Shown here: positions 1 to 64,000 of the stretch, piece after piece
Position numbering within the stretch: the stretch's first letter is position 1
How the letters are laid out: every line of letters starts with the position of its first letter
Sequence record: MN871451.1
Length of the DNA: 64,000 nucleotides
Direction: 5' to 3' (one strand)
Position numbers and translations under genes: made by a program
The notes under the pieces: generated by a model
Database searches by the model: none
Told to the model about the DNA's origin: nothing
The model's input: the letters and a program-made list of their open reading frames with translations, nothing else

Positions 1-1305
1 TTAGGAAATACAACATACCCATCTGGTGGTTTTGTCCATACTCGCGAAGTAAAAATCACTGGCGTAAAAGTTGCGCAATTTTATGGCGGAATCAGGATTG
101 GTTCTACTGATACGTATTTAGATGTGGTGGAGAACTGCGCTTTTTATCGAAACGGATATGGTATCGTCACCGATGCAGGCGTGAACTGCGTTAACTCCGG
201 TGAGAACATGCGCTTCGTCAACTGCCTCATTGGTGACAACTATTTGGGCGGAGTCTACCGAAACGATACTGTCCATATGTTTAAATATTTTGGTTGTAGT
301 TTCGACTATAATACAAACGATGTTGTTTTTTATTCGCCAGTGAACATAGGTCAGGATACGTTGATCGAGTGTCACGTTGAAGGCTTCCGTTATTTAGCCA
401 ATTGCCCAACTCGTACAACAGGCGCTGGCGAAAATAATTTTAAAATGATCGGCGGAAATATCTTCATGTACGCGTTTGTTAATGATCCTTACCGTGGAGT
501 CAGGACAATTGGTTTTGCGACCACTACACGCACCGCTATCGACCTTGACAACGTAAACATTTTCTGTTACGGCCCGCACGTTAATAGCGCTTATGGGAGT
601 TACAAGGCGTACGATCCCACTAACCAGATCAAAATAAGAATACGTTACCCTTTACGCGGACAAACCTATCGTTTTCTGCCATCTTACGATACCTCTGACG
701 GTTACATTTTGAATAATACAGGGCTACTGTTTAATGGTACCGCTGGCGCGGCCTTACCGACTGCCAGGGCAATTGGACAGTGGTACGTAGTTGCTAACGG
801 TTCAACTATCGTCTATGGCTCTGCAGCAGATGCAGATTCGGATGGCCTGATCCCAGTGACAATTACTGCTACAAGTACAACTAACTCGGTTAACCTTCTC
901 TGGGGTACGCCAATTAATAACAGTAACAGTCAACAGAAATTTCATGTGTCCTGTTCAGTCAAAGCCGGTGCTGCAACTACTGGCAACGTTTACGTACGTG
1001 GTGTGTGTCGTTTAGTTTCATCTCAGACTTTTACTAATAACGCCACGACTAACGTAGTGTCAATGAGCGAAAATTATAGTGGATATGCCTTGGGTCCACA
1101 GCAAGATATTTTAAACTCACTAACAAAAACTGGCATCACCCTTACCGCAGACAATTACATGGGTACCTACATGCTTTCATGCGATACCGGTACGTCTCAG
1201 TACGGTTACGCTGGACTTAACTTTACCGGTTTCGTTGGTACCATCCAAGTTAAGCTGCCTGCGGTTTGGTTTTCCGATCAACATCCGACTTTAGGGTATT
1301 TGTGA
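1..1305 (+). CDS. Tailspike / tail fibre with beta-helix (5'-truncated by the window)
   Basis: The frame is open from base 1 (LGNTTYPSGG...) through the 124..1305 ORF. Beta-helix-like repeats (ENCAFYRNGYGI, SGENMRFVNCLIGDN) are followed by a T/S/N/G-rich C-terminal beta domain. First gene of an RBP cluster. Confidence 0.8.
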   Translation, partial: LGNTTYPSGGFVHTREVKITGVKVAQFYGGIRIGSTDTYLDVVENCAFYRNGYGIVTDAGVNCVNSGENMRFVNCLIGDNYLGGVYRNDTVHMFKYFGCSFDYNTNDVVFYSPVNIGQDTLIECHVEGFRYLANCPTRTTGAGENNFKMIGGNIFMYAFVNDPYRGVRTIGFATTTRTAIDLDNVNIFCYGPHVNSAYGSYKAYDPTNQIKIRIRYPLRGQTYRFLPSYDTSDGYILNNTGLLFNGTAGAALPTARAIGQWYVVANGSTIVYGSAADADSDGLIPVTITATSTTNSVNLLWGTPINNSNSQQKFHVSCSVKAGAATTGNVYVRGVCRLVSSQTFTNNATTNVVSMSENYSGYALGPQQDILNSLTKTGITLTADNYMGTYMLSCDTGTSQYGYAGLNFTGFVGTIQVKLPAVWFSDQHPTLGYL

Positions 1306-1499
1306 TGATTTATATCTACAAAGATACTGTGCGAGAGAACGTTTATTTTCTTTCCAGAATTGATTTGGGGGAGGCTATCGTTTTCTTTGAAGAAGTAGAA
1401 AACTATCAGGAAGCCGCACTTGGGTTCTTATCGGAAAAGGGTCTGGATGGTTCTTTTCTTTTAGAAGACAGGACTAGCGAAGACGATTCCGGTAGTTGA
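1305..1499 (+). CDS. Small acidic protein, possible tail fibre assembly helper
   Basis: ATG overlaps the upstream TGA (TGATG); 64 aa; followed by a terminator. Confidence 0.55.
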   Translation: MIYIYKDTVRENVYFLSRIDLGEAIVFFEEVENYQEAALGFLSEKGLDGSFLLEDRTSEDDSGS

Positions 1500-1523
1500 A
1501 TTGTTTTATAGGTTGTTCATAGC

Positions 1524-1557
1524 GAGTAGGGCCGATCGGCCCTACTCTTGTGTTTTT
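1524..1557 (+). terminator. Intrinsic terminator
   Basis: 10-bp stem GAGTAGGGCC-gatc-GGCCCTACTC followed by TTGTGTTTTT. Confidence 0.75.
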
Positions 1558-1606
1558 ATGACGATCTAGATACCCTCTTATTTACCCAGACTATACAGGT
1601 ACCGAA

Positions 1607-4285
1607 ATGGATAAGTCTAGTTTAAAAATTACTGAATTACCGGCGTTGTCGGTAGCCTCTGAGAATGGGTTTATTCCCATTGCCCAAGTTAAAGAAGAAA
1701 ACGACACGTATAAAACAACACTCCGTGCGTTACGTGAAAGTATCATGTTTGAGAACGCCTACTCGAGTACTGCGGCGGGTGTTTCGGCAACGGTTCCTGG
1801 CGATGTGTTCTTTGTTTACACTGACGATACTAAAGAGCATGTTCAAGGCTGGGTTAACAGTGCCGGTGGCGCCACCCCGTTATTGAATGCTAATAGTGAA
1901 CAAATCACTTACGGTACTTACGCGCTGTTGAATAAAGCTCTGAAGAATAAAGGGGCGATTGTACAGTGGGTTTATAATGGCGGGTTAAGTAACGGCGGGG
2001 AGCAAACCTTCACGGTTCCTTTAGCGGGGAATGTCGCAGTACAGGAAGTGTACGTCGATGGTTTGCGTCAGTTTAAAGACGTAGGTTTTGAATTAGTTGC
2101 TGGCGATATGTTGAGCTTTAAACTCGCTACACCAGTAAAAGAAAATCAAACCGTAGTAGCGATCTGTTTTGGTAGCGATGACATTGAGAAAGTCAACGAA
2201 GCGTTGCTCAGTCTATTTAGCGGGCCGACAGGTGCTGCAAATATCGGAATGGCAGCAGGCGGCACCGTAGAGGCCGCCATAGGCGCGCGGGTAGCTACTG
2301 CTGATTTAAGTAGCGTCTATGGAGCAGGGCTGGTCGGTACAGGGAATTACGCTGATCTTCGCAACTATACGGGTTATGCAAGCACGTTGTCTCTTTACGG
2401 TTACAGCACCGCCGGTGATGGTGGGGAAGGGATTTTCGATCGACAAAGCGTAGCTGGTAGTAAAACAGATGATGACTGCGTTCATCTTGTTGATAAATTA
2501 GGCAGACTTTGGAAACGTCGAATCAATGGGAACGTAGTGAAGCTCGCCTGGGCAGGCGTTAAGAGTTACGACCAAACCACCGCACCCCAAGATACCGCAT
2601 TTAAAAATGCATTGAAAGCAGCCGGACAACTCTCCTCTAACGGTTACCCGCAATCGATTATTACCGGGTTAGATAAAGGCGTGGTCTACCTTGCTCAGCG
2701 CCATTATATTCGCTGTGGAACATTCCCTGAATCTCTGTCGTGGATTCTTCCAACTAATTCCGGCGATCGTTTCGGTATTACGGGGCGTTATGCGTTAGAT
2801 CAAGGGGCGGGTTGGTTTGTGGTGCAAGCGAACCGTCCGCTGTTCGATATTGAGATTGACAACACCTCGCTGACATTCCAAGTCAATAATTACACCACTG
2901 CACAGATTGCTGGCTTGGTGGACACTAACTACGCGTTACGACTGGAAAGTATGGTTAACGCCCCGGATATTAAGATATCGGCAGGTGCTTACGCAGGAAC
3001 CGTACTTTACTCCTTAGGGAAGTCTAATTATACCGATGTAACAGCGAAGTGGCCAGATCTTACCGTCGTCCTACCGTCCATTCAGAATCTTGGTACATTA
3101 AGGATGAATAACAAAACAGTGGGTCGCGGGTTCTATCTTCGAAACACTGGTTCAGGCTTAGGTAAAGTTGAATACCTTTGGGAGCAGAATAATTCCCAAG
3201 CTTCCGTTCTGAAAGAAATGTACGATGTAGGACTAGAACATTACGAAGACTTTGTCCCACCGCTGCTGGCGACAGGTGGATTGATTATTGATACTTGCGG
3301 AACAGTAACGATAGGAAGTCTGTTAGTAGGTTCAGGCGGCGGTCCTCACGTCAGAATTTGGGATACTCCAGCGATCACTATCAACAAGATCTTTGGTGTC
3401 CAAGGCGGCCCGACTCTTGCCCAAACCCTCCCCGGCGCGTACTGTATTGAAATCTGTAACTCCCGTGTTTCAATCGGCCTTGTTAATGCGTATTATCCTG
3501 GCGAGTTTATTCGCATGGGCTACAATGCTTACGTTGGCATTGCCGATATTACGGGCTGGTATATGTCAAGAGTGGTCTACGTCACTAACGATACGACCAA
3601 GTTACAATATACCGGACAACGCATTGGTCAACCTAATGATACTGGTATTGTCACAATTTCGAAAGGGATCTTCTACAATCTCGATTACTACGCTGGAGGT
3701 TACGCAGCGCAACCTGTGTTCTACGTAGACGCAACTGTTCTTTACGGGAAAATGACGCTCGATAATATCGAATTCTATAATACCCATTCTGGGTGGACTA
3801 ACCTCACCGAAGATCAGATGTACATCGTCCGTGTAGACAGTCCTAATCCCAATTTCTTCTTTAGTACTCGGAACTGTAAATGGGACGATAATAATTTTAA
3901 TTACGTCATTTACCTTAAGCTACAAAGTCAACTGGCGTATTTCCAGAGCGCACAAACAAGCTACTCACGTATTCGATATGGGGACGGGACACAATCATCT
4001 TTTGGAATGCGGGACGCTACCCATGTTGATTTGACGACAACCGCACTACCATTAACAGGCGTTGACTACGTCTATAATTATCGTCGCGCGGGTAAGTACC
4101 ACGGTGATTTGACTGTCCCTTCTGGTGGTACATGCGTTATCAAAGTGAACGACCAAATATTGTACAATTATACAGCCGCGGGTACTTACCCGTTGAACTT
4201 GGTGCTGTATTACCAAGAAAGGGTCAACATTACGATCACCGGCGCAGTCACGCTAACGAACTCGACGTGGCGTTATACGGTATAA
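1607..4285 (+). CDS. Tailspike / depolymerase with a T4 gp10-like (XD3-type) docking module
   Basis: 892 aa. aa ~118-190 (WVYNGGLSNGGEQTFTV...VYVDGLRQFKDVGF...LATPVKENQTVVAI) resemble the XD3 module of CBA120 TSP4 / G7C gp66. Next come a typical tailspike N-domain (YSTAGDGGEGIF...DDDCVHLVDKLGRLWKR), a QDTAFKNALKAA beta-helix cap and a beta-helix body. Confidence 0.85.
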   Translation: MDKSSLKITELPALSVASENGFIPIAQVKEENDTYKTTLRALRESIMFENAYSSTAAGVSATVPGDVFFVYTDDTKEHVQGWVNSAGGATPLLNANSEQITYGTYALLNKALKNKGAIVQWVYNGGLSNGGEQTFTVPLAGNVAVQEVYVDGLRQFKDVGFELVAGDMLSFKLATPVKENQTVVAICFGSDDIEKVNEALLSLFSGPTGAANIGMAAGGTVEAAIGARVATADLSSVYGAGLVGTGNYADLRNYTGYASTLSLYGYSTAGDGGEGIFDRQSVAGSKTDDDCVHLVDKLGRLWKRRINGNVVKLAWAGVKSYDQTTAPQDTAFKNALKAAGQLSSNGYPQSIITGLDKGVVYLAQRHYIRCGTFPESLSWILPTNSGDRFGITGRYALDQGAGWFVVQANRPLFDIEIDNTSLTFQVNNYTTAQIAGLVDTNYALRLESMVNAPDIKISAGAYAGTVLYSLGKSNYTDVTAKWPDLTVVLPSIQNLGTLRMNNKTVGRGFYLRNTGSGLGKVEYLWEQNNSQASVLKEMYDVGLEHYEDFVPPLLATGGLIIDTCGTVTIGSLLVGSGGGPHVRIWDTPAITINKIFGVQGGPTLAQTLPGAYCIEICNSRVSIGLVNAYYPGEFIRMGYNAYVGIADITGWYMSRVVYVTNDTTKLQYTGQRIGQPNDTGIVTISKGIFYNLDYYAGGYAAQPVFYVDATVLYGKMTLDNIEFYNTHSGWTNLTEDQMYIVRVDSPNPNFFFSTRNCKWDDNNFNYVIYLKLQSQLAYFQSAQTSYSRIRYGDGTQSSFGMRDATHVDLTTTALPLTGVDYVYNYRRAGKYHGDLTVPSGGTCVIKVNDQILYNYTAAGTYPLNLVLYYQERVNITITGAVTLTNSTWRYTV

Positions 4286-4290
4286 TAACA

Positions 4291-4318
4291 CCAGAGAGGA
4301 ATCCCTCTCTGGCTTTCT
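4291..4318 (+). terminator. Hairpin / weak terminator
   Basis: CCAGAGAGG-aatc-CCTCTCTGG followed by CTTTCT. Confidence 0.5.
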
Positions 4319-4331
4319 ACAAGGAATAATC

Positions 4332-6155
4332 ATGTTAAATCGTTTAGTCCAACCCAACGGAAGTACAACAAAAGAGATCATTCTTCGTAACCTTTGTACT
4401 CTACTGGGATTAGAAACAAATCAAATAGCGGTACTCGAGACAAATGTCGACCTTTCCAATGTAAACGTGCTTTTTGATTTTAATACAAACAACTGTTTCG
4501 AAACAGTTTCAGCTACGGGAACGTTGCAAAGTTTCACCAGAAACCAAGATGGAACTTTAAACTTGGTAACGACAACAGGAAGTTTTAACGTTGGCCCATG
4601 GAGAGATCTTGGGGTAATTGATCAGGCTTTGAGCGTCGTTGAAAATTTGTTAGCGGAATTTAAGGGCGAAATTGATAATAAAGGAACAACTGACGGAAAC
4701 GGGCCCTCTGCTTCTGACGATATTTCCGTTGAAGATCAAATGAGCGTAAAAGGTCAATACGACGTCAACCCGGCCCCTGAAGATATTCAAGCGGTAGCTG
4801 GCATTAACTTCGGCGGAAAGAAAAATCTGGGTACCATTCTCATTGATAACCGCGGAAGACTGAAAACCTCAGCTACCGTTGACGGACACCGAACTGCAAG
4901 AAACATTCATGTACCTTTTGCTGAAGGCACAGGCTACTGGAGAGGTCCTTATCAAGACGTCATTGCGCGATTCCCTGTAGACGGCCAAGCGGATGATGAA
5001 ACCTCCCCAGCGATCATGTGGAGTTATGATAAAACCACAAATCTCCCAAGAATCTTTACTGTTTCTCCGCTCCAAACAGGGTTAGTCCCTTTCACTGACG
5101 CTGGGCGTTATCGTTGGAGTTGGGCGAACGGCACAGCTGTCAGAGAATTAGCTCAGCTTGATTCTATTGGACGGAGTCTGGCCAATTCTTACGACACCTA
5201 CTTCACCGTAGACAGTGCTAATGCTAACTTCATTAATTTCGCAACTATTGTAAACCCATCCAATCTTATCGGCGCACGTTTCTCCTGCTTAATTAATATT
5301 GGGAACGCGACAAATAGCAATGTTTTGACATATGTTCTCGATGTCAATTTACCAGATGTCGTTACCGCGTTTACTCAATACAACATTAATAAGTACGTTC
5401 GTTTTACAGGGATTGGTTCGGGTAAGATGTTGGATAATAGCGATGTAAAAAACGCCCTCCAACCGGTTATTGGTTTGGTTCAAGATACAACAACCGGAAC
5501 GGTGAATTTCTACCTAAGAACTCCGGCGCATTCCACTTATTTGAGTTCTACTTGCGTGAACTCCGGAAATGCAAACTTGATCACATGGAATTGGAATAAA
5601 TACATGGGCGGGTCACAATTGACGTCGCTCAGTGGTTCGACCCCTGCAGGGATTATTTGGGCGAACACCGCCTATACAGGGTCAAACTATCGTCGCGTGT
5701 TACTCAATGATGGTTCGAGTTTTGACGTACCAGAGGGTTATGCTGTATTGCGTTGTCATTACAACCACCCGGCTGATTCGGTTATCAATGCCGCTCCCTT
5801 TAAGAAATTCGTTTCTTCTTTTTGTTACGCCACCAATTTTGAAAGTGGTGTTGATTCATTAACATGCACAATACCGAGTCTTAATTTCACGATCACAGGT
5901 GCTGATCTTGCGACAGATATGCCTTGGCAGATAAGGCTACCTCAGATACCAAATAATGCTAACAGTTATCGATACGTTATTGGTGCAACGGATACAACTG
6001 CACATACATTTGCGTTTAGCGTTAGGCAAGTCCTTACTACTGCCACACTGAATACAACAACTAACGCGATCACGGTAACAGAAGCGTTGAGTAGCTCCCC
6101 AGTAGATCTGGGCCCGGCAGTTTGGATAGACGTGTTGGTAAAACTCGCAAATTAA
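4332..6155 (+). CDS. Tail fibre / tailspike with a Kuttervirus TSP-like N-terminal attachment domain
   Basis: N-terminus (QPNGSTTKEIILRNLCTLLGLETNQIAVLETNVDLSNVNVLFDFNTNNCF) aligns by eye with the CBA120 TSP N-terminal domain (QPRGSTS.E...IARNFG....V.Y......LSG..VIYD..TQ). The remainder is T/N/S/G-rich beta structure. Confidence 0.7.
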   Translation: MLNRLVQPNGSTTKEIILRNLCTLLGLETNQIAVLETNVDLSNVNVLFDFNTNNCFETVSATGTLQSFTRNQDGTLNLVTTTGSFNVGPWRDLGVIDQALSVVENLLAEFKGEIDNKGTTDGNGPSASDDISVEDQMSVKGQYDVNPAPEDIQAVAGINFGGKKNLGTILIDNRGRLKTSATVDGHRTARNIHVPFAEGTGYWRGPYQDVIARFPVDGQADDETSPAIMWSYDKTTNLPRIFTVSPLQTGLVPFTDAGRYRWSWANGTAVRELAQLDSIGRSLANSYDTYFTVDSANANFINFATIVNPSNLIGARFSCLINIGNATNSNVLTYVLDVNLPDVVTAFTQYNINKYVRFTGIGSGKMLDNSDVKNALQPVIGLVQDTTTGTVNFYLRTPAHSTYLSSTCVNSGNANLITWNWNKYMGGSQLTSLSGSTPAGIIWANTAYTGSNYRRVLLNDGSSFDVPEGYAVLRCHYNHPADSVINAAPFKKFVSSFCYATNFESGVDSLTCTIPSLNFTITGADLATDMPWQIRLPQIPNNANSYRYVIGATDTTAHTFAFSVRQVLTTATLNTTTNAITVTEALSSSPVDLGPAVWIDVLVKLAN

Positions 6156-6164
6156 GAGGTTTAG

Positions 6165-7892
6165 ATGAACTATTATTACATTGATCCTACCGTATCAGTG
6201 AACGGTACGGGGACAAAAGACTCACCATTTAAAACGTTTTCTGCATTGATTGCACAAGGTTTCAGTCACCCTTGTACTATTGCACTAAAAGCAGGGACAA
6301 CTATTTATGAGAACGTTAATTTTGGCTTAACCTCTTTGTACAACACAACGGGGACCATGTCTTATATTACAAGTTATGGGACTGGACCAAAACCAAAATG
6401 GATTAACACAGACTATTTTAAAGCTGCCACTGCGCTCGATGGGTATAGCTATCGTGCAATGCATTTGACCGCACGTAAGGTACAAAGCGTTACCGTCAGC
6501 GGAATAGAGTTTTATGCCCGAAACAATCTTGTTTCGGTCGATAATAACAGTAGCTGTTTTATTTGGTTTGAATTGCCACCGGTAACTGTGGAAACTGATG
6601 TCGACGTATGGATTGATAATTGTAAATTTATTAGCGATCCGATTGGCAGAAGCGGAAATCATAAAGACTATGATTCCGCCGTCAATATACGTTTAGATGG
6701 TGCCGCCACAAATAGGGCGAATGTTTTTGGTGTCAGAAATTCTTCATTTTTCAATGTAGCGAGATCCATTAACATCGTGGGGAACCATTGGAAAGCAGAT
6801 GATATTACTGACAACTCTAAAGGGACGTATTATTCTCGCGGGGTCAAAGTAGAGAATATTGAGATGACAGGAATCTCAAAAGGAGGCTGTCAGTTTGCTG
6901 GCGTGGAGTCTTTAAACTCCGCCTACGTTGTGGACAAATATCAGTCAGTCATGCGGAATATTACGTATTCAAAATACCGATGGGATAACGCGTTAGAGAA
7001 CACTGAAACGCTATATGCCGATGCGGGGTTTTGGACATGGCGTTGTAATCGAATCATGATTGAAAACATTTTCGGCGGTGGTATGCACCCTTCGGTTACC
7101 GATAATGAAATCATTGATTTTGATTACTGTACGTGGGATTCGGTGGCAAGAAATATCATTGGCTTCAACAATGGCGCCTCGATTCTATTTATGGGCAATT
7201 CTTCTACAAGTGTACAAGGTGGAGCACGAGCGGCGTACGCCCCCTATTCCGGCACTTATACACAGGCGCAATGGTTCTATGATCGAAGGAATGGCCAAGG
7301 TAACAATGTTGTTGAGTTTTCGTTCTTTTTCAATGACGGTATTCAACGATTACCATATCCTTCTTCCGGTTACGACTATTGCACCAACATTCGTTCTGGT
7401 AACATTAATTACAACAATGTGGTCAGGAACTGCGTCTTTATTGACACCGTTTCTCGAACCAGTAAATACCTCGCTAGTAATAATAATTTCCCGTTGTTAC
7501 AGGGTGAAGTTCCTCGATTAGTTATTCAGGACTCGGTCTATTACGCCAGATATAATGACGGTTTAAATATTCTTAAACCTATAACAGACACGGTCAATTA
7601 CAGTAAAGCAGCCACTGTTTTAACTAACGTTGTTGCTTTTTCACAAGTATGGTCAGCAGCTGACATTACAGCCGCCGCTGCCGCCGTGCAATTAGCAGGA
7701 ACGTGCACCAATGTTAATATTACCGATCCTAAAATCGGTTATATTCCATCTCAACCACCAGTGTCCGTTGCAAGTGCAAGAAAGATTAAAACTATGCCAG
7801 GTACTGTTTTGAAAGGGTCGGGATCTAATACTACCACCACCGATATCGATGGGAATTTTATTAATGATATTTGGTGGATGAAAATTACTTAA
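6165..7892 (+). CDS. Right-handed beta-helix glycan depolymerase (pectate lyase-like)
   Basis: Starts YYYIDPTVSVNGTGTKDSPFKT, a typical lyase/DUF1565-like start. Beta-helix rungs follow (IDNCKF, VRNSSF, VENIEM, MIENIF, VRNCVF). No obvious anchor domain. Confidence 0.75.
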   Translation: MNYYYIDPTVSVNGTGTKDSPFKTFSALIAQGFSHPCTIALKAGTTIYENVNFGLTSLYNTTGTMSYITSYGTGPKPKWINTDYFKAATALDGYSYRAMHLTARKVQSVTVSGIEFYARNNLVSVDNNSSCFIWFELPPVTVETDVDVWIDNCKFISDPIGRSGNHKDYDSAVNIRLDGAATNRANVFGVRNSSFFNVARSINIVGNHWKADDITDNSKGTYYSRGVKVENIEMTGISKGGCQFAGVESLNSAYVVDKYQSVMRNITYSKYRWDNALENTETLYADAGFWTWRCNRIMIENIFGGGMHPSVTDNEIIDFDYCTWDSVARNIIGFNNGASILFMGNSSTSVQGGARAAYAPYSGTYTQAQWFYDRRNGQGNNVVEFSFFFNDGIQRLPYPSSGYDYCTNIRSGNINYNNVVRNCVFIDTVSRTSKYLASNNNFPLLQGEVPRLVIQDSVYYARYNDGLNILKPITDTVNYSKAATVLTNVVAFSQVWSAADITAAAAAVQLAGTCTNVNITDPKIGYIPSQPPVSVASARKIKTMPGTVLKGSGSNTTTTDIDGNFINDIWWMKIT

Positions 7893-7911
7893 TCTCGATT
7901 CTTTTTCACAT

Positions 7912-7929
7912 CTATATTACAAGTGTGAA
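7912..7929 (+). promoter_or_regulatory. Phage early promoter (CTATATTAC-N5-TGAA)
   Basis: Contains the phiKZ early consensus TATATTAC; one of eight copies of the motif; intergenic. Confidence 0.7.
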
Positions 7930-8050
7930 GAGGAAATAAGACACCCTCCGATTACTCCTATTTAACCGTTTCTCACAGTGCCGGTTAATAACGAGACATT
8001 CATTTTAATTTATAAGTTCAGGGACTTCGGTCCCTGTCTTATTTCACCTT
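7925..8050 (+). ncRNA. Candidate structured small RNA or regulatory leader
   Basis: Lies between the promoter and a UUCG hairpin/U-tract; no ATG-started ORF. Perfect 11-bp complement between 7933-7943 (GAAATAAGACA) and 8035-8045 (TGTCTTATTTC). Internal stems at 7962-7968/7982-7988 and 8021-8025/8030-8034. Confidence 0.55.
8019..8045 (+). terminator. Intrinsic terminator-like hairpin
   Basis: CAGGGAC-ttcg-GTCCCTG followed by TCTTATTT. Confidence 0.65.
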
Positions 8051-8062
8051 TAAGGGTCAACT

Positions 8063-8308
8063 ATGTTTACTCCCCGTATAGCGCTCTTAGAGAGCCTACA
8101 AGAGACAATATCATTCGTCCCTGACGAGAACCTAGCTTTATTAAACGAAGCCGCACTGTTGCTCTCAGAGCTTCTCCCGCCGTGGGACAATAAAGCCGCT
8201 TACATCACCCCCGTAGAAAACGCACTCACTGGCGCCCATCAATTCGGTAAAATCGTAGAAGATCATTTCTACCCTGCCGAAGACATCCTGAAAAACAATA
8301 TAGACTAG
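8063..8308 (+). CDS. Hypothetical protein
   Basis: 81 aa; AAGGG SD-like motif upstream; ends at a terminator. Confidence 0.65.
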   Translation: MFTPRIALLESLQETISFVPDENLALLNEAALLLSELLPPWDNKAAYITPVENALTGAHQFGKIVEDHFYPAEDILKNNID

Positions 8309-8347
8309 AAAGGAAAGGGGACTAACCCCTTTCCTTTCTGTGTTCTT
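8307..8347. terminator. Bidirectional terminator between convergent genes
   Basis: 14-bp stem AGAAAGGAAAGGGG-actaa-CCCCTTTCCTTTCT between 8063..8308(+) and 8348..8560(-). Confidence 0.75.
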
Positions 8348-8560
8348 TTAAGCGTCGATCGTGTCTACTACGTGCAGGAAACCGTCGGTGTCTTTGGCCA
8401 GAAAACGACCGATTGCTGGTTTATGTTTCTGGACAAACCAATCCAGAAATGTTTCGTTTGCCCCGTCTTCGAAAATGAGCGTGACCGCATTCGGGTCAAT
8501 TTTACTGCGGGTAATCTCAACAATCTTTTGCGCTGTGGTGGGAATGATTGAATAGTTCAT
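8348..8560 (-). CDS. Hypothetical protein
   Basis: 70 aa; fills the gap between the terminator and a divergent gene; one of only two credible minus-strand genes. Confidence 0.6.
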   Translation of the reverse strand: MNYSIIPTTAQKIVEITRSKIDPNAVTLIFEDGANETFLDWFVQKHKPAIGRFLAKDTDGFLHVVDTIDA

Positions 8561-8681
8561 CGCTACTTATGCCTTGTTCATTTTAGGTGTTAACATAGCA
8601 ATATACCGCCTGTTTTTCTTGACTACCCCAAATCTATTTTTAAGTAAACTTTCTATGATAACGACCAATAAGGAAGACAAG

Positions 8682-9011
8682 ATGCAGGTTATTACAAGAG
8701 AAACGATTCTCAATGTGTTAATGAAAGAATGGCAAGAAAAGGTGGGTCGAGTACTCTTTAAACTCCGCGACACTTACCCTGGTAACAACTGCGATTTACT
8801 GGGACGACAACTCATTGTTGCACTCAATCTGAAAACCGGCACATCCGGAATGTACAACGGTGTTCTTTACAACGTGGTTGGAAAACTCACCAACGACACA
8901 ACTCTGACGCTTTACTTTATACAACCCCATGCGGCGACTGAGCTGATCCCTGTCGATCTGACTGTCGTTGACGCACTCTTTATTAAACGCACCCAGGAGG
9001 ACTGGAAATGA
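8682..9011 (+). CDS. Hypothetical protein
   Basis: Probable start ATG 8682 after AAGGAAGA, within ORF 8574..9011. Confidence 0.7.
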   Translation: MQVITRETILNVLMKEWQEKVGRVLFKLRDTYPGNNCDLLGRQLIVALNLKTGTSGMYNGVLYNVVGKLTNDTTLTLYFIQPHAATELIPVDLTVVDALFIKRTQEDWK

Positions 9012-9415
9012 CAAATCGCACTATCCTGAAATTCAGTACCGACGAAGAGACTTTCGAAGTCATCGACAACGACGGCCGTCCGGTTGACCCACTCGACCTT
9101 TCTGAAACATTAGAAAGTGTCAACGAACAGTTAGGGTTTGAACTCTATAAAACGGATGTCAACGATAAGACCGCTGACGGCGAAGAACTCACGGTGGTTG
9201 CCGTTACTGAGAATGACTCAGGGGCGGTGACCGAAACGCTGATCGAAGAAGGGAACAACGTCTTTGCTGCTACACTGGCTGAGAAAGGCTGGTTCATGGA
9301 AGAAGCTGACAACAAGATCATCGATGAACTTGACGACAGCGAGGAAGAGGATTGGGACGACTACGACGATGACGATTACCAATCTGTACCGGAAGACTTC
9401 GAAGACGATGAATAA
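9008..9415 (+). CDS. Highly acidic protein
   Basis: 135 aa, about one third D/E; tail LDDSEEEDWDDYDDDDYQSVPEDFEDDE; ATGA overlap with the upstream gene. Confidence 0.8.
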   Translation: MTNRTILKFSTDEETFEVIDNDGRPVDPLDLSETLESVNEQLGFELYKTDVNDKTADGEELTVVAVTENDSGAVTETLIEEGNNVFAATLAEKGWFMEEADNKIIDELDDSEEEDWDDYDDDDYQSVPEDFEDDE

Positions 9416-9419
9416 TTCC

Positions 9420-9460
9420 CAGGAGAAGAGAGCGTCTGCTCTCTTCTCCTGTTGTCTCCT
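9420..9460 (+). terminator. Terminator-like hairpin
   Basis: 14-bp stem CAGGAGAAGAGAGC-gtct-GCTCTCTTCTCCTG. Confidence 0.65.
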
Positions 9461-9541
9461 TCTCGCGCTTTTCTTTTTTGTCCCAAAACCTTTCTATGAC
9501 TCGTACTTTAACCGCCCCGTATAATGAGGGATGAATTGAAA

Positions 9542-11584
9542 ATGGTTGATTTAAAACAGACCCCAAAACAGATTGCCGTTGACCTGATTAACGAAGCAAA
9601 CGGGACAATGTACACGACTTCGTCAATCTCGTTAGGTACACCCGCTGTTAACACTACCGTTGTTAACGGTTTGAATACGACGATTAACGTCACTAACGGC
9701 TCGTCCCTGCAATCGCTCGGTGTAACATTACAGTATAATCGCCTGAGCTTTAAAACGCTATTGGCCCGACCCTACTGTCAACTGGAAGACTATACCCTTT
9801 CTCGTATCGTTGATTTAATTCCGTACCTGAACGAGAAATACCAACTCGCCCTAACTACCACTGATCTCGTAGACGGCCCGTATCGCCCAGATGACATTGC
9901 CACTGGCGTCAGAAAGATCACAGTCAGCGTGGCAGATAATCACCTCGTGTACACCGGTAGCGTAACTATCTATCTCGGCAAACAAGAGGCGGTTTACCAA
10001 TATTTCAATGCGCTACAGTTTACCGTGGGAAGTGACTATAACACCCTCAGCTTTTTAGGCGGTCACTGGAAACTGGCTGGGAAAGACATCGTTGACGTCA
10101 GCCGTACTATTTCGCAACGTTCCGGGTTAACTGCGCTTTATCTTTCTCCTACTGGGAATATTATCCCGGCAATCGACTATCACCCAAACAGCAAGAACAC
10201 GTTGATAGGACGCTTCCGCAATGGTCGTCTACTGGAGACCTTAGGAGTCAACGGTGAAACGTCTTACGACGCCACGGGTAACTTGCTTCCTAAAGTGCCG
10301 ATGTTACCGTCTCAGCTTGCAGTGATCCCTGAAACGTTAGGGTTAACAGCGTCGTTGAATGCGGGGACATTGACCTACTCTCTGGGTTTCGACGTCACCA
10401 GTAAACGTGCCGGTACAGGTACAGTGGTCTTCGTTGATGTCAAAGACGGTTCCGACACCAATGACGGTTCGACCGCAGCGACTGCGTTCAAAACCTTCCG
10501 TCGTGCGATAAACCGACTGCCTGCTGCCAGAGTTATTCGCGTAAAAGGTTACGCGGATCTTTACTACGATGCCGACTCTGGCTGGACACAAACTATTCGC
10601 CAACGTACGGTCGATATTATTGGTTACGGTGACGTTAACCCTACCTTTACCTCCACCCGTCAAAGTACTGATTGGTCAGGGTACGATGCCAACACCTGGT
10701 ACAGTAAAATCAGTGACATTGCTGCCGTGGTAGACAAAACGGTATACAGCGATGCCGGGTACGGGAGAATGACTGCTAAGACCTCGATTGCTGACTGTGC
10801 GAACACTCCGCACTCGTATTACATCGACAACACCAATAATCGGGTCTACGTTCGATTAACCGATAGCCGCAAGCCAGACAGTAATGTTTACCTGATTGCA
10901 AAAACGCTCTCAGGGTCAGTCGCCGATGCGGGTAACGTGTTCATGGAGAAATGTAATTTTGATCTCTCCTACAATGGCTTTATCGCAGACATGACCACAC
11001 CGAGAACCTACGGGTATCTGTACATGAACGCCTGTCGGTTCGGGTGGACGTTCAAGGGCCCATCCTTCGGAAGCTACGGTTATAACGTTGCACACCAAGA
11101 CTGTGTTGCACAATTTGGTTTCAGTGGCGGATTCAGTTACAACAGTGACCGTGTATTACCTGCGATGAACAGTAAGTATTGGATCGTGGAGAATAGAGCA
11201 ACAGTCAGCTACTGCGGTTTTGATAGTAACCATACCTCTGCGGCCTCCGGTCTCTCTGCGTACGGGACAATCCTGCGTCTGAACTCCGTATACAGCCATT
11301 GTGACGGTTCTCACGTCAAAGACTCCGGTGAAGGAACGTTCTCGGTGAATATCGCTTGCCAGTCCAATAGCGTGACGAACACGTTGAGTAATCTGGCGCA
11401 CTTTACCACCGGTGCGAATGCGACGACCGCTGCATCGGCTCAGTACTGGAGTTGTAAAGGGGATAACTCGGCGTTCTCGTTCATTCCAAACGGAGTAGGG
11501 AAAATCGCCCTGTTCGATACCGACATTGGCACTAAACCGGCCACACAGCTTCTGACCCCGTATCAATTCATTTATACCGCTTAA
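9542..11584 (+). CDS. Virion structural / tail fibre protein (phiKZ-like N-terminal domain + beta-helix)
   Basis: N-terminal pattern DLINEANG...NT...YNRL...DLIPYLNEKYQLAL...D typical of phiKZ-related tail proteins. Internal FVDVKDGSDTNDGSTAATAFKTFRRAI lyase-like start and beta-helix rungs. Confidence 0.75.
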   Translation: MVDLKQTPKQIAVDLINEANGTMYTTSSISLGTPAVNTTVVNGLNTTINVTNGSSLQSLGVTLQYNRLSFKTLLARPYCQLEDYTLSRIVDLIPYLNEKYQLALTTTDLVDGPYRPDDIATGVRKITVSVADNHLVYTGSVTIYLGKQEAVYQYFNALQFTVGSDYNTLSFLGGHWKLAGKDIVDVSRTISQRSGLTALYLSPTGNIIPAIDYHPNSKNTLIGRFRNGRLLETLGVNGETSYDATGNLLPKVPMLPSQLAVIPETLGLTASLNAGTLTYSLGFDVTSKRAGTGTVVFVDVKDGSDTNDGSTAATAFKTFRRAINRLPAARVIRVKGYADLYYDADSGWTQTIRQRTVDIIGYGDVNPTFTSTRQSTDWSGYDANTWYSKISDIAAVVDKTVYSDAGYGRMTAKTSIADCANTPHSYYIDNTNNRVYVRLTDSRKPDSNVYLIAKTLSGSVADAGNVFMEKCNFDLSYNGFIADMTTPRTYGYLYMNACRFGWTFKGPSFGSYGYNVAHQDCVAQFGFSGGFSYNSDRVLPAMNSKYWIVENRATVSYCGFDSNHTSAASGLSAYGTILRLNSVYSHCDGSHVKDSGEGTFSVNIACQSNSVTNTLSNLAHFTTGANATTAASAQYWSCKGDNSAFSFIPNGVGKIALFDTDIGTKPATQLLTPYQFIYTA

Positions 11585-11600
11585 CTGGGGCGAATTTAAA

Positions 11601-13670
11601 ATGACAGATTTCTCGTTAAAAAGTAAAGCGCTTCTGGTTCGTCAGCTGAACACGCAGTACGGTGCCTTTTTTAAAGAAAGCGATTTGGATTTCATCAACC
11701 TCACTGCCCTGACGACCGGGAATTTTAACACGCGTATCACCGCGGTAGCGACCGATGCAGGTGACTACCGTGATTCAGCAGTCTTTGATTACAACCGGGT
11801 CAATCTCAATAGAGTCCTGACCGAGCCCGTGGTGTTCATGTCTACTGCCGGAATATTCACGGCCGAAGATATCGTTACCCGTTTGAATACGTTGTACGGC
11901 CTACAGCTGGACATGACCGATATCAAACAGGAAGTCTTCATTCCCACTGCGTTGACGACCACAATCGGTGTCTTTACACTGAAAACCGTTGCTACTTCAT
12001 TGATGTACATCGGGACACTCGAAGTTTATTTCGGTCAAGAAACCACGATTCGCGATTGGCTCCGCACCCCGTATCAACTTTATCAGTCAGACGGTAAAAC
12101 CTTTACGCTCTCTGGGAAGAGTCGAATTAACGGCGAAAACTTTGTGGTTGGGAAACAAGGGAGTTTCTTACCGACTGCCGCGAATACTGGGATTATTTTA
12201 GGGAATGACGGATCGTTGTCAATGACTCAAAGTTCGCTACAATCGGGTAATACAGTGGCGCGTTTCCGCGCTGGGCAATTACTGGAACTGACCGGTCCTT
12301 CTTACGAGACCAGTTACGACAGTGCAAATAACTGTTTGCCGGTAGTTCCTAAACTCCCTGCGGTTTTTGATCCACTCGCTGCGGTCTTCCCTTACGAGGG
12401 AGCGTTGGCCCAGGGACTGATGCGATTCTCAACCGACTTTGATCTGAGCGAATGGTACTTCCCCTACGGGATGGTCTACTACGTTGACTCTGATCTCGGT
12501 GCAGACGGGAATGATGGAAGTGAAGCTAACCCACTGAAAACTCTTAACGCTGCAATTGATAAATCGCCTATTGCCACCAGTATCGTCGTGAAGGGCTCTA
12601 AACCGTTCTTCGTTCAACGTACAGTGAATGACCGTAAGATCGGTATCTATGGCACCGGTGGCACCGTACCGACCTTTACGGGCGATCTGGGGATCACTAA
12701 CTGGTCACTTTACTCCGACTCTAACGTTGTCTATCAATATTTAGCAACGGGTCTAAGTATCGCCGGTGTCTTTGATTACGGTACGCTAGACAGTAACGGA
12801 TTACCTAAACGCTTAGTGGAAGTAGACGGCCCTGCTGCGGTAGTGGCCACAGTAGGAAGCTACTGCGTGACGTCCACTGCGATTATTGTTCAGACGTCGA
12901 ATAGCCGTAAACCTGACAGTAACGTTAAAGTCGTTGTGAAGAACACGGGGCTGAATTTCACTGGGAACAGCACAATTTACGTCTCCAATGTGAAAGTCTC
13001 TGACACCGACAATGGTTTAGGTGCTGAGTCTGTGGCGATCAATGCGAAACCGTCTTTATGGTTGAAGGGCGTGGAGGTTACCGGAACCTGTTCAACGGCG
13101 TGCCTTAACAACTACGGGGCTGAGGTCTTCTCTCAAGATTGCCATTTCAGTAACGGCGGGACTTACGGTACCTATCACGGCAGTGACCGTCAGACAATTC
13201 CGTTGGGGGTACAAGGCACGTTCCTCGAAGTCAGTTGCGTATCCGAGAATCACTTCGGTTCGGGTAATGGACAAAAACGTGGGTCGTTAGTAGGGCCGGG
13301 TGTAACAGGGATTCGATTCAAATCGACTTACCGAAATGTAGACGGTTACCCTATCGAAGAGTACGGACTGAATACCTTCGTGGCTCACCTCGAAACGATC
13401 GCCAGCGGCAACCAAAGCACAGACAGTATCAAAGGTGCATTATATGTCGTCGGGAAAGATACGGTAGGTTCTAACGTTTACGGTAGAGGGGCGTCTTACT
13501 TCTACAGCTGCAGTTACGACAACGGCGTGAAGTCCAGCTTCCAAACGTACGGAAGCGGCGAGATTCATCTCTACAATACGCCGATCGGTGCGGTAGCACA
13601 GTACAGCAAACCTAACCCTTACCGGTTCATTTACACCAGTCGTCAGATTACTGATTACGAAACCGCTTAA
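11601..13670 (+). CDS. Virion structural / tail fibre protein, paralog of 9542..11584
   Basis: Same architecture: YNRVNL...DIVTRLNTLYGLQL, RFRAGQLLEL.G...TSYD, YYVDSDLGADGNDGSEANPLKTLNAAI, and the C-terminal PYRFIY motif. Confidence 0.75.
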   Translation: MTDFSLKSKALLVRQLNTQYGAFFKESDLDFINLTALTTGNFNTRITAVATDAGDYRDSAVFDYNRVNLNRVLTEPVVFMSTAGIFTAEDIVTRLNTLYGLQLDMTDIKQEVFIPTALTTTIGVFTLKTVATSLMYIGTLEVYFGQETTIRDWLRTPYQLYQSDGKTFTLSGKSRINGENFVVGKQGSFLPTAANTGIILGNDGSLSMTQSSLQSGNTVARFRAGQLLELTGPSYETSYDSANNCLPVVPKLPAVFDPLAAVFPYEGALAQGLMRFSTDFDLSEWYFPYGMVYYVDSDLGADGNDGSEANPLKTLNAAIDKSPIATSIVVKGSKPFFVQRTVNDRKIGIYGTGGTVPTFTGDLGITNWSLYSDSNVVYQYLATGLSIAGVFDYGTLDSNGLPKRLVEVDGPAAVVATVGSYCVTSTAIIVQTSNSRKPDSNVKVVVKNTGLNFTGNSTIYVSNVKVSDTDNGLGAESVAINAKPSLWLKGVEVTGTCSTACLNNYGAEVFSQDCHFSNGGTYGTYHGSDRQTIPLGVQGTFLEVSCVSENHFGSGNGQKRGSLVGPGVTGIRFKSTYRNVDGYPIEEYGLNTFVAHLETIASGNQSTDSIKGALYVVGKDTVGSNVYGRGASYFYSCSYDNGVKSSFQTYGSGEIHLYNTPIGAVAQYSKPNPYRFIYTSRQITDYETA

Positions 13671-13677
13671 TAGTTTA

Positions 13678-13713
13678 GGGAGAGGGCTACGGCTCTCTCC
13701 CGGCTATATTTTT
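13678..13713 (+). terminator. Terminator-like hairpin
   Basis: GGGAGAGGGC-tacg-GCTCTCTCCC after the structural cluster. Confidence 0.6.
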
Positions 13714-13769
13714 CAACGGCACGCCGACTTAGTTTGAATAACCACCGTAACAACCTAAGAGAGTTAAAA

Positions 13770-14357
13770 ATGTCTGAGCCAAAAGAAATCCTGAATTATT
13801 TTAAGACCGAAACAGGGGCTATTGTACACCACTCCCAACTGGGATCTACCGTTGATACTGTTCAGCGTTTTCATATCGCGGACCCGGATCCGCGTCAGTT
13901 CATCCCGGCAGAAATTATCTACCATGAATCGCGCTACGAGACCGAATGGGGTAAACTGGACTACGCGACCCCGGGTTCTGCTGCGGTTGATCTGCGAGCG
14001 GCAATCGATGAGCCTCTTGTACTGAATCCGGGAGAATGCAAGATGATTTCCTCCGGTGTTGCTATTCACCTGAATAACCCGAACTTCATGTTGAATACCC
14101 ATCCGCGCTCCGGGTTAGGGTACAAGAACGGAATTGTTTTGGGTAACCTGACAGGCATTATCGACAGCGACTACCAAAATATCATCGGTATCCCCGCCTG
14201 GAACCGTTCTGACGTTCCGTTCACTATCAACCCCGGTGACCGTATCGCGCAACTGATCGTAGTACCGATCTGGCACCTGGACTTGAAAGAGGTGACCGCG
14301 TTCAGCGCATCGTCAGAACGCGGAACTAACGGCTTTGGTTCCTCAGGCGTTAAATAA
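13770..14357 (+). CDS. dut: Trimeric dUTPase with N-terminal extension
   Basis: All five motifs present: GSAAVDL, PRSGLG, GIIDSDY, GDRIAQL, RGTNGFGSSG. Probable start 13770. Confidence 0.95.
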   Translation: MSEPKEILNYFKTETGAIVHHSQLGSTVDTVQRFHIADPDPRQFIPAEIIYHESRYETEWGKLDYATPGSAAVDLRAAIDEPLVLNPGECKMISSGVAIHLNNPNFMLNTHPRSGLGYKNGIVLGNLTGIIDSDYQNIIGIPAWNRSDVPFTINPGDRIAQLIVVPIWHLDLKEVTAFSASSERGTNGFGSSGVK

Positions 14358-14378
14358 GTTCTAAAGAGGACATTCCTT

Positions 14379-14807
14379 TTGGAAAAAAATAAAAGAGGGC
14401 CTTCGGGCCCTCAATTTTATTACATCGAAAGAAAATTCTTTCGAGCGATTGAACACCCTGACGCAAAGGGGAGTTGGGTTGTCGTGAATATCAACGGCGC
14501 AGTCATTTCTTCTAATGAACTTCCGTTGTGTTACCCAGGGCCGAACGGAAACCTAGCCGATGCATTAGGTTGTCAGGAATTATTCGCTTATCGTTTTAAA
14601 GAAGGTGCAGAAAAAGAAGCAGGGCGTTTAAATGATCGTGTCATCGCAGGATTTGAAATAGACTTCTATAATACCCGATGGAACCGGTTTAAAGCCGTTT
14701 TCAATCAAAGTCCATTATTACAAATGGCGGCGGGAATGTTATTAGCAGGATTTCTTTTTTCTGTCGGTTTTCTCATTCATCAGGGGATAACGGTATGGTG
14801 GAAATAA
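14379..14807 (+). CDS. Membrane-anchored protein (C-terminal TM helix)
   Basis: TTG start after AAGAGGA; hydrophobic C-terminus; paralog of the next gene. Confidence 0.65.
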   Translation: MEKNKRGPSGPQFYYIERKFFRAIEHPDAKGSWVVVNINGAVISSNELPLCYPGPNGNLADALGCQELFAYRFKEGAEKEAGRLNDRVIAGFEIDFYNTRWNRFKAVFNQSPLLQMAAGMLLAGFLFSVGFLIHQGITVWWK

Positions 14808-15199
14808 TAGGCGGTGATATAAAGATAGAAGAGAGTAAGGAACCTAAGTTTTTTGTTCTCGAAGCAAAACGAAGTCCCGATATTAAACTCTTTCCGCGTA
14901 CTAGTTCTTCCATTGAACCGAAATGGGCAGTGATAAAAAACAGTGACGGTTATATTCTATCACGTAATCTCCTGCCATTAAGATATAAAATGGATGGTTC
15001 ACTTTACGATGAGAAGGGTATTTCTGACCGATATGAAAATTACTATTACGAAGTAGAGACGATCGTAAGGCGACTCAATGATGGTAAGCCACCCTTTTCA
15101 GCGGGAAAAACAAAAGGAAAATTTCTACACGATAAATGGGTATTAACCTTCATTATTACTGCGTTGGTGATATTGGGGCCCATCCTTTACTGGTGCTAG
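14795..15199 (+). CDS. Membrane-anchored protein (C-terminal TM helix)
   Basis: Shares W.V....G..IS.N.LPL.Y...G.L.D..G and RLND with the previous gene. Confidence 0.7.
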   Translation: MVEIIGGDIKIEESKEPKFFVLEAKRSPDIKLFPRTSSSIEPKWAVIKNSDGYILSRNLLPLRYKMDGSLYDEKGISDRYENYYYEVETIVRRLNDGKPPFSAGKTKGKFLHDKWVLTFIITALVILGPILYWC

Positions 15200-15209
15200 G
15201 GAGAAGAAA

Positions 15210-15437
15210 ATGAACCTTTATCCAACCACTGTTGTCGGGGAGTGGATTTTACTTTTTGTCGCGATAATCTTCGCTCTTATGGTAATGTTCTCTATCGTTG
15301 ATTTATTTCGACCATTAACCCTAAAGAAGAAAATGATCAATTTAGTATCCGTAGCAGTAACAGGTCTACTCTTGTGGCCGACATTTTTTCGTATCTACGA
15401 AGAAGTTTGGTTTTGGATAACTACACCGGGGTTCTAA
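15210..15437 (+). CDS. Small membrane protein (2 TM)
   Basis: GGAGAAG SD; two hydrophobic segments. Confidence 0.7.
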   Translation: MNLYPTTVVGEWILLFVAIIFALMVMFSIVDLFRPLTLKKKMINLVSVAVTGLLLWPTFFRIYEEVWFWITTPGF

Positions 15438-15438
15438 A

Positions 15439-15717
15439 ATGGCGATAGATAACAGCGATTTGAATAACTTGTTGAATCAAGTTCTGATTAAAGTCATATG
15501 GACAAATAAAAGAAAAATCGTTAAAGCCCGTAAATTGATGACCCCTGTGTTATTATTCCTCGATACAGCGGAAAGACGGTTCAGCTATACGATTAAACAA
15601 CTTCATTTAATCTATCGTATCAAAAATAATTATTGGGGCCCGATGAAAAAACATATTCTCCGAAAAACTTACGCGTACAGGAAGGTAGCACCTGATGACT
15701 TTGAACCCAAACAATGA
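15439..15717 (+). CDS. Hypothetical basic protein
   Basis: Fits the packed + strand run. Confidence 0.55.
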   Translation: MAIDNSDLNNLLNQVLIKVIWTNKRKIVKARKLMTPVLLFLDTAERRFSYTIKQLHLIYRIKNNYWGPMKKHILRKTYAYRKVAPDDFEPKQ

Positions 15718-16189
15718 CGGTATTGACCACATCAACATTTACTCTAAGTCCAAGAACCGTCTCGGGTTCTTTCTCTCTCACTTTCCAAAGACACCTTTCA
15801 TTCACCCTGAGTACGGAAACTTTGAAAGTATGGAAGGGTTTTGGTATTACGCAAAAACCGGTTTTAAACACCAATACCTCAGAGGCTTGTACGGTAACGA
15901 GGCGAAAGCATTTGGGAAGAAACTGGAAGTGGTTCATCATCCCGATTTCCTCTCGATTATCAAAGCTGCTAATCTGGCGAAATTGAATACTTACAAACAC
16001 CAATACCAAGCGCTGGTCAATTCAACCCTACCTTTTACCCATTACTACGTTTTCGGTAATTGGCGAATGGAGAAAGGGGCGCGTGTCTGGGAAGACGACG
16101 TTAAAGTTGTTACGCCTAAAAGCGGAGAATGGTTAGTGGAGTTTTGGGAAGAAACTCGACGGCTTTTAAAATCTATATCACCTGAGTGA
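15695..16189 (+). CDS. NADAR-like protein (T4 gp30.3 / YbiA-like)
   Basis: LSHFPKTPFIHPEYGNFESMEGFWYYAK matches the NADAR pattern SNF...PF......F.S.E.F.Q..K; followed by LYGNEAKAFGK; AGGAAGG SD. Confidence 0.6.
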   Translation: MTLNPNNDGIDHINIYSKSKNRLGFFLSHFPKTPFIHPEYGNFESMEGFWYYAKTGFKHQYLRGLYGNEAKAFGKKLEVVHHPDFLSIIKAANLAKLNTYKHQYQALVNSTLPFTHYYVFGNWRMEKGARVWEDDVKVVTPKSGEWLVEFWEETRRLLKSISPE

Positions 16190-16190
16190 A
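16173..16190 (+). promoter_or_regulatory. Phage early promoter (CTATATCAC-N5-TGAA)
   Basis: Motif copy embedded in the last codons of the NADAR-like gene, upstream of the sspB-like gene. Confidence 0.7.
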
Positions 16191-16219
16191 GGTAATTAAA
16201 TAACAATCGGGAGTAACAC

Positions 16220-16648
16220 ATGTCTTCTTTAAATAAAGCGTTGTTTGATGCAGGTTATAGCTGGCTTATCGATAATGGCAGCCGTATTTACATCACTGTC
16301 TTTGGTACCGAAATCACCGTGAATCCCATTCTTCGTCAATATGTCAAACCGGTCCCTAACATGCAGGGCTATCACGTATTGACACTGAATGTTTCTCCGC
16401 ATTCCTGTCAGCTTTCTTCACTTGACGAAGGGTTGTTCTTCGAAGGGCGTTTCGGGGGTAAACTCGCCTCAGACACTTTCCCGTGGGGGTCCGTCATTCA
16501 GATGTTTAACCCTGATAACCCGGAACAGATGATTCAACTCCCGCAAAAACTCATCACTGCTGACGGGCGTTCTGACGAACCCACTGAACCGGTAAAAGAA
16601 ACTAAGAAACCAAATCCATTTTCGGTTATCTCCGGAGGGAAGGAATAA
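16220..16648 (+). CDS. sspB: SspB-like ClpXP adaptor homologue
   Basis: ALFDAGYSWLIDNG, LTLNVSPHS, LFFEGRFGG and FPWGSVIQMF parallel E. coli SspB (LRAFYEWLLDN, IVLNIAPRA, VRFNARFGG, VPLAAVLAIY). The C-terminal KKPNPFSVISGG resembles the XB ClpX-binding tail. Confidence 0.8.
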   Translation: MSSLNKALFDAGYSWLIDNGSRIYITVFGTEITVNPILRQYVKPVPNMQGYHVLTLNVSPHSCQLSSLDEGLFFEGRFGGKLASDTFPWGSVIQMFNPDNPEQMIQLPQKLITADGRSDEPTEPVKETKKPNPFSVISGGKE

Positions 16649-16938
16649 TGTCGGCAAAGAAAGTCAAGCAGTCTCCAACTGTCGCCTATGACCGCAATCC
16701 AAATTATCCTTACATCGGCGACATCGTAAGTGAAGCTGATTTACATCTGCTCGCGCGCGATGAAGATCTGTTCTCCGCCAGCATCGGGTTGATTGAGAAA
16801 CATCCCGATGAATTCACTGCGGTGGTCGGAACACCGACAGGAACCATTATCGCCAATGCGTGTGGGTCAATCGAACTTCCGATCCGCACCCTCAAACTGG
16901 GTCAGAAACTTTCCTTGAGGAAGAATCTTAATGGCTAA
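16648..16938 (+). CDS. Hypothetical protein
   Basis: TAATG overlap; packed run. Confidence 0.65.
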   Translation: MSAKKVKQSPTVAYDRNPNYPYIGDIVSEADLHLLARDEDLFSASIGLIEKHPDEFTAVVGTPTGTIIANACGSIELPIRTLKLGQKLSLRKNLNG

Positions 16939-17557
16939 AATGATTCATGAAGGTGACTACAGTCGAGTAGATATCCGCGATTACGACATTCGCGATGATA
17001 AGGTTATTCTGTTAAAGAGCGGGCAGTACGAGTTTGATATCGACTCTGCCCGCAAATTGGCCATGGATATCCTCGCGTCGTGTCAATTAGCCGAATCTCA
17101 TTTCCGTAAAGAGGAAGGCTACGCTGATGACGAAGTACTCACTGAAGAACAAAGAGCGACCCTCCCGGCTATTTGCGTACACGAGCCGTCACCAGGTATC
17201 TTTGTTCAGGTTCGTATCGTTTCAGCGGCGAATATCTGGGGGACAGTGAAACCGAATGAAAGACTCGGAGAAGCGCTGGGGCTAAAAGAGGAAGAACCCT
17301 TGGTCATTCCTTCTTCGCGCCATGGTTCGCTTCTTCAGCATATCCTCGGTGATGAGATCAAACGCCTCCGGGCAAAGGCAGGTGAAGAACCTGTTAGTTT
17401 CCCGCACGGTAGCGGACAAGGGTTTATCGATCAATGGGATCGTTATTGGAATCGAGAAGACGCGTTTGTCATTGCGAAACACGCCGGACAAATTAACGCC
17501 ACACGTCCCAACGTTATCATTATTAACAACGAACTTTATTCCGAAAACTTATATTGA
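16931..17557 (+). CDS. Hypothetical protein with a conserved phage C-terminal domain
   Basis: IVSAA...RH...QGFIDQWDRYWNREDAFVIAKHAGQI...LYSENLY is a recurrent phage domain of unknown function. Confidence 0.75.
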   Translation: MAKMIHEGDYSRVDIRDYDIRDDKVILLKSGQYEFDIDSARKLAMDILASCQLAESHFRKEEGYADDEVLTEEQRATLPAICVHEPSPGIFVQVRIVSAANIWGTVKPNERLGEALGLKEEEPLVIPSSRHGSLLQHILGDEIKRLRAKAGEEPVSFPHGSGQGFIDQWDRYWNREDAFVIAKHAGQINATRPNVIIINNELYSENLY

Positions 17558-17560
17558 CCG

Positions 17561-17600
17561 ACTGAGAGAGGGCGTTACCCCTCTCTCAGTTATTATTTCT
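17561..17600 (+). terminator. Intrinsic terminator
   Basis: 12-bp stem ACTGAGAGAGGG/CCCTCTCTCAGT followed by TATTATTTCT. Confidence 0.7.
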
Positions 17601-17619
17601 TAAATACCGGAGGTGTACT

Positions 17620-17745
17620 ATGCCAGTAGAATGGAAAATCGTTATCTTCGTAATCTTCTGTTACGGTGGTGCTTGGTACATCTCCGGTGCGATACTTAAG
17701 ATACTGTTTGCTATTGGTAAGAAGCTCTATGATTCACTAGAATAA
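17620..17745 (+). CDS. Small membrane protein, 41 aa (not in the ORF track)
   Basis: Strong SD GGAGGT; MPVEWKIVIFVIFCYGGAWYISGAILKILFAIGKKLYDSLE; stop abuts the SD of the next gene. Confidence 0.7.
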   Translation: MPVEWKIVIFVIFCYGGAWYISGAILKILFAIGKKLYDSLE

Positions 17746-17754
17746 GGAGACGCT

Positions 17755-18015
17755 ATGGCCTTGAAAAAATGTTTGAAAATACAGAGAGGGAAACTGAAAA
17801 GAAGTTCCGTCACCGCCAACCATATTTTCCTCATTAAAGTATCCAAACCCTATTTTGATGATTTAGACAGTAATCTCACAATTTCAGCGCCACGCCGGAT
17901 GGGGAAAACGTTACTTGCGACCAGGCTGAAAAAATGTGCTGAGATGGGTCATCTATTGAAAAACCGCGTTCACTATCGACACGGGTTAAAAATGTTCTCA
18001 ACCGAGGGGCTCTAA
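17755..18015 (+). CDS. Hypothetical protein with a Walker A-like motif
   Basis: AAGGAGA SD; ISAPRRMGKT. Confidence 0.6.
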   Translation: MALKKCLKIQRGKLKRSSVTANHIFLIKVSKPYFDDLDSNLTISAPRRMGKTLLATRLKKCAEMGHLLKNRVHYRHGLKMFSTEGL

Positions 18016-18509
18016 TGCTTATTAAATTTTTTGGTAAAGTCTTTGCGACGGGTGTGGATAAGGTAACGATGGAAAATCAGAAACAATTTAGCGGCATTGG
18101 TAACGGAACAGCGCTGAGTAATCTTGCTCCTGAAAACGCGACCTATGAAGAGTCGGACCCTTTCGTTCTCTGGTTAAATTCGCTTCACCCGTTAACCAGG
18201 GCTATCAACTGGCCCTCAGCGGGTAATGACCCGTTTAAAGAAGTCGGTCTAAGAAAACTAATCATGGACTTTGACACCTACGCAAAGCAAGGTTGGTTTT
18301 CTCTTTGCCCTGTTACAAACACCTGTGATCTCCTCGGCATTACGCGTTCACTTAAAGGTGATCTCGCTTATGAAAAACTCCGGGCTATCCACTGTGCCGA
18401 TTTCAAGATTATGGATATCCTAGTTATCAGACAAATACCAAAGCTCTGTAACGACATTCTCGACGGGGTTAAACACGGCAACGAATTCTTTCGATCCTTT
18501 AATAACTAA
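18015..18509 (+). CDS. Hypothetical protein (conserved FSLCP...LRAIHC.DF family)
   Basis: Motif seen in phage/ICE hypotheticals; TAATG overlap. Confidence 0.65.
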   Translation: MLIKFFGKVFATGVDKVTMENQKQFSGIGNGTALSNLAPENATYEESDPFVLWLNSLHPLTRAINWPSAGNDPFKEVGLRKLIMDFDTYAKQGWFSLCPVTNTCDLLGITRSLKGDLAYEKLRAIHCADFKIMDILVIRQIPKLCNDILDGVKHGNEFFRSFNN

Positions 18510-18526
18510 CGATAAAGAGGTGAATC

Positions 18527-18841
18527 ATGTTAACGCACGTGATTGAACTGAAATATGTGGAACTCCCTATTGTTCCGACTGAGTACAACGGGTTCTTACG
18601 TATCCTGGCAGGCGACCCCGCCGCCGATATCCTGAATGAACCACCCGTCACGCCACGGTTTCCTGAACAAGACGCGTTAGATTACGCGACCTTGAATTTC
18701 GTGTACGACGGAAATCACACCGCAGTTCTTTATCCTGGTGATTTGATTCTGATTCACGACAACAGTCGGTTCAGTGTTGTACTCAACCCGGATGCGGATT
18801 ACCTGCGAACCCTCCTTTTAACGGTAGGTGTGAAGTCATGA
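18527..18841 (+). CDS. Hypothetical protein
   Basis: GAGGT SD; packed run. Confidence 0.7.
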   Translation: MLTHVIELKYVELPIVPTEYNGFLRILAGDPAADILNEPPVTPRFPEQDALDYATLNFVYDGNHTAVLYPGDLILIHDNSRFSVVLNPDADYLRTLLLTVGVKS

Positions 18842-19080
18842 GTACAGCGGGAATGTTGATATCTGCCGGCGGGGCGCTCTGGGCGGTTGTGTTTCTGATG
18901 ATTGTTTGGAAACCAATTGTTAACCCCAAGTATCGCCGCGTCGTCCTCCGTATGGAGATCTGGAAGGTTTTGACAATTGGTATTGCATGGCCTTTTATCT
19001 GCATCGGAATATTCGTCGGGTTGGTTTGGTACTTGAACATCTATAACCCGTTCAAGAAAGACAACAACGATATACGATAG
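18838..19080 (+). CDS. Small membrane protein (2 TM)
   Basis: Two hydrophobic segments; overlaps the upstream stop. Confidence 0.7.
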   Translation: MSTAGMLISAGGALWAVVFLMIVWKPIVNPKYRRVVLRMEIWKVLTIGIAWPFICIGIFVGLVWYLNIYNPFKKDNNDIR

Positions 19081-19093
19081 GAGAAGAAAATTA

Positions 19094-19486
19094 ATGGCGT
19101 TAATGAAAACACTATCAGCAATATTGTTTTCTGGGGCAGGGATCAGTTTGAGCTATTACCTCCCATGGGCGGAGAAGCGTTTGTTTCTGATGAAGTTAAA
19201 CGCTAATCGGAAAAGTCTCCGTCACGCCAGTTACCACGACCAGGTGTTCGCTAAACGCGCAGTGAAACTGCTCTATCGGAATCTCCGTTCCGCTGAAAAG
19301 AAAAGTCTGCCGTTCTCGGCGTTTGTTTCTTTAGCGGAGGTGTACCAGTACGAACCCGCACACCTGGTTGTTTTTCTCACCCCAACGGCAACGAGTTTAA
19401 CTGTAGAGGTCTATATCCGTAGCCGTCGTTTTGATAATCGTAAATACAAAGTTCGTACATGGACTTTCCGTCCCTGGACCGAATAA
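19094..19486 (+). CDS. Hypothetical protein with an N-terminal hydrophobic segment
   Basis: AGGAGA SD; packed run. Confidence 0.7.
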   Translation: MALMKTLSAILFSGAGISLSYYLPWAEKRLFLMKLNANRKSLRHASYHDQVFAKRAVKLLYRNLRSAEKKSLPFSAFVSLAEVYQYEPAHLVVFLTPTATSLTVEVYIRSRRFDNRKYKVRTWTFRPWTE

Positions 19487-19499
19487 AGGAAACTAAAAC

Positions 19500-19814
19500 A
19501 TGTTGAATCAGATTATTGAGATTTGTGGTCTAGATGCCGATGAAGAAGTAGATATGGCGTACGCTGCCGAGTTAGAGAAAACCGTGACGATGTTACTCGA
19601 GCGGAATGACGTTGGCCATGTTATCGGCACGATGAACCAGCTGATTGTAGATGGTCCGGTCTACGATGGCGATATTCATTCTAAGTCAGGGCGGGATTTC
19701 CTTCTGATGGAAGACTACGCCGTCAAGGTGGTAGTCAAGAATGAGCAGGGATTCAATGCGATGAATCATAAGGGCTGGGACTTGCATCGTCTTTATCACC
19801 ATTTCGTAGGCTAA
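19500..19814 (+). CDS. Hypothetical protein (GPVYDGDIHSKSGRD family)
   Basis: Motif recurrent in enterobacterial phage hypotheticals; AAGGA SD. Confidence 0.7.
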   Translation: MLNQIIEICGLDADEEVDMAYAAELEKTVTMLLERNDVGHVIGTMNQLIVDGPVYDGDIHSKSGRDFLLMEDYAVKVVVKNEQGFNAMNHKGWDLHRLYHHFVG

Positions 19815-19832
19815 TAAGGAAGGGTATATCAG

Positions 19833-21044
19833 ATGTTTGACTTAGGCGTAGTAATCGGTAAATTCGCACCCCTTACGTTGGGGCACATCAACTTAATCAC
19901 AGAGGCTGCTGTGCAGTCTAAGCATGTCCTCGTCATTCTTTCCCACGACCAACGTTGGCTGGATAAACAATCGCCACGAGACCAAAAGGTACTCAATTTC
20001 AAGAATCGTCTGCGCTGGCTGCAACAGACTTACGCGGATACAGAGCACGTCACGATCGATTTCATTGATGAGGCTTCTGTACCGGAATACCCGAACGGCT
20101 GGAAAGAATACGCTGCTCTGCTCGGCGCTAAGATTTTCAACGAGGCAGGTAGACTGGCAGCTAATCACAGTCAGGCGCAGAGCATTGCTATTTTCAGTAG
20201 CGAGCTGGATTACGATGAAAAATACAAAACGCACCTCGGTTTTGTAGAACACGTTATCGTTGACAGTAACCGTACCCGCGTCCCCATCTCCGCCACGATG
20301 ATCCGTGAAAACCTTTACGACCATTGGGAATATCTCCCGAGCATTGTCCGTAAAGATTATTGTTTGCGGGTGGTCGTATTAGGCGTTGAGAGTTCTGGGA
20401 AAAGTTCCCTCGTCAAGAACCTCGCCAAACTCTACAATACCAGCTGGGTTGAAGAGTACGGCCGTACGTACTGTGAAACGGTCTTAGCGGGTTCGGAAGC
20501 GACTCTCCGTAGTTCTGACTACCCGTTGATTGCGTATCGTCACAAAGAGCTGGAGGAGGAAGCATTACGTACTTCTAATCGACTCTGTTTCATCGATACG
20601 AACGCCTTCATTACGGAATATTACCATCGGCTGTACGAGGGTAAACCTAACCCTATTGTTTCTGCTATCGCGGCTGAAGAGCATTACGATCTCGTGTTGA
20701 TTCTTTCGCCGGAAGTACCATGGGTCGATGATGGTCTGCGGCTGAATCCTGACCGCGAGAAAACAGAGAGTCTCTTCCAACAAATGCTTTGGGAATTTAA
20801 AAACCAAACACCATGGGGGCGCACTGTATTCATTAAAGGGGACTCTTACAAAGGTCGTTTAGATCAATCACGTGAAGCGGTTGATAACTTGTTATCCGGT
20901 AACGGCACTGCCGGCCAGAGCGCTCCAGAAATTCCAAATAAGTTCCCTCCTGCTGCCAGCGGTGGTAACTTTGATAAAGATTGGAGTATGGTAGAAAGCA
21001 TCGAGGCTGGTTCTCATCAGAACCCCGCTGATTGGGGTGGATGA
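19833..21044 (+). CDS. nadR: NadR-type bifunctional NMN adenylyltransferase / ribosylnicotinamide kinase (no HTH repressor domain)
   Basis: IGKFAPLTLGH ((H/T)xGH motif), ISATMIRENLYDHWEYLP, Walker A GVESSGKSS, EEYGRTY, FIDTN, WVDDGLR. Confidence 0.95.
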   Translation: MFDLGVVIGKFAPLTLGHINLITEAAVQSKHVLVILSHDQRWLDKQSPRDQKVLNFKNRLRWLQQTYADTEHVTIDFIDEASVPEYPNGWKEYAALLGAKIFNEAGRLAANHSQAQSIAIFSSELDYDEKYKTHLGFVEHVIVDSNRTRVPISATMIRENLYDHWEYLPSIVRKDYCLRVVVLGVESSGKSSLVKNLAKLYNTSWVEEYGRTYCETVLAGSEATLRSSDYPLIAYRHKELEEEALRTSNRLCFIDTNAFITEYYHRLYEGKPNPIVSAIAAEEHYDLVLILSPEVPWVDDGLRLNPDREKTESLFQQMLWEFKNQTPWGRTVFIKGDSYKGRLDQSREAVDNLLSGNGTAGQSAPEIPNKFPPAASGGNFDKDWSMVESIEAGSHQNPADWGG

Positions 21045-21048
21045 TTTC

Positions 21049-21192
21049 ATGACTCAACAACGGCGTACGCAACGCAAAATAAAGCGGATGTTAGGCGATA
21101 ACTATCGCTTTTACCACGCTGTATTTGGCGACAAACTTAATCTGAGATCCGCAAGTTACATCTCAACTTTTCTCGAAGGATTTAATAGATGA
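21049..21192 (+). CDS. Small basic protein, 47 aa (not in the ORF track)
   Basis: MTQQRRTQRKIKRMLGDNYRF...; fills the nadR-pnuC gap exactly; its stop overlaps the pnuC ATG (ATGA). Confidence 0.55.
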   Translation: MTQQRRTQRKIKRMLGDNYRFYHAVFGDKLNLRSASYISTFLEGFNR

Positions 21193-21878
21193 ACTCATTG
21201 GTAATGAAAACTTTCACTGACTTTGCGCACTGGAAGAAAGTCGAATACTTTTGGCTGATCGTAGCGTTAATCGTCGTCGGATTAGGGAGCTGGCAAGCCA
21301 GTCCGTTAGAATTCACGGCAGCGCTGACTAACGTCGTCTGCGTGATTCTGGTGGCGAAGGGTCGCGTCTCTAATTATTACTGGGGGACGATTGGCGTAAT
21401 TACCTACGGTATTGTTTCGTACAATACCGGCCTTTATGCCAATGCGGCGTTGAACGCTATTTACCTTCCCATGCAGTTTATCGGTATTTATTACTGGACG
21501 AAAGACCTGGGCAAAACTCCAGCCAAAGCTGACGTAGCGGTTAAAACGATCACTTTACGTGACGTGATAACTTATCTGGTTGTTGGGGTTATCTTCTGGT
21601 ATGGCCTGACCGAATACCTGAAAACTACGCAGGATCCGTTTCCTGCATTAGACGCGTTCTGCTTAGTCGCATCGCTCATCGCCATGTGGATGATGATCAA
21701 GCAGCAGCCAGAGCAATGGATTCTCTGGATCATTATCAACTGCGTCACGATTTATCTGTGGGTGATCCCGGCGCTTAATCAACCGGGTTCATGGGCGCAG
21801 GTGGCACAGTGGGCAGTATTCTTGATGAATGCTTTCTACGGCCTTTGGAAGTGGTATATCACCAAAACCAACAAATAA
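21189..21878 (+). CDS. pnuC: PnuC nicotinamide riboside transporter
   Basis: Multi-TM protein; NVVCVILVAKGRVSNYYWG, MQFIGIYYW, DPFPALDAF, EQWILWIIIN; adjacent to nadR. Confidence 0.93.
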   Translation: MNSLVMKTFTDFAHWKKVEYFWLIVALIVVGLGSWQASPLEFTAALTNVVCVILVAKGRVSNYYWGTIGVITYGIVSYNTGLYANAALNAIYLPMQFIGIYYWTKDLGKTPAKADVAVKTITLRDVITYLVVGVIFWYGLTEYLKTTQDPFPALDAFCLVASLIAMWMMIKQQPEQWILWIIINCVTIYLWVIPALNQPGSWAQVAQWAVFLMNAFYGLWKWYITKTNK

Positions 21879-21908
21879 GTTTACTGGTTTAAAAAATAGG
21901 AAATAGAA

Positions 21909-22349
21909 ATGAATCGTTACGCTGATAATGATTTCGACGTAAAGTCGTTATTAAAGAAGGTGGGTAAATGGGCGGCCATCGGCATTGTTGCGTTTATAGT
22001 GCTGCTGATGGCGGGGTGCCCGTACTACAATGTTTGGCAGCAGGGGATGGCGGGGAAAGCCGCTCTGATGAAAGCCACGCAGGATCGTCAGATCGCCGTA
22101 CAGGAAGCAGAGGCTAAGAAAGAGTCCGCTAAAAGTTTGGCGGAGGCAGAGGTTATTCGTGCAGGCGGTGTCGCCAAGGCGAACAAGATCATTGGTGACA
22201 GCTTGAAGAACAACGAAGCGTATCTCCGTTACCTTTGGGTAGATAGCTTACAGCAAACTAAGAACCAAGTGATCTACGTCCCGACAGAAGCGAATCTCCC
22301 GGTGATGGAAGCGAACCGTTTTAATAACGGCCTACCGCCTGAAAAATAG
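21909..22349 (+). CDS. Membrane-anchored SPFH/band-7-like coiled-coil protein
   Basis: TM helix, then QEAEAKKESAK...AEAEVIRAGGVAKANKII.DSL...YLRYLW...VIYVPTEANLP. Confidence 0.7.
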   Translation: MNRYADNDFDVKSLLKKVGKWAAIGIVAFIVLLMAGCPYYNVWQQGMAGKAALMKATQDRQIAVQEAEAKKESAKSLAEAEVIRAGGVAKANKIIGDSLKNNEAYLRYLWVDSLQQTKNQVIYVPTEANLPVMEANRFNNGLPPEK

Positions 22350-22361
22350 CCAGAGGTGTAA

Positions 22362-22649
22362 ATGAGCGATTCTGATTCCGTAGAAAAAATAGGAATTCTT
22401 GAAAGTTATGAACATTCCGGGAAGTGGATCGAAATGGTCATAGACGGTAAAGAAAGTTCCATGAAGTACGGTTACTTGCGTGTTTTGGCTTTTACTTTGC
22501 CTGATCGTCTTTGGTATCATGAAGTTGAAGAGATTACAAAAGTAATTCCCAGATGGCCAGAAGGGGCGCGCGTTAAACATGTTCATGGGGAAATTGTTGC
22601 TATCTGGATTCCAACTAAGAATCTTTGGATACGGCAAAAAAGACATTAA
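22362..22649 (+). CDS. Hypothetical protein
   Basis: GAGGT SD; followed by a terminator. Confidence 0.7.
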   Translation: MSDSDSVEKIGILESYEHSGKWIEMVIDGKESSMKYGYLRVLAFTLPDRLWYHEVEEITKVIPRWPEGARVKHVHGEIVAIWIPTKNLWIRQKRH

Positions 22650-22654
22650 ATGAG

Positions 22655-22685
22655 AGGAGAGGCTTTTGCCTCTCCTTTTTTATTT
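22655..22685 (+). terminator. Intrinsic terminator
   Basis: AGGAGAGGC-tttt-GCCTCTCCT followed by a T-run. Confidence 0.8.
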
Positions 22686-22723
22686 TCTCGTCAATTGCTC
22701 TGAATGAAAGGAGGGTTTAATTT

Positions 22724-23080
22724 ATGCGCGAAGCAATTATGGTGTTAAAATCCAACGTTGGCGATGTCAACTTTTACCCCGTGGAAGGCGGTCCGTCCGG
22801 AATGGAAATAGGGAAAGTTTACCTGTTATCCCGTTTAAAGGACCCTCTTTCGATAGGAGTTTACATCAATCCGATGTTTTGTGACGAAGACCTTGAAATG
22901 CCCTTTATGGCGCGAGTGTTAAAATATATCAACGAGTCTGATTCGGAATATATTTTCACATGGGTTCGGGTCACGGATAAAGACGAAACAACGGTGACGC
23001 TAGACGCCTTATTCAATAATGACCCACCTATCAAGATGCGGTATAGGTTGACCGAAGAAGATAAAAGAAAACTGCACTGA
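22724..23080 (+). CDS. Hypothetical protein
   Basis: AAGGAGG SD. Confidence 0.7.
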   Translation: MREAIMVLKSNVGDVNFYPVEGGPSGMEIGKVYLLSRLKDPLSIGVYINPMFCDEDLEMPFMARVLKYINESDSEYIFTWVRVTDKDETTVTLDALFNNDPPIKMRYRLTEEDKRKLH

Positions 23081-23090
23081 GGAAAAAAAG

Positions 23091-24008
23091 ATGGAAAGTA
23101 TTGAAATTAAATATGGCAATATCCGTGGCAAAAATCCAATTATTCCATTGCTGGAAACGCCAACTTTCGAACTAAAAGAGGATTGGGGAGATAATTCCCC
23201 CATTATTCTTAACGGAGTGGAAACAGTTTTAGACGATGCTAAGCAGTACTTCCTTTACGACGTTCTCGGTTTTTGCGGCTGCGGTATGCCTTTCGAGGCA
23301 CAGGTATTTTGGTTAGCTCAGATTAATGCTGTTGTGTCAGGGACAAAAATGGATTACATGGGGTACCCTGGTGGCGTGGAGTTTTTCACGGAAACAGCGA
23401 TTCGTCAGGGTATTATTACCCCCGAAGGGAACTTAACAAATTTGGGTAAACTCACGATACTTTTTGTCGAAAAATATATTGAGATCTGTCCGGACGGCGA
23501 CGACGAAGTCCCCGGGGATTTCACCCCGACTCTCAGTATCCCAGACGCCGCTAAACGTAATAGTAAGTGGTTCTTATTCAAATTCATGACTCATCTCGCC
23601 TTGCGTAAACGTGCTGTCTCCCCTACTAAAACGGATACAACAGACCTTTATGAAAAACGAGGGGAGATCTGGGCGAGATTACCTCAGCCGGTTTATTTTT
23701 GGGTGGCTTATCAGCTCGGTAATTTAGATTGGGAGGAACATGGCGGGTCAGCGGGCGGGTGGTTATCTGTAAAAGGCTATGAAGTATTCTGGGCTTTGGT
23801 TGATGAATTCGGCGTAGGTGAAATAGAAGTGTTTGATCTCTTAGAGAAGGGATACCTTTTTAAAGATGACGACCTTTTAAAAGTAGAGCTACAGAAACGC
23901 CGTAGTGCATTTATTGCAGTACGACCCGATTTAGATTGGGATGTAATCATTCCTCCCCCAACCATCGATATTCGTACTGCCATACAACAATCTTTTGGAG
24001 GAGAATAA
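23091..24008 (+). CDS. Hypothetical protein (FCGCG.P / EHGGS.GGWL family)
   Basis: Conserved phage motifs GFCGCGMP and AYQLGNLDWEEHGGSAGGWLSVKG. Confidence 0.75.
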   Translation: MESIEIKYGNIRGKNPIIPLLETPTFELKEDWGDNSPIILNGVETVLDDAKQYFLYDVLGFCGCGMPFEAQVFWLAQINAVVSGTKMDYMGYPGGVEFFTETAIRQGIITPEGNLTNLGKLTILFVEKYIEICPDGDDEVPGDFTPTLSIPDAAKRNSKWFLFKFMTHLALRKRAVSPTKTDTTDLYEKRGEIWARLPQPVYFWVAYQLGNLDWEEHGGSAGGWLSVKGYEVFWALVDEFGVGEIEVFDLLEKGYLFKDDDLLKVELQKRRSAFIAVRPDLDWDVIIPPPTIDIRTAIQQSFGGE

Positions 24009-24009
24009 A

Positions 24010-24414
24010 ATGGAATTGAATCCTAACGAAGTCCCTCTCAATGACAAAGGCGAGCAAGCCAATCTCGTCTTAAAATTTGGTAATGAACTCATCCCCTTCT
24101 GGATCGCCAGTGATCGCTTCACTCATTTAGTTCCCGGTGAACGTTATCTGGCCGTTTTCATGGACAATGAAGAGGCTGTAGGCGATAACGTTTGGTTCTT
24201 GTCGTCTAATCGTGAATTGGATACCGTTGAATGGGAAAGTATTGATTTAACGATCCAAAGTCAGAACGAGAAAAGTGGCGTTGTAGATATCACCCAAAAT
24301 GACGCAACAACGACAGTTCTGCACTACGCTTTCCGCGAAGATCTGGGAAACATTTCTTTGGCGCACGACACAGACCCCGAGAAAGCCTCGGTGGTAGTAA
24401 AAGACAAGCACTAA
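24010..24414 (+). CDS. Hypothetical protein
   Basis: GGAGGAG SD before ATG 24010. Confidence 0.7.
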   Translation: MELNPNEVPLNDKGEQANLVLKFGNELIPFWIASDRFTHLVPGERYLAVFMDNEEAVGDNVWFLSSNRELDTVEWESIDLTIQSQNEKSGVVDITQNDATTTVLHYAFREDLGNISLAHDTDPEKASVVVKDKH

Positions 24415-24431
24415 TTCCGGAGGGGACGAAA

Positions 24432-24920
24432 GTGGACTTTATTGGAATAACAATGGTAGTATTACTAGCAATTATTGTTATCTCAAAAGGATTGCTTATT
24501 TATCGAAAACGTACATCCTCTACAAAACGCAATATATCCGAAGAATATATTACCACGTTAACTAATGCAATTGTCGAAGAAGCTTCTAATCAAACATTTT
24601 CCATTTTAATCGCGATAAAAGCGGTCAAAACCGGAGCAGTTAATAACGTCACAATGAGGAAGAATAATACTCGTATTGAGAAAGATCCTTATGGGAAAGT
24701 AAGGGTAAAGATAGAACGCAAAAGATTGATCTTAACTTCCCAAGACGTAAAGGATCAAGTCGTAAAACAACTCAGGGGTGGCTTACCCAGAGTTAATTTG
24801 GAATTTATAAACTTAGTAGTGATAAAAGCCTTAGGTAATGATGTATCAATGGCAGCAGGGCATTTACTGGTTCTTCTGTCATCAACATTGGATGAAAACA
24901 CAATCATAGAGGAAATTTAA
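24432..24920 (+). CDS. Membrane-anchored hypothetical protein
   Basis: GGAGGGG SD, GTG start, N-terminal TM. Confidence 0.65.
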   Translation: MDFIGITMVVLLAIIVISKGLLIYRKRTSSTKRNISEEYITTLTNAIVEEASNQTFSILIAIKAVKTGAVNNVTMRKNNTRIEKDPYGKVRVKIERKRLILTSQDVKDQVVKQLRGGLPRVNLEFINLVVIKALGNDVSMAAGHLLVLLSSTLDENTIIEEI

Positions 24921-24921
24921 C

Positions 24922-25113
24922 ATGTCTAAAGTCTATCTGCCCGATAATGATCCTGCTGATGTTTTTCATCAGCGTCAGTTATTAGCCGAGGCATTATACG
25001 ATGTCCTCGTCGCAGCCGGTATGTTAAATACCGATACTCAACCGAACGGTGCTGAGCTGATTCAGTTCGCAGGTGAATTCGTTGAATTCTCAAAGGGTAA
25101 AGTAAATGGCTGA
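24922..25113 (+). CDS. Hypothetical protein
   Basis: 63 aa; packed run. Confidence 0.65.
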   Translation: MSKVYLPDNDPADVFHQRQLLAEALYDVLVAAGMLNTDTQPNGAELIQFAGEFVEFSKGKVNG

Positions 25114-26311
25114 AATTCTTTTTGCGTTAGGGCTCTTGGCATTAATTGGTGCCGGCGTGACTTCGATCTATTTTGTTTTAGTAAAAAATAAAGGAAAGTC
25201 TTCTCTTTCTTACTCGGTGATTGATGACAATTTGGTCAAGGAGAAAGTAAACGAAATCCAAGAAGAAATGGCAAAACAACTTTATCCCGGCGAAGAGTCT
25301 TTAACTTTGTTACGTAAGTTGTTATCGAGTAATCAAAATATGCTTGTTCAAACGACGGAGGAAGGAATCTTACTGAGAAATAAAGCGGACTCAATATTCC
25401 CAGAAAACAGTGTAAAGTTTTCATTGACGCGGGATTTCATGGGTCTGTGGCGTATTACGGTAGAAATCCCTACGTTTGGATGGGAATGGGAAGATGCGAT
25501 TAGGTTTCAACTTACTCAGTCTTTCCCGGGTCTGAATGGTTCGGATATCCGAACCATTATTCGATCGTCTATTAACGATCAGAATAGCTCTGTCATTGAA
25601 TGGCATTGGAAAAAGTGGATAATGGATACGTTATCTAATGATCTTGGGTATGTTACCCTTAATTCCCCCTGGGACATTTTTTCCAGCAGAGACGAAAAGT
25701 CCGAGGAAATCGTCTTTTGTTTACCTGATGCTGACGTAAATAAATTCTCGGTAAAAGGAAAACCGGTAGAGGTTTATCATCAGCTTTTGTCATTCACCAA
25801 CGAAATGAAGAGGAAGTTGGAAAAAGAGTACATCGATAGCATCGGCTTTTTCTCACGGAAAATCTCGGACTACATTTCCGAGACAACGTTACAGAACATT
25901 TCCGTTATGGAGTTAAAAGGTCAATCGATTATCGATTTAACAATGGATCAATCTTTTGTACTAGAAGCTTCTTTAACGCTGGACAAAAATGACTTTGTTC
26001 TTAACCTTAGATTAACGATACCAGAAGTTGAACTAGACATAACTCGTTTGATCGAGCGTCTCGAAGTCAATCTCCGTGGTTTCTTTTCTGACTACGGTAA
26101 AGACGTAGAAATCTTTGACGAAAGCTTTTTGTCTATGGGTTTGATTCCTAACGTGACTGACTCTTTCGACCGTGATCATCTCCGGAGATTTGGCAGAAAG
26201 ATCAGTTATTGCTACTCGTTTATCATGAGGATAAAGGAAAAAGATGGGAACGTTCATTTTGGGGATTCCGGAGAGACTCTCGATGGGTTTGCGGAAGATC
26301 AAGGATCCTGA
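25106..26311 (+). CDS. Membrane-anchored hypothetical protein
   Basis: 401 aa; N-terminal TM helix. Confidence 0.75.
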   Translation: MAEILFALGLLALIGAGVTSIYFVLVKNKGKSSLSYSVIDDNLVKEKVNEIQEEMAKQLYPGEESLTLLRKLLSSNQNMLVQTTEEGILLRNKADSIFPENSVKFSLTRDFMGLWRITVEIPTFGWEWEDAIRFQLTQSFPGLNGSDIRTIIRSSINDQNSSVIEWHWKKWIMDTLSNDLGYVTLNSPWDIFSSRDEKSEEIVFCLPDADVNKFSVKGKPVEVYHQLLSFTNEMKRKLEKEYIDSIGFFSRKISDYISETTLQNISVMELKGQSIIDLTMDQSFVLEASLTLDKNDFVLNLRLTIPEVELDITRLIERLEVNLRGFFSDYGKDVEIFDESFLSMGLIPNVTDSFDRDHLRRFGRKISYCYSFIMRIKEKDGNVHFGDSGETLDGFAEDQGS

Positions 26312-26672
26312 TGACCGCATTTACGTCATGACAGCCCTTTTCTGGGCGGTCATTCTTACCGCTGAAAACGCAGATTCAAAGTATGCTGGGAAAATTTTAC
26401 ATCAGGCGTTTTCAGAGCAAGCCTACCACCAATTTATCGAGCCCTGTTACCCAGACAGCGCTGAGGATCCCCCGCCTACTGACAACCCAGATAGGTTATA
26501 CGAGGTCTTTGAGAAGTTCTCTCAGCATATCGATGTTTATTGCGGGTGGCCAACGATCTATCGATTTTTCTTTGAGAAAATTGATCTTGGGAGTTACATC
26601 TCAGATGACGATGTTCAGTTTGAACTAGAAGTCAATCCACATCAAAACTTTTTGCAAATAGAGGTATTTTAA
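26244..26672 (+). CDS. Hypothetical protein
   Basis: AAGGA SD; overlaps the 3' end of the previous gene; start uncertain. Confidence 0.6.
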   Translation: MGTFILGIPERLSMGLRKIKDPDDRIYVMTALFWAVILTAENADSKYAGKILHQAFSEQAYHQFIEPCYPDSAEDPPPTDNPDRLYEVFEKFSQHIDVYCGWPTIYRFFFEKIDLGSYISDDDVQFELEVNPHQNFLQIEVF

Positions 26673-27224
26673 ATGGAAAACACAGAAACTTCTTTAATTG
26701 AGAATTACCGTGCAGGGTTAAAACTTCTCGAATCCGAGTTGGCATCAGTGATGTATGACGAGAAAAGTGGAGAGTTTCTTTTTGTTCAACGGGATAACGA
26801 TCCAGCGTGGGAAATTCTGGGAGATCTTCACGGTGTTGGTTCGCCCTCTTCTGAAGTTCCGGTTAAAGAGCTGATAGAAAAAATTAACAAAGGCGGCGAG
26901 TTCTCTGTTATTCATATCGATCTGTTACGGGAATACCTTCGGTTTTTCTGGCTACTCTCCGCGAACGTTATTGATTTTTGTTTTGCTGAACCTGGCGAAC
27001 AAGAAGACGTTACTGATTATTCAATCTACACCGATTTTGATGGGCAAAGAATTTATCTTCTTTTCCGGAACGATTGCTCCGCAGAAAGTCCCATCGGCAA
27101 ACGTACTTATAGCAAACGCGGACTTAAAGATGTTTATATCGGCGGTGGTCTGAGTGAACTCGTCAGTAACGAATGCGCTTTTAAAGGCATCCCCGAACCC
27201 GCCTTCAATATCGAAATCATTTAA
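26673..27224 (+). CDS. Hypothetical acidic protein
   Basis: GAGGT SD; abuts the previous stop. Confidence 0.7.
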   Translation: MENTETSLIENYRAGLKLLESELASVMYDEKSGEFLFVQRDNDPAWEILGDLHGVGSPSSEVPVKELIEKINKGGEFSVIHIDLLREYLRFFWLLSANVIDFCFAEPGEQEDVTDYSIYTDFDGQRIYLLFRNDCSAESPIGKRTYSKRGLKDVYIGGGLSELVSNECAFKGIPEPAFNIEII

Positions 27225-27227
27225 CAT

Positions 27228-27245
27228 CTATATCACTTGATTGCA
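27228..27245 (+). promoter_or_regulatory. Phage early promoter (CTATATCAC-N5-TGCA)
   Basis: Motif copy; intergenic. Confidence 0.7.
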
Positions 27246-27308
27246 TATACGACAGATAAGTCACTTTAAAATCATTTAACAACAACCTTTAACTAAGCGA
27301 GTAATAAA

Positions 27309-27713
27309 ATGTCCCAGAACACTATTGAAACAGAAATCCAATACCAAAACGCGAACGGTTACACTTTCTTCAAGAAAGGCACTAAGCCTCAGCTGATGAC
27401 GCCGTTCTTCATGCTTTTCATCATTTTCTCACAGCCGATCTTCACTGCGATTCAGGTCGCCTTACCAACCATCGGCTGGCTGATCTCACTGATACTGTTT
27501 ACGGGTTGGTTCATCACCGACCGTGAAATGCTGAAGAAAGAAGGGGCCTTTGTCCCATCGGGTTGGTGGTGGCTGCTCTCTCCGGTTTATGTCTATAAGC
27601 GCCAGAATCGCAACGGTAACTCCCGCCTGTGGTTTGTCTGGTACATTCTCTCCGGCATTGTTTCGATCTTCGTTGCAGTGATTGTAGCGGCGGCCATGGG
27701 TCAGCAACTATAG
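27309..27713 (+). CDS. Integral membrane protein, monocistronic
   Basis: 3-4 TM segments; WWLLSPVYVYKR motif; has its own promoter and terminator. Confidence 0.8.
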   Translation: MSQNTIETEIQYQNANGYTFFKKGTKPQLMTPFFMLFIIFSQPIFTAIQVALPTIGWLISLILFTGWFITDREMLKKEGAFVPSGWWWLLSPVYVYKRQNRNGNSRLWFVWYILSGIVSIFVAVIVAAAMGQQL

Positions 27714-27720
27714 TTTGACG

Positions 27721-27770
27721 CTTCCTCTCTCCTTCGGGAGAGAGGAAGGTTCTATGTTCTCTTTTTCTTT
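27721..27770 (+). terminator. Terminator hairpin
   Basis: 12-bp stem CTTCCTCTCTCC-ttcg-GGAGAGAGGAAG. Confidence 0.75.
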
Positions 27771-27787
27771 TGGATTTGTTTTCAAGT

Positions 27788-27805
27788 CTATATCACTTAG
27801 ATGTA
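27788..27805 (+). promoter_or_regulatory. Phage early promoter (CTATATCAC-N5-TGTA)
   Basis: Motif copy directly after a terminator. Confidence 0.7.
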
Positions 27806-27829
27806 GAGGAAAAATAAAAGGAGAAATAA

Positions 27830-28279
27830 ATGTCCATCGAAAAAATTAAAGAAATCTTGAAAAGGGATATTTCTGATAAAGTAAAAGTTTTCGAGATCAA
27901 TAGACTGTTGAATGAAGAAATAACCCTTAACCTATTCGGACCTAAACTCGACTACGCTGATCTCATCGTTGATAAAGACAAGATTTACAAGCTTAGAGAC
28001 CAACTTCCTGTCGACAGAAAAATAACCCGTCTAGAGATTCTATCAATTTGCTATCGTGGGGTAGACTGTCAATTGCCGGAGAATTGTTTGTTTGTTAATC
28101 CCGATAACGATCTCATTTCGAATAATGTCTGTCGCACTACGTATTGTGAAGAGCAGGCTATAGATTTCAAATTGATTTTCGGCTTTAATATCAAAGCTAT
28201 TCGCATCCTTTTACTCAATGAAGACGAGATCACTGATTATCCCGTCTTTAAAATTCGTTTTCACCTCGAGGATAAATAA
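27830..28279 (+). CDS. Hypothetical protein
   Basis: AAGGAG SD; first gene after the promoter. Confidence 0.75.
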   Translation: MSIEKIKEILKRDISDKVKVFEINRLLNEEITLNLFGPKLDYADLIVDKDKIYKLRDQLPVDRKITRLEILSICYRGVDCQLPENCLFVNPDNDLISNNVCRTTYCEEQAIDFKLIFGFNIKAIRILLLNEDEITDYPVFKIRFHLEDK

Positions 28280-28995
28280 TGGATTTCATCGAACGTTTTC
28301 TGAATCATAAACCAGAGTTCACTTTCTTCATCCAACGTCTTAAACGGGACGAATTTTATCTCCGTAAATTTTGGTCTGATGAAGATTGGGCTCCTCCGGG
28401 TACCTTTAAGCCCTACGGCTGGGTGGCAGGGATCGCTACCAGTGAATTCGTTTCTTACCTCGTTAATCACGGCGTAGACCCCCGTTTCTTCTGTCTGCTG
28501 AATAAATGGTTTCCGATGATCATGGTCCGGTCAGATGAAGCCGATACCGCGGTACTGATTGATAAACTCACCGACAAACTCTCGGCAGTACCTGAAGCGT
28601 TGATTGCGACGTATTGCGATCGGGTAGAAGAGTATTGTCAGGATGCCGTTAAACTGTATCGCGGCCCGACGGATTCCTCTAACGGCGAAATGAATATTCT
28701 CCCGTTTAAAGGGACAGTTGAGTCCTTCTTAAACAACCCATTAATCAACCCAGACAAACTAAAGGCAGTCGGAGAGAAAGCAGGGTGTCGGGTCTATTAC
28801 AATATCGCCATTAATCGGCTCTCTGCGGAAGTGAACGCTGACCATACATTCTTTATCGTCTTCGCTCCTGGCGAGAACGAATATTACATCAACATGCACC
28901 CCAGCTGGCCGCTTACTCTCCCAGACAATGAGGCGGTGAGCAAAACGTTGGTGGCAGTAAACAACGCGTATAACGAGGTTAAAAATGCACAGTGA
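28279..28995 (+). CDS. Hypothetical protein
   Basis: TAATG overlap; 238 aa. Confidence 0.75.
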   Translation: MDFIERFLNHKPEFTFFIQRLKRDEFYLRKFWSDEDWAPPGTFKPYGWVAGIATSEFVSYLVNHGVDPRFFCLLNKWFPMIMVRSDEADTAVLIDKLTDKLSAVPEALIATYCDRVEEYCQDAVKLYRGPTDSSNGEMNILPFKGTVESFLNNPLINPDKLKAVGEKAGCRVYYNIAINRLSAEVNADHTFFIVFAPGENEYYINMHPSWPLTLPDNEAVSKTLVAVNNAYNEVKNAQ

Positions 28996-29713
28996 GTTCT
29001 CAGTCTTCTGGGATAATTACGGACTGAAGGAAATGAACCCGATCTGGGGACGTTGTTTCTTCAATGACTACAATGGGATCATTCGCTGGGTAGAAGAACA
29101 CAACGCAGGGCGACCGTACCACTCCACACGCCATTTAATTGGCGTAGGTGTACTGACAGGTTATCTTCTTTCCAATCTTGAGCCATCAAATTACGGGCTC
29201 TCTGAGAAGGATTTTGAATCAGCCGTCATCGCAGGACTAGTTCACGATTTCTGTCACTTAGGAGAGAAAGATGACTGGAAGAATATTGAGTACACTTTAC
29301 AGCAACTTGAGCAATTAGGTTTCTGGCGTGAGTTTCCTACGGCTAACAAAGCGATGATCACTTTATTAGTCGGATTCACGCATTATAACTTCGACGACCC
29401 TTTTCCGCAGTATCCCGGCGGTACCGGTATGCGTTATTTATTCGGCATTATCCGGGACGCCGATCAACTCTACGCGATGTCTTATCTCGATGAAGACATC
29501 TTCAACGGACTTTACCAAGAGATCGGTATTCGCTTCGGTCAGTCACGAGAAGAGTTTACGAAAAGAAACATTGACTACATCAGCAATCTCAAGTTTTACA
29601 CTGCGTTAGGCGCGGCACACGCGAAAAAATACCGAGTTGTTGCGCAAGGTAGTTGTCATTATTTTGGCCTAACTGCACAGGGGAATAACAATGAAACTGT
29701 TTCTGGCGAGTGA
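28985..29713 (+). CDS. HD-domain metal-dependent phosphohydrolase / phosphodiesterase
   Basis: PYHSTRH ... AGLVHDFCHLG ... IRDADQL (H-x3-H / HD-x2-H-x-G / D metal ligands). Confidence 0.8.
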   Translation: MHSEFSVFWDNYGLKEMNPIWGRCFFNDYNGIIRWVEEHNAGRPYHSTRHLIGVGVLTGYLLSNLEPSNYGLSEKDFESAVIAGLVHDFCHLGEKDDWKNIEYTLQQLEQLGFWREFPTANKAMITLLVGFTHYNFDDPFPQYPGGTGMRYLFGIIRDADQLYAMSYLDEDIFNGLYQEIGIRFGQSREEFTKRNIDYISNLKFYTALGAAHAKKYRVVAQGSCHYFGLTAQGNNNETVSGE

Positions 29714-30218
29714 GAAGTTTTACGATCTCCCTGAATCTAAAGAAGCGACAGTGTTATTAATCGCCGCTGAAAATAAAGAAGCTGCGTTCCGCAATGCAAC
29801 GTTCAGTGTTTGTCCGGACGAACCCCGCTCTGTTCTGACACCCATGTTCGATATTTGGGAATTAGGGGATTTTATCCCCCTACCCGCTATTTGGGATGGA
29901 CTCCAGCGCTACCCGGAGAATTCAACGGGTGGTGTGACGATTCTTTCTGGGTATGAGCCAGTGGAATATACTGAAATCGAAGCGCAATACCGTAAATGGC
30001 TTTATGCGAAATATAAAGCAGAAGCGACCGACCACAAAATGTTTGCCTATTACGATAACCTTAAAAAGAGCAGAGATAACTTCTTCTCTTTCACCGAGAA
30101 GAAAGGCTGGTTATACCGTGAAGAAGAACATCTTGGGTTCAAAGTACCCGTTTGGGTAGATCCTATTTGGGATCAATTGATCGAAGTTTACGGCGCAGGT
30201 TATACGCTCCAAGGGTAA
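29691..30218 (+). CDS. Hypothetical protein
   Basis: Packed run; 175 aa. Confidence 0.7.
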   Translation: MKLFLASEKFYDLPESKEATVLLIAAENKEAAFRNATFSVCPDEPRSVLTPMFDIWELGDFIPLPAIWDGLQRYPENSTGGVTILSGYEPVEYTEIEAQYRKWLYAKYKAEATDHKMFAYYDNLKKSRDNFFSFTEKKGWLYREEEHLGFKVPVWVDPIWDQLIEVYGAGYTLQG

Positions 30219-30222
30219 TAAT

Positions 30223-30786
30223 TTGAACGATCCAATTAAGTTATCAAAAACACTGTGTTTCATTTTACGCCATCGGCCTCAGGCTTTGAAATTAACGCCT
30301 GATGAACTTGGCTATGTCAGACTCGACGACCTGATTGCAGCATTCTCTGAACAGAATAAGGTAGTTACGTTACAGGAAATCATGCACGTTGTAGAGACGG
30401 ACGATAAGAAACGATTTGGGTTATCCGATGATTTTTCTTCCATCCGTGCTGTACAAGGACATTCATTCCCAGTAAATGAAATGGCCTTCAATGAAGAGGT
30501 ACCGCCTGAGGTACTTTACCACGGCACTGCATCGGGGAATTTAGAGAGCATTTTTCAGGAAGGGTTAACGCCGGGGTCACGTCAGTTCGTTCATTTAACT
30601 GACCACATTGAGACAGCGCGTTTAGTGGGGTTACGGTACGCTAAGAAAGGGTCGCTCGTAGTCTTGAGTATTGACACCCAGAAACTTTTGGAACGCGGCT
30701 ACGTGTTCTACAAAGCGATTAACGGCGTGTGGTTAGTGAAACACGTCCCGGTAGGTTGTTTCAAAATAGAGGAAAAGAAAGAATGA
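30223..30786 (+). CDS. kptA: RNA 2'-phosphotransferase Tpt1/KptA
   Basis: LSKTLCFILRH, DDKKRF, IRAVQGHS, LYHGT, EGLTPGSRQFVHL, NGVWLVKHVP; the catalytic Arg-His-Arg-Arg tetrad appears present. Confidence 0.95.
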   Translation: MNDPIKLSKTLCFILRHRPQALKLTPDELGYVRLDDLIAAFSEQNKVVTLQEIMHVVETDDKKRFGLSDDFSSIRAVQGHSFPVNEMAFNEEVPPEVLYHGTASGNLESIFQEGLTPGSRQFVHLTDHIETARLVGLRYAKKGSLVVLSIDTQKLLERGYVFYKAINGVWLVKHVPVGCFKIEEKKE

Positions 30787-31328
30787 AATTTAAGTTTGAA
30801 CGGGGCGCTTACGCGGCTGACGTCTATGGTTTAGTGGAAGGAGAGAAGGTCGCTCTCGGTAAAAATGCCGCAGGGGAAACTGTTCTCATACCGGCCCTTG
30901 CAGAAATGATTCATGAAGCCATAGCAGGGAAAGAATTGGAGATCCTTGATCACGGCTCTATGTACCAACCGGGGTATCTCAAATGGGAGCAATATCAAAA
31001 TCCTTATCGTTTTCGAGGGGAGGCGATAGTAGCCGCAGACGGAATTGTCTGGCAGTGGCCGCTGCGTGGTCACGACAGGGAAACGTATAAAGATTATCTC
31101 GAACGGTTAGCGGATAAACCGCGCAAACTGGTCAGTCATTTCAGATGCCAAAAAGCAATTACCTTCGAAATTCCGCTTGGCGCCGTGGCTTATACCCTCA
31201 AGCGATTATTATCTACCGGGTTAGTTGTCAATTTACTCGATATGAAAGATATCGAAGGGATCGACGATCTCCCCTCGGGAATCCATGCTATTTCATTTTA
31301 CGACGTTTATTGGGTTTTTACAAAATGA
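30783..31328 (+). CDS. Hypothetical protein
   Basis: ATGA overlap with kptA. Confidence 0.7.
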   Translation: MKFKFERGAYAADVYGLVEGEKVALGKNAAGETVLIPALAEMIHEAIAGKELEILDHGSMYQPGYLKWEQYQNPYRFRGEAIVAADGIVWQWPLRGHDRETYKDYLERLADKPRKLVSHFRCQKAITFEIPLGAVAYTLKRLLSTGLVVNLLDMKDIEGIDDLPSGIHAISFYDVYWVFTK

Positions 31329-31687
31329 AACGAATCCAGTCCATTAAAGTGTTAGGAACCTTCAACGAATCCGCGATGTTGCATTATTCCGCTTTCATTG
31401 CGAATAACCTGATGAAGGGTAAGACCGTAAAGGTATACGGTGACCCGCGAACTCGCGCGAAATTCAAAGAGGTCATTGCTGACTACCTCGGACCGAAATT
31501 GATCGCTTCGATCAAGGTCACTCCGTTACCGAACACCTTAGCAATGGCGCAGCGGATAAATCGTGGTCAAGTAGACTGCGCGTGTTTATTCATCAGTTCG
31601 GAAGGTAAATTCTTCCCTACGTTAAAAGAGTCGCTTACGCCAGTCCGTTCGATGTCGGCGTTGTTTGTAGACGCGGTCATTTGTTAA
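31325..31687 (+). CDS. Hypothetical protein
   Basis: ATGA overlap; followed by a terminator. Confidence 0.7.
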   Translation: MKRIQSIKVLGTFNESAMLHYSAFIANNLMKGKTVKVYGDPRTRAKFKEVIADYLGPKLIASIKVTPLPNTLAMAQRINRGQVDCACLFISSEGKFFPTLKESLTPVRSMSALFVDAVIC

Positions 31688-31693
31688 TTTATC

Positions 31694-31726
31694 AGGCGGG
31701 GGTTATTCCTCCGTCTTTTTATTTTT
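31694..31726 (+). terminator. Intrinsic terminator
   Basis: AGGCGGGGG-ttatt-CCTCCGTCT followed by a T-run. Confidence 0.7.
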
Positions 31727-31739
31727 CAAGGAGTAGTGA

Positions 31740-32153
31740 ATGTCCTTTATCAAAGTCCCTTATTCACAAGTGAAAGATATTCACCGGGAACGCAGTTATC
31801 ACGTAGAGTACGTACGCCTCTCTCGGGATTCCGATTGTTCTTTATCGAAAACATTTTTGAATCAATTTGACATTGGCGACGATACGATTGATTTTGAATA
31901 CAATACTGAAACAGGTCATTTTCGTTTTCAGGTTGGCCCTTATTTCGATCGTCCGCTGTCAGGGAGTGGTACGTTTCTTCTCCCGACAACGGTATTACGT
32001 ACAATCTGGAATAAACAACTCTTGACAGACGGCCAACACGCAAAAGGTTTCGCCAGACGATCGGCGTACTTTAAACCCGTGTTAAAAGAAGACGGATGGT
32101 GGTACGGCGAATTCAAAAGTTTTATTCGCCCGATTGACACTTGGGTTAAATAA
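31740..32153 (+). CDS. Hypothetical protein, paralog family A (copy 1)
   Basis: AAGGAG SD; FEY....HFRFQVG and DGWWYGEF shared with 33343..33735. Confidence 0.75.
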   Translation: MSFIKVPYSQVKDIHRERSYHVEYVRLSRDSDCSLSKTFLNQFDIGDDTIDFEYNTETGHFRFQVGPYFDRPLSGSGTFLLPTTVLRTIWNKQLLTDGQHAKGFARRSAYFKPVLKEDGWWYGEFKSFIRPIDTWVK

Positions 32154-32172
32154 GTAACTAGGGGGAAAATAT

Positions 32173-32652
32173 ATGGCATCCAGTGACCCGCTCGCTAAAT
32201 TATTTCAGGCACTTGAAGAACCGAAACAAGAAGAAAAGGTTTTTTCGGAAGGGGAATTGATTTTAGTAATCTCAAAAGTAATCGATGAGGTTACTGAGTA
32301 TTTACGAAGCAACGCAGAAAGTACCACTTTCCAAGAAAAACTGAAGAAGGGTATCGGAGAGAAAGGGGAAGTTAAGGTTACTACGCCACTACTTTCTATC
32401 AACTTCCAACTGGCCATTCGAACTAATTCCGAAGGAGAAATCCGAGTAAGGTTGGAAAGCGACTACGTGATTAACGAGAAGTCCGAAAAAGTTCTTGGCC
32501 TTTACCGGAAAAGGAAGATAACGAATACGCATTACATTTCTGACGTGCTTCTTCTCACCTCAAAAGCAGGGGTTAAGTTAACGATTGAAATCGTCTATCG
32601 CAACTACAAGAAAAAGTCAATGCTTCCATTCCCTAATTTCTTCTTTTATTAA
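32173..32652 (+). CDS. Hypothetical protein
   Basis: GGGGG SD; packed run. Confidence 0.7.
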   Translation: MASSDPLAKLFQALEEPKQEEKVFSEGELILVISKVIDEVTEYLRSNAESTTFQEKLKKGIGEKGEVKVTTPLLSINFQLAIRTNSEGEIRVRLESDYVINEKSEKVLGLYRKRKITNTHYISDVLLLTSKAGVKLTIEIVYRNYKKKSMLPFPNFFFY

Positions 32653-32667
32653 AGAGGTAACCAAAAA

Positions 32668-33264
32668 ATGTTTAATCTGAAGATAGTTGATTTATCTGGC
32701 TTTGATAGCTGGCCAAATTTTGAAAAGCGGGATTTCAGAACGATGGTCCCGGGTAAGGATTACGACTGCATTATTACACCCGGCAATTCGTTTGGTATTA
32801 TGGACGGTGGTTTTGACAAAGTAGTAAGGGACAAGTTTCCTCGCTCCCAAGAAACTGTCCAAACGGCCATCAAACAATTCTGGGGTAAAGAAATGCCAGT
32901 GGGGCAGGCTATCACCGTTTCACTGAGTGAAGTAGTTCAATTGTGCTATGCACCGACGATGCGATTCCCTGGCCCGACAAAAAGTAAAGACACTGCATAT
33001 CACGCGGCGCTGGCTGCTTTTTGCCAGATAAAATATTTCAACCGTATTTCTCCAGGCCGGGCGATAAAAAACGTCGTTATGCCGTTATTCTGTACAGCGA
33101 CAGGTGGGATGCCTGTAGAGGTTTCTTACGAGCAAATTATGTATGCCTACCAGAGAGCTACATCTGGTGATAACTCTCCCGAGAAAAATTGGGGTGATTT
33201 ATTGGTTCATCGAGATAATTTGAAACGATTGTCTTCTTGGACAAATAAGCGTACAGGTAGATAA
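32668..33264 (+). CDS. Macrodomain protein (Appr-1''-p processing / ADP-ribosylhydrolase)
   Basis: IITPGNSFGIMDGGFD, LCYAPTMRFP, VVMPLFCTATGG. Confidence 0.9.
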   Translation: MFNLKIVDLSGFDSWPNFEKRDFRTMVPGKDYDCIITPGNSFGIMDGGFDKVVRDKFPRSQETVQTAIKQFWGKEMPVGQAITVSLSEVVQLCYAPTMRFPGPTKSKDTAYHAALAAFCQIKYFNRISPGRAIKNVVMPLFCTATGGMPVEVSYEQIMYAYQRATSGDNSPEKNWGDLLVHRDNLKRLSSWTNKRTGR

Positions 33265-33266
33265 AT

Positions 33267-33300
33267 AAAGAGAGAGGGTACTCCCCTCTCTCTTTTTATT
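33267..33300 (+). terminator. Intrinsic terminator
   Basis: AAAGAGAGAGGG-tactc-CCCTCTCTCTTT followed by T-rich sequence. Confidence 0.8.
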
Positions 33301-33342
33301 CCGTCTTGATTTTATTTGATTAAATTAATAAGAGAGAACAAA

Positions 33343-33735
33343 ATGGCCTTTGAAAAGTTTGTTCCGAAGACCAATAAACTTCCTAACCTAAAACCGGTCT
33401 ATCTCCGTATTGCACCAGGCGGGAGTTGTTACCTCTCCGCAGGGTTCAGGGACTTACAGCCTGAACCTTATTCGTCGCTCGAATTCGAATACGACCCTAT
33501 CACGTTAGAGTTTCGTTTTCGGGTAGGGAAAGATTACCTGTATAAAGTGCTCTCTGGTGCGTTTTCGCTTCCGGCCGAATTAACCCGGCTGATTACTTCC
33601 CGGAGCGGAACGAGGTATAACCGGATGTTCTATTACCGTATCATTGAGCAATCGGAAGGTTGGTTTACCGGGGAATTCGTAAGTGTGAATAAAGCCCCTA
33701 AACACTATAAAATCGCTAAAGAGGAAAAAGAATAG
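33343..33735 (+). CDS. Hypothetical protein, paralog family A (copy 2)
   Basis: Probable start MAFEKFVP; FEYDPITLEFRFRVG, EGWFTGEF. Confidence 0.75.
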   Translation: MAFEKFVPKTNKLPNLKPVYLRIAPGGSCYLSAGFRDLQPEPYSSLEFEYDPITLEFRFRVGKDYLYKVLSGAFSLPAELTRLITSRSGTRYNRMFYYRIIEQSEGWFTGEFVSVNKAPKHYKIAKEEKE

Positions 33736-35114
33736 TGAAACAGTATCTCGATCTACTACGTGAAATTATCGAAACCGGTCGTCAGCGAGGAGACAGGACG
33801 GGAACGGGGACGATTTCTATTTTTGATGCGAAACTGAAGTACGACCTTTCGACCGGGGAATTCCCTCTGCTCACCACGAAGTTCGTTCCGCGTAAATCTG
33901 CGTGGTTTGAGTACAAGGCAATGTTAAACGGGGAACTCCACCTCGATACCATGGTGGAGAATAATGTCAAGTTCTGGGACCCGTGGCGTTTAGAAGCTGA
34001 CGTGGTGAAAGAAGTTCCTCTGGAAAACTACGAGCGCCTGAAGTGGCTTGAAGAGAACAACAAAGAAGCTCACATCGAGTTTTACAGCAAAGGGATCTCC
34101 ATTCAGCCTGTTGAAGACGGCCATCGTTGGCTAGATGAAAAAGGTGTACCGCGTACTCGCCAGGTCACCGTGAACAAAGCGGGTGACCTTAATGCCCCTT
34201 ACGGGTCAGCATGGCGAAACTTCTCCGAGAATCCATTAGAGAAGAAGGGCGTTGACCAAATCGCGTATGCGCTCGATCTCCTACGGAACAATCCGGAATC
34301 GCGTCGTATCCTGATCTCGGCGTGGAACCCGCTTTGGATGCCGGAAGAAACGAAAGAAGTTACTCTCAGTAGTGACGAGATGTGGGAACATTTAAAAACT
34401 CACAGTCCGGACCTTTATGCTATTTTCTGGCCGCGCCTGGAATATCATGGCAAGACCGATAACTGCGAAGAGTTCTTAGCAAGTCATGGTGTACCACGCA
34501 CTAAGACCGTTAAGGTTACGCCGCAGGAAAATATTGTGGAGGGTAAACCATGCCTTACCCCGTGTCATTTCCTGGTAGAGTTCTACGTAGAAGAGATGAC
34601 ATTGAGCGAGCGGTTAAAATGGTGCAGGAACAATGCTAACCCGTACTTCCAGGATCTTTGGGAAGACCATATGTCGGACTGCTACAGCGAAGAACATTGT
34701 GACCAGCCGAAAATGTCCCCTGAGCGTAAAGCGGAATGGTTGACGGAGAACCACGTACCGACGCAGTGGCTGAGTTTGAAATACAGTATGCGGAGCTGTG
34801 ACACAATGACCGGTGAGCCCTTTAACCAGGCTTTCTACGCCTTCATGTTGCTGTCATTTGCTCATGAGCTCGGTATGGCGCCCAATAAGCTGGTTGGTAA
34901 TCTGACTAACGTCCATATCTACAATAATCAGTTAGAGGAAGCTAAGTTACAGTTAACTCGCGAGCCTTACAAACCGGTTGAGTGTTACGTTCGCTCTGAG
35001 CACTACTATAACTCAGAGATGCCGAAGAAAGGGTTGTTTGAACTCACCTATGAAGATTTCGTCTTCACTGAGTACAAGCATCACCCAGCCATTAAATTAC
35101 AGGTGTCGGTATGA
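33735..35114 (+). CDS. thyA: Thymidylate synthase ThyA with three insertions
   Basis: RGDRTGTGT, FPLLTTK, DQI, SRRILISAWNP, catalytic LTPCH, RSCD, GEPFN (dUMP-type Asn), HIYNNQ; 459 aa versus about 264 aa for E. coli ThyA. Confidence 0.95.
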   Translation: MKQYLDLLREIIETGRQRGDRTGTGTISIFDAKLKYDLSTGEFPLLTTKFVPRKSAWFEYKAMLNGELHLDTMVENNVKFWDPWRLEADVVKEVPLENYERLKWLEENNKEAHIEFYSKGISIQPVEDGHRWLDEKGVPRTRQVTVNKAGDLNAPYGSAWRNFSENPLEKKGVDQIAYALDLLRNNPESRRILISAWNPLWMPEETKEVTLSSDEMWEHLKTHSPDLYAIFWPRLEYHGKTDNCEEFLASHGVPRTKTVKVTPQENIVEGKPCLTPCHFLVEFYVEEMTLSERLKWCRNNANPYFQDLWEDHMSDCYSEEHCDQPKMSPERKAEWLTENHVPTQWLSLKYSMRSCDTMTGEPFNQAFYAFMLLSFAHELGMAPNKLVGNLTNVHIYNNQLEEAKLQLTREPYKPVECYVRSEHYYNSEMPKKGLFELTYEDFVFTEYKHHPAIKLQVSV

Positions 35115-35425
35115 CAACGTGCGTTTTAGAAACGTGTCTGGTAGTTGGTCACGCTCGTCACTCCGGTGTTACTTCGACGGAGTTTAATGATTCCGTAGAA
35201 TTGTTACAGGGACTACCTAAACATCGTTCGGAATCGCTTTCTCCGTCATTTGCTTTTACGAATGAAGAAACAGCGATTATTGAGAAGCTCTTCGTTATTT
35301 TCGAAAGGGAGATTTATTTCTACGCGTACGGCGGAGAAATAGGAATCTGGCGGAGTCTCTCATTTGATGAAACTGGCGGTGACGATTTATCGATTAAACT
35401 CGAACTCCGTATCAGGCAAAAATAA
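35111..35425 (+). CDS. Hypothetical protein
   Basis: ATGA overlap with thyA. Confidence 0.65.
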   Translation: MTTCVLETCLVVGHARHSGVTSTEFNDSVELLQGLPKHRSESLSPSFAFTNEETAIIEKLFVIFEREIYFYAYGGEIGIWRSLSFDETGGDDLSIKLELRIRQK

Positions 35426-35431
35426 GGTAAA

Positions 35432-35466
35432 AAGGTGAGGGGTCTTTCCTCTCACCTTGTGTTTAA
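35432..35466 (+). terminator. Terminator-like hairpin
   Basis: AAGGTGAGGGG-tcttt-CCTCTCACCTT followed by GTGTTT. Confidence 0.6.
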
Positions 35467-35479
35467 TAAGGGGATACTA

Positions 35480-35803
35480 ATGAAAATTTATTTAGCAGTT
35501 ATTTACACTCGAATGGACTTACTGGACAGAAAAGTCGCGGCGGTTACAGTAACACCAGAAGATCGGGAAGTTACAACTATTAACTATAGGCTATCTATCG
35601 GTGTCGCCAATCTGATGTCTCAACTTAAAGAGTGGATGAATGAGACCGACAACGACACTCTCTTCAGTCTTCTCAAACGTCTACAAGGAGTCACTGCCTC
35701 AGAAGAAGGGCTCCCTGTAAACGATAATTGCTGGCACAGTCTCTCTTTGATACATCCTTTCGAATACGGTCTTACTCTTTACTACAAGGTAGAGGAAAAA
35801 TAG
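35480..35803 (+). CDS. Hypothetical protein
   Basis: AAGGGG SD before ATG 35480. Confidence 0.7.
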   Translation: MKIYLAVIYTRMDLLDRKVAAVTVTPEDREVTTINYRLSIGVANLMSQLKEWMNETDNDTLFSLLKRLQGVTASEEGLPVNDNCWHSLSLIHPFEYGLTLYYKVEEK

Positions 35804-35804
35804 A

Positions 35805-36209
35805 ATGGGCGCTTACATTTACGGGCGGTTTGAAAAGAAAAATAAAAATGGGAAGTGGGAAAGAATCTCTGGCGGTGTAGATTGGTTTGATTTCCAATCT
35901 TATTTCATTTACGGTTGGTTTGCTGATGTCCGGAACCACGCCGGAGTCCCTCCGTTACCTTACAAGTGGGAAAAGGCAGGGGAGCCAATTAATTACGACT
36001 GCGACTATAATTACACGCTGGAAACAAAATATCTGTTCGAGTTTGATTACGATCAGTTAGTGGAGGATCGCCGAGACGGTCACGATACTCTACCTGAGGG
36101 ACAAGGGACAACAGCGACTTGGCGAGAACATCTTGGAGAAGAGTGGTTTGAGAAATTAAATATTCTTAAATCAAAAGGCGTTGAGCGTTTAGTGTTTAAT
36201 TTCAATTAG
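35805..36209 (+). CDS. Hypothetical protein (MG..I...E....W / F..VRN phage family)
   Basis: GAGGA SD; recurrent phage motif. Confidence 0.75.
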   Translation: MGAYIYGRFEKKNKNGKWERISGGVDWFDFQSYFIYGWFADVRNHAGVPPLPYKWEKAGEPINYDCDYNYTLETKYLFEFDYDQLVEDRRDGHDTLPEGQGTTATWREHLGEEWFEKLNILKSKGVERLVFNFN

Positions 36210-36219
36210 GGGATAGGTT

Positions 36220-36825
36220 ATGTCAAGAACAAAACTCGGTTTTCTTAAAGAGCCGTTAAATCAGGAAGAAAGGGACTTAATCACTAATGATTATTACCCG
36301 GTTTTTATTCGTTCAAATCAAACATTTTTATTCAAGTCATTAACAGATAAAATCGAAAATTTCAACCGAGAGCACTATGGTGACGAGATTATTTCCGAGG
36401 AGGTATTAACATTCGCTTTACAAAATGGGCCTTTAGCCAATTGGAAAAAGGAAGTCATCGAACGATGTGGCGATCACCCTGTTATTAATACATTTTCGAT
36501 TTCCGTCCAATTTAGCTATAGGGATGACTACCCAGGTCGCAGTATTGATGTTTTGTTTTCAGAGAGCCTCAAGTTACTCGCAAAGGGAGAATTACAAAAC
36601 TTCAACACGCCGGAAAGATTTTCTCCAGAGTATTATATTCGTCATTGGAATAATGACTACGCCGAATCAAAAGAATTTCTCTCCAGCCCAGCTGGTAAAA
36701 TCAACGCCTTAATCTCTAAATATGTCGATGATCAAATAAGACGTTCAGAGATCGGTAGCGATAAATTAGAGGATCATTCCGAATTCGTTACTGAAATAGC
36801 CAAACTACTACAGGAGTCAAATTAA
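36220..36825 (+). CDS. Hypothetical protein
   Basis: Packed run. Confidence 0.7.
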   Translation: MSRTKLGFLKEPLNQEERDLITNDYYPVFIRSNQTFLFKSLTDKIENFNREHYGDEIISEEVLTFALQNGPLANWKKEVIERCGDHPVINTFSISVQFSYRDDYPGRSIDVLFSESLKLLAKGELQNFNTPERFSPEYYIRHWNNDYAESKEFLSSPAGKINALISKYVDDQIRRSEIGSDKLEDHSEFVTEIAKLLQESN

Positions 36826-37439
36826 TGCATACGTCTTCAAGTCCCATTTTTATTATCACTAACAAGTTCGGTACCGCCGTGCACCTGACTTTAGTCCAAG
36901 CGGTACAGCTCGCACAGTTCATTGGTTTCAGACGCGGGCAGCCTCTGGAGCCAGGTGCCTATCGTTACGACTCTGAGACGGCGCAAACTTATCGCAACCG
37001 CACTGTCGCCGAGAATGGACTGTACGGTTATTATTCTCGTTTTATCATCGACTGGCATCGTAATCTGGACGGTCATGACGTCAAGATTATTTTCCGTTTT
37101 GGCGATGAAGAAGAACGACTGACAGTGAGCGAACTGGGTAAAATTTATACCGCTCTGATTCGTTTTATCGCTGCGCACGTTAAAGGGTTGAAATTCCCAG
37201 GCTGGCGAAATCTCTCTTTTCATTCTCATGTAAAGTTGAAATTCTCAGGGTTTGGCTTTTCCCAAGAACACCCAGGTAAACTCGTCGAATACAACAAAGG
37301 GAAAATAGTTAACAAGTCATTAGTTTCCCATAATGCCCACATGGACAACGTTAATCTTCCTCGTCCTGACTACGTTAAGAAACTTTGTTTTGGCGGGCGA
37401 GAATACCGTCTCGAAGATTGTAAGTTTATCATCAATTAA
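36825..37439 (+). CDS. Hypothetical protein
   Basis: TAATG overlap; AGGAG SD. Confidence 0.7.
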   Translation: MHTSSSPIFIITNKFGTAVHLTLVQAVQLAQFIGFRRGQPLEPGAYRYDSETAQTYRNRTVAENGLYGYYSRFIIDWHRNLDGHDVKIIFRFGDEEERLTVSELGKIYTALIRFIAAHVKGLKFPGWRNLSFHSHVKLKFSGFGFSQEHPGKLVEYNKGKIVNKSLVSHNAHMDNVNLPRPDYVKKLCFGGREYRLEDCKFIIN

Positions 37440-37457
37440 ATACGGAGAGTTTGGGCA

Positions 37458-37931
37458 ATGACCTATACCGAAATTAAAGGGGATTTGATTGAGGCTTTCT
37501 TTAATAAGGAAGTCGACGTCATTGCCCACCAAGTAAATTGTTTTGGGATTGCAAAGAGCGGTATCGCCGTTAAGATCTTCGAAGCTTTTCCCTGGATAGC
37601 TGAGCCTTACTTTGCTGACAAACGCCCTGTCAAAAACAGATTGGGGAAATTAACGGCCGCCAAAAAGGATGAGCAGTGGGGTTTCAATCTTTGTGGCCAA
37701 TTTCACCACGACCATTCAGATCCGGGATATAAAACGCATTATAGCGCACAGTATCTGGCAATGAAGATAATGTCCTCAATTCTCAAAAAGGAAGAGAAAC
37801 CATTAAGAGTTGGTTTTCCTTTAATCGGTTGCGGGTTGGCCGGTGGTGATTGGGAAATGGTCCGCCAAAATATTGAGCGGGCTTTTAAGGATACCAATCT
37901 TGAAATCATTGTTTATCGGTTCGAGGGTTAA
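37458..37931 (+). CDS. Macrodomain protein (Poa1p / T4 tk.4-like)
   Basis: IKGDL, VIAHQVNCFG...GIAVKI..AFP, FNLCGQ, VGFPLIGCGLAGGDW..V...I. Confidence 0.9.
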   Translation: MTYTEIKGDLIEAFFNKEVDVIAHQVNCFGIAKSGIAVKIFEAFPWIAEPYFADKRPVKNRLGKLTAAKKDEQWGFNLCGQFHHDHSDPGYKTHYSAQYLAMKIMSSILKKEEKPLRVGFPLIGCGLAGGDWEMVRQNIERAFKDTNLEIIVYRFEG

Positions 37932-37934
37932 ACT

Positions 37935-38300
37935 ATGTTTGTTGAACTGAGGGAATTTCAGCGTGACTGTGTGATACCCGAAAAGATAGACAACTACGAA
38001 ACAGAAGCAGGGAAAACACGGCAATACTTAACCTACGGACATAACCTTGGTCCGGTGTTAACGGTGCGTGGAATCAGCGGAAAAAGCGCGGAGTCTTTCC
38101 ATAAACTGGTACAGGCCAAGTATAATTTCCCTCGACCCGGAATTCATTTTGTTTTAACGGGTGATGAGATCAGGGAACTGTTGGATACTTGGATAGTAGA
38201 GGGTTCTTCCGACATTATTGATTCTTGGATTGAGTTAGATACCTTCTGGTGCATCGCTGACTTCGATTCAATCTTAACTTATTTTTGGGGAGGGGAATAG
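37935..38300 (+). CDS. Hypothetical protein
   Basis: GAGGG SD; packed run. Confidence 0.7.
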   Translation: MFVELREFQRDCVIPEKIDNYETEAGKTRQYLTYGHNLGPVLTVRGISGKSAESFHKLVQAKYNFPRPGIHFVLTGDEIRELLDTWIVEGSSDIIDSWIELDTFWCIADFDSILTYFWGGE

Positions 38301-38684
38301 ATGGGATTTTTTCTCACGTTTTATTCGGTCGATAAAGACACGGTATTGGAACCGGTTACAGGTGAAGGTGGTGTAGGGAAAACATTTGAATACGATGAAG
38401 TTTTTAACAATGATGCTGTCTCACCAAAGAGAATAGCATCTTGGAAGAATCAACATACATTAGCCGAAATTTTGGCTGCCGCGAACCTCTGCTCTAACGA
38501 TGACTTGGGACCGTGGGTTATTACTAAGGATGATATCCCATTAATCATCTCTGAGATTACTGCGCGTAACAACGAGCAAAACGACGACCGATGGAACGAT
38601 TACGAAGGATTAAAACTCTTTTTAATTCTTAAAAATAAATCATTTGATTTTGATAAAGACTGGTTTATTTTTACTGCGGGATAA
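38301..38684 (+). CDS. Hypothetical protein
   Basis: GGAGGGG SD; C-terminal FDFDKDWFIF typical of a phage family. Confidence 0.7.
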   Translation: MGFFLTFYSVDKDTVLEPVTGEGGVGKTFEYDEVFNNDAVSPKRIASWKNQHTLAEILAAANLCSNDDLGPWVITKDDIPLIISEITARNNEQNDDRWNDYEGLKLFLILKNKSFDFDKDWFIFTAG

Positions 38685-38705
38685 AAATGCATTATTTTCA
38701 AGTCC

Positions 38706-38735
38706 GTCCTCGATTACCTAATTTAACTCGAGGAC
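38706..38735 (+). promoter_or_regulatory. RBS-occluding hairpin
   Basis: GTCCTCGA (38706-13) pairs with TCGAGGAC (38728-35), which contains the GAGGA SD of ORF 38743. Confidence 0.5.
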
Positions 38736-38742
38736 TCAAATC

Positions 38743-38907
38743 ATGGCAAGAACCAAACGCGGTTCTAAGGCTCAAAGTCAAGAATTCTGGAGCGCCCGGC
38801 CAGGTAATCCAACAATCCCCGGTCCATACTCTAAACTCTTGACTCACCGCGCTGAACGTCGTATCAGTAAAAAGATCGTACGTCAGGAACTCAACGATTT
38901 AGACTAA
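38743..38907 (+). CDS. Small basic protein, 54 aa (not in the ORF track)
   Basis: GAGGA SD; MARTKRGSKAQSQEFWSARPG...LTHRAERRISKKIVRQEL; followed by a strong terminator. Confidence 0.75.
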   Translation: MARTKRGSKAQSQEFWSARPGNPTIPGPYSKLLTHRAERRISKKIVRQELNDLD

Positions 38908-38910
38908 GCT

Positions 38911-38945
38911 AAAAGAGGAGGGGTTTCCCTCCTCTTTTTTTTTGC
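38911..38945 (+). terminator. Intrinsic terminator
   Basis: AAAAGAGGAGGG-gttt-CCCTCCTCTTTT followed by a long T-run. Confidence 0.85.
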
Positions 38946-39004
38946 TTTTTACGGCAGAGAGTAAGAATATGGTGCGACTATAATTACCATAACGGGGAAT
39001 AATA

Positions 39005-40384
39005 ATGCTCGAACAACTAATGTCATTTTACGACCATATTCTTTCTAACTTTAAAGACTACCCTATGGCACAGAATGCAATTGTCGCCGCGAGTTCCATT
39101 GCGGTGTCAGGGGCGATTGGTTGGGGGTTAATCAAAACGCCCAAGGCGGTAGCACAATGGGTCAAACGTCAGTTTGTTACTAGTTTGGTTTTTAACACCT
39201 CTGGAACCAACTGGAGTAATTATAACTCCGAACAATATGGGGCATTCCTGAAATGGTTTGCTAAGAATAGTTGGTTCCATTGGAGTAGGACGATAACTAT
39301 TGATGGCGACGTGAATGGAGAGTCCGCCGCAGTGGGGCCTGGTGTGGGGTCACATTTCTTTCTTCATAAGGGCACTGTGTTTGTTTTCTCTATCACGGAA
39401 ATTGATGCTAACGCTGCGAGTAATTCGAAATACCGTCTTAGCATTAGTAAATTCGGTCGCAGCCATAAACCTATCTTAAACCTGATGGATGAGTTTATGC
39501 TGAAAGACACGGGTAAAGACAACATACGGACATTTGTCAATACTACCGACAGTTGGAATTATTTGTGCCGACTGAAGAAAAGAGACCTTAAAACCATAGT
39601 CGTTACGGATAAAGTCCAGCGCGAGTTAATCGACCCTATCTTCGATTTTAATAAGAGTAAAGACTGGTACGAATCACGAGGACTGGCTTATAAGTTCACA
39701 GTGTTGTTATACGGTTTACCAGGCACCGGAAAGAGCAGTTTGATTTCGGCATTAGCGGCCGCGTTAGGGCGCGATATTCATATCCTCAAACCCGCCGGTG
39801 GATTACAATACCAAGCGCTTTTCCAACGAGCAGCTGGCGGGGTTGTGATTATCGAGGATATTGATACGTATTCGTTCACGAAAGCGCGGAGTAAAGAAAA
39901 GGTTATCATTGACTTAAAAGAGGGAAACAAACCGGAAAACCCAGAAGAACTCAAAAATACCCCTTTCGTCGTTGAAGAACAAAGTTCTGACGATAAAGCA
40001 ATGGACGAGTACCTAAACGGTAGCTTGTCAGATTTCCTCAACGCGTTAGACGGCGTCTTGCGGTTGAATGATGTTATCGTTTTCCTGACGACTAACCGCC
40101 CTGAGAAACTTGACGATGCGCTGCTGCGGGACGGGAGAATAGACGTCAGGGCTGAAGTAGAAGTATTAGGCGATAAAGAAATTCGTCAGTTCTTCAAAAT
40201 GGCATTCCCTGATACGGAACCTAGTAATAACCTTCCTTTCTCTCCTTTACCCGGTGCATCTGTTCAAGCGCTTTTCATGCTGAACAAACATGACCCGGTA
40301 GCCTATGAAAACGCGCTACGGACGTACGACGTCACTAAACCTGTCGAAGCAGTAAGTTATAACGTCTTAAAAGCTGTAAGTTAA
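39005..40384 (+). CDS. BCS1-like membrane-anchored AAA+ ATPase
   Basis: N-terminal TM plus BCS1_N-like region (WVKRQFVTSL, FLKWF, LSISKFGRS), DWYESRGLAYK, Walker A GLPGTGKS, Walker B VIIEDID, FLNALDGV, SRH TTNRPEKLDDALLRDGRID. Confidence 0.85.
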   Translation: MLEQLMSFYDHILSNFKDYPMAQNAIVAASSIAVSGAIGWGLIKTPKAVAQWVKRQFVTSLVFNTSGTNWSNYNSEQYGAFLKWFAKNSWFHWSRTITIDGDVNGESAAVGPGVGSHFFLHKGTVFVFSITEIDANAASNSKYRLSISKFGRSHKPILNLMDEFMLKDTGKDNIRTFVNTTDSWNYLCRLKKRDLKTIVVTDKVQRELIDPIFDFNKSKDWYESRGLAYKFTVLLYGLPGTGKSSLISALAAALGRDIHILKPAGGLQYQALFQRAAGGVVIIEDIDTYSFTKARSKEKVIIDLKEGNKPENPEELKNTPFVVEEQSSDDKAMDEYLNGSLSDFLNALDGVLRLNDVIVFLTTNRPEKLDDALLRDGRIDVRAEVEVLGDKEIRQFFKMAFPDTEPSNNLPFSPLPGASVQALFMLNKHDPVAYENALRTYDVTKPVEAVSYNVLKAVS

Positions 40385-40395
40385 ACGTACTATGG

Positions 40396-40421
40396 GAACA
40401 GGGTCAACTCGACCCTGTTTC
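40396..40421 (+). terminator. Terminator-like hairpin
   Basis: AACAGGGTC-aactc-GACCCTGTT. Confidence 0.55.
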
Positions 40422-40425
40422 ACAC

Positions 40426-40443
40426 CTATATCACCCTAGTGAA
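40426..40443 (+). promoter_or_regulatory. Phage early promoter (CTATATCAC-N5-TGAA)
   Basis: Motif copy directly after a hairpin. Confidence 0.7.
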
Positions 40444-40480
40444 AGAACGTAAACAAAATCGTTTATAAGGAGTTCCTACC

Positions 40481-40726
40481 GTGACCGACGAAGAAATTAA
40501 AAGTGTTATTATCAACGATCATGTCATTGACTTTGGCGAATTGGTACATGTTACTCCGCCTATTTCAAAACTCAATACAAACTGGGGCGGCGCTAAACCT
40601 TCAATTGGGCTGCTCTATACGTCTAACCCAAGCAAGATGGGTTGGTTGGTATTTCATGACCAAGAAACGGCCATTGAGAAATACGAAGAAATTATCGTGC
40701 AATGGAACCTGAGGAAAATGAAATAA
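40481..40726 (+). CDS. Hypothetical protein
   Basis: TAAGGAG SD; GTG start. Confidence 0.7.
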   Translation: MTDEEIKSVIINDHVIDFGELVHVTPPISKLNTNWGGAKPSIGLLYTSNPSKMGWLVFHDQETAIEKYEEIIVQWNLRKMK

Positions 40727-41238
40727 TGATTCTGGCCTCTTTCGTCTCTAGCGAACACGGTAAAATGTTAATTGTTGGTAATCGAACACTTTACCGTCGC
40801 GGAATTTCTCCAGCGGCCTCATTCGCTTCTGAAAACGGTAAAGTCTTACTGATCGAAACCACAGGGATTTATTTTGCCTGGGGAAGTAAATGCCGCTGGG
40901 AAATAAACTTCAAAGAGAAATGGATAGGGAGCATTACTGAAGAATATTCCCCTATTGGGGGACCTGAAGAGATCACCACCGGAAGAGGCCGATTTGTTGT
41001 TCAAGAGGTTCAACTTCACGAAGGAAAACGTTTCGGGAAGAAAAAGAAATCGGAAGCGAGGTGGTGGGAGATATTAGACGTCCCTGAAACGGATGCTGAG
41101 TGGTTTGACCGTCACCGAGAAACCGTGTCTCGATTACGGGCAGATAACCCGCTAGAAGCGATTGAGGGCCTTTATACGCTAAAGCCTTTGTTGGATGAAA
41201 TCGAAGCGATTGGAAGGAAATTGCGAAATGAAAAATAA
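40726..41238 (+). CDS. Hypothetical protein
   Basis: TAATG overlap; GAGGA SD. Confidence 0.7.
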   Translation: MILASFVSSEHGKMLIVGNRTLYRRGISPAASFASENGKVLLIETTGIYFAWGSKCRWEINFKEKWIGSITEEYSPIGGPEEITTGRGRFVVQEVQLHEGKRFGKKKKSEARWWEILDVPETDAEWFDRHRETVSRLRADNPLEAIEGLYTLKPLLDEIEAIGRKLRNEK

Positions 41239-41497
41239 TTTGTTCTCGGGAGATAAATTGTTCTTCTTAGTTGCTACTCACGGACTGCCCTTAGATATTG
41301 CAGTAGGTAAGATATTTAACGCAGGATTCACTATTGATTGGACGGGGTTCATTGATGCCGCGTTAACAGGAGGGTGGCAGCCAAGAAGAATTCTTACGGC
41401 TATCGAATGTTCTGCTTTAGAAGCGATCTCCGATGAAGAATATTGCCAGGAAGTCATCGTCCGAGTGAAATTGTACTTGATTAATAAGGTGCTCTGA
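41228..41497 (+). CDS. Stand-alone alanyl-tRNA synthetase-like fragment
   Basis: FSGDKLFFLVATHGLPLDIAVGKIFNAGFTIDWTGFIDAA aligns with AlaRS [40 protein letters not shown]. Confidence 0.6.
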   Translation: MKNNLFSGDKLFFLVATHGLPLDIAVGKIFNAGFTIDWTGFIDAALTGGWQPRRILTAIECSALEAISDEEYCQEVIVRVKLYLINKVL

Positions 41498-41499
41498 AA

Positions 41500-42066
41500 A
41501 TGTCTAACGATAAAGTGGTTGTACTCACCCGTGAAGTAGTAGATGAGATTCTAAGTGAACTGTGTGAGCATACCGAGCGTTATGATCTCACCGGCAAGAT
41601 TCGTGAGCAAATGAACCGGAAAGACGAATCACTTTTCAATTCCCCAACCTTTGCCGAAGAGCCGCTGACACTCGCAACGCTCAAGAAAGTCGTAAGTCAA
41701 TATATTAGCTCACGTCAATTTACCTTCGTAGACTTCGCGTTTATGGCGGATAACGGATACGACGAATCTGGTCCGTGGGTGAAGACTTTCTGGGATACAG
41801 GAGCGTATTTTGAGGGCAGCGAAAACGCTTATCGGTATCCCTCTAGTTCCGGGACTTTCTGGGACCAAGAATCACAGACGGGAATCTTCTATTTGCAACT
41901 GACTCAACATGAGATTGTTTTTAATCTCGATCTTTCCGTTATCAAAGTGCGTAAAGATTGTTCTTTGTTAAACGAGGTTCAGCCTTGGACAGAATGGACG
42001 GATGAAACGAACTGGTTGAGCAGTAGCGTAGGCGACCTGGAAAGGGTTATTGAAGATTGGTTTTAA
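41500..42066 (+). CDS. Hypothetical protein
   Basis: Packed run. Confidence 0.75.
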   Translation: MSNDKVVVLTREVVDEILSELCEHTERYDLTGKIREQMNRKDESLFNSPTFAEEPLTLATLKKVVSQYISSRQFTFVDFAFMADNGYDESGPWVKTFWDTGAYFEGSENAYRYPSSSGTFWDQESQTGIFYLQLTQHEIVFNLDLSVIKVRKDCSLLNEVQPWTEWTDETNWLSSSVGDLERVIEDWF

Positions 42067-42085
42067 CTAATTAAAGGGGTAGTAA

Positions 42086-43414
42086 ATGCCAGGTGATACT
42101 CTGGATAAAATGCACATTGCATTAGTGGGTGAGTTTAGTCGGTTCAGTCGTGAACAGTACGCTAACCGTATTGAAGCACTAGGCGGGGTTATTTGCGAAC
42201 CGTGTAACGGTATCGATTATATCTTTTACGGTAAATTACCGAAAGAAGAAATTGAAGAGTATAAATACGGAATAGACACCGTATTTGGCACTTACAACGA
42301 AATCGCTTTATTGGACAAACTGACCGAGGTTGAAATGGACAAGCAAGATCAACTCCCCCTGAGCCGTATCGAATATTATCAAACTCTTCCTACTCAACCT
42401 GACGGCTGTACGGTATTCATGTACGAAGTACGGCGTATGGCTCAGGAATTGGCTGAACTTCGTCGTCAATCGGTTATTGAACCCAATAAACCTAGGCGGG
42501 AGATTCACGAGATAATCGAATGGGATTTTGGGCTTCAGGAACCAGGGATGACTAAACCCTATCCGAAAGCGCAGTTTAGCAAAGACGTTGAAACAGAAAT
42601 CCGGGCGCTGTATGAAACCCTAAGCGGTTCTGATTATAACGGCCCTATCAATAATGTCCGCGTCCAGAACGACAACAATACCGTGTTGATCACTTTCCGT
42701 AATGGCCGGAACAACCTGCTCGGTTTTAACCTGAAACCAGTCCCTGACGTCAACGATCGTTTCGCTATCCCCGTCACTGAAACGTCTGATGAACTTCAGG
42801 CTTTTATCCGCGCCGAATTAGCGAAAAAGGTAAACATTGAGTTACCCGCATCCGGGACATCAGTTACACTAAAAACCCCGAGTACCGATGAAATTAAAAA
42901 CCTCGGTTTTAAAGAGACCTTCACCAATGGCGCTAATACCATCGATGAGCACAACGAGTTAGTACGCGACGCGTTACGTTGGCGTGGCCTGATGGCCTCT
43001 CCGGCTATTCGTTTATTCGGCTCTGCTGGGCTTAAAGACGGGGACGTTAAGAAGAGCGGCTATGCGCATTTTGGCGGGGAATTCTGGACCATCCACAGCG
43101 GGCGTGTATCGAGTTCTGAGGAGACAGTGCGTAATCGTAAACTGATTACTCAATACGCGGATATCATGGCGGAGAATGAAGTACGTAAAGCAGATCAATG
43201 GATTATGCTCAACGTCGAAGAGAATCTCAGTGCGGATGCTATTACAGAGGTCTACTTCGAAGGGGAAGAGCTGCGTATGACTATTCCTGCTAATGAAGTC
43301 GTTCCTAAAAACGGCGACCTTTCTGATCAAGTAGTGATTTTACAAAATGCGCAGATTGCCGCACGCGAACGTGGTATCTGGCAACCCTGCACATTAGTAA
43401 TGAAAGGTAAGTGA
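42086..43414 (+). CDS. Multidomain protein with an N-terminal BRCT-like domain
   Basis: ALVGEFSRFSREQYANRIEALGG...IDYIFYG resembles ligase-type BRCT (TG.L....R.E....IE..GG); remainder unrecognised. Confidence 0.6.
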   Translation: MPGDTLDKMHIALVGEFSRFSREQYANRIEALGGVICEPCNGIDYIFYGKLPKEEIEEYKYGIDTVFGTYNEIALLDKLTEVEMDKQDQLPLSRIEYYQTLPTQPDGCTVFMYEVRRMAQELAELRRQSVIEPNKPRREIHEIIEWDFGLQEPGMTKPYPKAQFSKDVETEIRALYETLSGSDYNGPINNVRVQNDNNTVLITFRNGRNNLLGFNLKPVPDVNDRFAIPVTETSDELQAFIRAELAKKVNIELPASGTSVTLKTPSTDEIKNLGFKETFTNGANTIDEHNELVRDALRWRGLMASPAIRLFGSAGLKDGDVKKSGYAHFGGEFWTIHSGRVSSSEETVRNRKLITQYADIMAENEVRKADQWIMLNVEENLSADAITEVYFEGEELRMTIPANEVVPKNGDLSDQVVILQNAQIAARERGIWQPCTLVMKGK

Positions 43415-43716
43415 TGAAACAACTTCCGTATTATCACGCGATAGAAGGACTGCCTGAATGGGCAGTCTCTATTAATTCCTTGTTCGGTGTTCTCCCGCTT
43501 AAAGGTTATTTCACGTTAGACGGGAAACCGACAGGAGCGCCGTTCTTGATTAATACTGCAATCGAGTCTATCAAGAAACGTATCGATTATCTGAACAAGT
43601 TCGATTACCACTTACCAGAGAAACTGGTGCTTGAAGTCGCCTGTTCAGGAAAAGCAAGAGCAAAATTGAAGCACTTGAAAATACCTGTGCGTTTTGAAAT
43701 CAGACTCATCTTTTAA
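43411..43716 (+). CDS. Hypothetical protein
   Basis: Overlaps the previous stop. Confidence 0.65.
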   Translation: MMKQLPYYHAIEGLPEWAVSINSLFGVLPLKGYFTLDGKPTGAPFLINTAIESIKKRIDYLNKFDYHLPEKLVLEVACSGKARAKLKHLKIPVRFEIRLIF

Positions 43717-44183
43717 TGGTAAAAGAAAACGCAATGGAATTTAAACTCAACACTCCGCTTAGTCGGTCTTTAAAAGACATCTACGATTTAGATCTTCCTT
43801 GGCTAAGGACTGATCTTTACTTGCAGGCGCTAGAGCGCACCGCGTATTCTCTTTTCGACGTTAACGATATTACCAAAGCCAATTACGTCGATCCGTGGAG
43901 TTCGGCTAAAGTCTACCGTATTCCCGATTCCAATAACCAAGGGATTATGCGAAAGAATAATTTCAGTATTCATATCCCGCTGAAGTTACCCAAAGTACCC
44001 CCTAGCCGGTTGGTCGGTTTACGACTAGTTATTAAAGTAGAAGGTTATTCTAGTTATGTTGACTGTCGTAGCATTGAAATGCAGTTTTTTAAAGACGGCC
44101 CATGGGAGGAATTAAAAGGAAAATATAACCTTAAACAGCTCAAGGCTCTAATCTCAACCTACAGTACGGATATGCTACAATGA
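43716..44183 (+). CDS. Hypothetical protein
   Basis: TAATG overlap. Confidence 0.65.
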   Translation: MVKENAMEFKLNTPLSRSLKDIYDLDLPWLRTDLYLQALERTAYSLFDVNDITKANYVDPWSSAKVYRIPDSNNQGIMRKNNFSIHIPLKLPKVPPSRLVGLRLVIKVEGYSSYVDCRSIEMQFFKDGPWEELKGKYNLKQLKALISTYSTDMLQ

Positions 44184-44533
44184 AAATAGCGTGGTGGTTA
44201 ATCGGTTATCTACTTACCTTCGGCTATTACTCGATTTGCTTTTCCCAGTCAGAAAATCATTCGTTCCCGTTTGATAACCTTTGGGTAATCAGTTTCCTTT
44301 ATATCGTCTGGTTGTTCTTCTCGATCTTCCTGGATAAATTCCAATTAAGTACCGGGAAAAATGATCAATCGCCCAGTTACTGGTGGCTAATATTCTATCC
44401 GGGTTACCTTTTTAAGCGTTATCAATTTAAGAAGGAACCGGAGGTATTAGTAGCGGCGGTGTTATTGACCTTTTATTTTATCGTTTGGTGCTCTGTTCAT
44501 CTCGGACTGATCAGCTACGACTGGTTTCATTAA
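44180..44533 (+). CDS. Integral membrane protein
   Basis: 3-4 TM segments; WWLIFYPGYLFKR echoes the motif in 27309..27713. Confidence 0.7.
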   Translation: MKIAWWLIGYLLTFGYYSICFSQSENHSFPFDNLWVISFLYIVWLFFSIFLDKFQLSTGKNDQSPSYWWLIFYPGYLFKRYQFKKEPEVLVAAVLLTFYFIVWCSVHLGLISYDWFH

Positions 44534-44535
44534 TC

Positions 44536-44570
44536 GAGAGGAGGCAAACGCCTCCTCTCTCCTGTTTTCT
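44536..44570 (+). terminator. Terminator hairpin
   Basis: GAGAGGAGGC-aaac-GCCTCCTCTC. Confidence 0.7.
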
Positions 44571-44584
44571 AAAAGTTTTAAGAT

Positions 44585-44602
44585 CTATATCACGTCATTG
44601 AA
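44585..44602 (+). promoter_or_regulatory. Phage early promoter (CTATATCAC-N5-TGAA)
   Basis: Motif copy after a terminator. Confidence 0.7.
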
Positions 44603-44642
44603 ATAAACTCACCCTGATACAAACAACGTTAAGGAACTTTAA

Positions 44643-45959
44643 ATGGACAAGCACGCTTTTTTCTCTGGATCTCTCTCTGATAACGCACCTATTAAATCAT
44701 TGAATGATATCTTCGAATCGTTCGGCGAAGCTTACGGGAGCTACGCACGTTTCGTAGGCAATAACGAGGAAGAAATTCGCGTCAATAAAATGGTACGTCA
44801 TTTCCTGACTGCAAATCGACTCCCTATCTTCAACATCGATACCGATCGAATGTTCGATCAGAATAAATACTACTTCGAATCCACGCAGTGGTTAACTGCG
44901 TTCCTGGAAAAACATCGCTTCTTCCAGCACGACGATGACCAGTTCATTGGACTGGATAAATACAATCGTCCGATCGCCTGTATTCGTATTCAAAGCGACA
45001 TCAGGTCTAACCTCTCTATCGAAGGTATGATGGCGAAAGATATCTACGACGATCTGTTGATTCAGATCCAAGAAAATATCAAAATCGATCACCGTACTGA
45101 CGAAACGAAAGAGGAATTTTATTATTCTGAAGTCGTTATTCGGAAAACGCCAATGGGTGAAATGACTCACCTTGAACCCAGAGTCATGCGTCATAGCGGC
45201 GAAACGAAGAAGGAATTCTATCCGTTCCTGAACGGCGGTGTGGAAGCGCTCATCGAAGACTTTATTCAGTCTGATGAATCGGTTCTGATTCTCATGGGTG
45301 AACCCGGTACCGGGAAATCGACCGCCATTTCCGCTGCCTGCGTGGCGCTGAACCTTTTCCCGATCTACGCGAAGAAAACTGAGGTCCTCGAAAACCCAGA
45401 ATTCATCTCTAAGATCTTCGCGTTCAGCGACGACAAAATGGAAAGGGTTGAAATCTCCAGTGGTGAAAATGCGCGTTATGAACTTTTCAAAGACCGTTCG
45501 CATTTTGAAAATACCCGTAATATGCTGACGCTGCCAAACAGCCACGATGCGAAAACCCGTAAAGAGCCTACCTTCCCAATCGTGATTGTGGAAGATGGGG
45601 ATATCCTCTTACGTCCGCGTGCTGACGGTAACACGATGATGTCAGAATTGCTGAACGAAACCGACGGCGTAGGGAGCGCCACTACGCGTAAAATCATTAT
45701 CACGACTAACCTGACCGACAAATCGAAAATCGAACCGGCACTGATGCGCGATGGCCGTCACTATCTTGGCGAGCCGTTACACTTCCGTATGCTGACCCCG
45801 ATGGAGGCCGTTGAAGCTCGCGCGGCGGCGGGTTTACCGAAGTTTGATGTCGTTCCTAAGAGCGATATCCCGCTGGCAACGGCGCTGCGTAAGCCGCGCA
45901 AGAAAATCTACCTGAAAGAAGGCGAAGTCGTCGTTCAAACAGGGCGTTCTCTGAACTAA
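44643..45959 (+). CDS. AAA+ ATPase, monocistronic
   Basis: Walker A GEPGTGKS, Walker B IVIVEDGD, ELLNETDGV, IIITTN, ALMRDGR; strongly biased codons; own promoter and terminator. Confidence 0.88.
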   Translation: MDKHAFFSGSLSDNAPIKSLNDIFESFGEAYGSYARFVGNNEEEIRVNKMVRHFLTANRLPIFNIDTDRMFDQNKYYFESTQWLTAFLEKHRFFQHDDDQFIGLDKYNRPIACIRIQSDIRSNLSIEGMMAKDIYDDLLIQIQENIKIDHRTDETKEEFYYSEVVIRKTPMGEMTHLEPRVMRHSGETKKEFYPFLNGGVEALIEDFIQSDESVLILMGEPGTGKSTAISAACVALNLFPIYAKKTEVLENPEFISKIFAFSDDKMERVEISSGENARYELFKDRSHFENTRNMLTLPNSHDAKTRKEPTFPIVIVEDGDILLRPRADGNTMMSELLNETDGVGSATTRKIIITTNLTDKSKIEPALMRDGRHYLGEPLHFRMLTPMEAVEARAAAGLPKFDVVPKSDIPLATALRKPRKKIYLKEGEVVVQTGRSLN

Positions 45960-45966
45960 GGCTAAT

Positions 45967-46003
45967 AAAAGAAAGAGGGGTCATTCCCTCTTTCTTTTTT
46001 TTT
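45967..46003 (+). terminator. Intrinsic terminator
   Basis: AAAAGAAAGAGGG/CCCTCTTTCTTTT followed by a T-run. Confidence 0.85.
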
Positions 46004-46023
46004 GTTTCGATTCGTTTTAAAGC

Positions 46024-46041
46024 CTATATCACTTGAGTGAA
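46024..46041 (+). promoter_or_regulatory. Phage early promoter (CTATATCAC-N5-TGAA)
   Basis: Motif copy after a terminator; nearly identical to the 16173 copy (CTATATCAC[T/C]TGAGTGAAGGTAA). Confidence 0.75.
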
Positions 46042-46096
46042 GGTAACAAAAATTACTTGGTCTTTAAATAGTTTGTACTTAACACGGAGATAAAAA

Positions 46097-46597
46097 ATGT
46101 CCACTGAATTTCGTTCTGCTGCGGTTTTAAAAACCTTTGTTTCTTCTGAAGTCGCTTTCAATGCGATTATGTCCCATGTTAAAGGACAAAAAGAAGCCGT
46201 AGAGAAAATGAAAAACAACGTTGTTCATTTAGTCAAAGAACACGTCAATCTTGTCCTTTCGCTTCTTGAGAAATGTAACAAGACGGGGGAGATCCCTGAG
46301 GAGTTCCATATTCATAATTCAGGCAATAATAACTACCGCTTCCAGTTGGACTATGAAAGAGACAACGTCAGCGTCATGGCGTGTGTCGATGCTGACTGTG
46401 ACCTTGTCATGAAGCTCACACTTGACTCGACCGCCACTAAAGAAATCACTGGCGGTATTTGTCCTTGTGTGAGGGGAGACATCGATATTGAGAAAGTGAT
46501 GGCAGATGCCTTAGACGAATTGTACCCTGCGGAAAGCAAAGTGATGGTCTCCATCGAGGGTTCTTTCTTCCGCTTTGAGAACAGCTATGGCAGTTAA
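46097..46597 (+). CDS. Hypothetical protein
   Basis: GGAGA SD; first gene after the promoter. Confidence 0.75.
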   Translation: MSTEFRSAAVLKTFVSSEVAFNAIMSHVKGQKEAVEKMKNNVVHLVKEHVNLVLSLLEKCNKTGEIPEEFHIHNSGNNNYRFQLDYERDNVSVMACVDADCDLVMKLTLDSTATKEITGGICPCVRGDIDIEKVMADALDELYPAESKVMVSIEGSFFRFENSYGS

Positions 46598-46928
46598 AGA
46601 ATATCGTATCCCCACGTTAGAGGAATCTGCTCCTCTTAGCAATTGGTTAGAAGCGGTCATTGAGGGGCGGTCTCTGGCCGCCCCTAACACCCATCCTGTT
46701 CAAATTTGTATCGAGAGTTTGGTCGGGAAAAACGCCGTTGCTATTCTGGGATGGAGTCGAATAACCAAAAGAGACTTTGTTACTTTACTTTCTACCCTCT
46801 CTCACCTGCGTTTCGTCGGAGAGACTGGGATTCGAGTACGCACCTTTGGGGTTTCTGCTCAGCGCTATAAAATCAACAACGTTAAATCGATTAATGTTCC
46901 CTTAGTTAAGGTAAGAAAACATGCCTAA
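46587..46928 (+). CDS. Hypothetical protein
   Basis: Packed run. Confidence 0.65.
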   Translation: MAVKEYRIPTLEESAPLSNWLEAVIEGRSLAAPNTHPVQICIESLVGKNAVAILGWSRITKRDFVTLLSTLSHLRFVGETGIRVRTFGVSAQRYKINNVKSINVPLVKVRKHA

Positions 46929-47181
46929 GTTTAGTATCGTAGGTAATAAAGTCATTGTTGATGATAATGATAAGAATTATATCTTCTTTCTTCGTGATGT
47001 CAGAAATGTTCGCAAGGAAGAAGAGTGCCGTAAATTAAAAGGGATACTTGGCGATGTCCCTTTTATCAAGTTAACGATTGAGTTCTACGGAACGCAGAAA
47101 CCGATTGTTATCAGCCGAGGAAAAATCATCGCCGACCAGGTCGGTTTACTTTACATGGCACTCAGAGAGAAACTCGCATGA
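46921..47181 (+). CDS. Hypothetical protein
   Basis: Packed run. Confidence 0.65.
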   Translation: MPKFSIVGNKVIVDDNDKNYIFFLRDVRNVRKEEECRKLKGILGDVPFIKLTIEFYGTQKPIVISRGKIIADQVGLLYMALREKLA

Positions 47182-47444
47182 AAAAATTGATATATGTTCT
47201 TCTTGGTCTGGTTATTCTAATGTTGTTGGCAACGCCTTATTTTCTTTCTAAAAAGAAAGAATACGATTTAGAGCAGTGTAAACTAACGAAACGGCTTTAT
47301 TCACAAGTGGAAGTCATTTATAGCGATGGCTGCTACATCAATTTCGGTAACGGCGTTTTTATCTCATCTACGGGTTTTGATAACCAACTCTACACCCGTG
47401 AACAGATCCTCAAGAAAAGCGACAACGCCATCATTATCCAATAA
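47178..47444 (+). CDS. Membrane-anchored small protein
   Basis: N-terminal TM; ATGA overlap. Confidence 0.7.
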   Translation: MKKLIYVLLGLVILMLLATPYFLSKKKEYDLEQCKLTKRLYSQVEVIYSDGCYINFGNGVFISSTGFDNQLYTREQILKKSDNAIIIQ

Positions 47445-47458
47445 CAGAGAACCAAACA

Positions 47459-47647
47459 ATGAAAGAATCACTACGTAAGAAAATCGATAACCTGGTCACC
47501 TACGATCTGTCTACCTGCATGACCACGGTAAAAAGCGCAAAGCGTCGAGTCGCAAGAAAGTACCGTATTCCTGCACGACAGGCAGCGAAAGTTGTCAAAG
47601 AGCTGGACGGCCTGGCTACTTGGTGGAATCCCACTTTAGATATTTAA
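47459..47647 (+). CDS. Small basic protein
   Basis: 62 aa; K/R-rich middle. Confidence 0.6.
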   Translation: MKESLRKKIDNLVTYDLSTCMTTVKSAKRRVARKYRIPARQAAKVVKELDGLATWWNPTLDI

Positions 47648-47680
47648 TTATTTTTTCTTAAAACGCAAAAGGTAAACAAA

Positions 47681-48055
47681 ATGAACACGCTGAAAAACGT
47701 CGATGAAAAATTATTCTCTGCTTTTAAACAATCAGATTACGTTATTGGGTTTCTTGTTGGGAATATCTCGGCGACGCTGCAGAACCCAAAAGCATCTCCG
47801 AAATTACATAGTGCTCTTACAGTTGCTGCTGTGCGCGATTTATCTAAAATCGAAGCTTTCGCTTACGTTTACAAGGAAGAGATTTTGGCGCGAGCCAAAG
47901 CTTATTCAACTTCATTAACGAAAATAGAGTATGAAACGCTCGACGAACTTTACCACGCGCTTGAAAAAGAGTTGAAAGGGGAAGATTTTAGTAATTCAAT
48001 CTCAAAAATGTTCTCTGGCTTAGAGAAAGTCAGTCTGAAAAACTTAGTTAATTAA
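47681..48055 (+). CDS. Hypothetical protein
   Basis: AAGGT SD. Confidence 0.7.
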   Translation: MNTLKNVDEKLFSAFKQSDYVIGFLVGNISATLQNPKASPKLHSALTVAAVRDLSKIEAFAYVYKEEILARAKAYSTSLTKIEYETLDELYHALEKELKGEDFSNSISKMFSGLEKVSLKNLVN

Positions 48056-48058
48056 CCG

Positions 48059-48664
48059 GTGAGCGAAATGGAAAACAGCATCGCAGAAAAGGTCATCGCG
48101 TTAGAGATCGAATACGGCAAATGGGCAAGAGAAAATCTTTTACGTCAAGATAATTCGATTATTGCCTTTGTCTATTCGGTTAAGATGGGCCGTAAAATCT
48201 ACGAATATGACCACAGTGAAAATATGAACGGGGTTCAGGTCGACTTCCGCCCGACCACGCAGGAAGAGATGTACAACTGCATCCGCGACTGGACGCATCT
48301 TAACCCGAAAGATGCATATTGGTTCATCCCTGTGAACATGTGGTGGACGGTTGTTAGCCCCCGTACTAAAGAGCACCCGCTACTCGTACCGACTGACAAA
48401 CTTTTGGTTGGTCACGGTGCGATGGGGTTGGTCTTTACCGAGGGACGGAAGGTCTGTAAATCCTACGGTCATGACGTCAAGACGCTTAAATTGACAAAAC
48501 AAACGTTCACTGCACGTTTAGCAAACAAAGCGGTTTACGACGTTCACGTGCAGGCCAATAACCCCTTCCGGCCGCAATCGCTACGAGAGGCGCTTTTCTC
48601 TGTCTTTTGCAGTAACGTTGAGAAAGGGATGGAATTGTTTTATAAGGGGATTACGGGTGAATGA
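48059..48664 (+). CDS. Hypothetical protein
   Basis: Packed run; start 48059 (GTG) or 48068 (ATG). Confidence 0.7.
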   Translation: MSEMENSIAEKVIALEIEYGKWARENLLRQDNSIIAFVYSVKMGRKIYEYDHSENMNGVQVDFRPTTQEEMYNCIRDWTHLNPKDAYWFIPVNMWWTVVSPRTKEHPLLVPTDKLLVGHGAMGLVFTEGRKVCKSYGHDVKTLKLTKQTFTARLANKAVYDVHVQANNPFRPQSLREALFSVFCSNVEKGMELFYKGITGE

Positions 48665-48920
48665 AGACCTAGAGAAACTCAAGGCGAATATTCCGCGTGT
48701 CATTGAGATCTTGACGAATAAGAACATTACGCCGATTGATCAAAGTACCCTGATCATTTTCATGACGCTAGAGGCGCTGGGTAAGAACCACTTACTCAAA
48801 CCCTATAACGAGGCCGTCTCTGAGCATTTAGAGGAGCTGAACAGTAAAGGTACGTTAGACTATCAAATCGTCTTTAACGGAAACGGGAACCTGGGAACAC
48901 GCGAGTCTGAGGAGAGCTAA
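48657..48920 (+). CDS. Hypothetical protein
   Basis: GTG after AAGGGG; overlaps the previous stop. Confidence 0.6.
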   Translation: MNEDLEKLKANIPRVIEILTNKNITPIDQSTLIIFMTLEALGKNHLLKPYNEAVSEHLEELNSKGTLDYQIVFNGNGNLGTRESEES

Positions 48921-49895
48921 ATGAAAATACTGGAGACAGTGGAGAAAACGCTCTTACCCCGTTTACGGGCATGGGACGCGAAGGATTTCTTCAATCGTAT
49001 CCTCACGGAAAAGAAAGGGGAGGTTCCACCGTATTTCTACCCTATCGAAATATGGGGAGAGAATCGTAACTGGAACAATAAGATCGATTTAACTAACCCG
49101 TATTATCGTGAAATCTTTTGGCATATGAGCATGGCGTATTGCTGGCAAATTACTAAACCTGAATATCAGATCCCTACTGAATTATTACCCGATGTATTGG
49201 ACTCTGAATTCAACGGTAAATTGCCGCTCAGTGTTTTGAAAACTATCCCTCATTGGACCGGGTACGTCGACCTTTCAGCGTGCCCTATCAAACACCCTCT
49301 CCCGGAGGAACCGACTATCGAAGGGATTTTCCTTTCTACGGTTACACACTGGAGCGGGAAAGAGGGTCTAACGATCGTTTACCCGTATAATGATAACGGC
49401 TTCCCGCAAACGTTATTCTTCCCGTTTGATGAAGGTTTGACACTGGAGGAGGTCATTGCTTCTGACCCTACTATTGTACGGGCTGCAAAAGAATACAATA
49501 TCGATACGGTTAAAGCTGTCGATATTCTAATGCGTGACGGGTACCGTGAAACGTACACTAAGCTACTCAACGTGGCATTGTTTGTTGCGCAGGAATACGA
49601 GTTGCAAGACCGCGCTGACTTCCGTAATACCTTTCGACTTACCCAGATGAAACGGTCGGGTAAACACTATAGCCTACGGTTCCTGAACGCACACCGTAAG
49701 TTTCCGGTAGGGGTCGATTACCTCGAAGAAATCGAGAAGCGAAAGAAAGGACAGAAGACGACCGGGCGAGCAGCGCATATCAGACGGGCACACTGGCACG
49801 GCTATTGGACCGGTGCTCGTAATAGCCCTAATCGCCAACTGAAAATAAAGTGGATTCGTACTAGCGTAGTTTCCGGGAGCAGTAAGGAAGACTGA
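48921..49895 (+). CDS. Hypothetical protein with a C-terminal H.RR.HWH..W.G motif
   Basis: GAGGAG SD; RAAHIRRAHWHGYWTG...LKIKWI is a recurrent phage motif of unknown function. Confidence 0.8.
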   Translation: MKILETVEKTLLPRLRAWDAKDFFNRILTEKKGEVPPYFYPIEIWGENRNWNNKIDLTNPYYREIFWHMSMAYCWQITKPEYQIPTELLPDVLDSEFNGKLPLSVLKTIPHWTGYVDLSACPIKHPLPEEPTIEGIFLSTVTHWSGKEGLTIVYPYNDNGFPQTLFFPFDEGLTLEEVIASDPTIVRAAKEYNIDTVKAVDILMRDGYRETYTKLLNVALFVAQEYELQDRADFRNTFRLTQMKRSGKHYSLRFLNAHRKFPVGVDYLEEIEKRKKGQKTTGRAAHIRRAHWHGYWTGARNSPNRQLKIKWIRTSVVSGSSKED

Positions 49896-49923
49896 TGTAT
49901 AAAATTCAGAAAGAGGTGAAAAT

Positions 49924-50223
49924 ATGACAAAAGAAAAACAGGAAGAAATGGAAATCCATCAACTTTGGATGAAAGGATACGATCAACTTTTTACCGCGAG
50001 ACACCACGGGACTGACTTACCTCATTACTTTATTCAGTTCCGAGAAAACGGTTTAGACGACGAGACCATTGCCGCCGCTTTTTCTGTTCCGGTAGATGAT
50101 GTCGATCATGATATTAAAATTTATACCGAGGCCACCGAGATTATGAAAAAATCTGATAAGTTAGCGGAGGCTTGGATCTCTAAAAACGGACATAGCCCGC
50201 TATTAGAAGGGTACGATGAGTAG
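49924..50223 (+). CDS. Small HTH-like protein (paralog pair B, copy 1)
   Basis: GAGGT SD; ENGLDDETIAAAFSVPVDDVDHDI. Confidence 0.65.
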   Translation: MTKEKQEEMEIHQLWMKGYDQLFTARHHGTDLPHYFIQFRENGLDDETIAAAFSVPVDDVDHDIKIYTEATEIMKKSDKLAEAWISKNGHSPLLEGYDE

Positions 50224-50255
50224 TTTGACCCGCCACAGTAAAAAGGTACCTAAGG

Positions 50256-50489
50256 ATGCAACGTGACAAATATCTGGCTTACCTGGCCGAGTTTGACGAA
50301 CTGATGTCACAACTCGAAAATCCGCAGATCGCCCGAACGATGGAGAACGCTGCCAATCATGGTATGCGAGTAGAAGAGATCGCTTTCTTTTACAACATCC
50401 CGGTGGCCTCGGTCGAAAAAGACATTGCGACCCTGAATAAAGTCAGGAATCTAACCACGATGATTACTGGAGATTTAAACGAATGCTAA
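50256..50489 (+). CDS. Small HTH-like protein (paralog pair B, copy 2)
   Basis: NHGMRVEEIAFFYNIPVASVEKDI. Confidence 0.65.
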   Translation: MQRDKYLAYLAEFDELMSQLENPQIARTMENAANHGMRVEEIAFFYNIPVASVEKDIATLNKVRNLTTMITGDLNEC

Positions 50490-50809
50490 AGAAAATCAAA
50501 GACATTTTGTTTGGTGAGTTACGTTACAGCGAACAGTTTGTACGTTTAGTGGTGGTTCAGAGTAACAAAGGCCCTTTGCATCTCTATCTGAAACAACCCG
50601 TCACGTCTCGAAAACGCTTCTCTAAGAAGCGGAAAAACGGTAACCGTTTCTGGGAGCTACAAAATACCATCGCTAATCCCTTTTTCGGGAGAAGTCAACA
50701 AGAAACTCCTGCAAGTGCTCTGAACGAGATCTTAAAAGAAATAGGGTTACCCTTCCTGGTTAACTGGCATCGCAACGAAGGAACTTTTTCGATTACCTTT
50801 ACCGATTGA
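50483..50809 (+). CDS. Hypothetical basic protein
   Basis: GGAGA SD; packed run. Confidence 0.65.
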   Translation: MLKKIKDILFGELRYSEQFVRLVVVQSNKGPLHLYLKQPVTSRKRFSKKRKNGNRFWELQNTIANPFFGRSQQETPASALNEILKEIGLPFLVNWHRNEGTFSITFTD

Positions 50810-50820
50810 CAGGTATTAAC

Positions 50821-51156
50821 ATGAAACTTGATTTGGATAATTTGCGTTTTCTTTCTGTCCCTAAAAATGTAGGTAATTCCAGACAAACCAGTCGGGCAGG
50901 GTGTCTTTACAAAAGCGGCTATTTTCGCTTTACGTCCGCAGTAGACGAATTAGAAGATGGTCATTTCCTGGACATCGCGTTTGACCCGGGGAAGCATCGG
51001 TTCTCTTTCCGTTTGAACGGGGACGATGTTGAAATTATCCGGCGTGGGTTTTGGGTCGGTACTAAGGTCTACCAAGAGTTCGCTAAACGCAATAAAACTG
51101 TCGCGTTTAAATTCCCCGAGAAACCAGACGAAAACGGATGGTTCCATTCTTTGTAA
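50821..51156 (+). CDS. Hypothetical protein, paralog family A (distant copy 3)
   Basis: FLSVPK..., LDIAFDPGKHRFSFR, ENGWF. Confidence 0.65.
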   Translation: MKLDLDNLRFLSVPKNVGNSRQTSRAGCLYKSGYFRFTSAVDELEDGHFLDIAFDPGKHRFSFRLNGDDVEIIRRGFWVGTKVYQEFAKRNKTVAFKFPEKPDENGWFHSL

Positions 51157-51186
51157 ACGTTAAAACGTTAAAAGGTTAAAGACGTC

Positions 51187-51660
51187 ATGGCTAAGAAAGT
51201 TGATTTCGAATTGATAGCGCAGACACTAGAGAAAACGTTGATTTCTGAGACCTCGGAAATGGCGAAACGAATTGATTGGCGACGTGGTACCATTCTCCGC
51301 GAATGTCGGACAATCGGGTTTAAAATACCGCGTCAAACCGGTAAGACGAAATGGGTACTCGATCGAGTGAAGAAAAACCCTAAGTACTCGATGGTCTTTC
51401 TCCCGACAGAAACGCTTCTGGATGACTTTGAGGCGCGTCTCTACGGTGACGCTAATCCACCGACGGAAAAGGTCAGGGCTATTGCTGGGAAACCGTATGA
51501 GCGCGGTTACACTCAGTTTTACCGCGAAGCGCCGATTACGCACGTCTACATTGACGAAGCGTATTTCTACTTTACGCGCGTTCGCAAAGAAAAGTTCTAC
51601 GACGCGTTACTGACCAACTTTACATTGTCAGAAGATGTGATCATCTATTTCGTTAATTGA
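51187..51660 (+). CDS. Small P-loop NTPase-like protein
   Basis: IGFKIPRQTGKT (terminase/SF2-type Walker A) and HVYIDEA (Walker B) in 157 aa. Confidence 0.7.
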   Translation: MAKKVDFELIAQTLEKTLISETSEMAKRIDWRRGTILRECRTIGFKIPRQTGKTKWVLDRVKKNPKYSMVFLPTETLLDDFEARLYGDANPPTEKVRAIAGKPYERGYTQFYREAPITHVYIDEAYFYFTRVRKEKFYDALLTNFTLSEDVIIYFVN

Positions 51661-51669
51661 CATTGAAGA

Positions 51670-51700
51670 GAGAGGGGTTCGTCCCCTCTCATTATTTTTT
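51670..51700 (+). terminator. Intrinsic terminator
   Basis: GAGAGGGG-ttcgt-CCCCTCTC followed by ATTATTTTTT. Confidence 0.7.
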
Positions 51701-51755
51701 AGGCGCGTGACGTATCTGTGAACAGAATCCTCTAACGCCTCTGGAGAACGCCACC

Positions 51756-52088
51756 GTGAAAGAACGGGTAAAGAATACACTCTCTGCGCGCGTTCAGGGA
51801 CATGCTCTTCATCACACCATGTTCCGTGATGCCGTAGATCCAAAGACATCCACTATCAATTTCGATATCCTTGCAGACATTTTTAAGAAACACTTTCCGT
51901 TATTAAAAGTAAAAGCAAAGAATATCGAAATCACTGTACTTAATCGTATTCTGGATGAGAATGGGAAAACGATTGATCATGAGATCGAACGACTGGAAGC
52001 AATCCGTGTTTCTAAACACGCTAAAGGTCGGATGGTGACAAAGAAGAAAGTGCGCAGTAAACCGATTAAAATTAAACGCCGTCGTTAA
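51756..52088 (+). CDS. Hypothetical protein with a basic C-terminal tail
   Basis: Ends KKKVRSKPIKIKRRR; start uncertain. Confidence 0.6.
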   Translation: MKERVKNTLSARVQGHALHHTMFRDAVDPKTSTINFDILADIFKKHFPLLKVKAKNIEITVLNRILDENGKTIDHEIERLEAIRVSKHAKGRMVTKKKVRSKPIKIKRRR

Positions 52089-52115
52089 TCATTTTTATAA
52101 AAGAAGGAAAGTAAA

Positions 52116-52736
52116 ATGGAAAGTAAAAAAATTGAAGGTGTAGAAAGTGCTATCACTGCTGAAACTCACGCGGAGAGCCGTGAAGTTCTCGGTCGCGGTC
52201 AGACGCGATTCACTACTCCGGTAGATGATCCTGCCTTTATTCCCGAAGAAAAAATGCAGTTAATAACAGCAGAAACCCCGATAGAAAAAAGTCGTCTTAT
52301 TTACTTAGACGAGCCAGCTTTTATCCCCGATGTGCGTAAAGCTCAAAATCATTCGCAGTCTGGAGACACTATCGAAATAGACAGTATGTCTCAGCTCAGT
52401 GATGAGAAACCGGCGATCGAACATCCCGTTGTCAGCGTCGTTGTTAACCAAGAAGAAAAGAGTGTTACTGCGAGCTACGGCGGGAAAACGCTGATCGAAC
52501 GTAACCCCGGTGACTGGTTTGTTCCGGGTAGTTTCCAGGTGATTCAGTCAGCGTTGCGGTTGGCGTGGAAAACCAAATTCAAAGAAGCGTTACCGGCTGA
52601 ATTCCAAACCAGTTTCTCTTTCAACGGGGGTTTCAGTATGGGCGGAAAACGCAATCTCTTTACTGCGCCACCGGCACGTCCGAAACGGGTCTCTAAACAC
52701 GCTTCTGGGCAATCCAAAAAGAAAAAGCGTAAATAG
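52116..52736 (+). CDS. Hypothetical protein with a basic C-terminal tail
   Basis: GAAGGA SD; ends QSKKKKRK. Confidence 0.75.
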   Translation: MESKKIEGVESAITAETHAESREVLGRGQTRFTTPVDDPAFIPEEKMQLITAETPIEKSRLIYLDEPAFIPDVRKAQNHSQSGDTIEIDSMSQLSDEKPAIEHPVVSVVVNQEEKSVTASYGGKTLIERNPGDWFVPGSFQVIQSALRLAWKTKFKEALPAEFQTSFSFNGGFSMGGKRNLFTAPPARPKRVSKHASGQSKKKKRK

Positions 52737-52741
52737 TATTG

Positions 52742-52767
52742 TCTCCTGAGGCGAAAGCCTCAGGAGA
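52742..52767 (+). terminator. Hairpin (GNRA loop), terminator-like
   Basis: TCTCCTGAGGC-gaaa-GCCTCAGGAGA; no immediate U-tract. Confidence 0.5.
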
Positions 52768-52799
52768 GCTTCTATGTACTTTTAATAAGGAGATATGGT

Positions 52800-53105
52800 A
52801 TGCAGTTAGAACATCGTTTTGAGCTATTTGAAATCAAGTCGTTTGGTTTCTTCCCAGAAAACAGCCAGATGACCGTGAAGGATTATCTGCGTGCTGTATT
52901 CGGCGCAGGTGAGTATAACACCTCTGCGTGGTTTAATGACTTCTACGCAGCTGATCGAAAAGGACTGATCCTGCACGTCAAACATCGCCATGAAAACGGA
53001 ATGCTTTACGATTATTATTTCATCGGGGATTCGGTTGGAACCTGTATGGAAATGTTAGCGAACCGTTTTCCGTTTACTAACGAAGTTATCGATTACGAGG
53101 ATTAA
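52800..53105 (+). CDS. Hypothetical protein
   Basis: TAAGGAG SD. Confidence 0.7.
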   Translation: MQLEHRFELFEIKSFGFFPENSQMTVKDYLRAVFGAGEYNTSAWFNDFYAADRKGLILHVKHRHENGMLYDYYFIGDSVGTCMEMLANRFPFTNEVIDYED

Positions 53106-53107
53106 AA

Positions 53108-53476
53108 ATGGCCAGAACAATGATCTTAGAAGAAATGGATTTTGTGGATTTTCAGCCTATGCGCGATGCCGACGCCACTTTCTATATTCGTGACGGTAAA
53201 CGTTTTTATTACGTAGGTGACACGAAGATCGTCGTTACCAGTGAAACCGAAGCAGAATGTAAAAAATCAACCGGCGATTCGGTGTTTGATTTTGATACGG
53301 TTTTCACTGCCGTTGTGTGGGAAGGGAAAGACATCAAAGCAGAAGGGAAAATTGTTCAGCTGATGCAAGAAGAACGTTATTTTTGTATTGTTTTTGTACC
53401 GTACGATAGAGAGAATCACGCTGTCACGGTACTGAAAGTGGGTGACCTGACACCGGAGCTGCCGCATGAAAACTGA
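53108..53476 (+). CDS. Hypothetical protein
   Basis: GAGGA SD. Confidence 0.7.
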   Translation: MARTMILEEMDFVDFQPMRDADATFYIRDGKRFYYVGDTKIVVTSETEAECKKSTGDSVFDFDTVFTAVVWEGKDIKAEGKIVQLMQEERYFCIVFVPYDRENHAVTVLKVGDLTPELPHEN

Positions 53477-53978
53477 GTTTAAAAGTGATACTCCCAACGA
53501 GACGGGTTCTGTTGAGGGTCTCCTTCCGCTCCCGTTTGACAAAATGCTGAAAACATTTAGTGCCCGCTATTGGGTGATTGTTGATAACGGCCAAGGACTG
53601 GAAATCTTAGGGGACAGCGCGACGTTTGTTATTCCGTCCAGGTGTTTAAACCTGGTTACCGACGAAATCAATGAAGCGGGTGAGGGTTACACGATCCAAT
53701 TACAAGGCGTCGATAACAACAGTGTCAGAAACTATAGGGTTTATTACGACAGTAAAGGACGAGCAGTAGAAGCACAAGAAAGTTTCCGTGACTTTATTCG
53801 CAATAAAAACGTTTATCTCGGCAATGAGTACCTGACCCGGTCAATGACCGAAAAACGGTTTAAGAATGTAGGGGCCACAGAAGAAAGTACTGAAGCGGTT
53901 GAGGTAGAGAAAAACATTATTCCAGAAGAGAAGAAACCGAGTCTTTTTAAACGTTTCTTCTCGCTGTTCCGAAAATAA
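53466..53978 (+). CDS. Hypothetical protein
   Basis: GGAG SD; packed run. Confidence 0.7.
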   Translation: MKTEFKSDTPNETGSVEGLLPLPFDKMLKTFSARYWVIVDNGQGLEILGDSATFVIPSRCLNLVTDEINEAGEGYTIQLQGVDNNSVRNYRVYYDSKGRAVEAQESFRDFIRNKNVYLGNEYLTRSMTEKRFKNVGATEESTEAVEVEKNIIPEEKKPSLFKRFFSLFRK

Positions 53979-54030
53979 ACCTCTTCTCATTTGTTTGAAT
54001 AGAACCTATTTCACTGTAAAGGATAAAAGA

Positions 54031-55722
54031 ATGACTGATCAAATTGTTGCTGTTAATACCGTCACCGAAGCTTCTGATCGTTTCTACGAAACCTTAGTAG
54101 ACGTTATTGAACACAATCTTTCTCTGCACGATATCAACGATGACATTTATCGTGTCGATGTTGAACACAGCACGGGGAAAAGTTTATATCAGCACTACCT
54201 GGAACTTTTCCCGGAAGAAGAACGTCAGCAGTATCGCTGCAAAACCTGTGAGCGTTGGTTGAACAAATACGGTCAATACGTAACGATTGTCGACGGGTTA
54301 GTGAAGTCGATGGCGTTCAACGTTGACGTGGAAGCAGAAGGCGAACCGACGAACAACGTCTACGCATTCGTGGCTGCGTTAAACAAAGTGATCTCAAAAT
54401 GCCCGGTGGCAAACATCGTGGTTGAAAACGTCGCTGACTATTCTTTCCCGCATTCCGGTAAATTCCGCCATTTCAACGGTACCCTGAACTGCGCGTCGAA
54501 AGAATTGATCTTCGTTTATCAGAACGACGAAGAGCGTCTGGGTAAAGAAGCAGAGGCGCGTGAGTTGGTGCGTATTCTTCAAAGCGGTCTGTTGCGCTGG
54601 GAATCGAATACCGTTCGCGCCGCTTATGAACTGTTTGAATACGGTGAACTGAAGCACCTCACCAAGTTCAAAAACCAATTCATGAAGTGGCACAAACTCT
54701 ACACCGCCTTCCATGAAACGAAAAACAACAATATCAAAACCAACCTGGTTTGGGAAGCGATGGACTTTGATAACAAAGATATCATCCATTTCCACACTAC
54801 GGCGGTTGGGGTGTTGCTCGACGATATTAAAGACGGTAATCTGCGTTACGGGATTAACCAATTCCGCATCCGTACCGAAGGCGTCAACTACATGCGGGCA
54901 ACCGAAGCCCCGACTGAAGAACAGCTGGAAAAAGCGAAAAAGCTCGTCGCTGAATTAGGGATTGAGTCGGCGTTCCGTCGCCGTTTCGCTACGCTGGCTG
55001 ATATTCAGGAATGGTTCTGGCAACCGAAAGAAACAGAAGCGGCTACTGAAGCTAAGGGAAGTATTTTCGATGGCCTGAAAACCAAAGAGAATAAAACAGA
55101 GCCTCAGCGCTCGGTAGTAAGTGGCGGGGATATTTCACTGATGCAATTTATCGCGGAGGTGTTACCGAAGGCGAAAGCGCTGTTCGTTGAGTTAAGAGGC
55201 GGGCACTACGGCCGTTATAACTTTGCGCAATTCACCGCGCAGGCCGACCCGGATGCAAAACCGATCTATCGTTGGGACAGCGAAGAGAAACGTAACAGCG
55301 TAGCGAGCTACAGCTATCAGAACGGAAGCCCGATCGGTCAGTGGTCGGAGACAGCGGGTCAACGTGTCAAGGTAGTGGGTATTTCGCTCACGCCAGCAGT
55401 ATGGGGCGGGAAAGAAACCTTCAGCTATCAGACACCAGATCGCGGGATGCTCCTGGTACTTGAGGGCTGGAAAGATAACGTAGCGAAACAATCCGCATTG
55501 TTTGCTGAAGACCTCAATCACGAACTTCGTGACGTTCGTCGGGTTGTCGAAGCATTCTCTCAGGCGAATCCACTGGAGCAGGTCGAAGGGCAGGTTGTAG
55601 CCGGTCTGCAGATTCCGGGAAACACCGGTGTGGAGATCTACCGCAGTACGGGTGAATTCCAACTGCTGGCGGAAAATGAAGACGGGGTAATGGTTCGCTA
55701 TTCCCTGACGCGCCACTTCTAA
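54031..55722 (+). CDS. Large conserved phage protein of unknown function (possible Zn-binding CxxC...H..F.H)
   Basis: YRCKTCERWLNKYG, HSGKFRHF, YMRATEAPT, FRRRFATLADI; strongly biased codons; ATG 54031 after AAGGA. Confidence 0.8.
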   Translation: MTDQIVAVNTVTEASDRFYETLVDVIEHNLSLHDINDDIYRVDVEHSTGKSLYQHYLELFPEEERQQYRCKTCERWLNKYGQYVTIVDGLVKSMAFNVDVEAEGEPTNNVYAFVAALNKVISKCPVANIVVENVADYSFPHSGKFRHFNGTLNCASKELIFVYQNDEERLGKEAEARELVRILQSGLLRWESNTVRAAYELFEYGELKHLTKFKNQFMKWHKLYTAFHETKNNNIKTNLVWEAMDFDNKDIIHFHTTAVGVLLDDIKDGNLRYGINQFRIRTEGVNYMRATEAPTEEQLEKAKKLVAELGIESAFRRRFATLADIQEWFWQPKETEAATEAKGSIFDGLKTKENKTEPQRSVVSGGDISLMQFIAEVLPKAKALFVELRGGHYGRYNFAQFTAQADPDAKPIYRWDSEEKRNSVASYSYQNGSPIGQWSETAGQRVKVVGISLTPAVWGGKETFSYQTPDRGMLLVLEGWKDNVAKQSALFAEDLNHELRDVRRVVEAFSQANPLEQVEGQVVAGLQIPGNTGVEIYRSTGEFQLLAENEDGVMVRYSLTRHF

Positions 55723-55741
55723 GTTTGGGAACATAAGGCCG

Positions 55742-55770
55742 GTATAGGGGAGAAATCCCCTATACTTTTT
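55742..55770 (+). terminator. Intrinsic terminator
   Basis: GTATAGGGGA-gaaa-TCCCCTATAC followed by TTTTT. Confidence 0.8.
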
Positions 55771-55792
55771 ATTTTGATTATAGGAGTACAAA

Positions 55793-56173
55793 ATGGAATT
55801 CAAATTCAAAGAAGCGGAACTCACTGAACGTTGGTTGAAACATTGCCAAAAAGAATTAGGAGAGGGAGAGAAAGTAGCAGCAGCTTTCCACTTTCAAAGG
55901 GGGAGTGTTTATAACGGAAAGAATCCCTTCGACGGGATGATCCTTGCCACTGGACCGGAATTGTCATTTCATGCGTTCCTCGATCGAGGGCAGACAAAGA
56001 TATACCTCGGTAAACTAGAGCTCTCTACTGTCGGTCTGAAGCCTCCTCATATAGGGCTCGAAAGGCTGCGACAGACTGATGACCAATTATCCCTATTACA
56101 GTTGGTTTCTGACTTTGGTCCATTAGCTGAGGGAATACGTGAATATTTCCTTGTGCAGGGGAAAGATAAATGA
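55793..56173 (+). CDS. Hypothetical protein
   Basis: AGGAG SD. Confidence 0.7.
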   Translation: MEFKFKEAELTERWLKHCQKELGEGEKVAAAFHFQRGSVYNGKNPFDGMILATGPELSFHAFLDRGQTKIYLGKLELSTVGLKPPHIGLERLRQTDDQLSLLQLVSDFGPLAEGIREYFLVQGKDK

Positions 56174-56601
56174 AACCTTTAGAACCCGGTTGTCGGGCAA
56201 TAGTCATCCGAGACTCTAAAAATCCAGAAAATGTCGGGAAAGAAGTCATTCTTGGCGTTAGTATTTCGCCAGGAAATATGCTTCAAGTCACCGTTAACGA
56301 AAATGGATTAGAGAATGTTGCAGAAGTTATCTCGGGACGGGAAGTTTGGATGGTTAATGGTAAAGTTCGGTCCTATGTGGAATTTCATTGGGGGTTAGTT
56401 GGTGGATGCTTTAAGGGATTAGCAGAATCTTTCTTAGATTCAGGGGGTACTTATTTTAATGCTGCCTTTCGACCTCATCAACTCATGCGCATCGACGGTT
56501 TTTCCGACGAAGACAAACAAAAAGACCGCGAGCAGGAAATCGGTCGAGGACTATTAACGCCCGTAGTATGGGTGGGTGATCAATACAGCAACATCGAATA
56601 G
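56170..56601 (+). CDS. Hypothetical protein (MKPLEPGC...LMRIDG phage family)
   Basis: ATGA overlap; recurrent phage motif. Confidence 0.7.
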   Translation: MKPLEPGCRAIVIRDSKNPENVGKEVILGVSISPGNMLQVTVNENGLENVAEVISGREVWMVNGKVRSYVEFHWGLVGGCFKGLAESFLDSGGTYFNAAFRPHQLMRIDGFSDEDKQKDREQEIGRGLLTPVVWVGDQYSNIE

Positions 56602-56609
56602 GATATTAA

Positions 56610-57161
56610 GTGGACAAAGCTATGTTTACCGATATTAAGAAAATGCAGTTTAAGATCATCAAAGAAAACCAAGAGTATTTTGTTACCGGAATTCCTGAGG
56701 CAGAAGGACAAGTGTTCTTTAAAGCAAACTCTGACGTCGGGTTTAATTTGGTTGGTTTGGCGGCTGCTAGCGGGGAGTTAACATTCACCGATATGCAAAT
56801 ACGTACACTGTCAAATTTTGCGGTGGACAAAGTGCTCATCCGTTACACTAAATTTAACGAAGATGGTGAACTCGAAAGTTCAGGTCACGTCGTTGTTCAG
56901 TACCCGCGTTTTCGCCCCACTCAGAATACGACGTATAACTTCCGAGTATTCGATTTAGTCAACGGGACTGAAATCGATATACCGGGGCTGATCGATGATG
57001 CATTTATCTGCGTCGACGGGGAAGTTAACATTGAGACTTGTAATGCACGTTTCAAGATTACAGCCGAAGGTAATGAGCGGGTTAATCTGGAGGTCGTGGG
57101 TTTTACACTAGATGTAGAAACGGGTATTTACGTAAAGGATACCGAAACCCAATCTGGTTAA
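56610..57161 (+). CDS. Hypothetical protein
   Basis: Packed run; start uncertain. Confidence 0.7.
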   Translation: MDKAMFTDIKKMQFKIIKENQEYFVTGIPEAEGQVFFKANSDVGFNLVGLAAASGELTFTDMQIRTLSNFAVDKVLIRYTKFNEDGELESSGHVVVQYPRFRPTQNTTYNFRVFDLVNGTEIDIPGLIDDAFICVDGEVNIETCNARFKITAEGNERVNLEVVGFTLDVETGIYVKDTETQSG

Positions 57162-57164
57162 CGT

Positions 57165-57182
57165 CTATATCACTCTAGTGTA
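57165..57182 (+). promoter_or_regulatory. Phage early promoter (CTATATCAC-N5-TGTA)
   Basis: Motif copy, intergenic, followed by a three-hairpin leader. Confidence 0.7.
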
Positions 57183-57276
57183 GAGACAACATCTCTACAC
57201 TTTATATCTGAGAATCTAAAATTCTCTTATCTAACGTAACGGGCCACTAACTGGTCACGAAGAAGGAAACTGTACG

Positions 57277-58083
57277 ATGATTATTTTACCAAATGAAGTC
57301 CAAAACACCAATGATACTGCTCTGGTGCACCCTTATACCCCAGAGTTCCGTATTAGGCTCGGCGAAGAACGTCCTGGGCTTAAAAATTATATTATGCCGG
57401 AACGAGATAATGAGAATTATAAAATTATCCCGGTGATTACCCATGACAAAACAACCGATATGCGTTGGTTATCGATTGCGGAACGCGTGGATGACAATAA
57501 CTTAATTATTCGTTTTATCAATCAGAAGCCCTATAGGCTTTACTCAAATATTGAAGGTCAAGAAGAGAAGTTCGTCTCTCAACTTGGGCGGGTTATGAAT
57601 TGGTTCGGCGAATATATTTATTATTTTCTTGTAAACCGTCATGGCATTGGTTTCAAGAATGATAAGGTTATCGACGTTTATAATCAGTTACCGGTTAAGG
57701 TTGTTACTTTAAACCCATTCTTCGACGTAATTGCAGAATTCTGTCACGAACGTAAAATAAATGTTCCTATTTTTGATGGAAGAAGATTCGAAGATGGGGT
57801 AGTCCTGAAACCAAAAATCTCTGTCGTCTTCTACGCGCTTTTTGCCGGAATTAAAACGAGGGTAATGTTAAAGGCGGGTGTTAGTTTTAACTCAGAAAAC
57901 GGGCCTTCGTTTGGTTTTAATTCAAACCGAGTTTATACGATTTCCCCTGCCGTAGGAGTGGATAATCTCGACCAGAATTATCGGTTACACATTGTTGAAC
58001 CGGGGTTTGGTAGCAATGAACTTTCTTTACTGAATCAGGACATCGTTAAAGCCTGGTTAAAAGCTGTGGTAGAGAGAATTTAA
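57277..58083 (+). CDS. Hypothetical protein
   Basis: GAAGGA SD; 268 aa. Confidence 0.75.
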   Translation: MIILPNEVQNTNDTALVHPYTPEFRIRLGEERPGLKNYIMPERDNENYKIIPVITHDKTTDMRWLSIAERVDDNNLIIRFINQKPYRLYSNIEGQEEKFVSQLGRVMNWFGEYIYYFLVNRHGIGFKNDKVIDVYNQLPVKVVTLNPFFDVIAEFCHERKINVPIFDGRRFEDGVVLKPKISVVFYALFAGIKTRVMLKAGVSFNSENGPSFGFNSNRVYTISPAVGVDNLDQNYRLHIVEPGFGSNELSLLNQDIVKAWLKAVVERI

Positions 58084-58146
58084 TTTCTCTTAGATGGGAA
58101 GCAATAACAACCCAAGAGAAAAATAAAAACGTTTAATGGCCTCATC

Positions 58147-58173
58147 GTCCTGGGAGAGACTATCTCCCAGGAC
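58147..58173 (+). other. 11-bp intergenic hairpin
   Basis: GTCCTGGGAGA-gacta-TCTCCCAGGAC; no U-tract. Confidence 0.5.
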
Positions 58174-58196
58174 CTACGCTATAAAGGATAAAATAA

Positions 58197-58562
58197 ATGG
58201 CGATCTTATTCCAATTCGGCGAACTCAAAGAAGACAGCGAGGACGGTAATAAACCTTTCGCACAGGTTCCCAGTACTTGTCCTCTGGATAACTCGTTATT
58301 CATTACCCACTCCAATTATCATTCGGTGGTCAATTTCACTAACAATTATCTCAATATTGTTTTCAGTGGACAAGAAAAAGAGGGGATTCTCTACGGTAAA
58401 ATAGATGAATTTTTCCTGGAGAAACTTCAATTACTGACCCGCTGGCCAATGACAGAAACACAACGCAATAACATTGGTTTTTCTGACTTTGAAGAATTTC
58501 TAAAAGTTGCGCGCTGGTGTGCCGATAATCTCGACAATCCTTATTGGGTTGCGATGCCATAA
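58197..58562 (+). CDS. Hypothetical protein
   Basis: AAGGA SD. Confidence 0.7.
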   Translation: MAILFQFGELKEDSEDGNKPFAQVPSTCPLDNSLFITHSNYHSVVNFTNNYLNIVFSGQEKEGILYGKIDEFFLEKLQLLTRWPMTETQRNNIGFSDFEEFLKVARWCADNLDNPYWVAMP

Positions 58563-58577
58563 GACGAGGGAATAAAA

Positions 58578-59303
58578 ATGATTCATTACGTTAACAATGA
58601 CATTACAGACGAAGAGCTCAACCGATTCATTCTCGATAAAGAGGGTAATTTGAAAACGGTAGTTTCATTACCGTATCGGATCTTAGTCCATAAGTTAAAA
58701 TTCCCTCTTCAGATGGCGATGGTACAGGAGAAGAAGATCAGCTTTACAGAAGCTGAAGCACTGCTCTTCCGCGATCTGAATAACCCGCCAGATTATCACG
58801 TTAATTTGCTCATTGATCTTCTGCAGAAAAATAAAAATCAGGTCTCCCTTTTCCGTAATACACCAGACGGCGTAAAGCAGTCGATTTTCACTGTTGGCTC
58901 GATTCTGTTCCTCGGTAATCTTTCACGTCAAGAAGTAGTATTATGCAATAACAGTAATGGTACACAACCTCCTGAAAAACCAAAGGAAAAACCGAAAATG
59001 GCAAAAGCACGCAAACCTTCTACGCCGGGCGAAATTCTTTTGAAAGAATACCTGGAACCGAAAGAAATTTCTCCGACTGATTTCGCTGCGCATATCGGTC
59101 TGGCGACGGCAACGCTGTCTCGTCTGATCAACGGCAAAACCAAACTGACGATCCGCACCGCGCACCGCCTGGCAAAGGCTACCAAAACCACCGTCGAATT
59201 CTGGGTTAATCTCCAGCAGGCGGTTGACCTCGCTGAAGCCAAAGCTGATAAAGAGCTGGCCGCCGAAGTGAAAGCGATCAAACTGCACCCGGCGTTTAAA
59301 TAA
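58578..59303 (+). CDS. Hypothetical N-terminal region fused in frame to a HigA-like HTH domain
   Basis: GAGGGA SD; no stop before the HigA-like part. Confidence 0.55.
   Translation: MIHYVNNDITDEELNRFILDKEGNLKTVVSLPYRILVHKLKFPLQMAMVQEKKISFTEAEALLFRDLNNPPDYHVNLLIDLLQKNKNQVSLFRNTPDGVKQSIFTVGSILFLGNLSRQEVVLCNNSNGTQPPEKPKEKPKMAKARKPSTPGEILLKEYLEPKEISPTDFAAHIGLATATLSRLINGKTKLTIRTAHRLAKATKTTVEFWVNLQQAVDLAEAKADKELAAEVKAIKLHPAFK
58998..59303 (+). CDS. higA: Orphan HigA-family (Xre HTH) antitoxin-like protein
   Basis: STPGEILLKEYLEP...FAAHIG....LSRLINGK..LT...A.RLA....TTVEFWVNLQ...DL; own AAGGA SD; abrupt shift to highly biased codons. Confidence 0.8.
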   Translation: MAKARKPSTPGEILLKEYLEPKEISPTDFAAHIGLATATLSRLINGKTKLTIRTAHRLAKATKTTVEFWVNLQQAVDLAEAKADKELAAEVKAIKLHPAFK

Positions 59304-59328
59304 TTCCGCTTTTTTGGCGCAAATGTAG

Positions 59329-59380
59329 CCTAGGAGAACCCGAAGGTTCTCCTAGGTCTATGTTTACTTTGTTTTTTTTT
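59329..59380. terminator. Terminator between convergent genes
   Basis: 12-bp stem CCTAGGAGAACC-cgaa-GGTTCTCCTAGG followed by a T-rich tract. Confidence 0.7.
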
Positions 59381-59382
59381 CT

Positions 59383-61689
59383 TTAAGCTATCTCATAATA
59401 CCCCGCTACATCGTAGTAAATATAAGGCGCATTTCCAGCACTAGTGTTCAGGTTTGCCGCGTTAAACGTGGTTGCCGAGACTCCGCTTAAAATTTTTAAG
59501 GTCGTATTTGTAATACTTGCCTTTAAATTCATTGCATCAGTCGCGCCGATAATGTTTTTAACCTCGATACTTGAAATCGAATTACCGCCACTTGCAACAC
59601 TTACAGGTAAGTTACCTATAGTTATTGGACCAGAAGGGTAAGCCAACGCGCCGTTTTTAAATAGTTTTAGGGAGAAGAAGAAAATTTTACCTACAATCTT
59701 ACCTGTACCTACAGCAGTTTCTAAATTAGTATATTCAACCCCATTTACAAAAAGCGTTGGGATAAAACTTATTTTTCCAGCATAGACAAAATCCTCGTAA
59801 GAACCCAACGAACCATGAGGCAGTATCGCACGACTTTCATTAATACTACCTATTATCCGATAACCGTTTTCATCAAAAATTGAAACTAAAAACGGATCTC
59901 TGGTTTGTTTTGCTCCTTTACTAGGATATGTAATAGAAACCGAAAGCGGGTTATTCGTCCCTATCCCATTGGCAGAATATGCAGCTAGTTGACAGTTTGA
60001 CGAGAGTACCACCTTGTCAGAATTGAACCCGTGTGCAACTAAATAACCGATACCATAACCTTCGGGTCTATAAACATCTCGATTATCAACACCAAAGAAA
60101 TTTCCAGTCGCAGAAGAACCCAAAGAACGTTGAATTAAACCAACGCCCTCTAGATAAATATTATTGATAGAACAAAGATACGTCACTATCCCATTCTCGT
60201 TATTAAAGAAAAACGGTGCTCTATGAGGGCCTAAAACTTTGACTGATTTAATTTCGTAAGAAGCAGCTGCGCGACCGTAGCGAGAATAAACAGTAAGGAC
60301 TCTCCCTACTACCCCACGATAAGGGCTCATTTTTGAAGCTGTCCCGCCGGTATTATTAGATAATCTCCCGCCTGCCGAAGTTTTTGCACTATTGGCGTTT
60401 TTGTAGAAATAAGTATCAAAATAAGTATCAACACTCTTATGTCGATCACCGAAAGCTTGATCAACTTGCCCATAAACAACAAAATCAACTTTATAAAAAT
60501 CGGTCCAACCTAATGACCATACGTCTGTCGCTGGATACGGCGGTAAATACGGGTTATTGTTACTATCATTTCTTTGCGTCCACCAACCACCGTGAATATC
60601 TCCTGTGTAGTTACCTGAGAAATGTAAGGTTCCGGCAGAACAACGTTCAATGCCCTGAAATATACCGGCTATGGCGCAATTAGAAACTTTAATTTGTTCA
60701 AAGGATTGTTCTGCCGTTCCTTCTACTACTCTACCTATAAAGAAATTAGAAATATTGATATTAATTAAATTATATATTACAGTCCCTTGATATTTACTCC
60801 CAGCAGTAAAAAGAATACCAATCGGCTGATCGGTATCTATAGGAGACGAATTTATTGACCAATTCCCTACAAATCCGTCTTTATTTACATCTGATCCGCG
60901 AATAGTTACTCTACCAGTTAATTTAAGGCACACTGGTTGCGTGTAAATAGTCTCCGGTGAGAGATTACTGTCCCCGTTATTTACCCATCCCGGATAAACA
61001 GTACCGTCATCTCCAGGAAGCGTTAAAGTAGTAGTTGTGCTGAAAATATTATAAAAGCCAGAAACAGTAATTTCACTCGCCGAGGCTTTTGATGCGTAAT
61101 CAAATGCTTTTTGGACATAATTTGTCGAATCAAAAGTAGGTGATATTGAATTCGGGATTGCACCAAACATTGTTAAATCTAGTGATAATCTCTCTACGCG
61201 CTGCCAATAAAATCCGTTTCCTGCCGCGATTACACCACCGTCATCTGTAGCTGATCCGGTGAAACCCACAAATTCCCCTCCACCTAAAGCTTGACCTTCA
61301 TGCCAACTGCGCAAATAAATTTTTTGCCCTGTTCTGAAAACCGGCAGCGCGCGGAGAGCGGCAAAACTCCCTATTTCTTCAACAAAATTTACAGGTATAT
61401 TCTGTTGAATTTTCCCGTAGGCGTCTAAAATCGTCACGCTGTAATGCGTTTCTACCGAAAGAGTAACTGTGTTACCTAAATTATCAACAGGTATCCCATT
61501 GCTGTTTAGAGCAATGGGTTGTGAAATAGTAGATACCGTACCGTCTGTTTTCATTGCGGTTACTGTCAATTGATTACTTAGCACCGTGGGGTCAGTATTA
61601 ATCTTGCCGATATACAAAGAGCCTGAGTTGGCGGCTCTCCCGCTATCGATCAATCTAAACTGATTGGATGGCATCGAAATAATATTCAT
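59383..61689 (-). CDS. Tailspike with a P22/Sf6/HK620-type head-binding domain
   Basis: IISMPSNQF...LYIGKINTDP...NQL.V....DG....ISQPIALNSNG.PV...HYSVTILDAYG matches the P22-like N-terminal domain. Followed by FAALRAL...LRSWHEG..LGGGEF...DDGGVI...WQR and LTMFGA...VQKAFDYA, then a beta-helix. Confidence 0.88.
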   Translation of the reverse strand: MNIISMPSNQFRLIDSGRAANSGSLYIGKINTDPTVLSNQLTVTAMKTDGTVSTISQPIALNSNGIPVDNLGNTVTLSVETHYSVTILDAYGKIQQNIPVNFVEEIGSFAALRALPVFRTGQKIYLRSWHEGQALGGGEFVGFTGSATDDGGVIAAGNGFYWQRVERLSLDLTMFGAIPNSISPTFDSTNYVQKAFDYASKASASEITVSGFYNIFSTTTTLTLPGDDGTVYPGWVNNGDSNLSPETIYTQPVCLKLTGRVTIRGSDVNKDGFVGNWSINSSPIDTDQPIGILFTAGSKYQGTVIYNLININISNFFIGRVVEGTAEQSFEQIKVSNCAIAGIFQGIERCSAGTLHFSGNYTGDIHGGWWTQRNDSNNNPYLPPYPATDVWSLGWTDFYKVDFVVYGQVDQAFGDRHKSVDTYFDTYFYKNANSAKTSAGGRLSNNTGGTASKMSPYRGVVGRVLTVYSRYGRAAASYEIKSVKVLGPHRAPFFFNNENGIVTYLCSINNIYLEGVGLIQRSLGSSATGNFFGVDNRDVYRPEGYGIGYLVAHGFNSDKVVLSSNCQLAAYSANGIGTNNPLSVSITYPSKGAKQTRDPFLVSIFDENGYRIIGSINESRAILPHGSLGSYEDFVYAGKISFIPTLFVNGVEYTNLETAVGTGKIVGKIFFFSLKLFKNGALAYPSGPITIGNLPVSVASGGNSISSIEVKNIIGATDAMNLKASITNTTLKILSGVSATTFNAANLNTSAGNAPYIYYDVAGYYEIA

Positions 61690-61817
61690 GTAGTTGGCAC
61701 TCCAAACCGTGTGGATATAGCTTGTTTCTTGTCACAAGAAACGGGTTAATGCGAAGTCATCACCTCTATTATCACGCCAATCTAAATTATTTTGAACCCG
61801 CTATTAAGGAAATCAAC

Positions 61818-62357
61818 ATGTTATTTTCAATGATTGTCGCGCACGATCTCGATTACATTATCGGACAAGATGATAAACTTGCTTGGAAATCAAAAGAAGA
61901 CCTTTCATGGTTTGTAAGAAAAACCAAAAATAAAGCCATCGTCATGGGGTCTACTACGGCTAAGGGTATTGGCCGGGCTTTACCCGGACGAGCCCATTAT
62001 GTTCTGACCTCTGATCCCAGTCAGTTTGAAAACACCCCCGAACTCCTCGCGTATAGCTCATTTGAAGATATCGCTGTAGACGCCTCTAGAAAAGGCTACA
62101 ACGAGATTGTTATCTGCGGAGGGGTAAGTATCTACAAACAACTATTAGATCGGGTACAGAAGCTTTACGTGACGGAAATCCCTATTCGCTCCAAAGGGAA
62201 TGTTCCGCTCGACATTGATCTTATCCAAGAACTCAGTAAACTATTCTCTTATACTACCGTTCACCGTGGTTGGACCCTTGAGTCGCATGAATTCGGGGAA
62301 GACGAGGGATGTCGTTTCTCTACGTTCGTGAAAATACAGAATCCAATAACACGCTGA
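61818..62357 (+). CDS. folA: Dihydrofolate reductase
   Basis: MIVAHD...IIGQDDKLAW..KEDLSWF...T...IVMGSTT..IGRALPGR.HYVLT, ICGGVSIY; ATG 61818 after AAGGA. Confidence 0.92.
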   Translation: MLFSMIVAHDLDYIIGQDDKLAWKSKEDLSWFVRKTKNKAIVMGSTTAKGIGRALPGRAHYVLTSDPSQFENTPELLAYSSFEDIAVDASRKGYNEIVICGGVSIYKQLLDRVQKLYVTEIPIRSKGNVPLDIDLIQELSKLFSYTTVHRGWTLESHEFGEDEGCRFSTFVKIQNPITR

Positions 62358-62405
62358 TAATATTTATTTTGAAGATTAAGATTTAACACTTTCAAAGGGG
62401 TTACA

Positions 62406-63269
62406 ATGTTTAAAGTTACGTTTGATGACCAACCGGTCCTTTATGAAAATTTAACTTTCCCGGGTGGCGAGGAACATATCGCCATTAGTCGTCATGGTCT
62501 ACCGCCTCATGATATCGGTGTTGTTAAAATAGAAGGAAGTATCAAATCCTCCACCGAGGCAGTGCGTCTACTGTTACTGGTCGATGCCATTCGTCGTATT
62601 GGGAAATACACGGCGAAAACAGAACTCCATTTAGTTGTGCCTTATTTCCCGTACGCGCGACAAGACCGTGTCTGTAATGCAGGCGAATCGTTTTCACTCG
62701 GCGTTTTTGCTGAACTGTTCAACAGCCTGAAAGCAGACCGAGTGTTGATACACGATCCTCACTCTAACGTTACCCCGGCGCTGATAAAAAACCTCGTCGT
62801 CCTGGAACAGTCCAAAATTGTCTACAATTTATTGGCTAATTGGATTCGGGAAAATAACGTCGTGTTAGTTTCACCGGACGGCGGCGCGGCGAAGAAAACT
62901 GAAGAGTTGGCAAAACTACTCGGCGGGGTGCCTATCGTTTACGCAAACAAAAAGCGCGATACTAAAACCGGCAACATTCTCGACATTACGTTATTGGACA
63001 ATGACAATATCGAAGGTCGTAATTTGTTGGTTGTCGACGACATCTGCGATGGTGGGTGGACTTTCACTGAGCTGGCGAAAAAACTCAATACCCAAAACCC
63101 GAAATCGCTCAGTCTCTTCGTGACCCATGGAATTTTTTCCAAGGGCCTGGGTGAACTCTCTATCGCTTTTGATCAGATTTTCTCAACCAACGTTTGGTGG
63201 GAAAATATCACTGACGACGGGTTACCAACCCAATCTTATTTAACTGCTAAAGATGGACGTGTGAAATGA
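62406..63269 (+). CDS. Prs-like pyrophosphokinase; candidate ADPR-PP synthetase (Adps)
   Basis: FPGGE, PYFPYARQDR, DPHS, VSPDGGA, KKRD..TG, VVDDICDGGWTF, THGIFSKG; translationally coupled to the Nampt-like gene. Confidence 0.88.
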   Translation: MFKVTFDDQPVLYENLTFPGGEEHIAISRHGLPPHDIGVVKIEGSIKSSTEAVRLLLLVDAIRRIGKYTAKTELHLVVPYFPYARQDRVCNAGESFSLGVFAELFNSLKADRVLIHDPHSNVTPALIKNLVVLEQSKIVYNLLANWIRENNVVLVSPDGGAAKKTEELAKLLGGVPIVYANKKRDTKTGNILDITLLDNDNIEGRNLLVVDDICDGGWTFTELAKKLNTQNPKSLSLFVTHGIFSKGLGELSIAFDQIFSTNVWWENITDDGLPTQSYLTAKDGRVK

Positions 63270-64000
63270 CCAACCCTTTACTGAAAGACCCAAAGTTCTA
63301 TACTGAAGATCCGCTGGTTTTCCTGCTGTGCGACGCCTACAAAACGGGGCACATCAATCAACAACCTCTGGGCACTGACAGCTTCTTTGAAAACCTGACG
63401 GCGCGTAGTCATACGTACTTCAATACGCCTCTGGACTTCGACGGTTCGGTGTTCATGGGAATGCAGCGCCTGGTTCTGCGTTGGTTGGTGGGAAGTTTCG
63501 ATAACTTCTTTAAAGCGCCGTTCAACGAATCGGAGGCAGAATACCTTCAGTATATGGATGGTGTTCTGGGTAAAGGTGTGGTGAAATCCGCTCACCTGAA
63601 AGCACTTCACGAGCTGGGTTATCTCCCACTGGAAATCCGTGCGGTACCGGAAGGCTCACTCGTCCCTATTCGTGTTCCATTCCTGACGATTGAAAACACA
63701 GTGGATGGCTTCGGGTGGCTGACGGGTTATTTCGAAGACCTCTGGAGTAACGAACTCTGGAAGCCATGTGTGCTGGCAACGAAAGCGTTGCACTTCCGTC
63801 GAGTGTTAGAGCAGTACGCTAACGAAACGGGTGCGGCAAAAGCCTTTATCGACTACCAATCTCATAACTTCGCACTGCGCGGTATGTCGGGTATGTTCGA
63901 TGATGCCAACAGCTCAGTCGGTCAGCTGATCTACTTCAAAGGGAGCGATAGCTTCCCTTCGGTCTGGACAGCGAATCGCTTCTATAACCCAGAAGGCGAT
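63266..64000 (+). CDS. Nampt-like phosphoribosyltransferase; candidate Namat (3'-truncated by the window; not in the ORF track)
   Basis: ATG overlaps the prs-like TGA; open to the window end. CDAYKTGH, LHELGYLPLEIRAVPEGS.VP...P.LTIENT, HNFALRGMSG, FKGSDS. Confidence 0.9.
   Translation, partial: MTNPLLKDPKFYTEDPLVFLLCDAYKTGHINQQPLGTDSFFENLTARSHTYFNTPLDFDGSVFMGMQRLVLRWLVGSFDNFFKAPFNESEAEYLQYMDGVLGKGVVKSAHLKALHELGYLPLEIRAVPEGSLVPIRVPFLTIENTVDGFGWLTGYFEDLWSNELWKPCVLATKALHFRRVLEQYANETGAAKAFIDYQSHNFALRGMSGMFDDANSSVGQLIYFKGSDSFPSVWTANRFYNPEGD

Follow-up and report, generated by a model that had tools for sequence, protein, structure and literature searches.

Positions 1607–7892 of the window (the whole stretch of DNA that was analysed, 64,000 nucleotides of sequence record MN871451.1) appear to form one receptor-binding unit, three genes long, of a Klebsiella jumbo myophage resembling ΦKp24, a unit in which the XD platform of an 892 amino acid protein probably carries the docked D1 head of the 607 amino acid product of the next gene, giving a branched fibre. 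The probability of this explanation as a whole is put at roughly 0.7. A matching platform and plug in neighbouring genes are the parts that other phages use for branched, multi-target fibres. The finding itself is not new, the T4gp10-like domain of gp301 and the hyperbranched fibres having been published in 2022 for ΦKp24 (PMC9700779); the model presented there orders the fibres by N-terminal length, and the shared module A and the XD/D1 gene pairing reported here are not described in it.

Locus and gene products

The window matches "Serratia" phage KpYy_2_45 at 100% identity; this is a Klebsiella jumbo phage of ~300 kb and a relative of ΦKp24. The first gene has the length given in the first-pass annotation (892 codons; ATG at 1607, stop at 4285), and the next extends from an ATG at 4332 to a stop at 6155. 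The features of the region are:

1524..1547, + strand, terminator-like hairpin 5' of the 892-aa gene (10-bp stem with seven GC pairs, T-rich tail)
1607..4285, + strand, 892-aa receptor-binding protein, putative secondary hub (ORF; gp301 homologue by position and N-terminus)
1607..1942, + strand, module A (aa 1–112), clade-specific N-terminal attachment module (phrog_27731 match, aa 2–107)
1943..2176, + strand, XD domain (aa 113–190), T4 gp10-type β-jellyroll, presumed docking platform (profile, AlphaFold, Foldseek)
2177..2293, + strand, helical neck/linker (aa ~191–229), adaptor region to the body (AlphaFold helices 190–205, 209–212 and 221–231)
2294..4285, + strand, receptor-binding body (aa 230–892), exchangeable module (sequence relatives)
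4332..6155, + strand, 607-aa fibre with D1 head and RaK2 gp526-like body (ORF; phrog_20024 'tail protein' over the full length, E 1e-51)
4332..4607, + strand, D1/TD1 head (aa 1–92), presumed plug for the XD platform (profile, hhalign, AlphaFold, Foldseek)
4608..4676, + strand, long helix (aa 93–115), likely a trimeric coiled-coil neck (predicted structure)
4719..6155, + strand, RaK2 gp526-like all-β body (aa ~130–607) (sequence relatives, WceF fold match)
6165..7892, + strand, 575-aa RaK2 gp525-like protein with adaptor-less N-terminus (phrog_16942 over the full length, E 3e-80)
8019..8036, + strand, first terminator-like hairpin 3' of the three genes

Between 1547 and 8019 the + strand contains no terminator-like site, the hairpins lying only outside the three genes. 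The upstream hairpin is likely to be the limit of the transcription unit on that side, and a terminator is annotated at the equivalent position 5' of gp301 in ΦKp24.

The presumed platform protein

Over residues 1–234 the 892-aa protein is 78% identical to ΦKp24 gp301; the similarity stops near residues 210–234 and the C-termini are unrelated. Searched with phmmer against 1.84 billion representatives, this N-terminal region separated into two parts, since many proteins match module A without an XD domain and many others match ~113–190 alone, often as two tandem copies. Module A is common to seven paralogues within the genome (29–51% identity, E 6e-10 to 2e-28), is present in 3–9 copies per genome (6–9 in all but one), and is restricted to 23 records of jumbo phages of ~270–307 kb; sequence searches of the PDB, including one with the family profile, found no relatives of it. 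Because this clade-specific attachment module also occurs on six paralogues, the 892-aa protein is, to judge from sequence, a secondary hub and not the root of the tree. Its body shows 44–46% identity over 98–100% of its length to fibre and spike proteins of Klebsiella phages of ~44–51 kb and of Ackermannviridae, and is a presumed capsule depolymerase.

The XD domain was recognized by phrog_12242 (residues 113–187) and by a family profile, positions 115–190 of which match solved XD domains with E-values from 2e-17 to 3.4e-7. The best of these is Shigella phage B2 gp49 (9D83/9D84; E 2e-17), followed by the type I tail fibre 7XY1 (E 5.5e-12), positions 188–304 of which align with the XD domain and the beginning of the neck. 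The third is CBA120 TSP4-N (7REJ/7RFO; E 3.4e-7) at chain positions 265–331, and in that protein XD1 comprises 80–178 and XD3 lies after residue 250 (PMC8825819). The AlphaFold model has a pLDDT of 89–97 for residues 121–190 and of 68 for 111–120. Foldseek superimposed it with a probability of 1.00 on 9d84_B (TM 0.80, 2.1 Å, 33% identity) and on 7rfo (2.1–2.3 Å across 68–72 columns, 30–32% identity); T4 gp10 itself was absent from both the profile and the Foldseek matches. The coordinates first noted for a sequence pattern, nucleotides ~1958–2176 (residues ~118–190), thus lie within a genuine domain that is distributed on its own (phrog_12242, phmmer, profile), and the assignment of this domain to the XD3-type module of CBA120 TSP4 and G7C gp66 agrees in both profile and fold with TSP4 XD3 and the gp66-like B2 gp49.

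The presumed docked fibre and its neighbour

The motif noted at the start of the next gene was located in the 607-aa translation (QPNGSTTKE at 7–15, LLG at 24–26, IA.L at 32–35, DLSN..VLFD at 40–49). A head profile built from jumbo phages only, with no Ackermannviridae sequences, matched CBA120 TSP3 (6NW9/5W6F; E 3.4e-10), CBA120 TSP1 (4OJ5; E 2.1e-9), G7C gp63.1 (4QNL; E 4.2e-9) and B2 gp48 (9D84_A; E 3.2e-8) in the PDB, and comparison with an Ackermannviridae profile using hhalign gave 99.6%. The Pfam model of the TSP1/Gp66 N-terminal domain did not detect the head. The predicted structure consists of one helix and six strands (pLDDT 73–90), which Foldseek matched to TSP1 and TSP3 with a probability of 1.00 (2.1–2.7 Å across 74–78 columns). 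Residues 1–92 are accordingly of the kind by which the secondary tailspikes of CBA120 are attached, as the first-pass annotation had proposed; the Foldseek comparison that it suggested places both predicted domains among XD and D1 structures.

That the motifs are short, low-information strings in two ordinary unbranched tailspikes would accord with the empty single-sequence searches of the PDB and Pfam for both proteins. Profile, profile-profile and fold comparisons concur against this, with E-values down to 2e-17, and chance resemblance was rejected on the E-values of the jumbo-only head profile (3.4e-10 to 3.2e-8) and the Foldseek probability of 1.00 for both domains; its likelihood is close to nil.

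The body of the 607-aa protein has relatives in 33 further phage records (23–58% identity), among them 0507-KN2-1 orf98 ('RaK2_00526'), Miami gp092, Magnus gp195 and ΦKp24 gp312, and is 26% identical to the body of a paralogous 664-aa protein. Foldseek matched it to WceF (6TGF) with a probability of 0.97, the model having a pLDDT of about 35–70 except in residues 510–607. A β-helix depolymerase domain was looked for in the sequence and in this low-confidence model, and none was detected. The branch presumed to dock is a fibre like RaK2 gp526 and not a classic β-helix tailspike.

The 575-aa protein is 31% identical to 0507-KN2-1 orf99 ('RaK2_00525') and 30% identical to a paralogous 558-aa protein. 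It has matches in 43 phage records, adjoining a gp526-like gene in at least nine phages, and none in Pfam or the PDB. The 607-aa and 575-aa genes are a mobile two-gene cassette. The label of β-helix or enzyme for the 575-aa protein comes from the literature on ΦKp24 gp313 (PMC9700779) and from a note in the Magnus annotation; by analogy it is presumed to be the depolymerase partner of the 607-aa fibre.

Gene pairing and the docking model

A gene specifying module A plus XD is directly followed by one with a D1 head twice in this genome (933-aa/721-aa and 892-aa/607-aa), and both pairs recur in KpLz-2_45, MJ359 and ΦKp24, with a small gene, gp305, between gp306 and gp304 in the last. The 892-aa/607-aa type of pair was found in all five related genomes examined for it, and the gap in pairs of the gp301 type is 45–55 nt in 6/6 genomes, despite differing bodies. 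Centimanus and LPKP23 have a D1-headed gene after the gene whose N-terminus matches module A. As every genome of the clade that was examined has more XD copies than D1 heads, pairing is not fixed by adjacency.

We infer the contact between platform and head from systems in which it has been observed. The platform has its best structural match, and the plug a significant sequence match, in 9D84, a solved complex of B2 gp48 with a fragment of gp49 (PMC11654681). The biochemistry of CBA120 and G7C showed that XD3 binds D1-headed partners (PMC8825819; PMC11414711), and CBA120 TSP1 and TSP3, G7C gp63.1 and B2 gp48 all sit on XD3-type domains by their D1/TD1 heads. By this model the 892-aa protein would trimerize, its three XD domains making a flat trimeric face that would receive the D1 head, likewise trimeric, of the 607-aa protein, so that the 607-aa fibre would be carried as a branch on the 892-aa spike. 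Module A would anchor that spike, either on the baseplate or on a fibre closer to it, and the 575-aa protein, which lacks an adaptor, is probably carried by the gp526-like fibre. Every branch would contribute one surface-glycan specificity, and the three-gene unit would supply the parts for one side branch of a hyperbranched tail fibre.

The XD domain might instead act as XD2 does in CBA120 TSP2 and tie the 892-aa spike into the structure through contact with the 933-aa primary fibre at one of its XD domains, the 607-aa head then docking on a 933-aa XD. In Ackermannviridae TSP2 is joined to TSP4 through XD2-XD2 contacts (PMC11414711); XD2 and XD3 are homologous and residues 111–189 of ΦKp24 gp301 align with TSP2 11–82 (published HHpred, 98.9%; PMC9700779), so hub-to-hub contact could be the role of this XD. 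The 933-aa protein, with two or three XD copies, has some to spare, and the excess of XD copies over D1 heads points the same way. Yet the sole CBA120 match of the family profile is TSP4 265–331, which is XD3, TSP2 and the XD2 region of TSP4 being unmatched at E-values up to 10. The 892-aa protein moreover does not need an XD contact for attachment, having its own module A, as do six fibres without a clear XD, and the D1-headed gene always lies directly 3' of the XD gene. This arrangement is considered distinctly less probable than docking of the 607-aa head on the 892-aa platform.

The XD domain is nearly invariant among related phages (~90% identity to ΦKp24) and is more strongly conserved in the clade than any other part of the protein, within 258 N-terminal residues of 63–87% identity beside unrelated bodies. 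The adjacent D1 heads share only 25–30% identity, so either any conserved interface must rest on few residues (invariant are M1, Q7, P8, G10, G63, T80 and G83) or platform and head are not strict cognates. Such divergence would suit relic domains that arrived with recombined fibre genes and now dock nothing, each fibre binding the baseplate alone. The conservation of XD argues for selection, however, and D1 heads from four phage groups have kept their fold and an invariant N-terminal motif. The D1-headed protein has no other recognizable attachment module, and the fibres of ΦKp24 are visibly branched; loss of docking is therefore judged very unlikely.

The branched spike originally proposed for these genes agrees, then, with cryo-ET and HHpred results for ΦKp24 (PMC9700779) and with the conserved adjacency, although the 892-aa protein is not its root and the docked protein is a fibre. 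The further proposal, that its parts were borrowed from unrelated phage families, holds only as far as the modules are shared across families.

Comparison with known systems

ΦKp24 (vB_KpM_FBKp24) has a 14-protein hyperbranched tail-fibre system, its branching seen by cryo-ET (Ouyang et al. 2022, PMC9700779), in which gp301 is classed among the 'Group 2' fibres and has its T4gp10-like domain at 61–194 (HHpred 98.9–99.8% to CBA120 TSP2/TSP4; PMC9700779). Genome position and gene order are equal, gp300 begins with a homologous D1 head, and the clusters share a primary fibre resembling gp306 that carries two or three XD domains, a gp312-gp313-like pair and two DUF7941 proteins. Both receptor-binding bodies differ, and gp300 is a K25-specific β-helix depolymerase, whereas the slot here holds a gp526-like fibre and the extra 575-aa gene.

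In CBA120 the counterparts of XD and D1 are TSP4 XD3 and the heads of TSP1 and TSP3, with the platform likewise N-terminal to a spike and the head right at the start of the next protein. The 892-aa protein, by contrast, has a single XD instead of two or three, with no D1/D2 tandem after it, module A in place of a TSP4-type anchor and XD1, and sequence identity of 19–32%; the ~300 kb jumbo phage is not assigned to the Ackermannviridae. The two-protein tailspikes of the Schitoviridae, G7C gp66/gp63.1 and B2 gp49/gp48, include the best platform match (gp49) and significant plug matches. They differ in belonging to podophages, with two XD copies in gp49/gp66 on a podovirus tail, and in having SGNH-type esterase spikes (gp48/gp63.1) in place of a gp526-like fibre.

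RaK2 gp526 combines a D1 head with a non-enzymatic body containing a WceF-like β-sandwich (PMC10253068). With RaK2/K64-1 (Alcyoneusvirus) the 607-aa protein shares the D1 head, the WceF match and RaK2_00526-like relatives, and XD domains are distributed among several fibres; direct similarity of its body to gp526 nonetheless covers only ~100 residues, and the RaK2 anchor gp528 is of another type, with five XD copies. In KP32-type podophages a branching domain of RBP1 is the docking site of the second RBP (PMC13352976), and the 7XY1 type I tail fibre is the point of likeness. There the second protein docks via a short conserved peptide instead of a folded D1 head, and by analogy such peptide docking may serve the adaptor-less 672-, 575- and 558-aa proteins.

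Receptor-binding protein genes and their surroundings

MN871451.1 is a 302-kb genome without annotation, the host on record being Klebsiella pneumoniae. The record is titled 'Serratia phage' and flagged UNVERIFIED_ORG; the close relatives of this phage, KpYy_2_45, are all Klebsiella phages. Megablast located the window at positions 186001–250000 of this record, with 100% identity. It also returned seven near-identical records, which represent six sister phages since KpLz-2_45 (genus Siatvirus) is counted twice, and four more distant relatives: ΦKp24 (vB_KpM_FBKp24, genus Maaswegvirus), LPKP23, MJ359 and Centimanus. With the latter the DNA similarity is confined to nucleotides 1–2205 of the window and stops approximately 200 codons into the gene for an 892 amino acid protein, a pattern typical of proteins in which an exchangeable body follows a conserved N-terminal adaptor. 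The open reading frames proposed in the first-pass annotation were recovered as described, and a third gene follows them:

1607–4285, 892 amino acid receptor-binding protein (RBP) carrying an XD domain
4332–6155, 607 amino acid protein with an N-terminal D1 head
6165–7892, 575 amino acid protein

Terminator-like hairpins are found at 1524–1547 and 8019–8036, and the + strand from one to the other has no further hairpin of this kind, a placement which fits a single transcription unit of these three genes. Promoter-like matches were no more frequent than expected by chance.

Nucleotides 124–1305 (30288–32306 of L014, fetched for the 31 kb that precede the window) specify the C-terminal part of a 672 amino acid RBP, the body of which is preceded by only about 25 residues, without a recognisable adaptor. 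KpLz-2_45, elsewhere 99.9% identical, diverges upstream of position 1519, indicating that one RBP slot has been replaced between near-identical phages. A 64-codon open reading frame (1305–1499) overlaps with its start the stop codon of the RBP gene before it and occupies the position of ΦKp24 gp302. Small open reading frames come after other RBP genes of these clusters too, pointing to possible assembly factors.

The XD domain of the 892 amino acid protein

Searches of Pfam, NCBIfam and PDB with the single sequences of the 892, 607 and 575 amino acid proteins gave nothing useful, and profiles were therefore needed. PHROGs divided the N-terminus of the 892 amino acid protein into phrog_27731 (residues 2–107) and phrog_12242, 'tail protein' (residues 113–187). 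An exhaustive phmmer search likewise resolved residues 1–230 into two independently distributed modules: many proteins match residues 2–110 alone, always at their own N-terminus, and many others match 113–190 alone, often as two tandem copies.

Profile A1, representing the close family of this N-terminus, matched PDB entries only over positions 115–190. These were phage B2 gp49 (9D83/9D84; two tandem copies, E-value=2e-17), a Klebsiella podophage 'type I tail fiber' (7XY1; E-value=5.5e-12), Moo19 gp82 (9D80; E-value=2.9e-10) and CBA120 TSP4 residues 1–335 (7REJ/7RFO; chain positions 265–331, E-value=3.4e-7). Since XD1 of TSP4-N spans residues 80–178 and the N250 construct lacks XD3 (PMC8825819), positions 265–331 of TSP4 correspond to XD3. 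The strong PDB matches of the broader profile A2 stem from the G7C-like sequences among its members, and were not counted as evidence for the 892 amino acid protein.

An AlphaFold2 model of residues 1–258 (103 sequences) had a mean pLDDT of 80, with values of 89–97 over residues 121–190. The modelled XD domain is a β-jellyroll of about 70 residues that Foldseek superposes on solved XD domains. The top PDB matches, each with a probability of 1.00, were 9d84_B, which is the fragment of gp49 solved together with gp48 (TM 0.80, 2.1 Å, 69 columns, 33% identity), and TSP4-N (7rfo; 2.1–2.3 Å, 68–72 columns, 30–32% identity). Against BFVD, matches were to ΦKp24 gp301, other jumbo-phage fibres, G7C-like N4 phages, KP34/KP32-type podophage RBP1s and Ackermannviridae spikes.

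The first-pass annotation had recognised a docking platform of the CBA120 TSP4/G7C gp66 type at nucleotides ~1958–2176 (residues 118–190); this location coincides with a real domain by phrog_12242, A1 and the model, and the assignment is borne out by profile and fold. The amino acid letters given there for this gene are absent from the window. The description of the domain as T4 gp10-like holds only indirectly, through TSP4, since T4 gp10 itself was absent from the profile (PDB) and Foldseek matches of the domain. The XD domain (residues 113–190) lies N-terminal to the neck and receptor-binding body, and would presumably form a closed trimer face for a trimeric partner.

The body of this protein (window 2294–4285) is 44–46% identical over its whole length to fibres and spikes of ~44–51 kb Klebsiella phages and Ackermannviridae. 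Several of these phages come from isolations on ATCC 700603, and the name of one includes K53, a hint at the capsule specificity of the body.

Module A and the distribution of adaptors

The first ~110 residues, here called module A, occur at the N-terminus of seven of the 14 large RBP genes in the cluster, which was examined with the upstream 31 kb included, namely those specifying proteins of 664, 791, 695, 1115, 677, 933 and 892 amino acids (29–51% pairwise identity):

1607–1942 (window), module A of the 892 amino acid protein
12846–28044 (L014), module A in six further genes

This paralogy was established by independent pairwise BLAST comparisons. By tblastn, module A was found only in 23 records, all of them jumbo phages of ~270–307 kb infecting Klebsiella, Serratia or Pectobacterium; they hold three to nine copies each, and six to nine in all but one. 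Sequence searches gave no solved relative. Foldseek listed, for the model of residues 1–258 as a whole, several head-to-tail and portal-complex chains.

The cluster is orthologous and syntenic to that of ΦKp24 (~14 RBP genes), including the gp306-like and gp301-like XD-bearing fibres. XD copies are present in the 933 amino acid gp306-like protein (two clear and one weak), the 892 amino acid protein (one) and the 791 amino acid protein (partial). Only the proteins of 721 and 607 amino acids possess a D1 head, and each of these two is specified directly after an XD-bearing gene. The same arrangement exists in KpLz-2_45, MJ359 and ΦKp24, and in Centimanus and LPKP23 a gp301-type gene precedes a D1-headed gene. 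In MJ359 (positions 14315–18585 of its locus, L002) the gene like gp301 is succeeded by two with D1 heads, the second of which has tandem D1–D2 domains.

The 607 amino acid protein

The product of the second gene does contain, at residues 7–49, the motif noted in the first-pass annotation. With residues 1–110 as the query, tblastn retrieved 83 phage records at 25–37% identity, the inspected matches all being N-terminal in genes for fibres or spikes. Represented are Ackermannviridae (Menlow, KpS110, 0507-KN2-1, phiMAM1 and Det7), K64-1, RaK2 and phages of ~75 kb, among them the Schitoviridae phage GADU21.

Profile A3 matched CBA120 TSP3 and TSP1, B2 gp48 and G7C gp63.1 in the PDB (E-values 4e-30 to 2e-20), values that are partly circular since A3 holds Det7, the head of which closely matches TSP3. 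It was replaced by A4, which consists of seven jumbo-phage sequences only, with no Ackermannviridae, and which matched TSP3 (E-value=3.4e-10), TSP1 (2.1e-9), gp63.1 (4.2e-9), gp48 (3.2e-8) and TSP4 D1 (4e-4). Aligned with an Ackermannviridae-only profile using hhalign, the D1 head gave a probability of 99.6% and an E-value of 7e-25. Residues 1–143 matched no Pfam family at E-values up to 1, PF18668 (Tail_spike_N) included; a 27% identical relative (KWBSE43-6) is named Tail_spike_N in UniProt.

The AlphaFold model of the full-length protein was poor overall (pLDDT 62), with residues 10–90 confident (73–90). At the extreme N-terminus lies the D1 head, in which a helix (12–25) precedes a β-sandwich whose six strands fall within residues 32–87; a long helix (93–115) comes next. 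In the Foldseek search only CBA120 TSP1 (4OJ5_A; 2.1 Å, 78 columns) and TSP3 (5W6F; 2.4 Å, 74 columns) reached a probability of 1.00, at 2.1–2.7 Å over 74–78 columns. The proposal that this gene begins with the attachment head of a secondary CBA120 tailspike is thus upheld, and for both domains the suggested Foldseek comparison yielded structural matches, XD to TSP4-N and gp49, and D1 to TSP1 and TSP3. That the motifs first quoted were chance strings was rejected on these profile and fold matches, and chance resemblance of the domains themselves has essentially no probability.

Word-indexed searches retrieved few relatives for this protein, hence the low confidence of the body model (pLDDT only ~35–70). 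The full-length model matched WceF (6TGF, probability 0.97), with no β-helix spike match over the body. The body is homologous to gp526-type proteins, namely orf98 of 0507-KN2-1 and gp092 of Miami, which carry RaK2_00526-like annotations, and RaK2 itself is similar over about 100 residues. Such RaK2_00526-like relatives are present in several phage groups, and phrog_20024 matches the protein over its full length.

Docking of the two proteins

Gene adjacency and the homologous solved complex 9D84 suggest that the D1 head would bind an XD3-type domain in a partner fibre. Our main reading, to which we give a probability of about 0.7, is that the XD trimer of the 892 amino acid spike serves as the platform for the head of the 607 amino acid protein. 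XD copies outnumber D1 heads in every clade genome examined, so that adjacency suggests, rather than proves, cognate pairs. An unlikely alternative would use the XD domain of the 892 amino acid protein for contact with another hub, the 607 amino acid protein docking instead on the 933 amino acid protein, which itself has two clear XD copies; the 607 amino acid gene directly follows that for the 892 amino acid protein.

Across the clade the XD domain is approximately 90% conserved, and the adjoining D1 heads fall to 25–30% identity while keeping seven invariant residues. A conserved platform beside diverged heads is a puzzle for the docking model. That both domains are relics, no longer functional as docking parts, is less probable still than the contact between hubs.

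A two-gene cassette with two heads

The body of the 607 amino acid protein is 26% identical (E-value=8e-27) to that of the 664 amino acid paralogue, and the 575 amino acid protein is 30% identical to the 558 amino acid product of the gene behind the latter. These likenesses indicate two copies of one cassette, differing in the head of the first protein:

4332–7892 (window), gp526-like and gp525-like gene pair, D1 head
11173–14840 (L014, - strand), gp526-like and gp525-like gene pair, module A

The genome is thus a natural example of one two-gene cassette with two different adaptors. The adjacent pair also exists in Magnus, KpS110 and 0507-KN2-1 (Ackermannviridae), Webervirus 1513, Miami, RaK2 and ΦKp24 (gp312–gp313), the two genes being separated by as little as a few bases or as much as a few hundred, and the second gene never carries a recognisable adaptor. 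ΦKp24 gp313 is predicted to be a β-helix glycosidase or lyase, its N-terminus being no more than a short peptide (PMC9700779). Pfam and PDB searches gave no fold for the 575 amino acid protein and its relatives, so that an enzymatic role for this family rests on the literature. The adaptor-less gp525-like protein may reasonably be supposed to ride on the gp526-like fibre.

More tentatively, and with the odds somewhat against it, the locus could specify a relay of three tiers in place of a plain hub on which spikes dock. Module A may fix seven fibres to a common acceptor; XD platforms on two of the seven may receive D1-headed fibres; and the gp526-like fibre, as a non-enzymatic carrier, may recruit the adjacent gp525-like protein. 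The gp526/gp525-like pair may then be a self-contained mobile receptor-binding cassette, only the head of its first gene changing, which may move among jumbo phages, Ackermannviridae, Webervirus-type siphophages and others.

Other genes in the window

Adjacent paralogues of 686 and 689 amino acids with N-terminal DUF7941 domains (PF25613) are specified at 9524–13670; they are counterparts of ΦKp24 gp295 and gp294, both among its 14 fibres. A 768 amino acid RBP lies outside the main cluster (59383–61689, - strand). At residues 3–95 it matches the head-binding domain of the P22/Sf6 tailspike (1LKT, 7SG7), a third adaptor type within the same phage, and its body matches KN1-specific depolymerase structures (9M4C/9M4D, E-value=1e-60). 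Downstream of the RBP cluster, at 19833–21878, are NadR-like and PnuC-like genes (NAD salvage), in positions that agree with the annotation of ΦKp24 and KpLz-2_45.

Comparison with RaK2 and ΦKp24

RaK2 gp526 as published has a D1 head and a WceF-like sandwich and lacks a depolymerase domain (PMC10253068), a description that would also suit the 607 amino acid protein, firmly for its head and tentatively for its body. In ΦKp24 the positional counterpart of the 892 amino acid protein is gp301, 78% identical over residues 1–234 and unrelated beyond. It was placed in 'Group 2' of the fibres, its residues 61–194 being assigned to a T4gp10-like domain with HHpred probabilities of 98.9% to CBA120 gp163 and 99.8% to gp165 (Ouyang et al. 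2022, PMC9700779). The counterpart of the 607 amino acid gene is gp300, a K25-specific depolymerase, which has the D1 head in common (26% identity, E-value=2e-8). Depolymerase activity has been confirmed for 11 of the 14 receptor-binding proteins of ΦKp24 (PMC13385381).

Branched fibres explain how one phage can recognise many capsule types, and so matter for the host range of Klebsiella phages. The observation behind the first-pass annotation is confirmed and its reading as a branched spike supported, with docking inferred; that reading is correct, yet it is the published view for this phage group, the principle having been established for the locus through ΦKp24. What is gained are domain-level assignments for an unannotated GenBank genome and a distinction between clade-specific (module A) and cross-family (XD, D1) modules. 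Modestly new are the family of module A and the finding of one cassette under two different heads; current understanding is not overturned. Branched fibres on the virion have been seen by cryo-ET for ΦKp24 only (Ouyang et al. 2022, PMC9700779).

Follow-up and report, generated by a model that had tools for sequence, protein, structure and literature searches.

The short RNAs that phage phiKZ derives from its 5′ UTRs are abundant and, to our knowledge, none has a known function. Seventeen such RNAs, made by termination inside 5′ UTRs, have been proposed (Putzeys et al. 2024, PMC10914365). Northern blots confirmed two of them (~71 nt and ~141 nt), and one site showed >90 % termination alongside products of read-through (PMC10914365). 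In phiKZ-like jumbo phages, early genes are transcribed by an injected virion polymerase (PMC7598289). The early promoter motif of phiKZ is given as TATATTAC where Ceyssens 2014 is cited in three later papers (PMC7598289, PMC5312081, PMC7058600), and the early motif of 201phi2-1 is TTTRARR-BTATATTAC-DWHDGTG (PMC7058600). Transcription starts 6 nt downstream of the consensus element in phiKZ and phiR1-37, and the start rule for AR9 is motif-(6N)-G+1 (PMC5312081).

The element described here lies in a 64,000 nt stretch of DNA from GenBank record MN871451.1. This whole stretch is referred to as the window, and all positions are those of the window. Like the phiKZ short RNAs, the element belongs to a phiKZ-like jumbo phage, has a terminator <250 nt after a promoter and before a gene, contains no ORF and includes a structured region with a sequence conserved among relatives. 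It differs from them in that no sequence similarity was seen beyond the promoter motif, the host and the genera are other ones, and the transcript is predicted. In addition, the Klebsiella phage element is conserved across three genera and has a late tail-fibre gene on one side and an early island on the other.

Source phage and relatives

Klebsiella phage KpLz-2_45 (Siatvirus, ~297 kb) and its sister isolates match the region with 100 % identity, and MJ359 and LPKP23 match it with 96–97 %. By blastn, the detectable similarity to FBKp24 and Centimanus (both Maaswegvirus) is confined to window positions 7885–8002. GenBank entries MN871447–MN871453 comprise several near-identical isolates named 'Serratia phage Kp...'. 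Their stated host is Klebsiella pneumoniae, and most are unannotated.

The annotation of FBKp24 includes split RNA polymerase beta/beta′ genes (gp068, gp069 and gp082), together with gp083, which is homologous to the nuclear shell protein, and gp094, which is a tubulin. Because FBKp24 has these genes, Siatvirus and Maaswegvirus can be assigned, on gene content, to the phiKZ-like, nucleus-forming jumbo phages. The multisubunit RNA polymerase that accompanies a phiKZ-type early promoter is thus recorded in the annotation of this relative, the window itself covering 64 kb only.

In MJ359, LPKP23 and one wastewater contig, homology sets in precisely where the tail-fibre gene ends (7882–7898), and the tail-fibre genes upstream differ. 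As the homology starts at this point while the upstream genes differ, the element marks the exact place where an exchangeable tail-fibre (depolymerase) cassette ends on the right. The tail-fibre protein (gene 6165–7892) did not match any family in Pfam or PHROG scans.

Searches of IMG/VR, JGI metagenomes and GTDB genomes for further homologues recovered only the known isolates and chance matches. Public sequencing runs matching the region were wastewater and food metagenome contigs with a depth of 1–11, and are probably DNA. Only three clades (Siatvirus, Maaswegvirus and Moabitevirus) were available in the collections searched, and covariation outside the terminator is nearly nil. Because the searches of IMG/VR, JGI and GTDB gave no new homologues, the power to detect covariation is low. 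No transcriptome of Siatvirus, Maaswegvirus or Moabitevirus was found in the literature searched.

Promoter, leader and terminator

Direct reading of the sequence gives CTATATTAC at 7912–7920. There are eight copies of CTATATYAC in the window, compared to 0.55 expected, and all are on the + strand and precede + strand genes. The extended consensus of this family in the window is TTTyAnnnTCTATATCACnnnAGTGaAg, namely a T-rich part followed by TCTATATCAC and then AGTGAAG. The motif fits the published motifs of both phiKZ and 201phi2-1, and the promoter is invariant in the alignment of Siatvirus and Maaswegvirus. Sixteen bases (TCTATATTACAAGTGT, 7911–7926) are identical to a site in phiKZ (GenBank accession number AF399011.1, 257561–257583) upstream of PHIKZ283.1. 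The same weak match to the promoter segment (23 nt, 91 %, E = 7) was obtained with dozens of phiKZ-like Pseudomonas phages.

The family shares with phiKZ-type early promoters a conserved AT-rich core of ~10 nt, a T-rich part upstream and GTG downstream, and its members are repeated on the coding strand before small-gene operons, with the 16 bases identical to one phiKZ site. The difference is that, for the promoters of Siatvirus, Maaswegvirus and Moabitevirus, the start and the early timing are predicted. The early promoter motif that a first-pass annotation of this DNA had placed at 7912 is present, and its identification as a genuine phiKZ-type early promoter motif is supported by the sequence comparisons. 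Since the published starts lie 6 nt after the motif, the predicted first base of the transcript is G7927 or close to it.

The order of parts is the tail-fibre stop codon (7892), the promoter, ~118 nt free of ORFs, a terminator with a UUCG loop (T1), a ribosome-binding site (RBS; 8052) and an 81-aa ORF (8063). This order is unusual, because at other copies of the motif in the window the terminator comes before the promoter (27739 then 27788; 45972 then 46024). The terminators in those two places (27739–27796 and 45972–46032) are strong, have a long T-run and lie directly upstream of the early-promoter motif.

Direct reading found no ATG in 7893–8062. The sole ORF in the interval, a GTG-started 48-aa frame at 7978, retains just 12 codons in FBKp24. 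A small ORF on either strand was considered and rejected, as the longest frames in the conserved block have 4–10 codons and the 48-aa frame is broken in FBKp24. The stretch from 7927 to ~8045 (~118 nt, within the <250 nt of the phiKZ class) includes no ORF of at least 10 aa preceded by a Shine–Dalgarno (SD) sequence, and the comparison with relatives supports a non-coding interval. The description of an interval with no ATG-started ORF that ends in a UUCG hairpin and U-tract before the next gene was therefore accurate.

The T1 hairpin has the make-up of an intrinsic terminator, with seven pairs (five G–C) and a UUCG loop followed by TCTTATTT. Read as RNA, GGGAC-UUCG-GUCCC is followed by UCUUAUUU. 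The stem is extended by pairing of AUAAG (8012–8016) with CUUAU (8038–8042). The span of T1 also holds the 3′ arm of an 11-bp helix (8035–8045) that is considered below. Comparing Siatvirus with Maaswegvirus, the stem is CAGGGAC/GUCCCUG versus GUGAGGAC/GUCCUCAC, and three pairs are changed on both sides. These changes are compensatory, and G–U pairs are consistent with the + strand only. In Moabite and Totoro, another stem and another loop take the place of T1, and the T1 equivalent is annotated as a terminator in FBKp24 and Moabite. The comparisons support T1 as a conserved terminator with a compensated stem. The U-tract of T1 is interrupted in all clades which, by Escherichia coli rules, would fit partial termination. 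The features of the region are listed in Table 1.

Table 1. Features of the predicted early unit and of the start of the downstream island
Feature	Position	Strand	Basis
Early (virion-RNAP-type) promoter, TTTTCACA-TCTATATTAC-AAGTGT	7903–7926	+	Motif family, phiKZ match, invariance in relatives
Predicted transcription start (G, 6 nt after motif)	7927	+	Rule from phiKZ, phiR1-37 and AR9
5′ hairpin SL1, GAGG/CCUC around loop AAAUAAGACAC	7930–7948	+	RNAalifold consensus, FBKp24 MFE, alignment
11-bp end helix, 5′ arm (GAAATAAGACA)	7933–7943	+	Perfect complement of 8035–8045; in MFE of this genome
Single-stranded linker with second 'anti-SD' tract (CUCCU); AYU-ACUYYUA-YUUAAC partly conserved	7949–7961	+	Alignments
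Central hairpin SL2, CUC..UUAACCG [13-nt loop] CGGUUAA..GAG	7955–7995	+	MFE, RNAalifold consensus
Variable linker	7996–8011	+	Diverged between genera
Intrinsic terminator T1: A-tract AUAAG, stem CAGGGAC-UUCG-GUCCCUG (8019–8036), interrupted U-tract UCUUAUUUC	8012–8045	+	Terminator scan
RBS (AAGGG) and 81-aa ORF (8063–8308), first gene of small-gene island	8052–8308	+	ORF reading
Strong two-way terminator T2 between convergent 81-aa and 70-aa (8348–8560, − strand) ORFs	8306–8340	.	Terminator scan

A probable small early transcription unit

We consider it probable, with moderate confidence, that the element is a small early transcription unit which gives a leader or short RNA via premature termination, as in the 5′UTR-derived short RNAs of phiKZ. 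The phiKZ-type early promoter, directly after the stop codon of the late tail-fibre gene, would be read by the virion RNA polymerase. The RNA would start at ~7927, would be non-coding and would contain AUAAGACA as the conserved loop of a small 5′ hairpin, then a short single-stranded stretch that is also conserved, and a second hairpin. After ~118 nt, the polymerase would meet an intrinsic terminator with an interrupted U-tract, situated 17 nt before the start codon of the first island gene and 6 nt before its RBS. Most transcripts would probably stop at T1, producing a short early RNA. Because T1 precedes the 81-aa ORF, transcripts expressing this ORF must read through T1, and a fraction probably does so and continues up to the terminator at 8306–8340.

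As T1 lies between the tail-fibre stop codon and the 81-aa ORF, the late tail-fibre transcript must end there as well. The element would then be the 3′ UTR of the tail-fibre gene, an insulator, and the leader of the island with attenuated entry, all in one. The accumulation of a discrete short RNA and the partial nature of termination are inferred. The RNA may act in cis (attenuation or stability), may act in trans via the conserved loop, or may have no role other than in stability and insulation.

T2, which closes the unit, has a perfect 15-pair stem and was detected on both strands by the scan. The four proteins of the island did not match any Pfam or PHROG family. The best conserved gene of the island is the 70-aa ORF, with 83 % amino acid identity to Maaswegvirus and 45 % to Moabitevirus. 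A 135-aa ORF (9008–9415), also without a family match, has a strongly acidic C-terminus (D/E runs) and, speculatively, may encode an early protein of the DNA-mimic or anti-restriction type.

Conservation of the unit in three genera

The block at 7903–8003 is 88 % identical to FBKp24 and 92 % identical to Centimanus, compared to 63–77 % nucleotide identity for the neighbouring genes and 62–73 % for other local intergenic regions. The mean identity of the whole window to FBKp24 is 71 %, and the block is in the 92nd percentile of 100-nt windows. However, many coding 100-nt windows reach at least 92 %, and the conservation of the block is raised, not extreme. Among seven early-promoter intergenic regions compared, the block ranks second and only 57162–57276 is more conserved. 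In the alignment of the Klebsiella phages, conservation runs to about +77, collapses in the linker and returns in the terminator. As it reaches about +77, further than any promoter, it is not explained by the promoter alone.

The region at 57162–57276 is a 112-nt leader after another copy of the early promoter (57165), and is the most conserved non-coding early leader of the window (91–97 % identical to FBKp24). It opens with a 9-bp hairpin (GUGUAGAGA/UCUCUACAC) and further hairpins follow. Two other highly conserved 'intergenic' stretches, 38744–38908 and ~1298–1507, are small ORFs missed by the 60-aa cut-off. They encode a basic 54-aa protein (MARTKRGSK...) and a 69-aa protein annotated in KpLz-2_45, respectively.

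The same promoter–leader–terminator unit is present at the same place in FBKp24 and Centimanus (Maaswegvirus), and directly after the tail-fibre gene in Moabite, Totoro, 2050HW and Kodama (Moabitevirus). The Moabitevirus unit consists of TCTATATACC, then GUGUGAAUAAGGAGAUAAGACACC, hairpins and a terminator, whose loop in Totoro is once more UUCG, followed by an RBS and a TTG start, and it heads an island that holds homologues of the 81-aa and 70-aa ORFs. Moabitevirus phages of Serratia and of Pectobacterium encode the homologues of the 70-aa ORF (45 % identical). For the 81-aa ORF, the homologue is Moabite gp205 (3239–3445, − strand, of the Moabite segment compared), which shares the motif SxVPDENL...PPW and was missed by tblastn at E below 1e-3. 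Four unrelated small genes are located between the leader element and gp205 in Moabitevirus, and the unit therefore appears to be tied to the head of the island and not to one gene. Using the covariance model R1, which includes Klebsiella phages only, the Moabitevirus copies were found at E = 9e-4 to 0.05. The retention of the unit at the same place in three genera is thus supported by these comparisons and, as in the phiKZ class, relatives share it, with 88–92 % identity between two genera and a recognizable unit in the third.

The same data bear on the explanation that needs no dedicated RNA function, to which we give a minor but appreciable chance of being correct. Here, T1 is simply the terminator of the late tail-fibre operon, the early promoter upstream of it drives the 81-aa ORF via a leaky stop, and the conserved 5′ block is made up of the promoter, the initial transcribed sequence and ordinary 5′-UTR stability hairpins. 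Part of the conserved 5′ sequence (GTGAAG/AGG) does belong to the consensus of the promoter family, and the interruption of the U-tract in all clades also speaks for this explanation. The leader at 57162–57276 lacks an internal terminator and is even more conserved, indicating that conserved leaders are not specific to this site. However, this explanation has to accommodate conservation that extends well past the promoter, and a promoter-before-terminator order that is kept in three genera though the reverse is the norm in the same genome. It must also accommodate a unit that is still intact at the head of the island in Moabitevirus, where four genes have been inserted downstream.

Folding of the leader RNA

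The minimum free energy (MFE) of the predicted RNA from 7925 to 8050 is −31.9 kcal/mol (z = −3.55), and only 1 of 200 shuffled sequences folds as well. The minus strand has a less distinctive fold. The versions from all clades fold more stably than shuffles (z = −2.8 to −4.8). The MFE structure of 7925–8050 contains the three helices described in the first-pass annotation, and in this genome each can be read directly. TTAACCG (7962–7968) pairs with CGGTTAA (7982–7988), GGGAC-TTCG-GTCCC is at 8021–8034, and the 11 bp at 7933–7943 are the exact reverse complement of TGTCTTATTTC (8035–8045). A perfect inverted repeat of at least 11 bp is found in 10 of 507 126-nt pieces of the window (2 %).

The 11-bp end pairing, which would close the fold, is neither conserved nor compensated. 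In the Klebsiella-phage alignment, six pairs are invariant, one changes from G–C to G–U and four are broken in Maaswegvirus or MJ359, with no compensated pair. The helix is absent from Moabitevirus and from the RNAalifold consensus. Its invariant core, AAUAAG/CUUAUU, overlaps the tail of the terminator, which has a nearer partner. In this lineage, the helix may form after the RNA has been released.

The structures shared by the consensus and the clade folds are SL1 with its loop, the central hairpin, and the terminator extended by pairing of the A-tract with the U-tract. The core of the SL1 loop is kept in all three genera, and in Moabite and Totoro the stem is longer (UGAAUAAGG/CCU-AUAUUCA). 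In SL2 of FBKp24, one C-to-U change keeps the pair as U–G, which fits a + strand RNA only. Moabitevirus has a different, longer hairpin at the place of SL2, and the central hairpins of the Klebsiella and Serratia phages show no clear homology. A structured non-coding RNA driven by a promoter, as originally proposed for this interval, is plausible and conserved, but the 11-bp closing helix and the anti-SD and switch mechanisms attached to it are not supported.

A search of the whole window against Rfam at the gathering threshold gave no matches. With permissive settings, the best sub-threshold scores were 18 bits against cut-offs of 47–59, with L20_leader at the top (18 vs 58.7). CRISPR repeats, tRNA anticodon arms, 6S RNA and put RNA were compared by eye only, and were dropped as none matched. 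The put-type antitermination RNA of HK022 and the leader are alike in having two hairpins just downstream of an early promoter.

A more ambitious reading makes the RNA an early riboregulator that is conserved among the nucleus-forming jumbo phages of Enterobacterales (Siatvirus, Maaswegvirus and Moabitevirus). It would be produced by the virion polymerase within minutes, and its targets, reached in trans by the SL1 loop and the adjacent single strand, would be an RNA or a protein of the host or the phage. We regard this as improbable.

In the window, sequences complementary to the conserved loop show no enrichment (10 matches versus 13.6 expected). Target prediction using RNAduplex against the gene starts of the window and FBKp24 returned only unrealistic long-loop duplexes, with no outlier.

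Anti-SD tracts, switching and DNA-level roles

RsaE/RoxS-type sRNAs carry unpaired C-rich motifs. Positions 7942–7960 were correctly reported to read CACCCTCCGATTACTCCTA (CACCCUCCGAUUACUCCUA in RNA), with the tracts CCCUCC and CUCCU, and these are unpaired in the single-sequence MFE structure of this genome, as they are in C-rich or anti-SD RNAs and in mimics of the 16S rRNA 3′ end. This had led to the suggestion of a trans-acting early sRNA in which two unpaired CCUCC-like tracts bind SD sites, for host shut-off or phage timing. We consider this very unlikely, as a pairing function is at odds with how the tracts vary. The first tract is the 3′ half of the SL1 stem and is paired with GAGG in the consensus fold. 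In FBKp24 and Centimanus (Maaswegvirus), its CCUCC is CCUCG. The second tract, CUCCU, is CUCUU in FBKp24 and CUUUA in Moabite, and both tracts are missing in Moabitevirus (CACCUAUAUUCAUUCACUUUAAC). Conserved, unpaired CCUCC-like motifs, as expected of anti-SD or C-rich sRNAs, were thus not found. Two such pentamers (CCTCC/CTCCT) lie within 20 nt of one another in three cases in the window versus 1.25 in shuffles, which is not above chance, and over the + strand as a whole they tend, if anything, to be rarer than expected. An RNA with general anti-SD activity would, moreover, bind the phage's own ribosome-binding sites.

It is equally hard to credit a switchable leader, in which the 5′ arm at 7933–7943 competes for the U-tract of the terminator, or another riboswitch-like attenuator. 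The promoter, structured leader, terminator and gene do have the layout of leader attenuators and riboswitches, and CUUAU in the U-tract can pair with either a distal AAUAAG (7936–7941) or the proximal AUAAG (8012–8016). However, both of these pairings involve the U-tract and neither touches the terminator stem. In intrinsic termination, the decision falls while the polymerase still encloses the U-tract. The 11-bp helix cannot influence termination, because the U-tract leaves the polymerase after the decision, and the helix is broken in relatives with no compensatory change. Known leader attenuators also differ from this leader in that no alternative antiterminator pairing was found here. By eye, no upstream sequence complementary to either strand of the terminator is apparent, and no riboswitch or leader in Rfam matched above noise.

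A DNA-level element, either a conserved junction for exchange of the tail-fibre cassette or a protein-binding site, would suit the start of homology at the tail-fibre gene end in MJ359, LPKP23 and the wastewater contig (where the upstream genes differ), but is scarcely likely given that the genera differ by 8–12 substitutions with no fresh identical patch, that changes keep helices as G–U pairs on the + strand only, that the terminator is compensated and that the block begins with a promoter.

Implications

The attractive anti-SD reading of this locus is corrected here as unsupported. What the analysis provides is a candidate short RNA in clinically relevant Klebsiella phages, with a position and architecture that are kept across three genera and two host genera. 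The conserved 8-nt loop, the conserved linker and the leaky-looking terminator make up a small, defined target for tests that distinguish action in cis from action in trans. If the riboregulator reading were true, no early sRNA of a phiKZ-like phage would have been functionally defined before this one.

Follow-up and report, generated by a model that had tools for sequence, protein, structure and literature searches.

Gene content of the analyzed segment

The window analyzed here is a stretch of 64,000 nucleotides of record MN871451.1, which belongs to the Klebsiella jumbo phage KpYy_2_45. Every ORF named in the initial annotation was found at its position, on the plus strand, and profile and structure searches bore out the family assignments in all essentials. 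The annotation had counted seven genes connected with NAD+ or ADP-ribose; all of these are present, but the proper tally is eight, plus an HD gene, within approx. 89 genes. The relevant features are:

15695..16189, plus strand: divergent NADAR-like protein (164 aa), recognized at fold level only
19833..21044, plus strand: NadR-like bifunctional NMN adenylyltransferase/ribosylnicotinamide kinase without an HTH domain, putative NARP3 enzyme (Pfam CTP_transf_like and AAA_28; NCBIfam NadR, 3e-77)
21189..21878, plus strand: PnuC nicotinamide-riboside transporter, putative NARP3 transporter (Pfam NMN_transporter, 3e-43; TIGR01528 above cut-off)
27788..27796, plus strand: phage motif with CTATATCAC core, resembling a promoter and preceding the HD/Tpt1 unit (motif search)
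28985..29713, plus strand: compact HD-superfamily phosphohydrolase (242 aa), folded like a class-I phosphodiesterase; its gene is the second one upstream of tpt1 (motif, profile and fold)
29691..30218, plus strand: conserved 175-aa protein; gene overlapping with HD at one end and adjoining tpt1 at the other (86% identity in FBKp24)
30223..30786, plus strand: Tpt1/KptA NAD+-dependent RNA 2′-phosphotransferase (Pfam PTS_2-RNA, 1e-42)
31694..31716, plus strand: predicted terminator-like hairpin closing the 27830-31687 unit
32668..33264, plus strand: Macro_2-like protein (yeast YMR087W/Appr-1''-pase type) whose gene closes a separate unit, 31740-33264 (Pfam Macro_2, NCBIfam, PDB 1njr)
37458..37931, plus strand: macro-domain protein of the phrog_335/T4 Tk.4 family (phrog_335, 4e-41; weak Pfam match, 6e-4; PDB macro matches, ~1e-5)
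61722..62357, plus strand: dihydrofolate-reductase-like gene directly upstream of Adps (homologues in FBKp24 and Centimanus annotated as DHFR)
62406..63269, plus strand: Adps, PRPP-synthetase-like ADP-ribose pyrophosphokinase of NARP1 (phrog_619, 6.5e-88; residues; ATGA overlap)
63266..64000, plus strand, cut by the window end: Namat, Nampt-like nicotinamide ADP-ribose transferase of NARP1 (PDB match, clamp aromatics)

The DHFR-like gene does not belong to the NAD+ genes; it appears here solely as an operon neighbor. The families and the anatomy of the genes were observed directly; the enzyme activities proposed below would be those of characterized homologues.

The NARP1 and NARP3 modules

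The stop codon of Adps and the start codon of Namat overlap (ATGA). The Adps product carries the residues named for this enzyme (F18, R85, H119, D158, K182/183 and D211/212/215; PMC13586617). It can be told apart from Prs by context and partner alone, because the checked residues are also common to true PRPP synthetases and NCBIfam TIGR01251 (ribP_PPkin) scores above its cut-off (129 vs 113 bits). The partner, whose complete gene (L002:2267-4048) encodes 593 aa, is far closer to the validated Namat of SPbetaL1 (best PDB match, 9W5W, 2.4e-117) than to true Nampts (~1e-38), and it keeps the clamp-helix aromatics (GSFEFQY), two residues that Nampts lack. Judged by sequence, the pair is NARP1.

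An alternative is that the first gene encodes a true PRPP synthetase and the second a true nicotinamide phosphoribosyltransferase, the resulting NMN being converted to NAD+ by the NMNAT domain of NadR, which would amount to NARP2-like de novo salvage instead of ADPR recycling. The ribP_PPkin score, the full PRPS catalytic residue set, the Pfam labels of the pair (Pribosyltran/Pribosyltran_N and NAMPT_N), the encoding of an NMNAT (NadR) by the same genome and the weak Nampt activity of Namat in vitro (PMC12774641) would all fit this scheme. However, the same Pfam labels misled in the case of Bas63 NARP1 (10.1101/2024.02.11.579819), the overlapping gene pair is the two-gene architecture of NARP1, and both the structural match and the clamp aromatics point to Namat; we consider the salvage scheme improbable.

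As NARP1, the pair would act in a pathway in which (i) Sir2, TIR or SEFIR effectors cleave NAD+ to ADPR and nicotinamide, (ii) Adps, with ATP, would pyrophosphorylate ADPR to ADPR-PP, and (iii) Namat would couple ADPR-PP with nicotinamide to give NAD+.

The nadR and pnuC genes are bridged by a 51-aa ORF (21037-21192). NCBIfam PRK08099 spans positions 65-408 of NadR, and its best solved relative is Bas30_86 of NARP3 (9X6F/9X6H, E 2.8e-142; E. coli NadR, 2e-56), which identifies the two genes, at the sequence level, as NARP3, the nicotinamide-riboside import route (PMC13464706). PnuC would import nicotinamide riboside and NadR would phosphorylate and adenylate it to NAD+, a route that would work whatever the mode of NAD+ destruction.

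Adps (96.5% identity) and PnuC (96%) are, in this order, the two most conserved of the 80 genes shared with FBKp24; Adps also ranks first within the region. Adps-like proteins are encoded in 1578 phage records, among them those of ICP1 and BASEL phages.

Macro-domain and NADAR-like proteins

The macro protein encoded at 37458 had been proposed to act as an eraser of ADP-ribose marks. This role is the less likely one: the positions of TARG1 K84 and D125 are occupied by Q and A, and because the catalytic Lys and Asp of TARG1/DarG are missing, a small-molecule phosphatase is more likely. The protein is a homologue of Adpp, the NARP1-associated ADPR-1''-phosphate phosphatase; it aligns over its full length (35% identity, E 3e-22) with gp176 of Vibrio phage Athena, whose gene sits between Adps and Namat and whose product is 98% identical to the counterpart in Vibrio phage Gary. 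NARP1 with a macro phosphatase constitutes NARP1-AP, and one protein of this family is demonstrated to fuel NARP1 (bioRxiv 10.64898/2026.01.28.702374). The assignment of ADPR-1''P as substrate of the KpYy_2_45 protein is uncertain; the Adpp-like family (approx. 2200-2800 phage records) includes phages without known NARP1, e.g. T4.

The second macro protein matches Pfam Macro_2 with 23.3 bits (E 4.8e-5), under the 27-bit cut-off, as well as an NCBIfam ADP-ribose-binding protein family (2e-6) and, as best PDB match, 1njr (1.3e-5). Its family comprises 45 phage records; the annotation of some of them reads appr-1-pase. Its conservation relative to FBKp24 equals the median of the shared genes, and genome comparison revealed that it is absent from Centimanus, where all other genes of the set are kept.

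The Adpp-like protein, and perhaps also the Macro_2-like one, would strip the 1''-phosphate from ADPR-1''P produced by RES-type NADases, and the released ADPR would feed NARP1 in trans, as in NARP1-AP.

The protein encoded at 15695 gave zero Pfam or NCBIfam matches. The top three Foldseek PDB matches of its AF2 model (pLDDT 96) are all NADARs (2b3w, 8bau, 8bat), and its BFVD matches are jumbo-phage unknowns followed by many NADAR-annotated giant-virus proteins. E47 and K54 are spaced like E43 and K50 of NADAR, and H116 takes the position of the histidine of "phage NADARs" (residue logic from PMC11543638 and PMC11125620); K54 is not conserved within the family, which occupies 516 phage records, chiefly Ackermannviridae and jumbo phages. 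The model thus points to a divergent NADAR, at fold level only, from a clade other than the tested phage NADARs. It would hydrolyze an N-glycosidic ADP-ribose linkage. Its most likely target would be guanine-ADPr that toxins of the DarT1 type attach to DNA, or else a soluble derivative of ADPr.

The Tpt1/HD unit

The tpt1 product is, by sequence criteria, a canonical Tpt1 (PDB match 7kw8, 1e-40; R16-H17, R75 and R120 invariant). The gene is present in 13/13 records of the KpYy_2_45 clade and in 98 phage records overall. The placing of an HD protein two genes before it was correct, as judged from the invariant residues (H46, H50, H87-D88, D97 and D160) and the phosphodiesterase-like fold. Among the relatives of this protein, 21/50 match Pfam PDEase_I and 21/50 match HD; the family profile matches 2pq7 and PDE10A/9A/5 (~5e-10), and the top Foldseek matches of the AF2 model (pLDDT 93) are PDE2A/TcrPDEC1/PDE4 (TM ~0.55). 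The intervening 175-aa protein gave no Pfam, PHROG or NCBIfam match; it is not recognizable as a 2H enzyme, the HxT/S pair being missing. The unit would spend NAD+ on the removal of RNA 2′-phosphates.

The resemblance of the HD protein, in fold and metal site, to cyclic-nucleotide phosphodiesterases, and the frequency of the Adpp-like family in phages without NARP1, would suit another explanation, namely that the NADAR-like, macro, Tpt1 and HD proteins act mainly on immune signals or toxic metabolites (cADPR isomers, ADPR-1''P, ADPR>p, cyclic nucleotides) and so silence signaling instead of supplying NAD+. We regard this as unlikely, although slightly less so than the salvage scheme above: the macro relative that fuels NARP1 argues against it, as do the phage NADARs tested to date, all of which act on guanine-ADPr DNA (PMC11257639).

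Organization and distribution of the genes

Strong terminator hairpins were predicted at 17560, 22652, 27721, 31694, 33267, 35432 and 38911. The CTATATCAC motif has seven exact plus-strand copies. They stand at gene fronts, six between genes and one within the end of the preceding ORF, and only some units have such a copy in front. The NAD+/ADP-ribose genes thereby fall into at least six hairpin-bounded units over 48 kb, bearing in mind that hairpins and motif are predictions and that read-through could co-express adjacent units.

This organization bears on the proposal of the initial annotation that the genes form a closed, co-evolved repair-and-recycle system, in which NADAR/macro erasers and processing of the Tpt1 by-product (the HD enzyme opening ADPR-1'',2''-cyclic phosphate and the macro protein stripping the 1''-phosphate) feed ADPR to Adps/Namat, with PnuC/NadR as a top-up. 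The chemistry is coherent: each step has a candidate gene within the segment, the conversion of ADPR-1''P via ADPR and ADPR-PP to NAD+ is published (NARP1, bioRxiv 10.1101/2024.02.11.579819; NARP1-AP, bioRxiv 10.64898/2026.01.28.702374), the latter being an experimental precedent from ADPR-1''P on, and RyDEP couples signal degradation to NARP1 in a phage (10.64898/2026.05.28.727677). The HD gene, its overlapping neighbor and tpt1 share one promoter-to-terminator unit, conserved in both genera.

Also in favor of the proposal, 12/13 records of the KpYy_2_45 clade retain the whole set. However, among 50,697 phage records the families intersect only in this 13-record clade, and their spread differs up to 60-fold (45 to 2801 records). 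In other phage groups, represented by MZ311864.1, MN184887.1 and Thalassavirus Noelle, NARP1 and PnuC likewise co-occur, unlinked, and Centimanus has lost the Macro_2 gene from an otherwise retained set. The neighborhood of tpt1 is not conserved outside the clade: none of the HD, macro, NADAR and NARP families is represented at distances up to 10 kb from the gene in six other viral contigs. Near the KpYy_2_45 tpt1 we found no recognizable 2H cyclic phosphodiesterase, and we know of no class-I-PDE-like HD enzyme that opens ADPR>p. No ligase making 2′-phosphate junctions was found, RtcB being absent from KpYy_2_45, and the 37458 protein lacks macro-type eraser residues. Finally, ADPR from erased marks or Tpt1 turnover would be tiny relative to the NAD+ pool and probably stoichiometrically negligible beside that generated by NADases. 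The proposal is supported in part only; the sequence offers nothing in favor of a dedicated closed loop, which we consider as improbable as the salvage scheme.

Biological meaning

Large phages are known to collect several NAD+/ADP-ribose domains at once (Iyer et al. 2022, PMC9503650), and the co-residence of these genes in KpYy_2_45 exceeds chance only in this already published sense. The metabolic logic first proposed for the segment agrees with later publications on NARP1, NARP1-AP and NARP3. These modules and the Adpp-type macro module had been described before. The segment is probably an accessory (host-takeover) region, in which separately transcribed and mostly published counter-defense modules, directed against NAD+-centered immunity, would be stacked and linked by shared metabolites only (ADPR, nicotinamide and NAD+), and not by a dedicated closed loop.

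Genomic setting and gene calls

In sequence, the window and Serratia/Klebsiella phage KpYy_2_45 (MN871451.1, 302 kb) are identical, with positions 19000-34000 corresponding to 205000-220000 of the record, and the annotated Siatvirus KpLz-2_45 shows 99% identity to it. Protein homologues of the tested genes occur at 69-97% identity in the Maaswegvirus phages FBKp24 and Centimanus, which together with the Siatvirus records make up a clade of 13 related records. Tail-fibre and depolymerase proteins are encoded at 1607-13670, and from approx. 13.7 kb a long plus-strand run of small accessory genes extends past the window end; no tRNA genes were found in the window. The initial annotation had proposed that the genes listed below form a closed loop, in which products of ADP-ribose erasers and of Tpt1 yield ADP-ribose (ADPR), Adps and Namat convert it into NAD+, and PnuC and NadR add a top-up. 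All of the ORFs named there exist as described, and several are already labelled in the records of relatives (nadR, pnuC, kptA, "ribose-phosphate pyrophosphokinase" and "nicotinamide phosphoribosyl transferase").

Genes considered in this analysis, by start position in the window
15695, NADAR-like protein
19833, NadR
21189, PnuC
28985, HD protein
30223, Tpt1
32668, Macro_2-like protein
37458, macro protein
62406, Adps (Prs-like)
63266, Namat (Nampt-like)

Several other features of the accessory region were recorded. The thymidylate synthase gene (33735-35114; 459 aa) matches its Pfam family in two separate stretches, which implies a large insertion, and this insertion is kept in FBKp24 and Centimanus (81-82% identity). 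Two genes encode AAA-type ATPases (39005-40384, with BCS1_N and AAA domains, and 44643-45959); the FBKp24 homologues of both are annotated as AAA family ATPases, and the second gene is missing in Centimanus. The FBKp24 homologue of 58578-59303 is annotated as a "plasmid antitoxin with HTH domain", and a 69-residue stretch of this product is 43% identical to an Erwinia phage RAY protein encoded near tpt1. A lone minus-strand gene within the plus-strand block (59383-61689) encodes a 768-aa tailspike-like protein, of which only approximately the N-terminal quarter is kept in relatives (49% identity over 26-28% of the length), the pattern that an exchangeable receptor-binding cassette should show. 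The minus-strand ORFs 63278-63610, 22332-22646 and 18783-19040 lie antisense within plus-strand genes and are most likely not genes. Downstream of the window, FBKp24 encodes a protein resembling DprA, possibly of the SLOG type, and another metal-dependent phosphohydrolase (gp247 and gp261; 30681-31268 and 21797-22495 of locus L007), and the NAD+/ADP-ribose gene set may therefore extend further along the accessory block.

Predicted division of the accessory region into short units

A promoter-like phage motif, TCGA-N5-TTTTaAnat-CTATATCAC-nnnAGTGaAG, recurs in the window. Seven exact copies of its 9-mer core, all on the plus strand, were found against approx. 0.5 expected by our own estimate; six are intergenic and one lies in the end of the preceding ORF (15695-16189), in each case just upstream of a gene start. 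The motif resembles the AT-rich early promoters of phages with their own RNA polymerase. It fronts the unit containing the HD and Tpt1 genes and is not found in front of the nadR-pnuC, Macro_2, macro or Adps-Namat units. A scan for sigma-70 promoters revealed no enrichment (30 and 28 sites against approx. 32 expected).

Strong plus-strand hairpins with a GAGAGG/CCTCTC stem and T-runs were more frequent than expected (34 and 33 sites against approx. 21), and they occur directly 3' of the genes ending at 17557, 22649, 27713, 31687, 33264, 35425 and 38907. From their sequence, these hairpins look like terminators that split the accessory region into short units, and the FBKp24 record carries annotated terminators across the syntenic block.

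Promoter-like motif sites and terminator-like hairpins in the window
7912, plus strand, promoter-like motif
16173, plus strand, promoter-like motif
27228, plus strand, promoter-like motif
27788, plus strand, promoter-like motif
40426, plus strand, promoter-like motif
44585, plus strand, promoter-like motif
46024, plus strand, promoter-like motif
57165, plus strand, promoter-like motif
17560-17591, plus strand, terminator-like hairpin
22652-22679, plus strand, terminator-like hairpin
27721-27748, plus strand, terminator-like hairpin
31694-31716, plus strand, terminator-like hairpin
33267-33295, plus strand, terminator-like hairpin
35432-35458, plus strand, terminator-like hairpin
38911-38938, plus strand, terminator-like hairpin
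44536-44559, plus strand, terminator-like hairpin
45967-45998, plus strand, terminator-like hairpin
51670-51690, plus strand, terminator-like hairpin
52742-52767, plus strand, terminator-like hairpin

By this layout, the nine genes are spread over six or more units. Physical coupling is limited to three sets: (i) nadR and pnuC, (ii) Adps and Namat, and (iii) the HD gene, tpt1 and, between them, the gene at 29691, which encodes a conserved 175-aa protein.

Two putative NAD+-rebuilding pairs

The adjacent nadR and pnuC genes correspond to NARP3. NadR, composed of NMNAT and RNK domains, matches Pfam CTP_transf_like and AAA_28 and the NCBIfam NadR model, of which it covers positions 65-408 and thus lacks the HTH domain; PnuC was identified at E 3e-43 and is 45-47% identical to PnuC of phages of approx. 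110-123 kb. The best PDB match of NadR is Bas30_86 (9X6F/9X6H; 2.8e-142), which together with its PnuC partner Bas30_87 uses imported nicotinamide riboside to restore NAD+ (Yan et al. 2026, PMC13464706). In contrast to the described NARP3, the pair resides in a jumbo phage genome of approx. 300 kb alongside NARP1, a 51-aa ORF separates nadR from pnuC, and NadR carries a C-terminal extension of approx. 45 aa past the solved construct. By analogy, this module would supply NAD+ from external nicotinamide riboside, whatever had destroyed the NAD+.

The Prs-like and Nampt-like ORFs were confirmed by domain and family matches. The Adps gene (62406-63269) and the Namat gene (from 63266) overlap through ATGA in one operon, and the same pair is found in FBKp24 and Centimanus. 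Such a pair, with or without the macro phosphatase Adpp, constitutes NARP1-AP or NARP1, respectively (Osterman et al. 2024, 2026). The Namat gene is cut by the window end; its full product of 593 aa (2267-4048 of locus L002, which continues past the window) has SPbetaL1 Namat as its nearest solved relative (crystal structure 9W5W; 2.4e-117), as compared with approx. 1e-38 for genuine Nampts. The clamp-helix aromatics F392 and Y396 of SPbetaL1 Namat are kept (GSFEFQY aligned to GSFTYQY), positions which in human Nampt are Gly and Lys (PMC12774641). The position of R40, in the clamp loop, is occupied by Thr beside a four-residue insertion (YFNT); this loop was called variable by those who described it (PMC12774641). 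With respect to the solved 491-aa enzyme, the protein contains two insertions (approx. residues 267-295 and 358-424).

Adps contains F18, R85, H119, D158, K182/183 and D211/212/215, offset by 1-3 positions from the named acceptor and catalytic residues F18, R87, H121, D161, K185 and D212/213/216 (PMC13586617). As most of these residues are common to PRPP synthetases, the match does not discriminate between the two activities, and the enzyme is assigned by its partner and by the overlapping arrangement of the two genes. A DHFR-like gene immediately precedes Adps, a further difference from NARP1 and NARP1-AP, and the remaining operon neighbours are unknowns. The predicted role of this pair would be to recycle ADPR and nicotinamide after attack by Sir2, TIR or SEFIR defences.

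Macro proteins encoded apart from NARP1

No macro gene is present within the NARP1 operon or up to two genes away from it; the two candidates start at 37458 and 32668, as against 62406 for NARP1. Both macro calls were weaker in Pfam, yet were upheld by other matches. The 37458 protein matches phrog_335 (4e-41) and macro domains in the PDB, and it aligns over its full length, at 35% identity (E 3e-22), with Vibrio phage Athena gp176. The gp176 gene lies between those for Adps and Namat, and its product is 98% identical to the counterpart, adjoining Adps, in Vibrio phage Gary. The Gary protein converts ADPR-1''P into ADPR and allows NARP1 to overcome the aRES defence (10.64898/2026.01.28.702374). 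The window's phage resembles NARP1-AP in having a macro protein with 35% identity to the Adpp that Thalassavirus phages encode in the operon, and differs from it in that this gene lies 25 kb upstream of NARP1, in a separate unit, and in possessing a second, Macro_2-type candidate phosphatase.

The NCBIfam DarG model hinted at another reading of the 37458 protein, that of a DarG-like DNA eraser. The macro fold and weak matches to this model (1.6e-11) and to PDB entries of TARG1 and DarG are points of likeness to DarG, TARG1 and AdfM. However, the model score is 44 bits against a cut-off of 250 bits, and alignment to TARG1/OARD1 placed Gln at the position of the catalytic Lys (TARG1 K84, DarG K80) and Ala at that of TARG1 D125. 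Both this protein and the Adpp homologue of Thalassavirus contain the motifs GQ[FY]H and GCGLAGGDW. In view of the missing catalytic residues and the homology to Adpp, we rejected the DarG-like eraser as the leading reading; for the 37458 protein, sequence relationships favour a putative Adpp-like phosphatase of small molecules over a DNA or protein "eraser". Its family occurs in 2801 of 50,697 phage records, including T4 (Tk.4), and is so common that the substrate in any single phage is uncertain.

The 32668 protein scored 23.3 bits against Pfam Macro_2 (gathering score 27; residues 19-57 only) and was supported by NCBIfam (2e-6) and by PDB 1njr (1.3e-5 across two segments), which is yeast YMR087W, an Appr-1''-phosphatase. 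It was ruled out as the Adpp homologue, similarity to Thalassavirus Adpp being undetectable, and is considered a second candidate phosphatase. The Adpp-like protein, and perhaps the Macro_2-like protein too, may act in trans on the ADPR-1''P released by RES-type NADases and so provide NARP1 with ADPR.

A divergent NADAR-like protein

The NADAR call for the 15695 product holds at the level of the fold, as a divergent clade, as indicated by fold matches and motif spacing; it has no counterpart in family models. Pfam NADAR (PF08719), gp30.3 and NCBIfam models gave no match at E 0.01-0.1, and none of 29 homologues carries a NADAR domain label. The predicted structure (pLDDT 96) showed significant PDB matches only to 2b3w (YbiA), 8bau and 8bat (Foldseek probabilities 1.0, 1.0 and 0.54; TM 0.5-0.6), and in BFVD to jumbo-phage proteins of unknown function followed by many NADAR-annotated giant-virus proteins. 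E47 and K54 are spaced like the catalytic pair E43/K50 of PnNADAR, an equivalence taken from motif spacing rather than superposition; within the family E47 is nearly invariant, K54 is variable and most members have H116. This residue (PFTHYY) agrees with the histidine characteristic of "phage NADARs" (PMC11543638, PMC11125620), in which it replaces a glutamate of YbiA (PMC11543638).

The protein resembles the anti-DarTG1 phage NADARs (T4 gp30.3 = AdfN, NADAR-Bas32 and NADAR-Bas60) in its fold and, to judge from motif spacing, in the Glu-x6-Lys pair and this histidine. It is distinguished from them by escaping the Pfam NADAR and gp30.3 models, by its separate clade and by the non-conserved Lys. 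All phage NADARs tested so far reverse the DarT1 guanine modification (PMC11257639). By analogy, the 15695 enzyme probably removes N-glycosidic ADP-ribose.

The Tpt1/HD unit

The unit at 27830-31687 contains genes for the PDE-like HD protein, the 175-aa protein, Tpt1 and two further unknowns. Tpt1 matches PTS_2-RNA (1e-42; 146 bits against a cut-off of 26) and solved Tpt1s at up to 1e-40, and R16-H17, R75 and R120, the Arg-His-Arg-Arg catalytic tetrad, are invariant and aligned with the solved enzymes. By sequence, Tpt1 is canonical.

The HD protein encoded two genes before tpt1, which the initial annotation had put forward as a possible source of the missing cyclic-phosphate step, is real, with invariant metal residues and a PDE-like fold. 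H46, H50, H87-D88, D97 and D160 are invariant in its family; the protein itself has no Pfam match, and 21 of 50 relatives match PDEase_I and 21 match HD. The family profile detected the HD hydrolase 2pq7 and PDE10A/9A/5 (approx. 5e-10), and the model (pLDDT 93) is closest to catalytic domains of class-I cyclic-nucleotide phosphodiesterases (TM approx. 0.55). The gene (28985-29713) encodes a compact protein of 242 aa; its signature (YHN..H / HDxxHxG) and predicted fold are those of class-I 3',5'-cyclic-nucleotide phosphodiesterases.

The yeast pathway for the tRNA-splicing by-product runs from Tpt1 through Cpd1 (2H) to Poa1p (macro). The phage genome resembles it in combining a canonical Tpt1 with two macro proteins that are relatives of Appr-1''-phosphatases, and differs in that the genes lie in different units, with no 2H cyclic phosphodiesterase and no 2'-phosphate-leaving ligase recognised among the neighbours scanned. 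A Pfam scan of approx. 30 neighbouring ORFs yielded only ThyA and the BCS1-like AAA ATPase, nothing NAD+-related, and no 2H phosphoesterase, RNA ligase, Nudix, Sir2, ART or SLOG domains; nor were HxT/S motif pairs seen by eye in the ORFs flanking tpt1. Among these neighbours, no partner (2H or Trl1-type ligase) of a pathway that would generate the 2'-phosphate was recognised. RtcB was rejected as a partner, being absent from the window's phage and also from KpLz-2_45 and Centimanus. Its gene is found only in FBKp24 (gp183; 22956-24200 of locus L003) and three Siatvirus isolates (KpSz_1, KpZh_1 and KpZh_LPS_45; 90% identical), at a site corresponding to approx. 42-43.4 kb of the window, and RtcB needs no Tpt1. 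Outside these phages, the nearest relatives of this RtcB (71%) come from Erwinia jumbo phages in which Tpt1 and the NADAR-like gene occur as well.

We searched tpt1 neighbourhoods in IMG/VR, which yielded only nine loci; three belong to giant viruses, and six of the nine lie outside the clade. In the six viral contigs outside the clade, no homologues of the HD, macro, NADAR or NARP genes were found within 10 kb of tpt1. The "phosphohydrolase" encoded near tpt1 in Erwinia phage RAY was ruled out as a member of the HD family, since neither tblastn nor HMM searches gave a match. Two Tpt1 paralogues, one gene apart, are encoded on a 210-kb contig from an uncultured virus (9995-10549 and 11090-11809 of locus L013).

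One reading makes the unit a new, virus-specific RNA 2'-phosphate module, in which the HD-type enzyme would open ADP-ribose-1'',2''-cyclic phosphate and the unlinked macro proteins would pass the product to NARP1; if so, the phage would recover NAD+ spent on RNA repair. We regard this as very improbable. To judge from its predicted structure, the HD enzyme could equally destroy cyclic-nucleotide immune signals.

Probably a stack of modules rather than one system

The proposed closed loop is chemically possible, and its last three steps are experimentally grounded elsewhere; its first steps, in which eraser or Tpt1 products would be a meaningful source of ADPR and the HD protein would act as an ADPR>p phosphodiesterase, find no support here, and we infer that they are quantitatively implausible as a driver. 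Gene anatomy argues against a single system, and the spread of the families is very uneven, from the 2801 records of the macro family to 45 of 50,697 for the Macro_2-like family. Adps-like proteins occur in 1578 of these phage records (including ICP1 and BASEL phages), PnuC in 802, the NADAR-like family in 516 (mainly Ackermannviridae and jumbo phages) and Tpt1 in 98. Among the matches listed, the Tpt1 and Macro_2 record sets overlap only in this clade, within which Centimanus lacks the Macro_2 gene and its upstream neighbour and keeps the rest.

Selection on these genes also looks uneven in sequence comparisons. A total of 80 genes have counterparts in FBKp24, with a median identity of 69%. 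Of these, Adps (96.5%) and PnuC (96.1%) head the ranking, the HD, NADAR-like, 29691 and Tpt1 proteins fall within ranks 9-16, and the Adpp-like macro and Macro_2 proteins rank 28 and 41. Unlinked NARP1 and PnuC were also found in phages of other groups (MZ311864.1, MN184887.1 and Thalassavirus Noelle), which agrees with an earlier remark on the co-occurrence of NadR and NadV-like genes (PMC9503650, section 3.6).

On the best-supported interpretation, the region holds a stack of counter-defence modules that act separately and are linked only via shared metabolites; the enzyme activities assumed for KpYy_2_45 are all those predicted from homology.

Relation to known systems and significance

KptA, Macro, NADAR, NadR and NadV-like genes are known to accumulate and co-occur in early or host-takeover regions of jumbo phages (Iyer, Burroughs, Anantharaman, Aravind 2022, PMC9503650). 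That account of a viral NAD+-ADP-ribose network appeared before NARP1, NARP3 and Adpp were described; NadV is taken as Nampt there, and neither this clade nor the PDE-like HD partner of KptA is included. NARP1, NARP1-AP, NARP3, AdfN and AdfM are already published, and our analysis reveals no new principle. What is new lies at the level of members and details: (i) a lineage with NARP1, NARP3 and an unlinked Adpp homologue, (ii) an unannotated NADAR clade, (iii) a Namat with two insertions, and (iv) a conserved Tpt1 unit with a PDE-like HD enzyme. The labels "Prs", "Nampt", "tail protein", "phosphatase" and "hypothetical protein" can be replaced by more specific names.

Since NARP1, NARP3, an in-trans Adpp-type phosphatase and the other genes are combined in one lineage, these phages offer a convenient natural test bed for two questions: whether the modules are redundant, additive or specialised by the NAD+-cleaving defence (Sir2/TIR, aRES or Metis-type), and whether Adpp can function when unlinked from NARP1.
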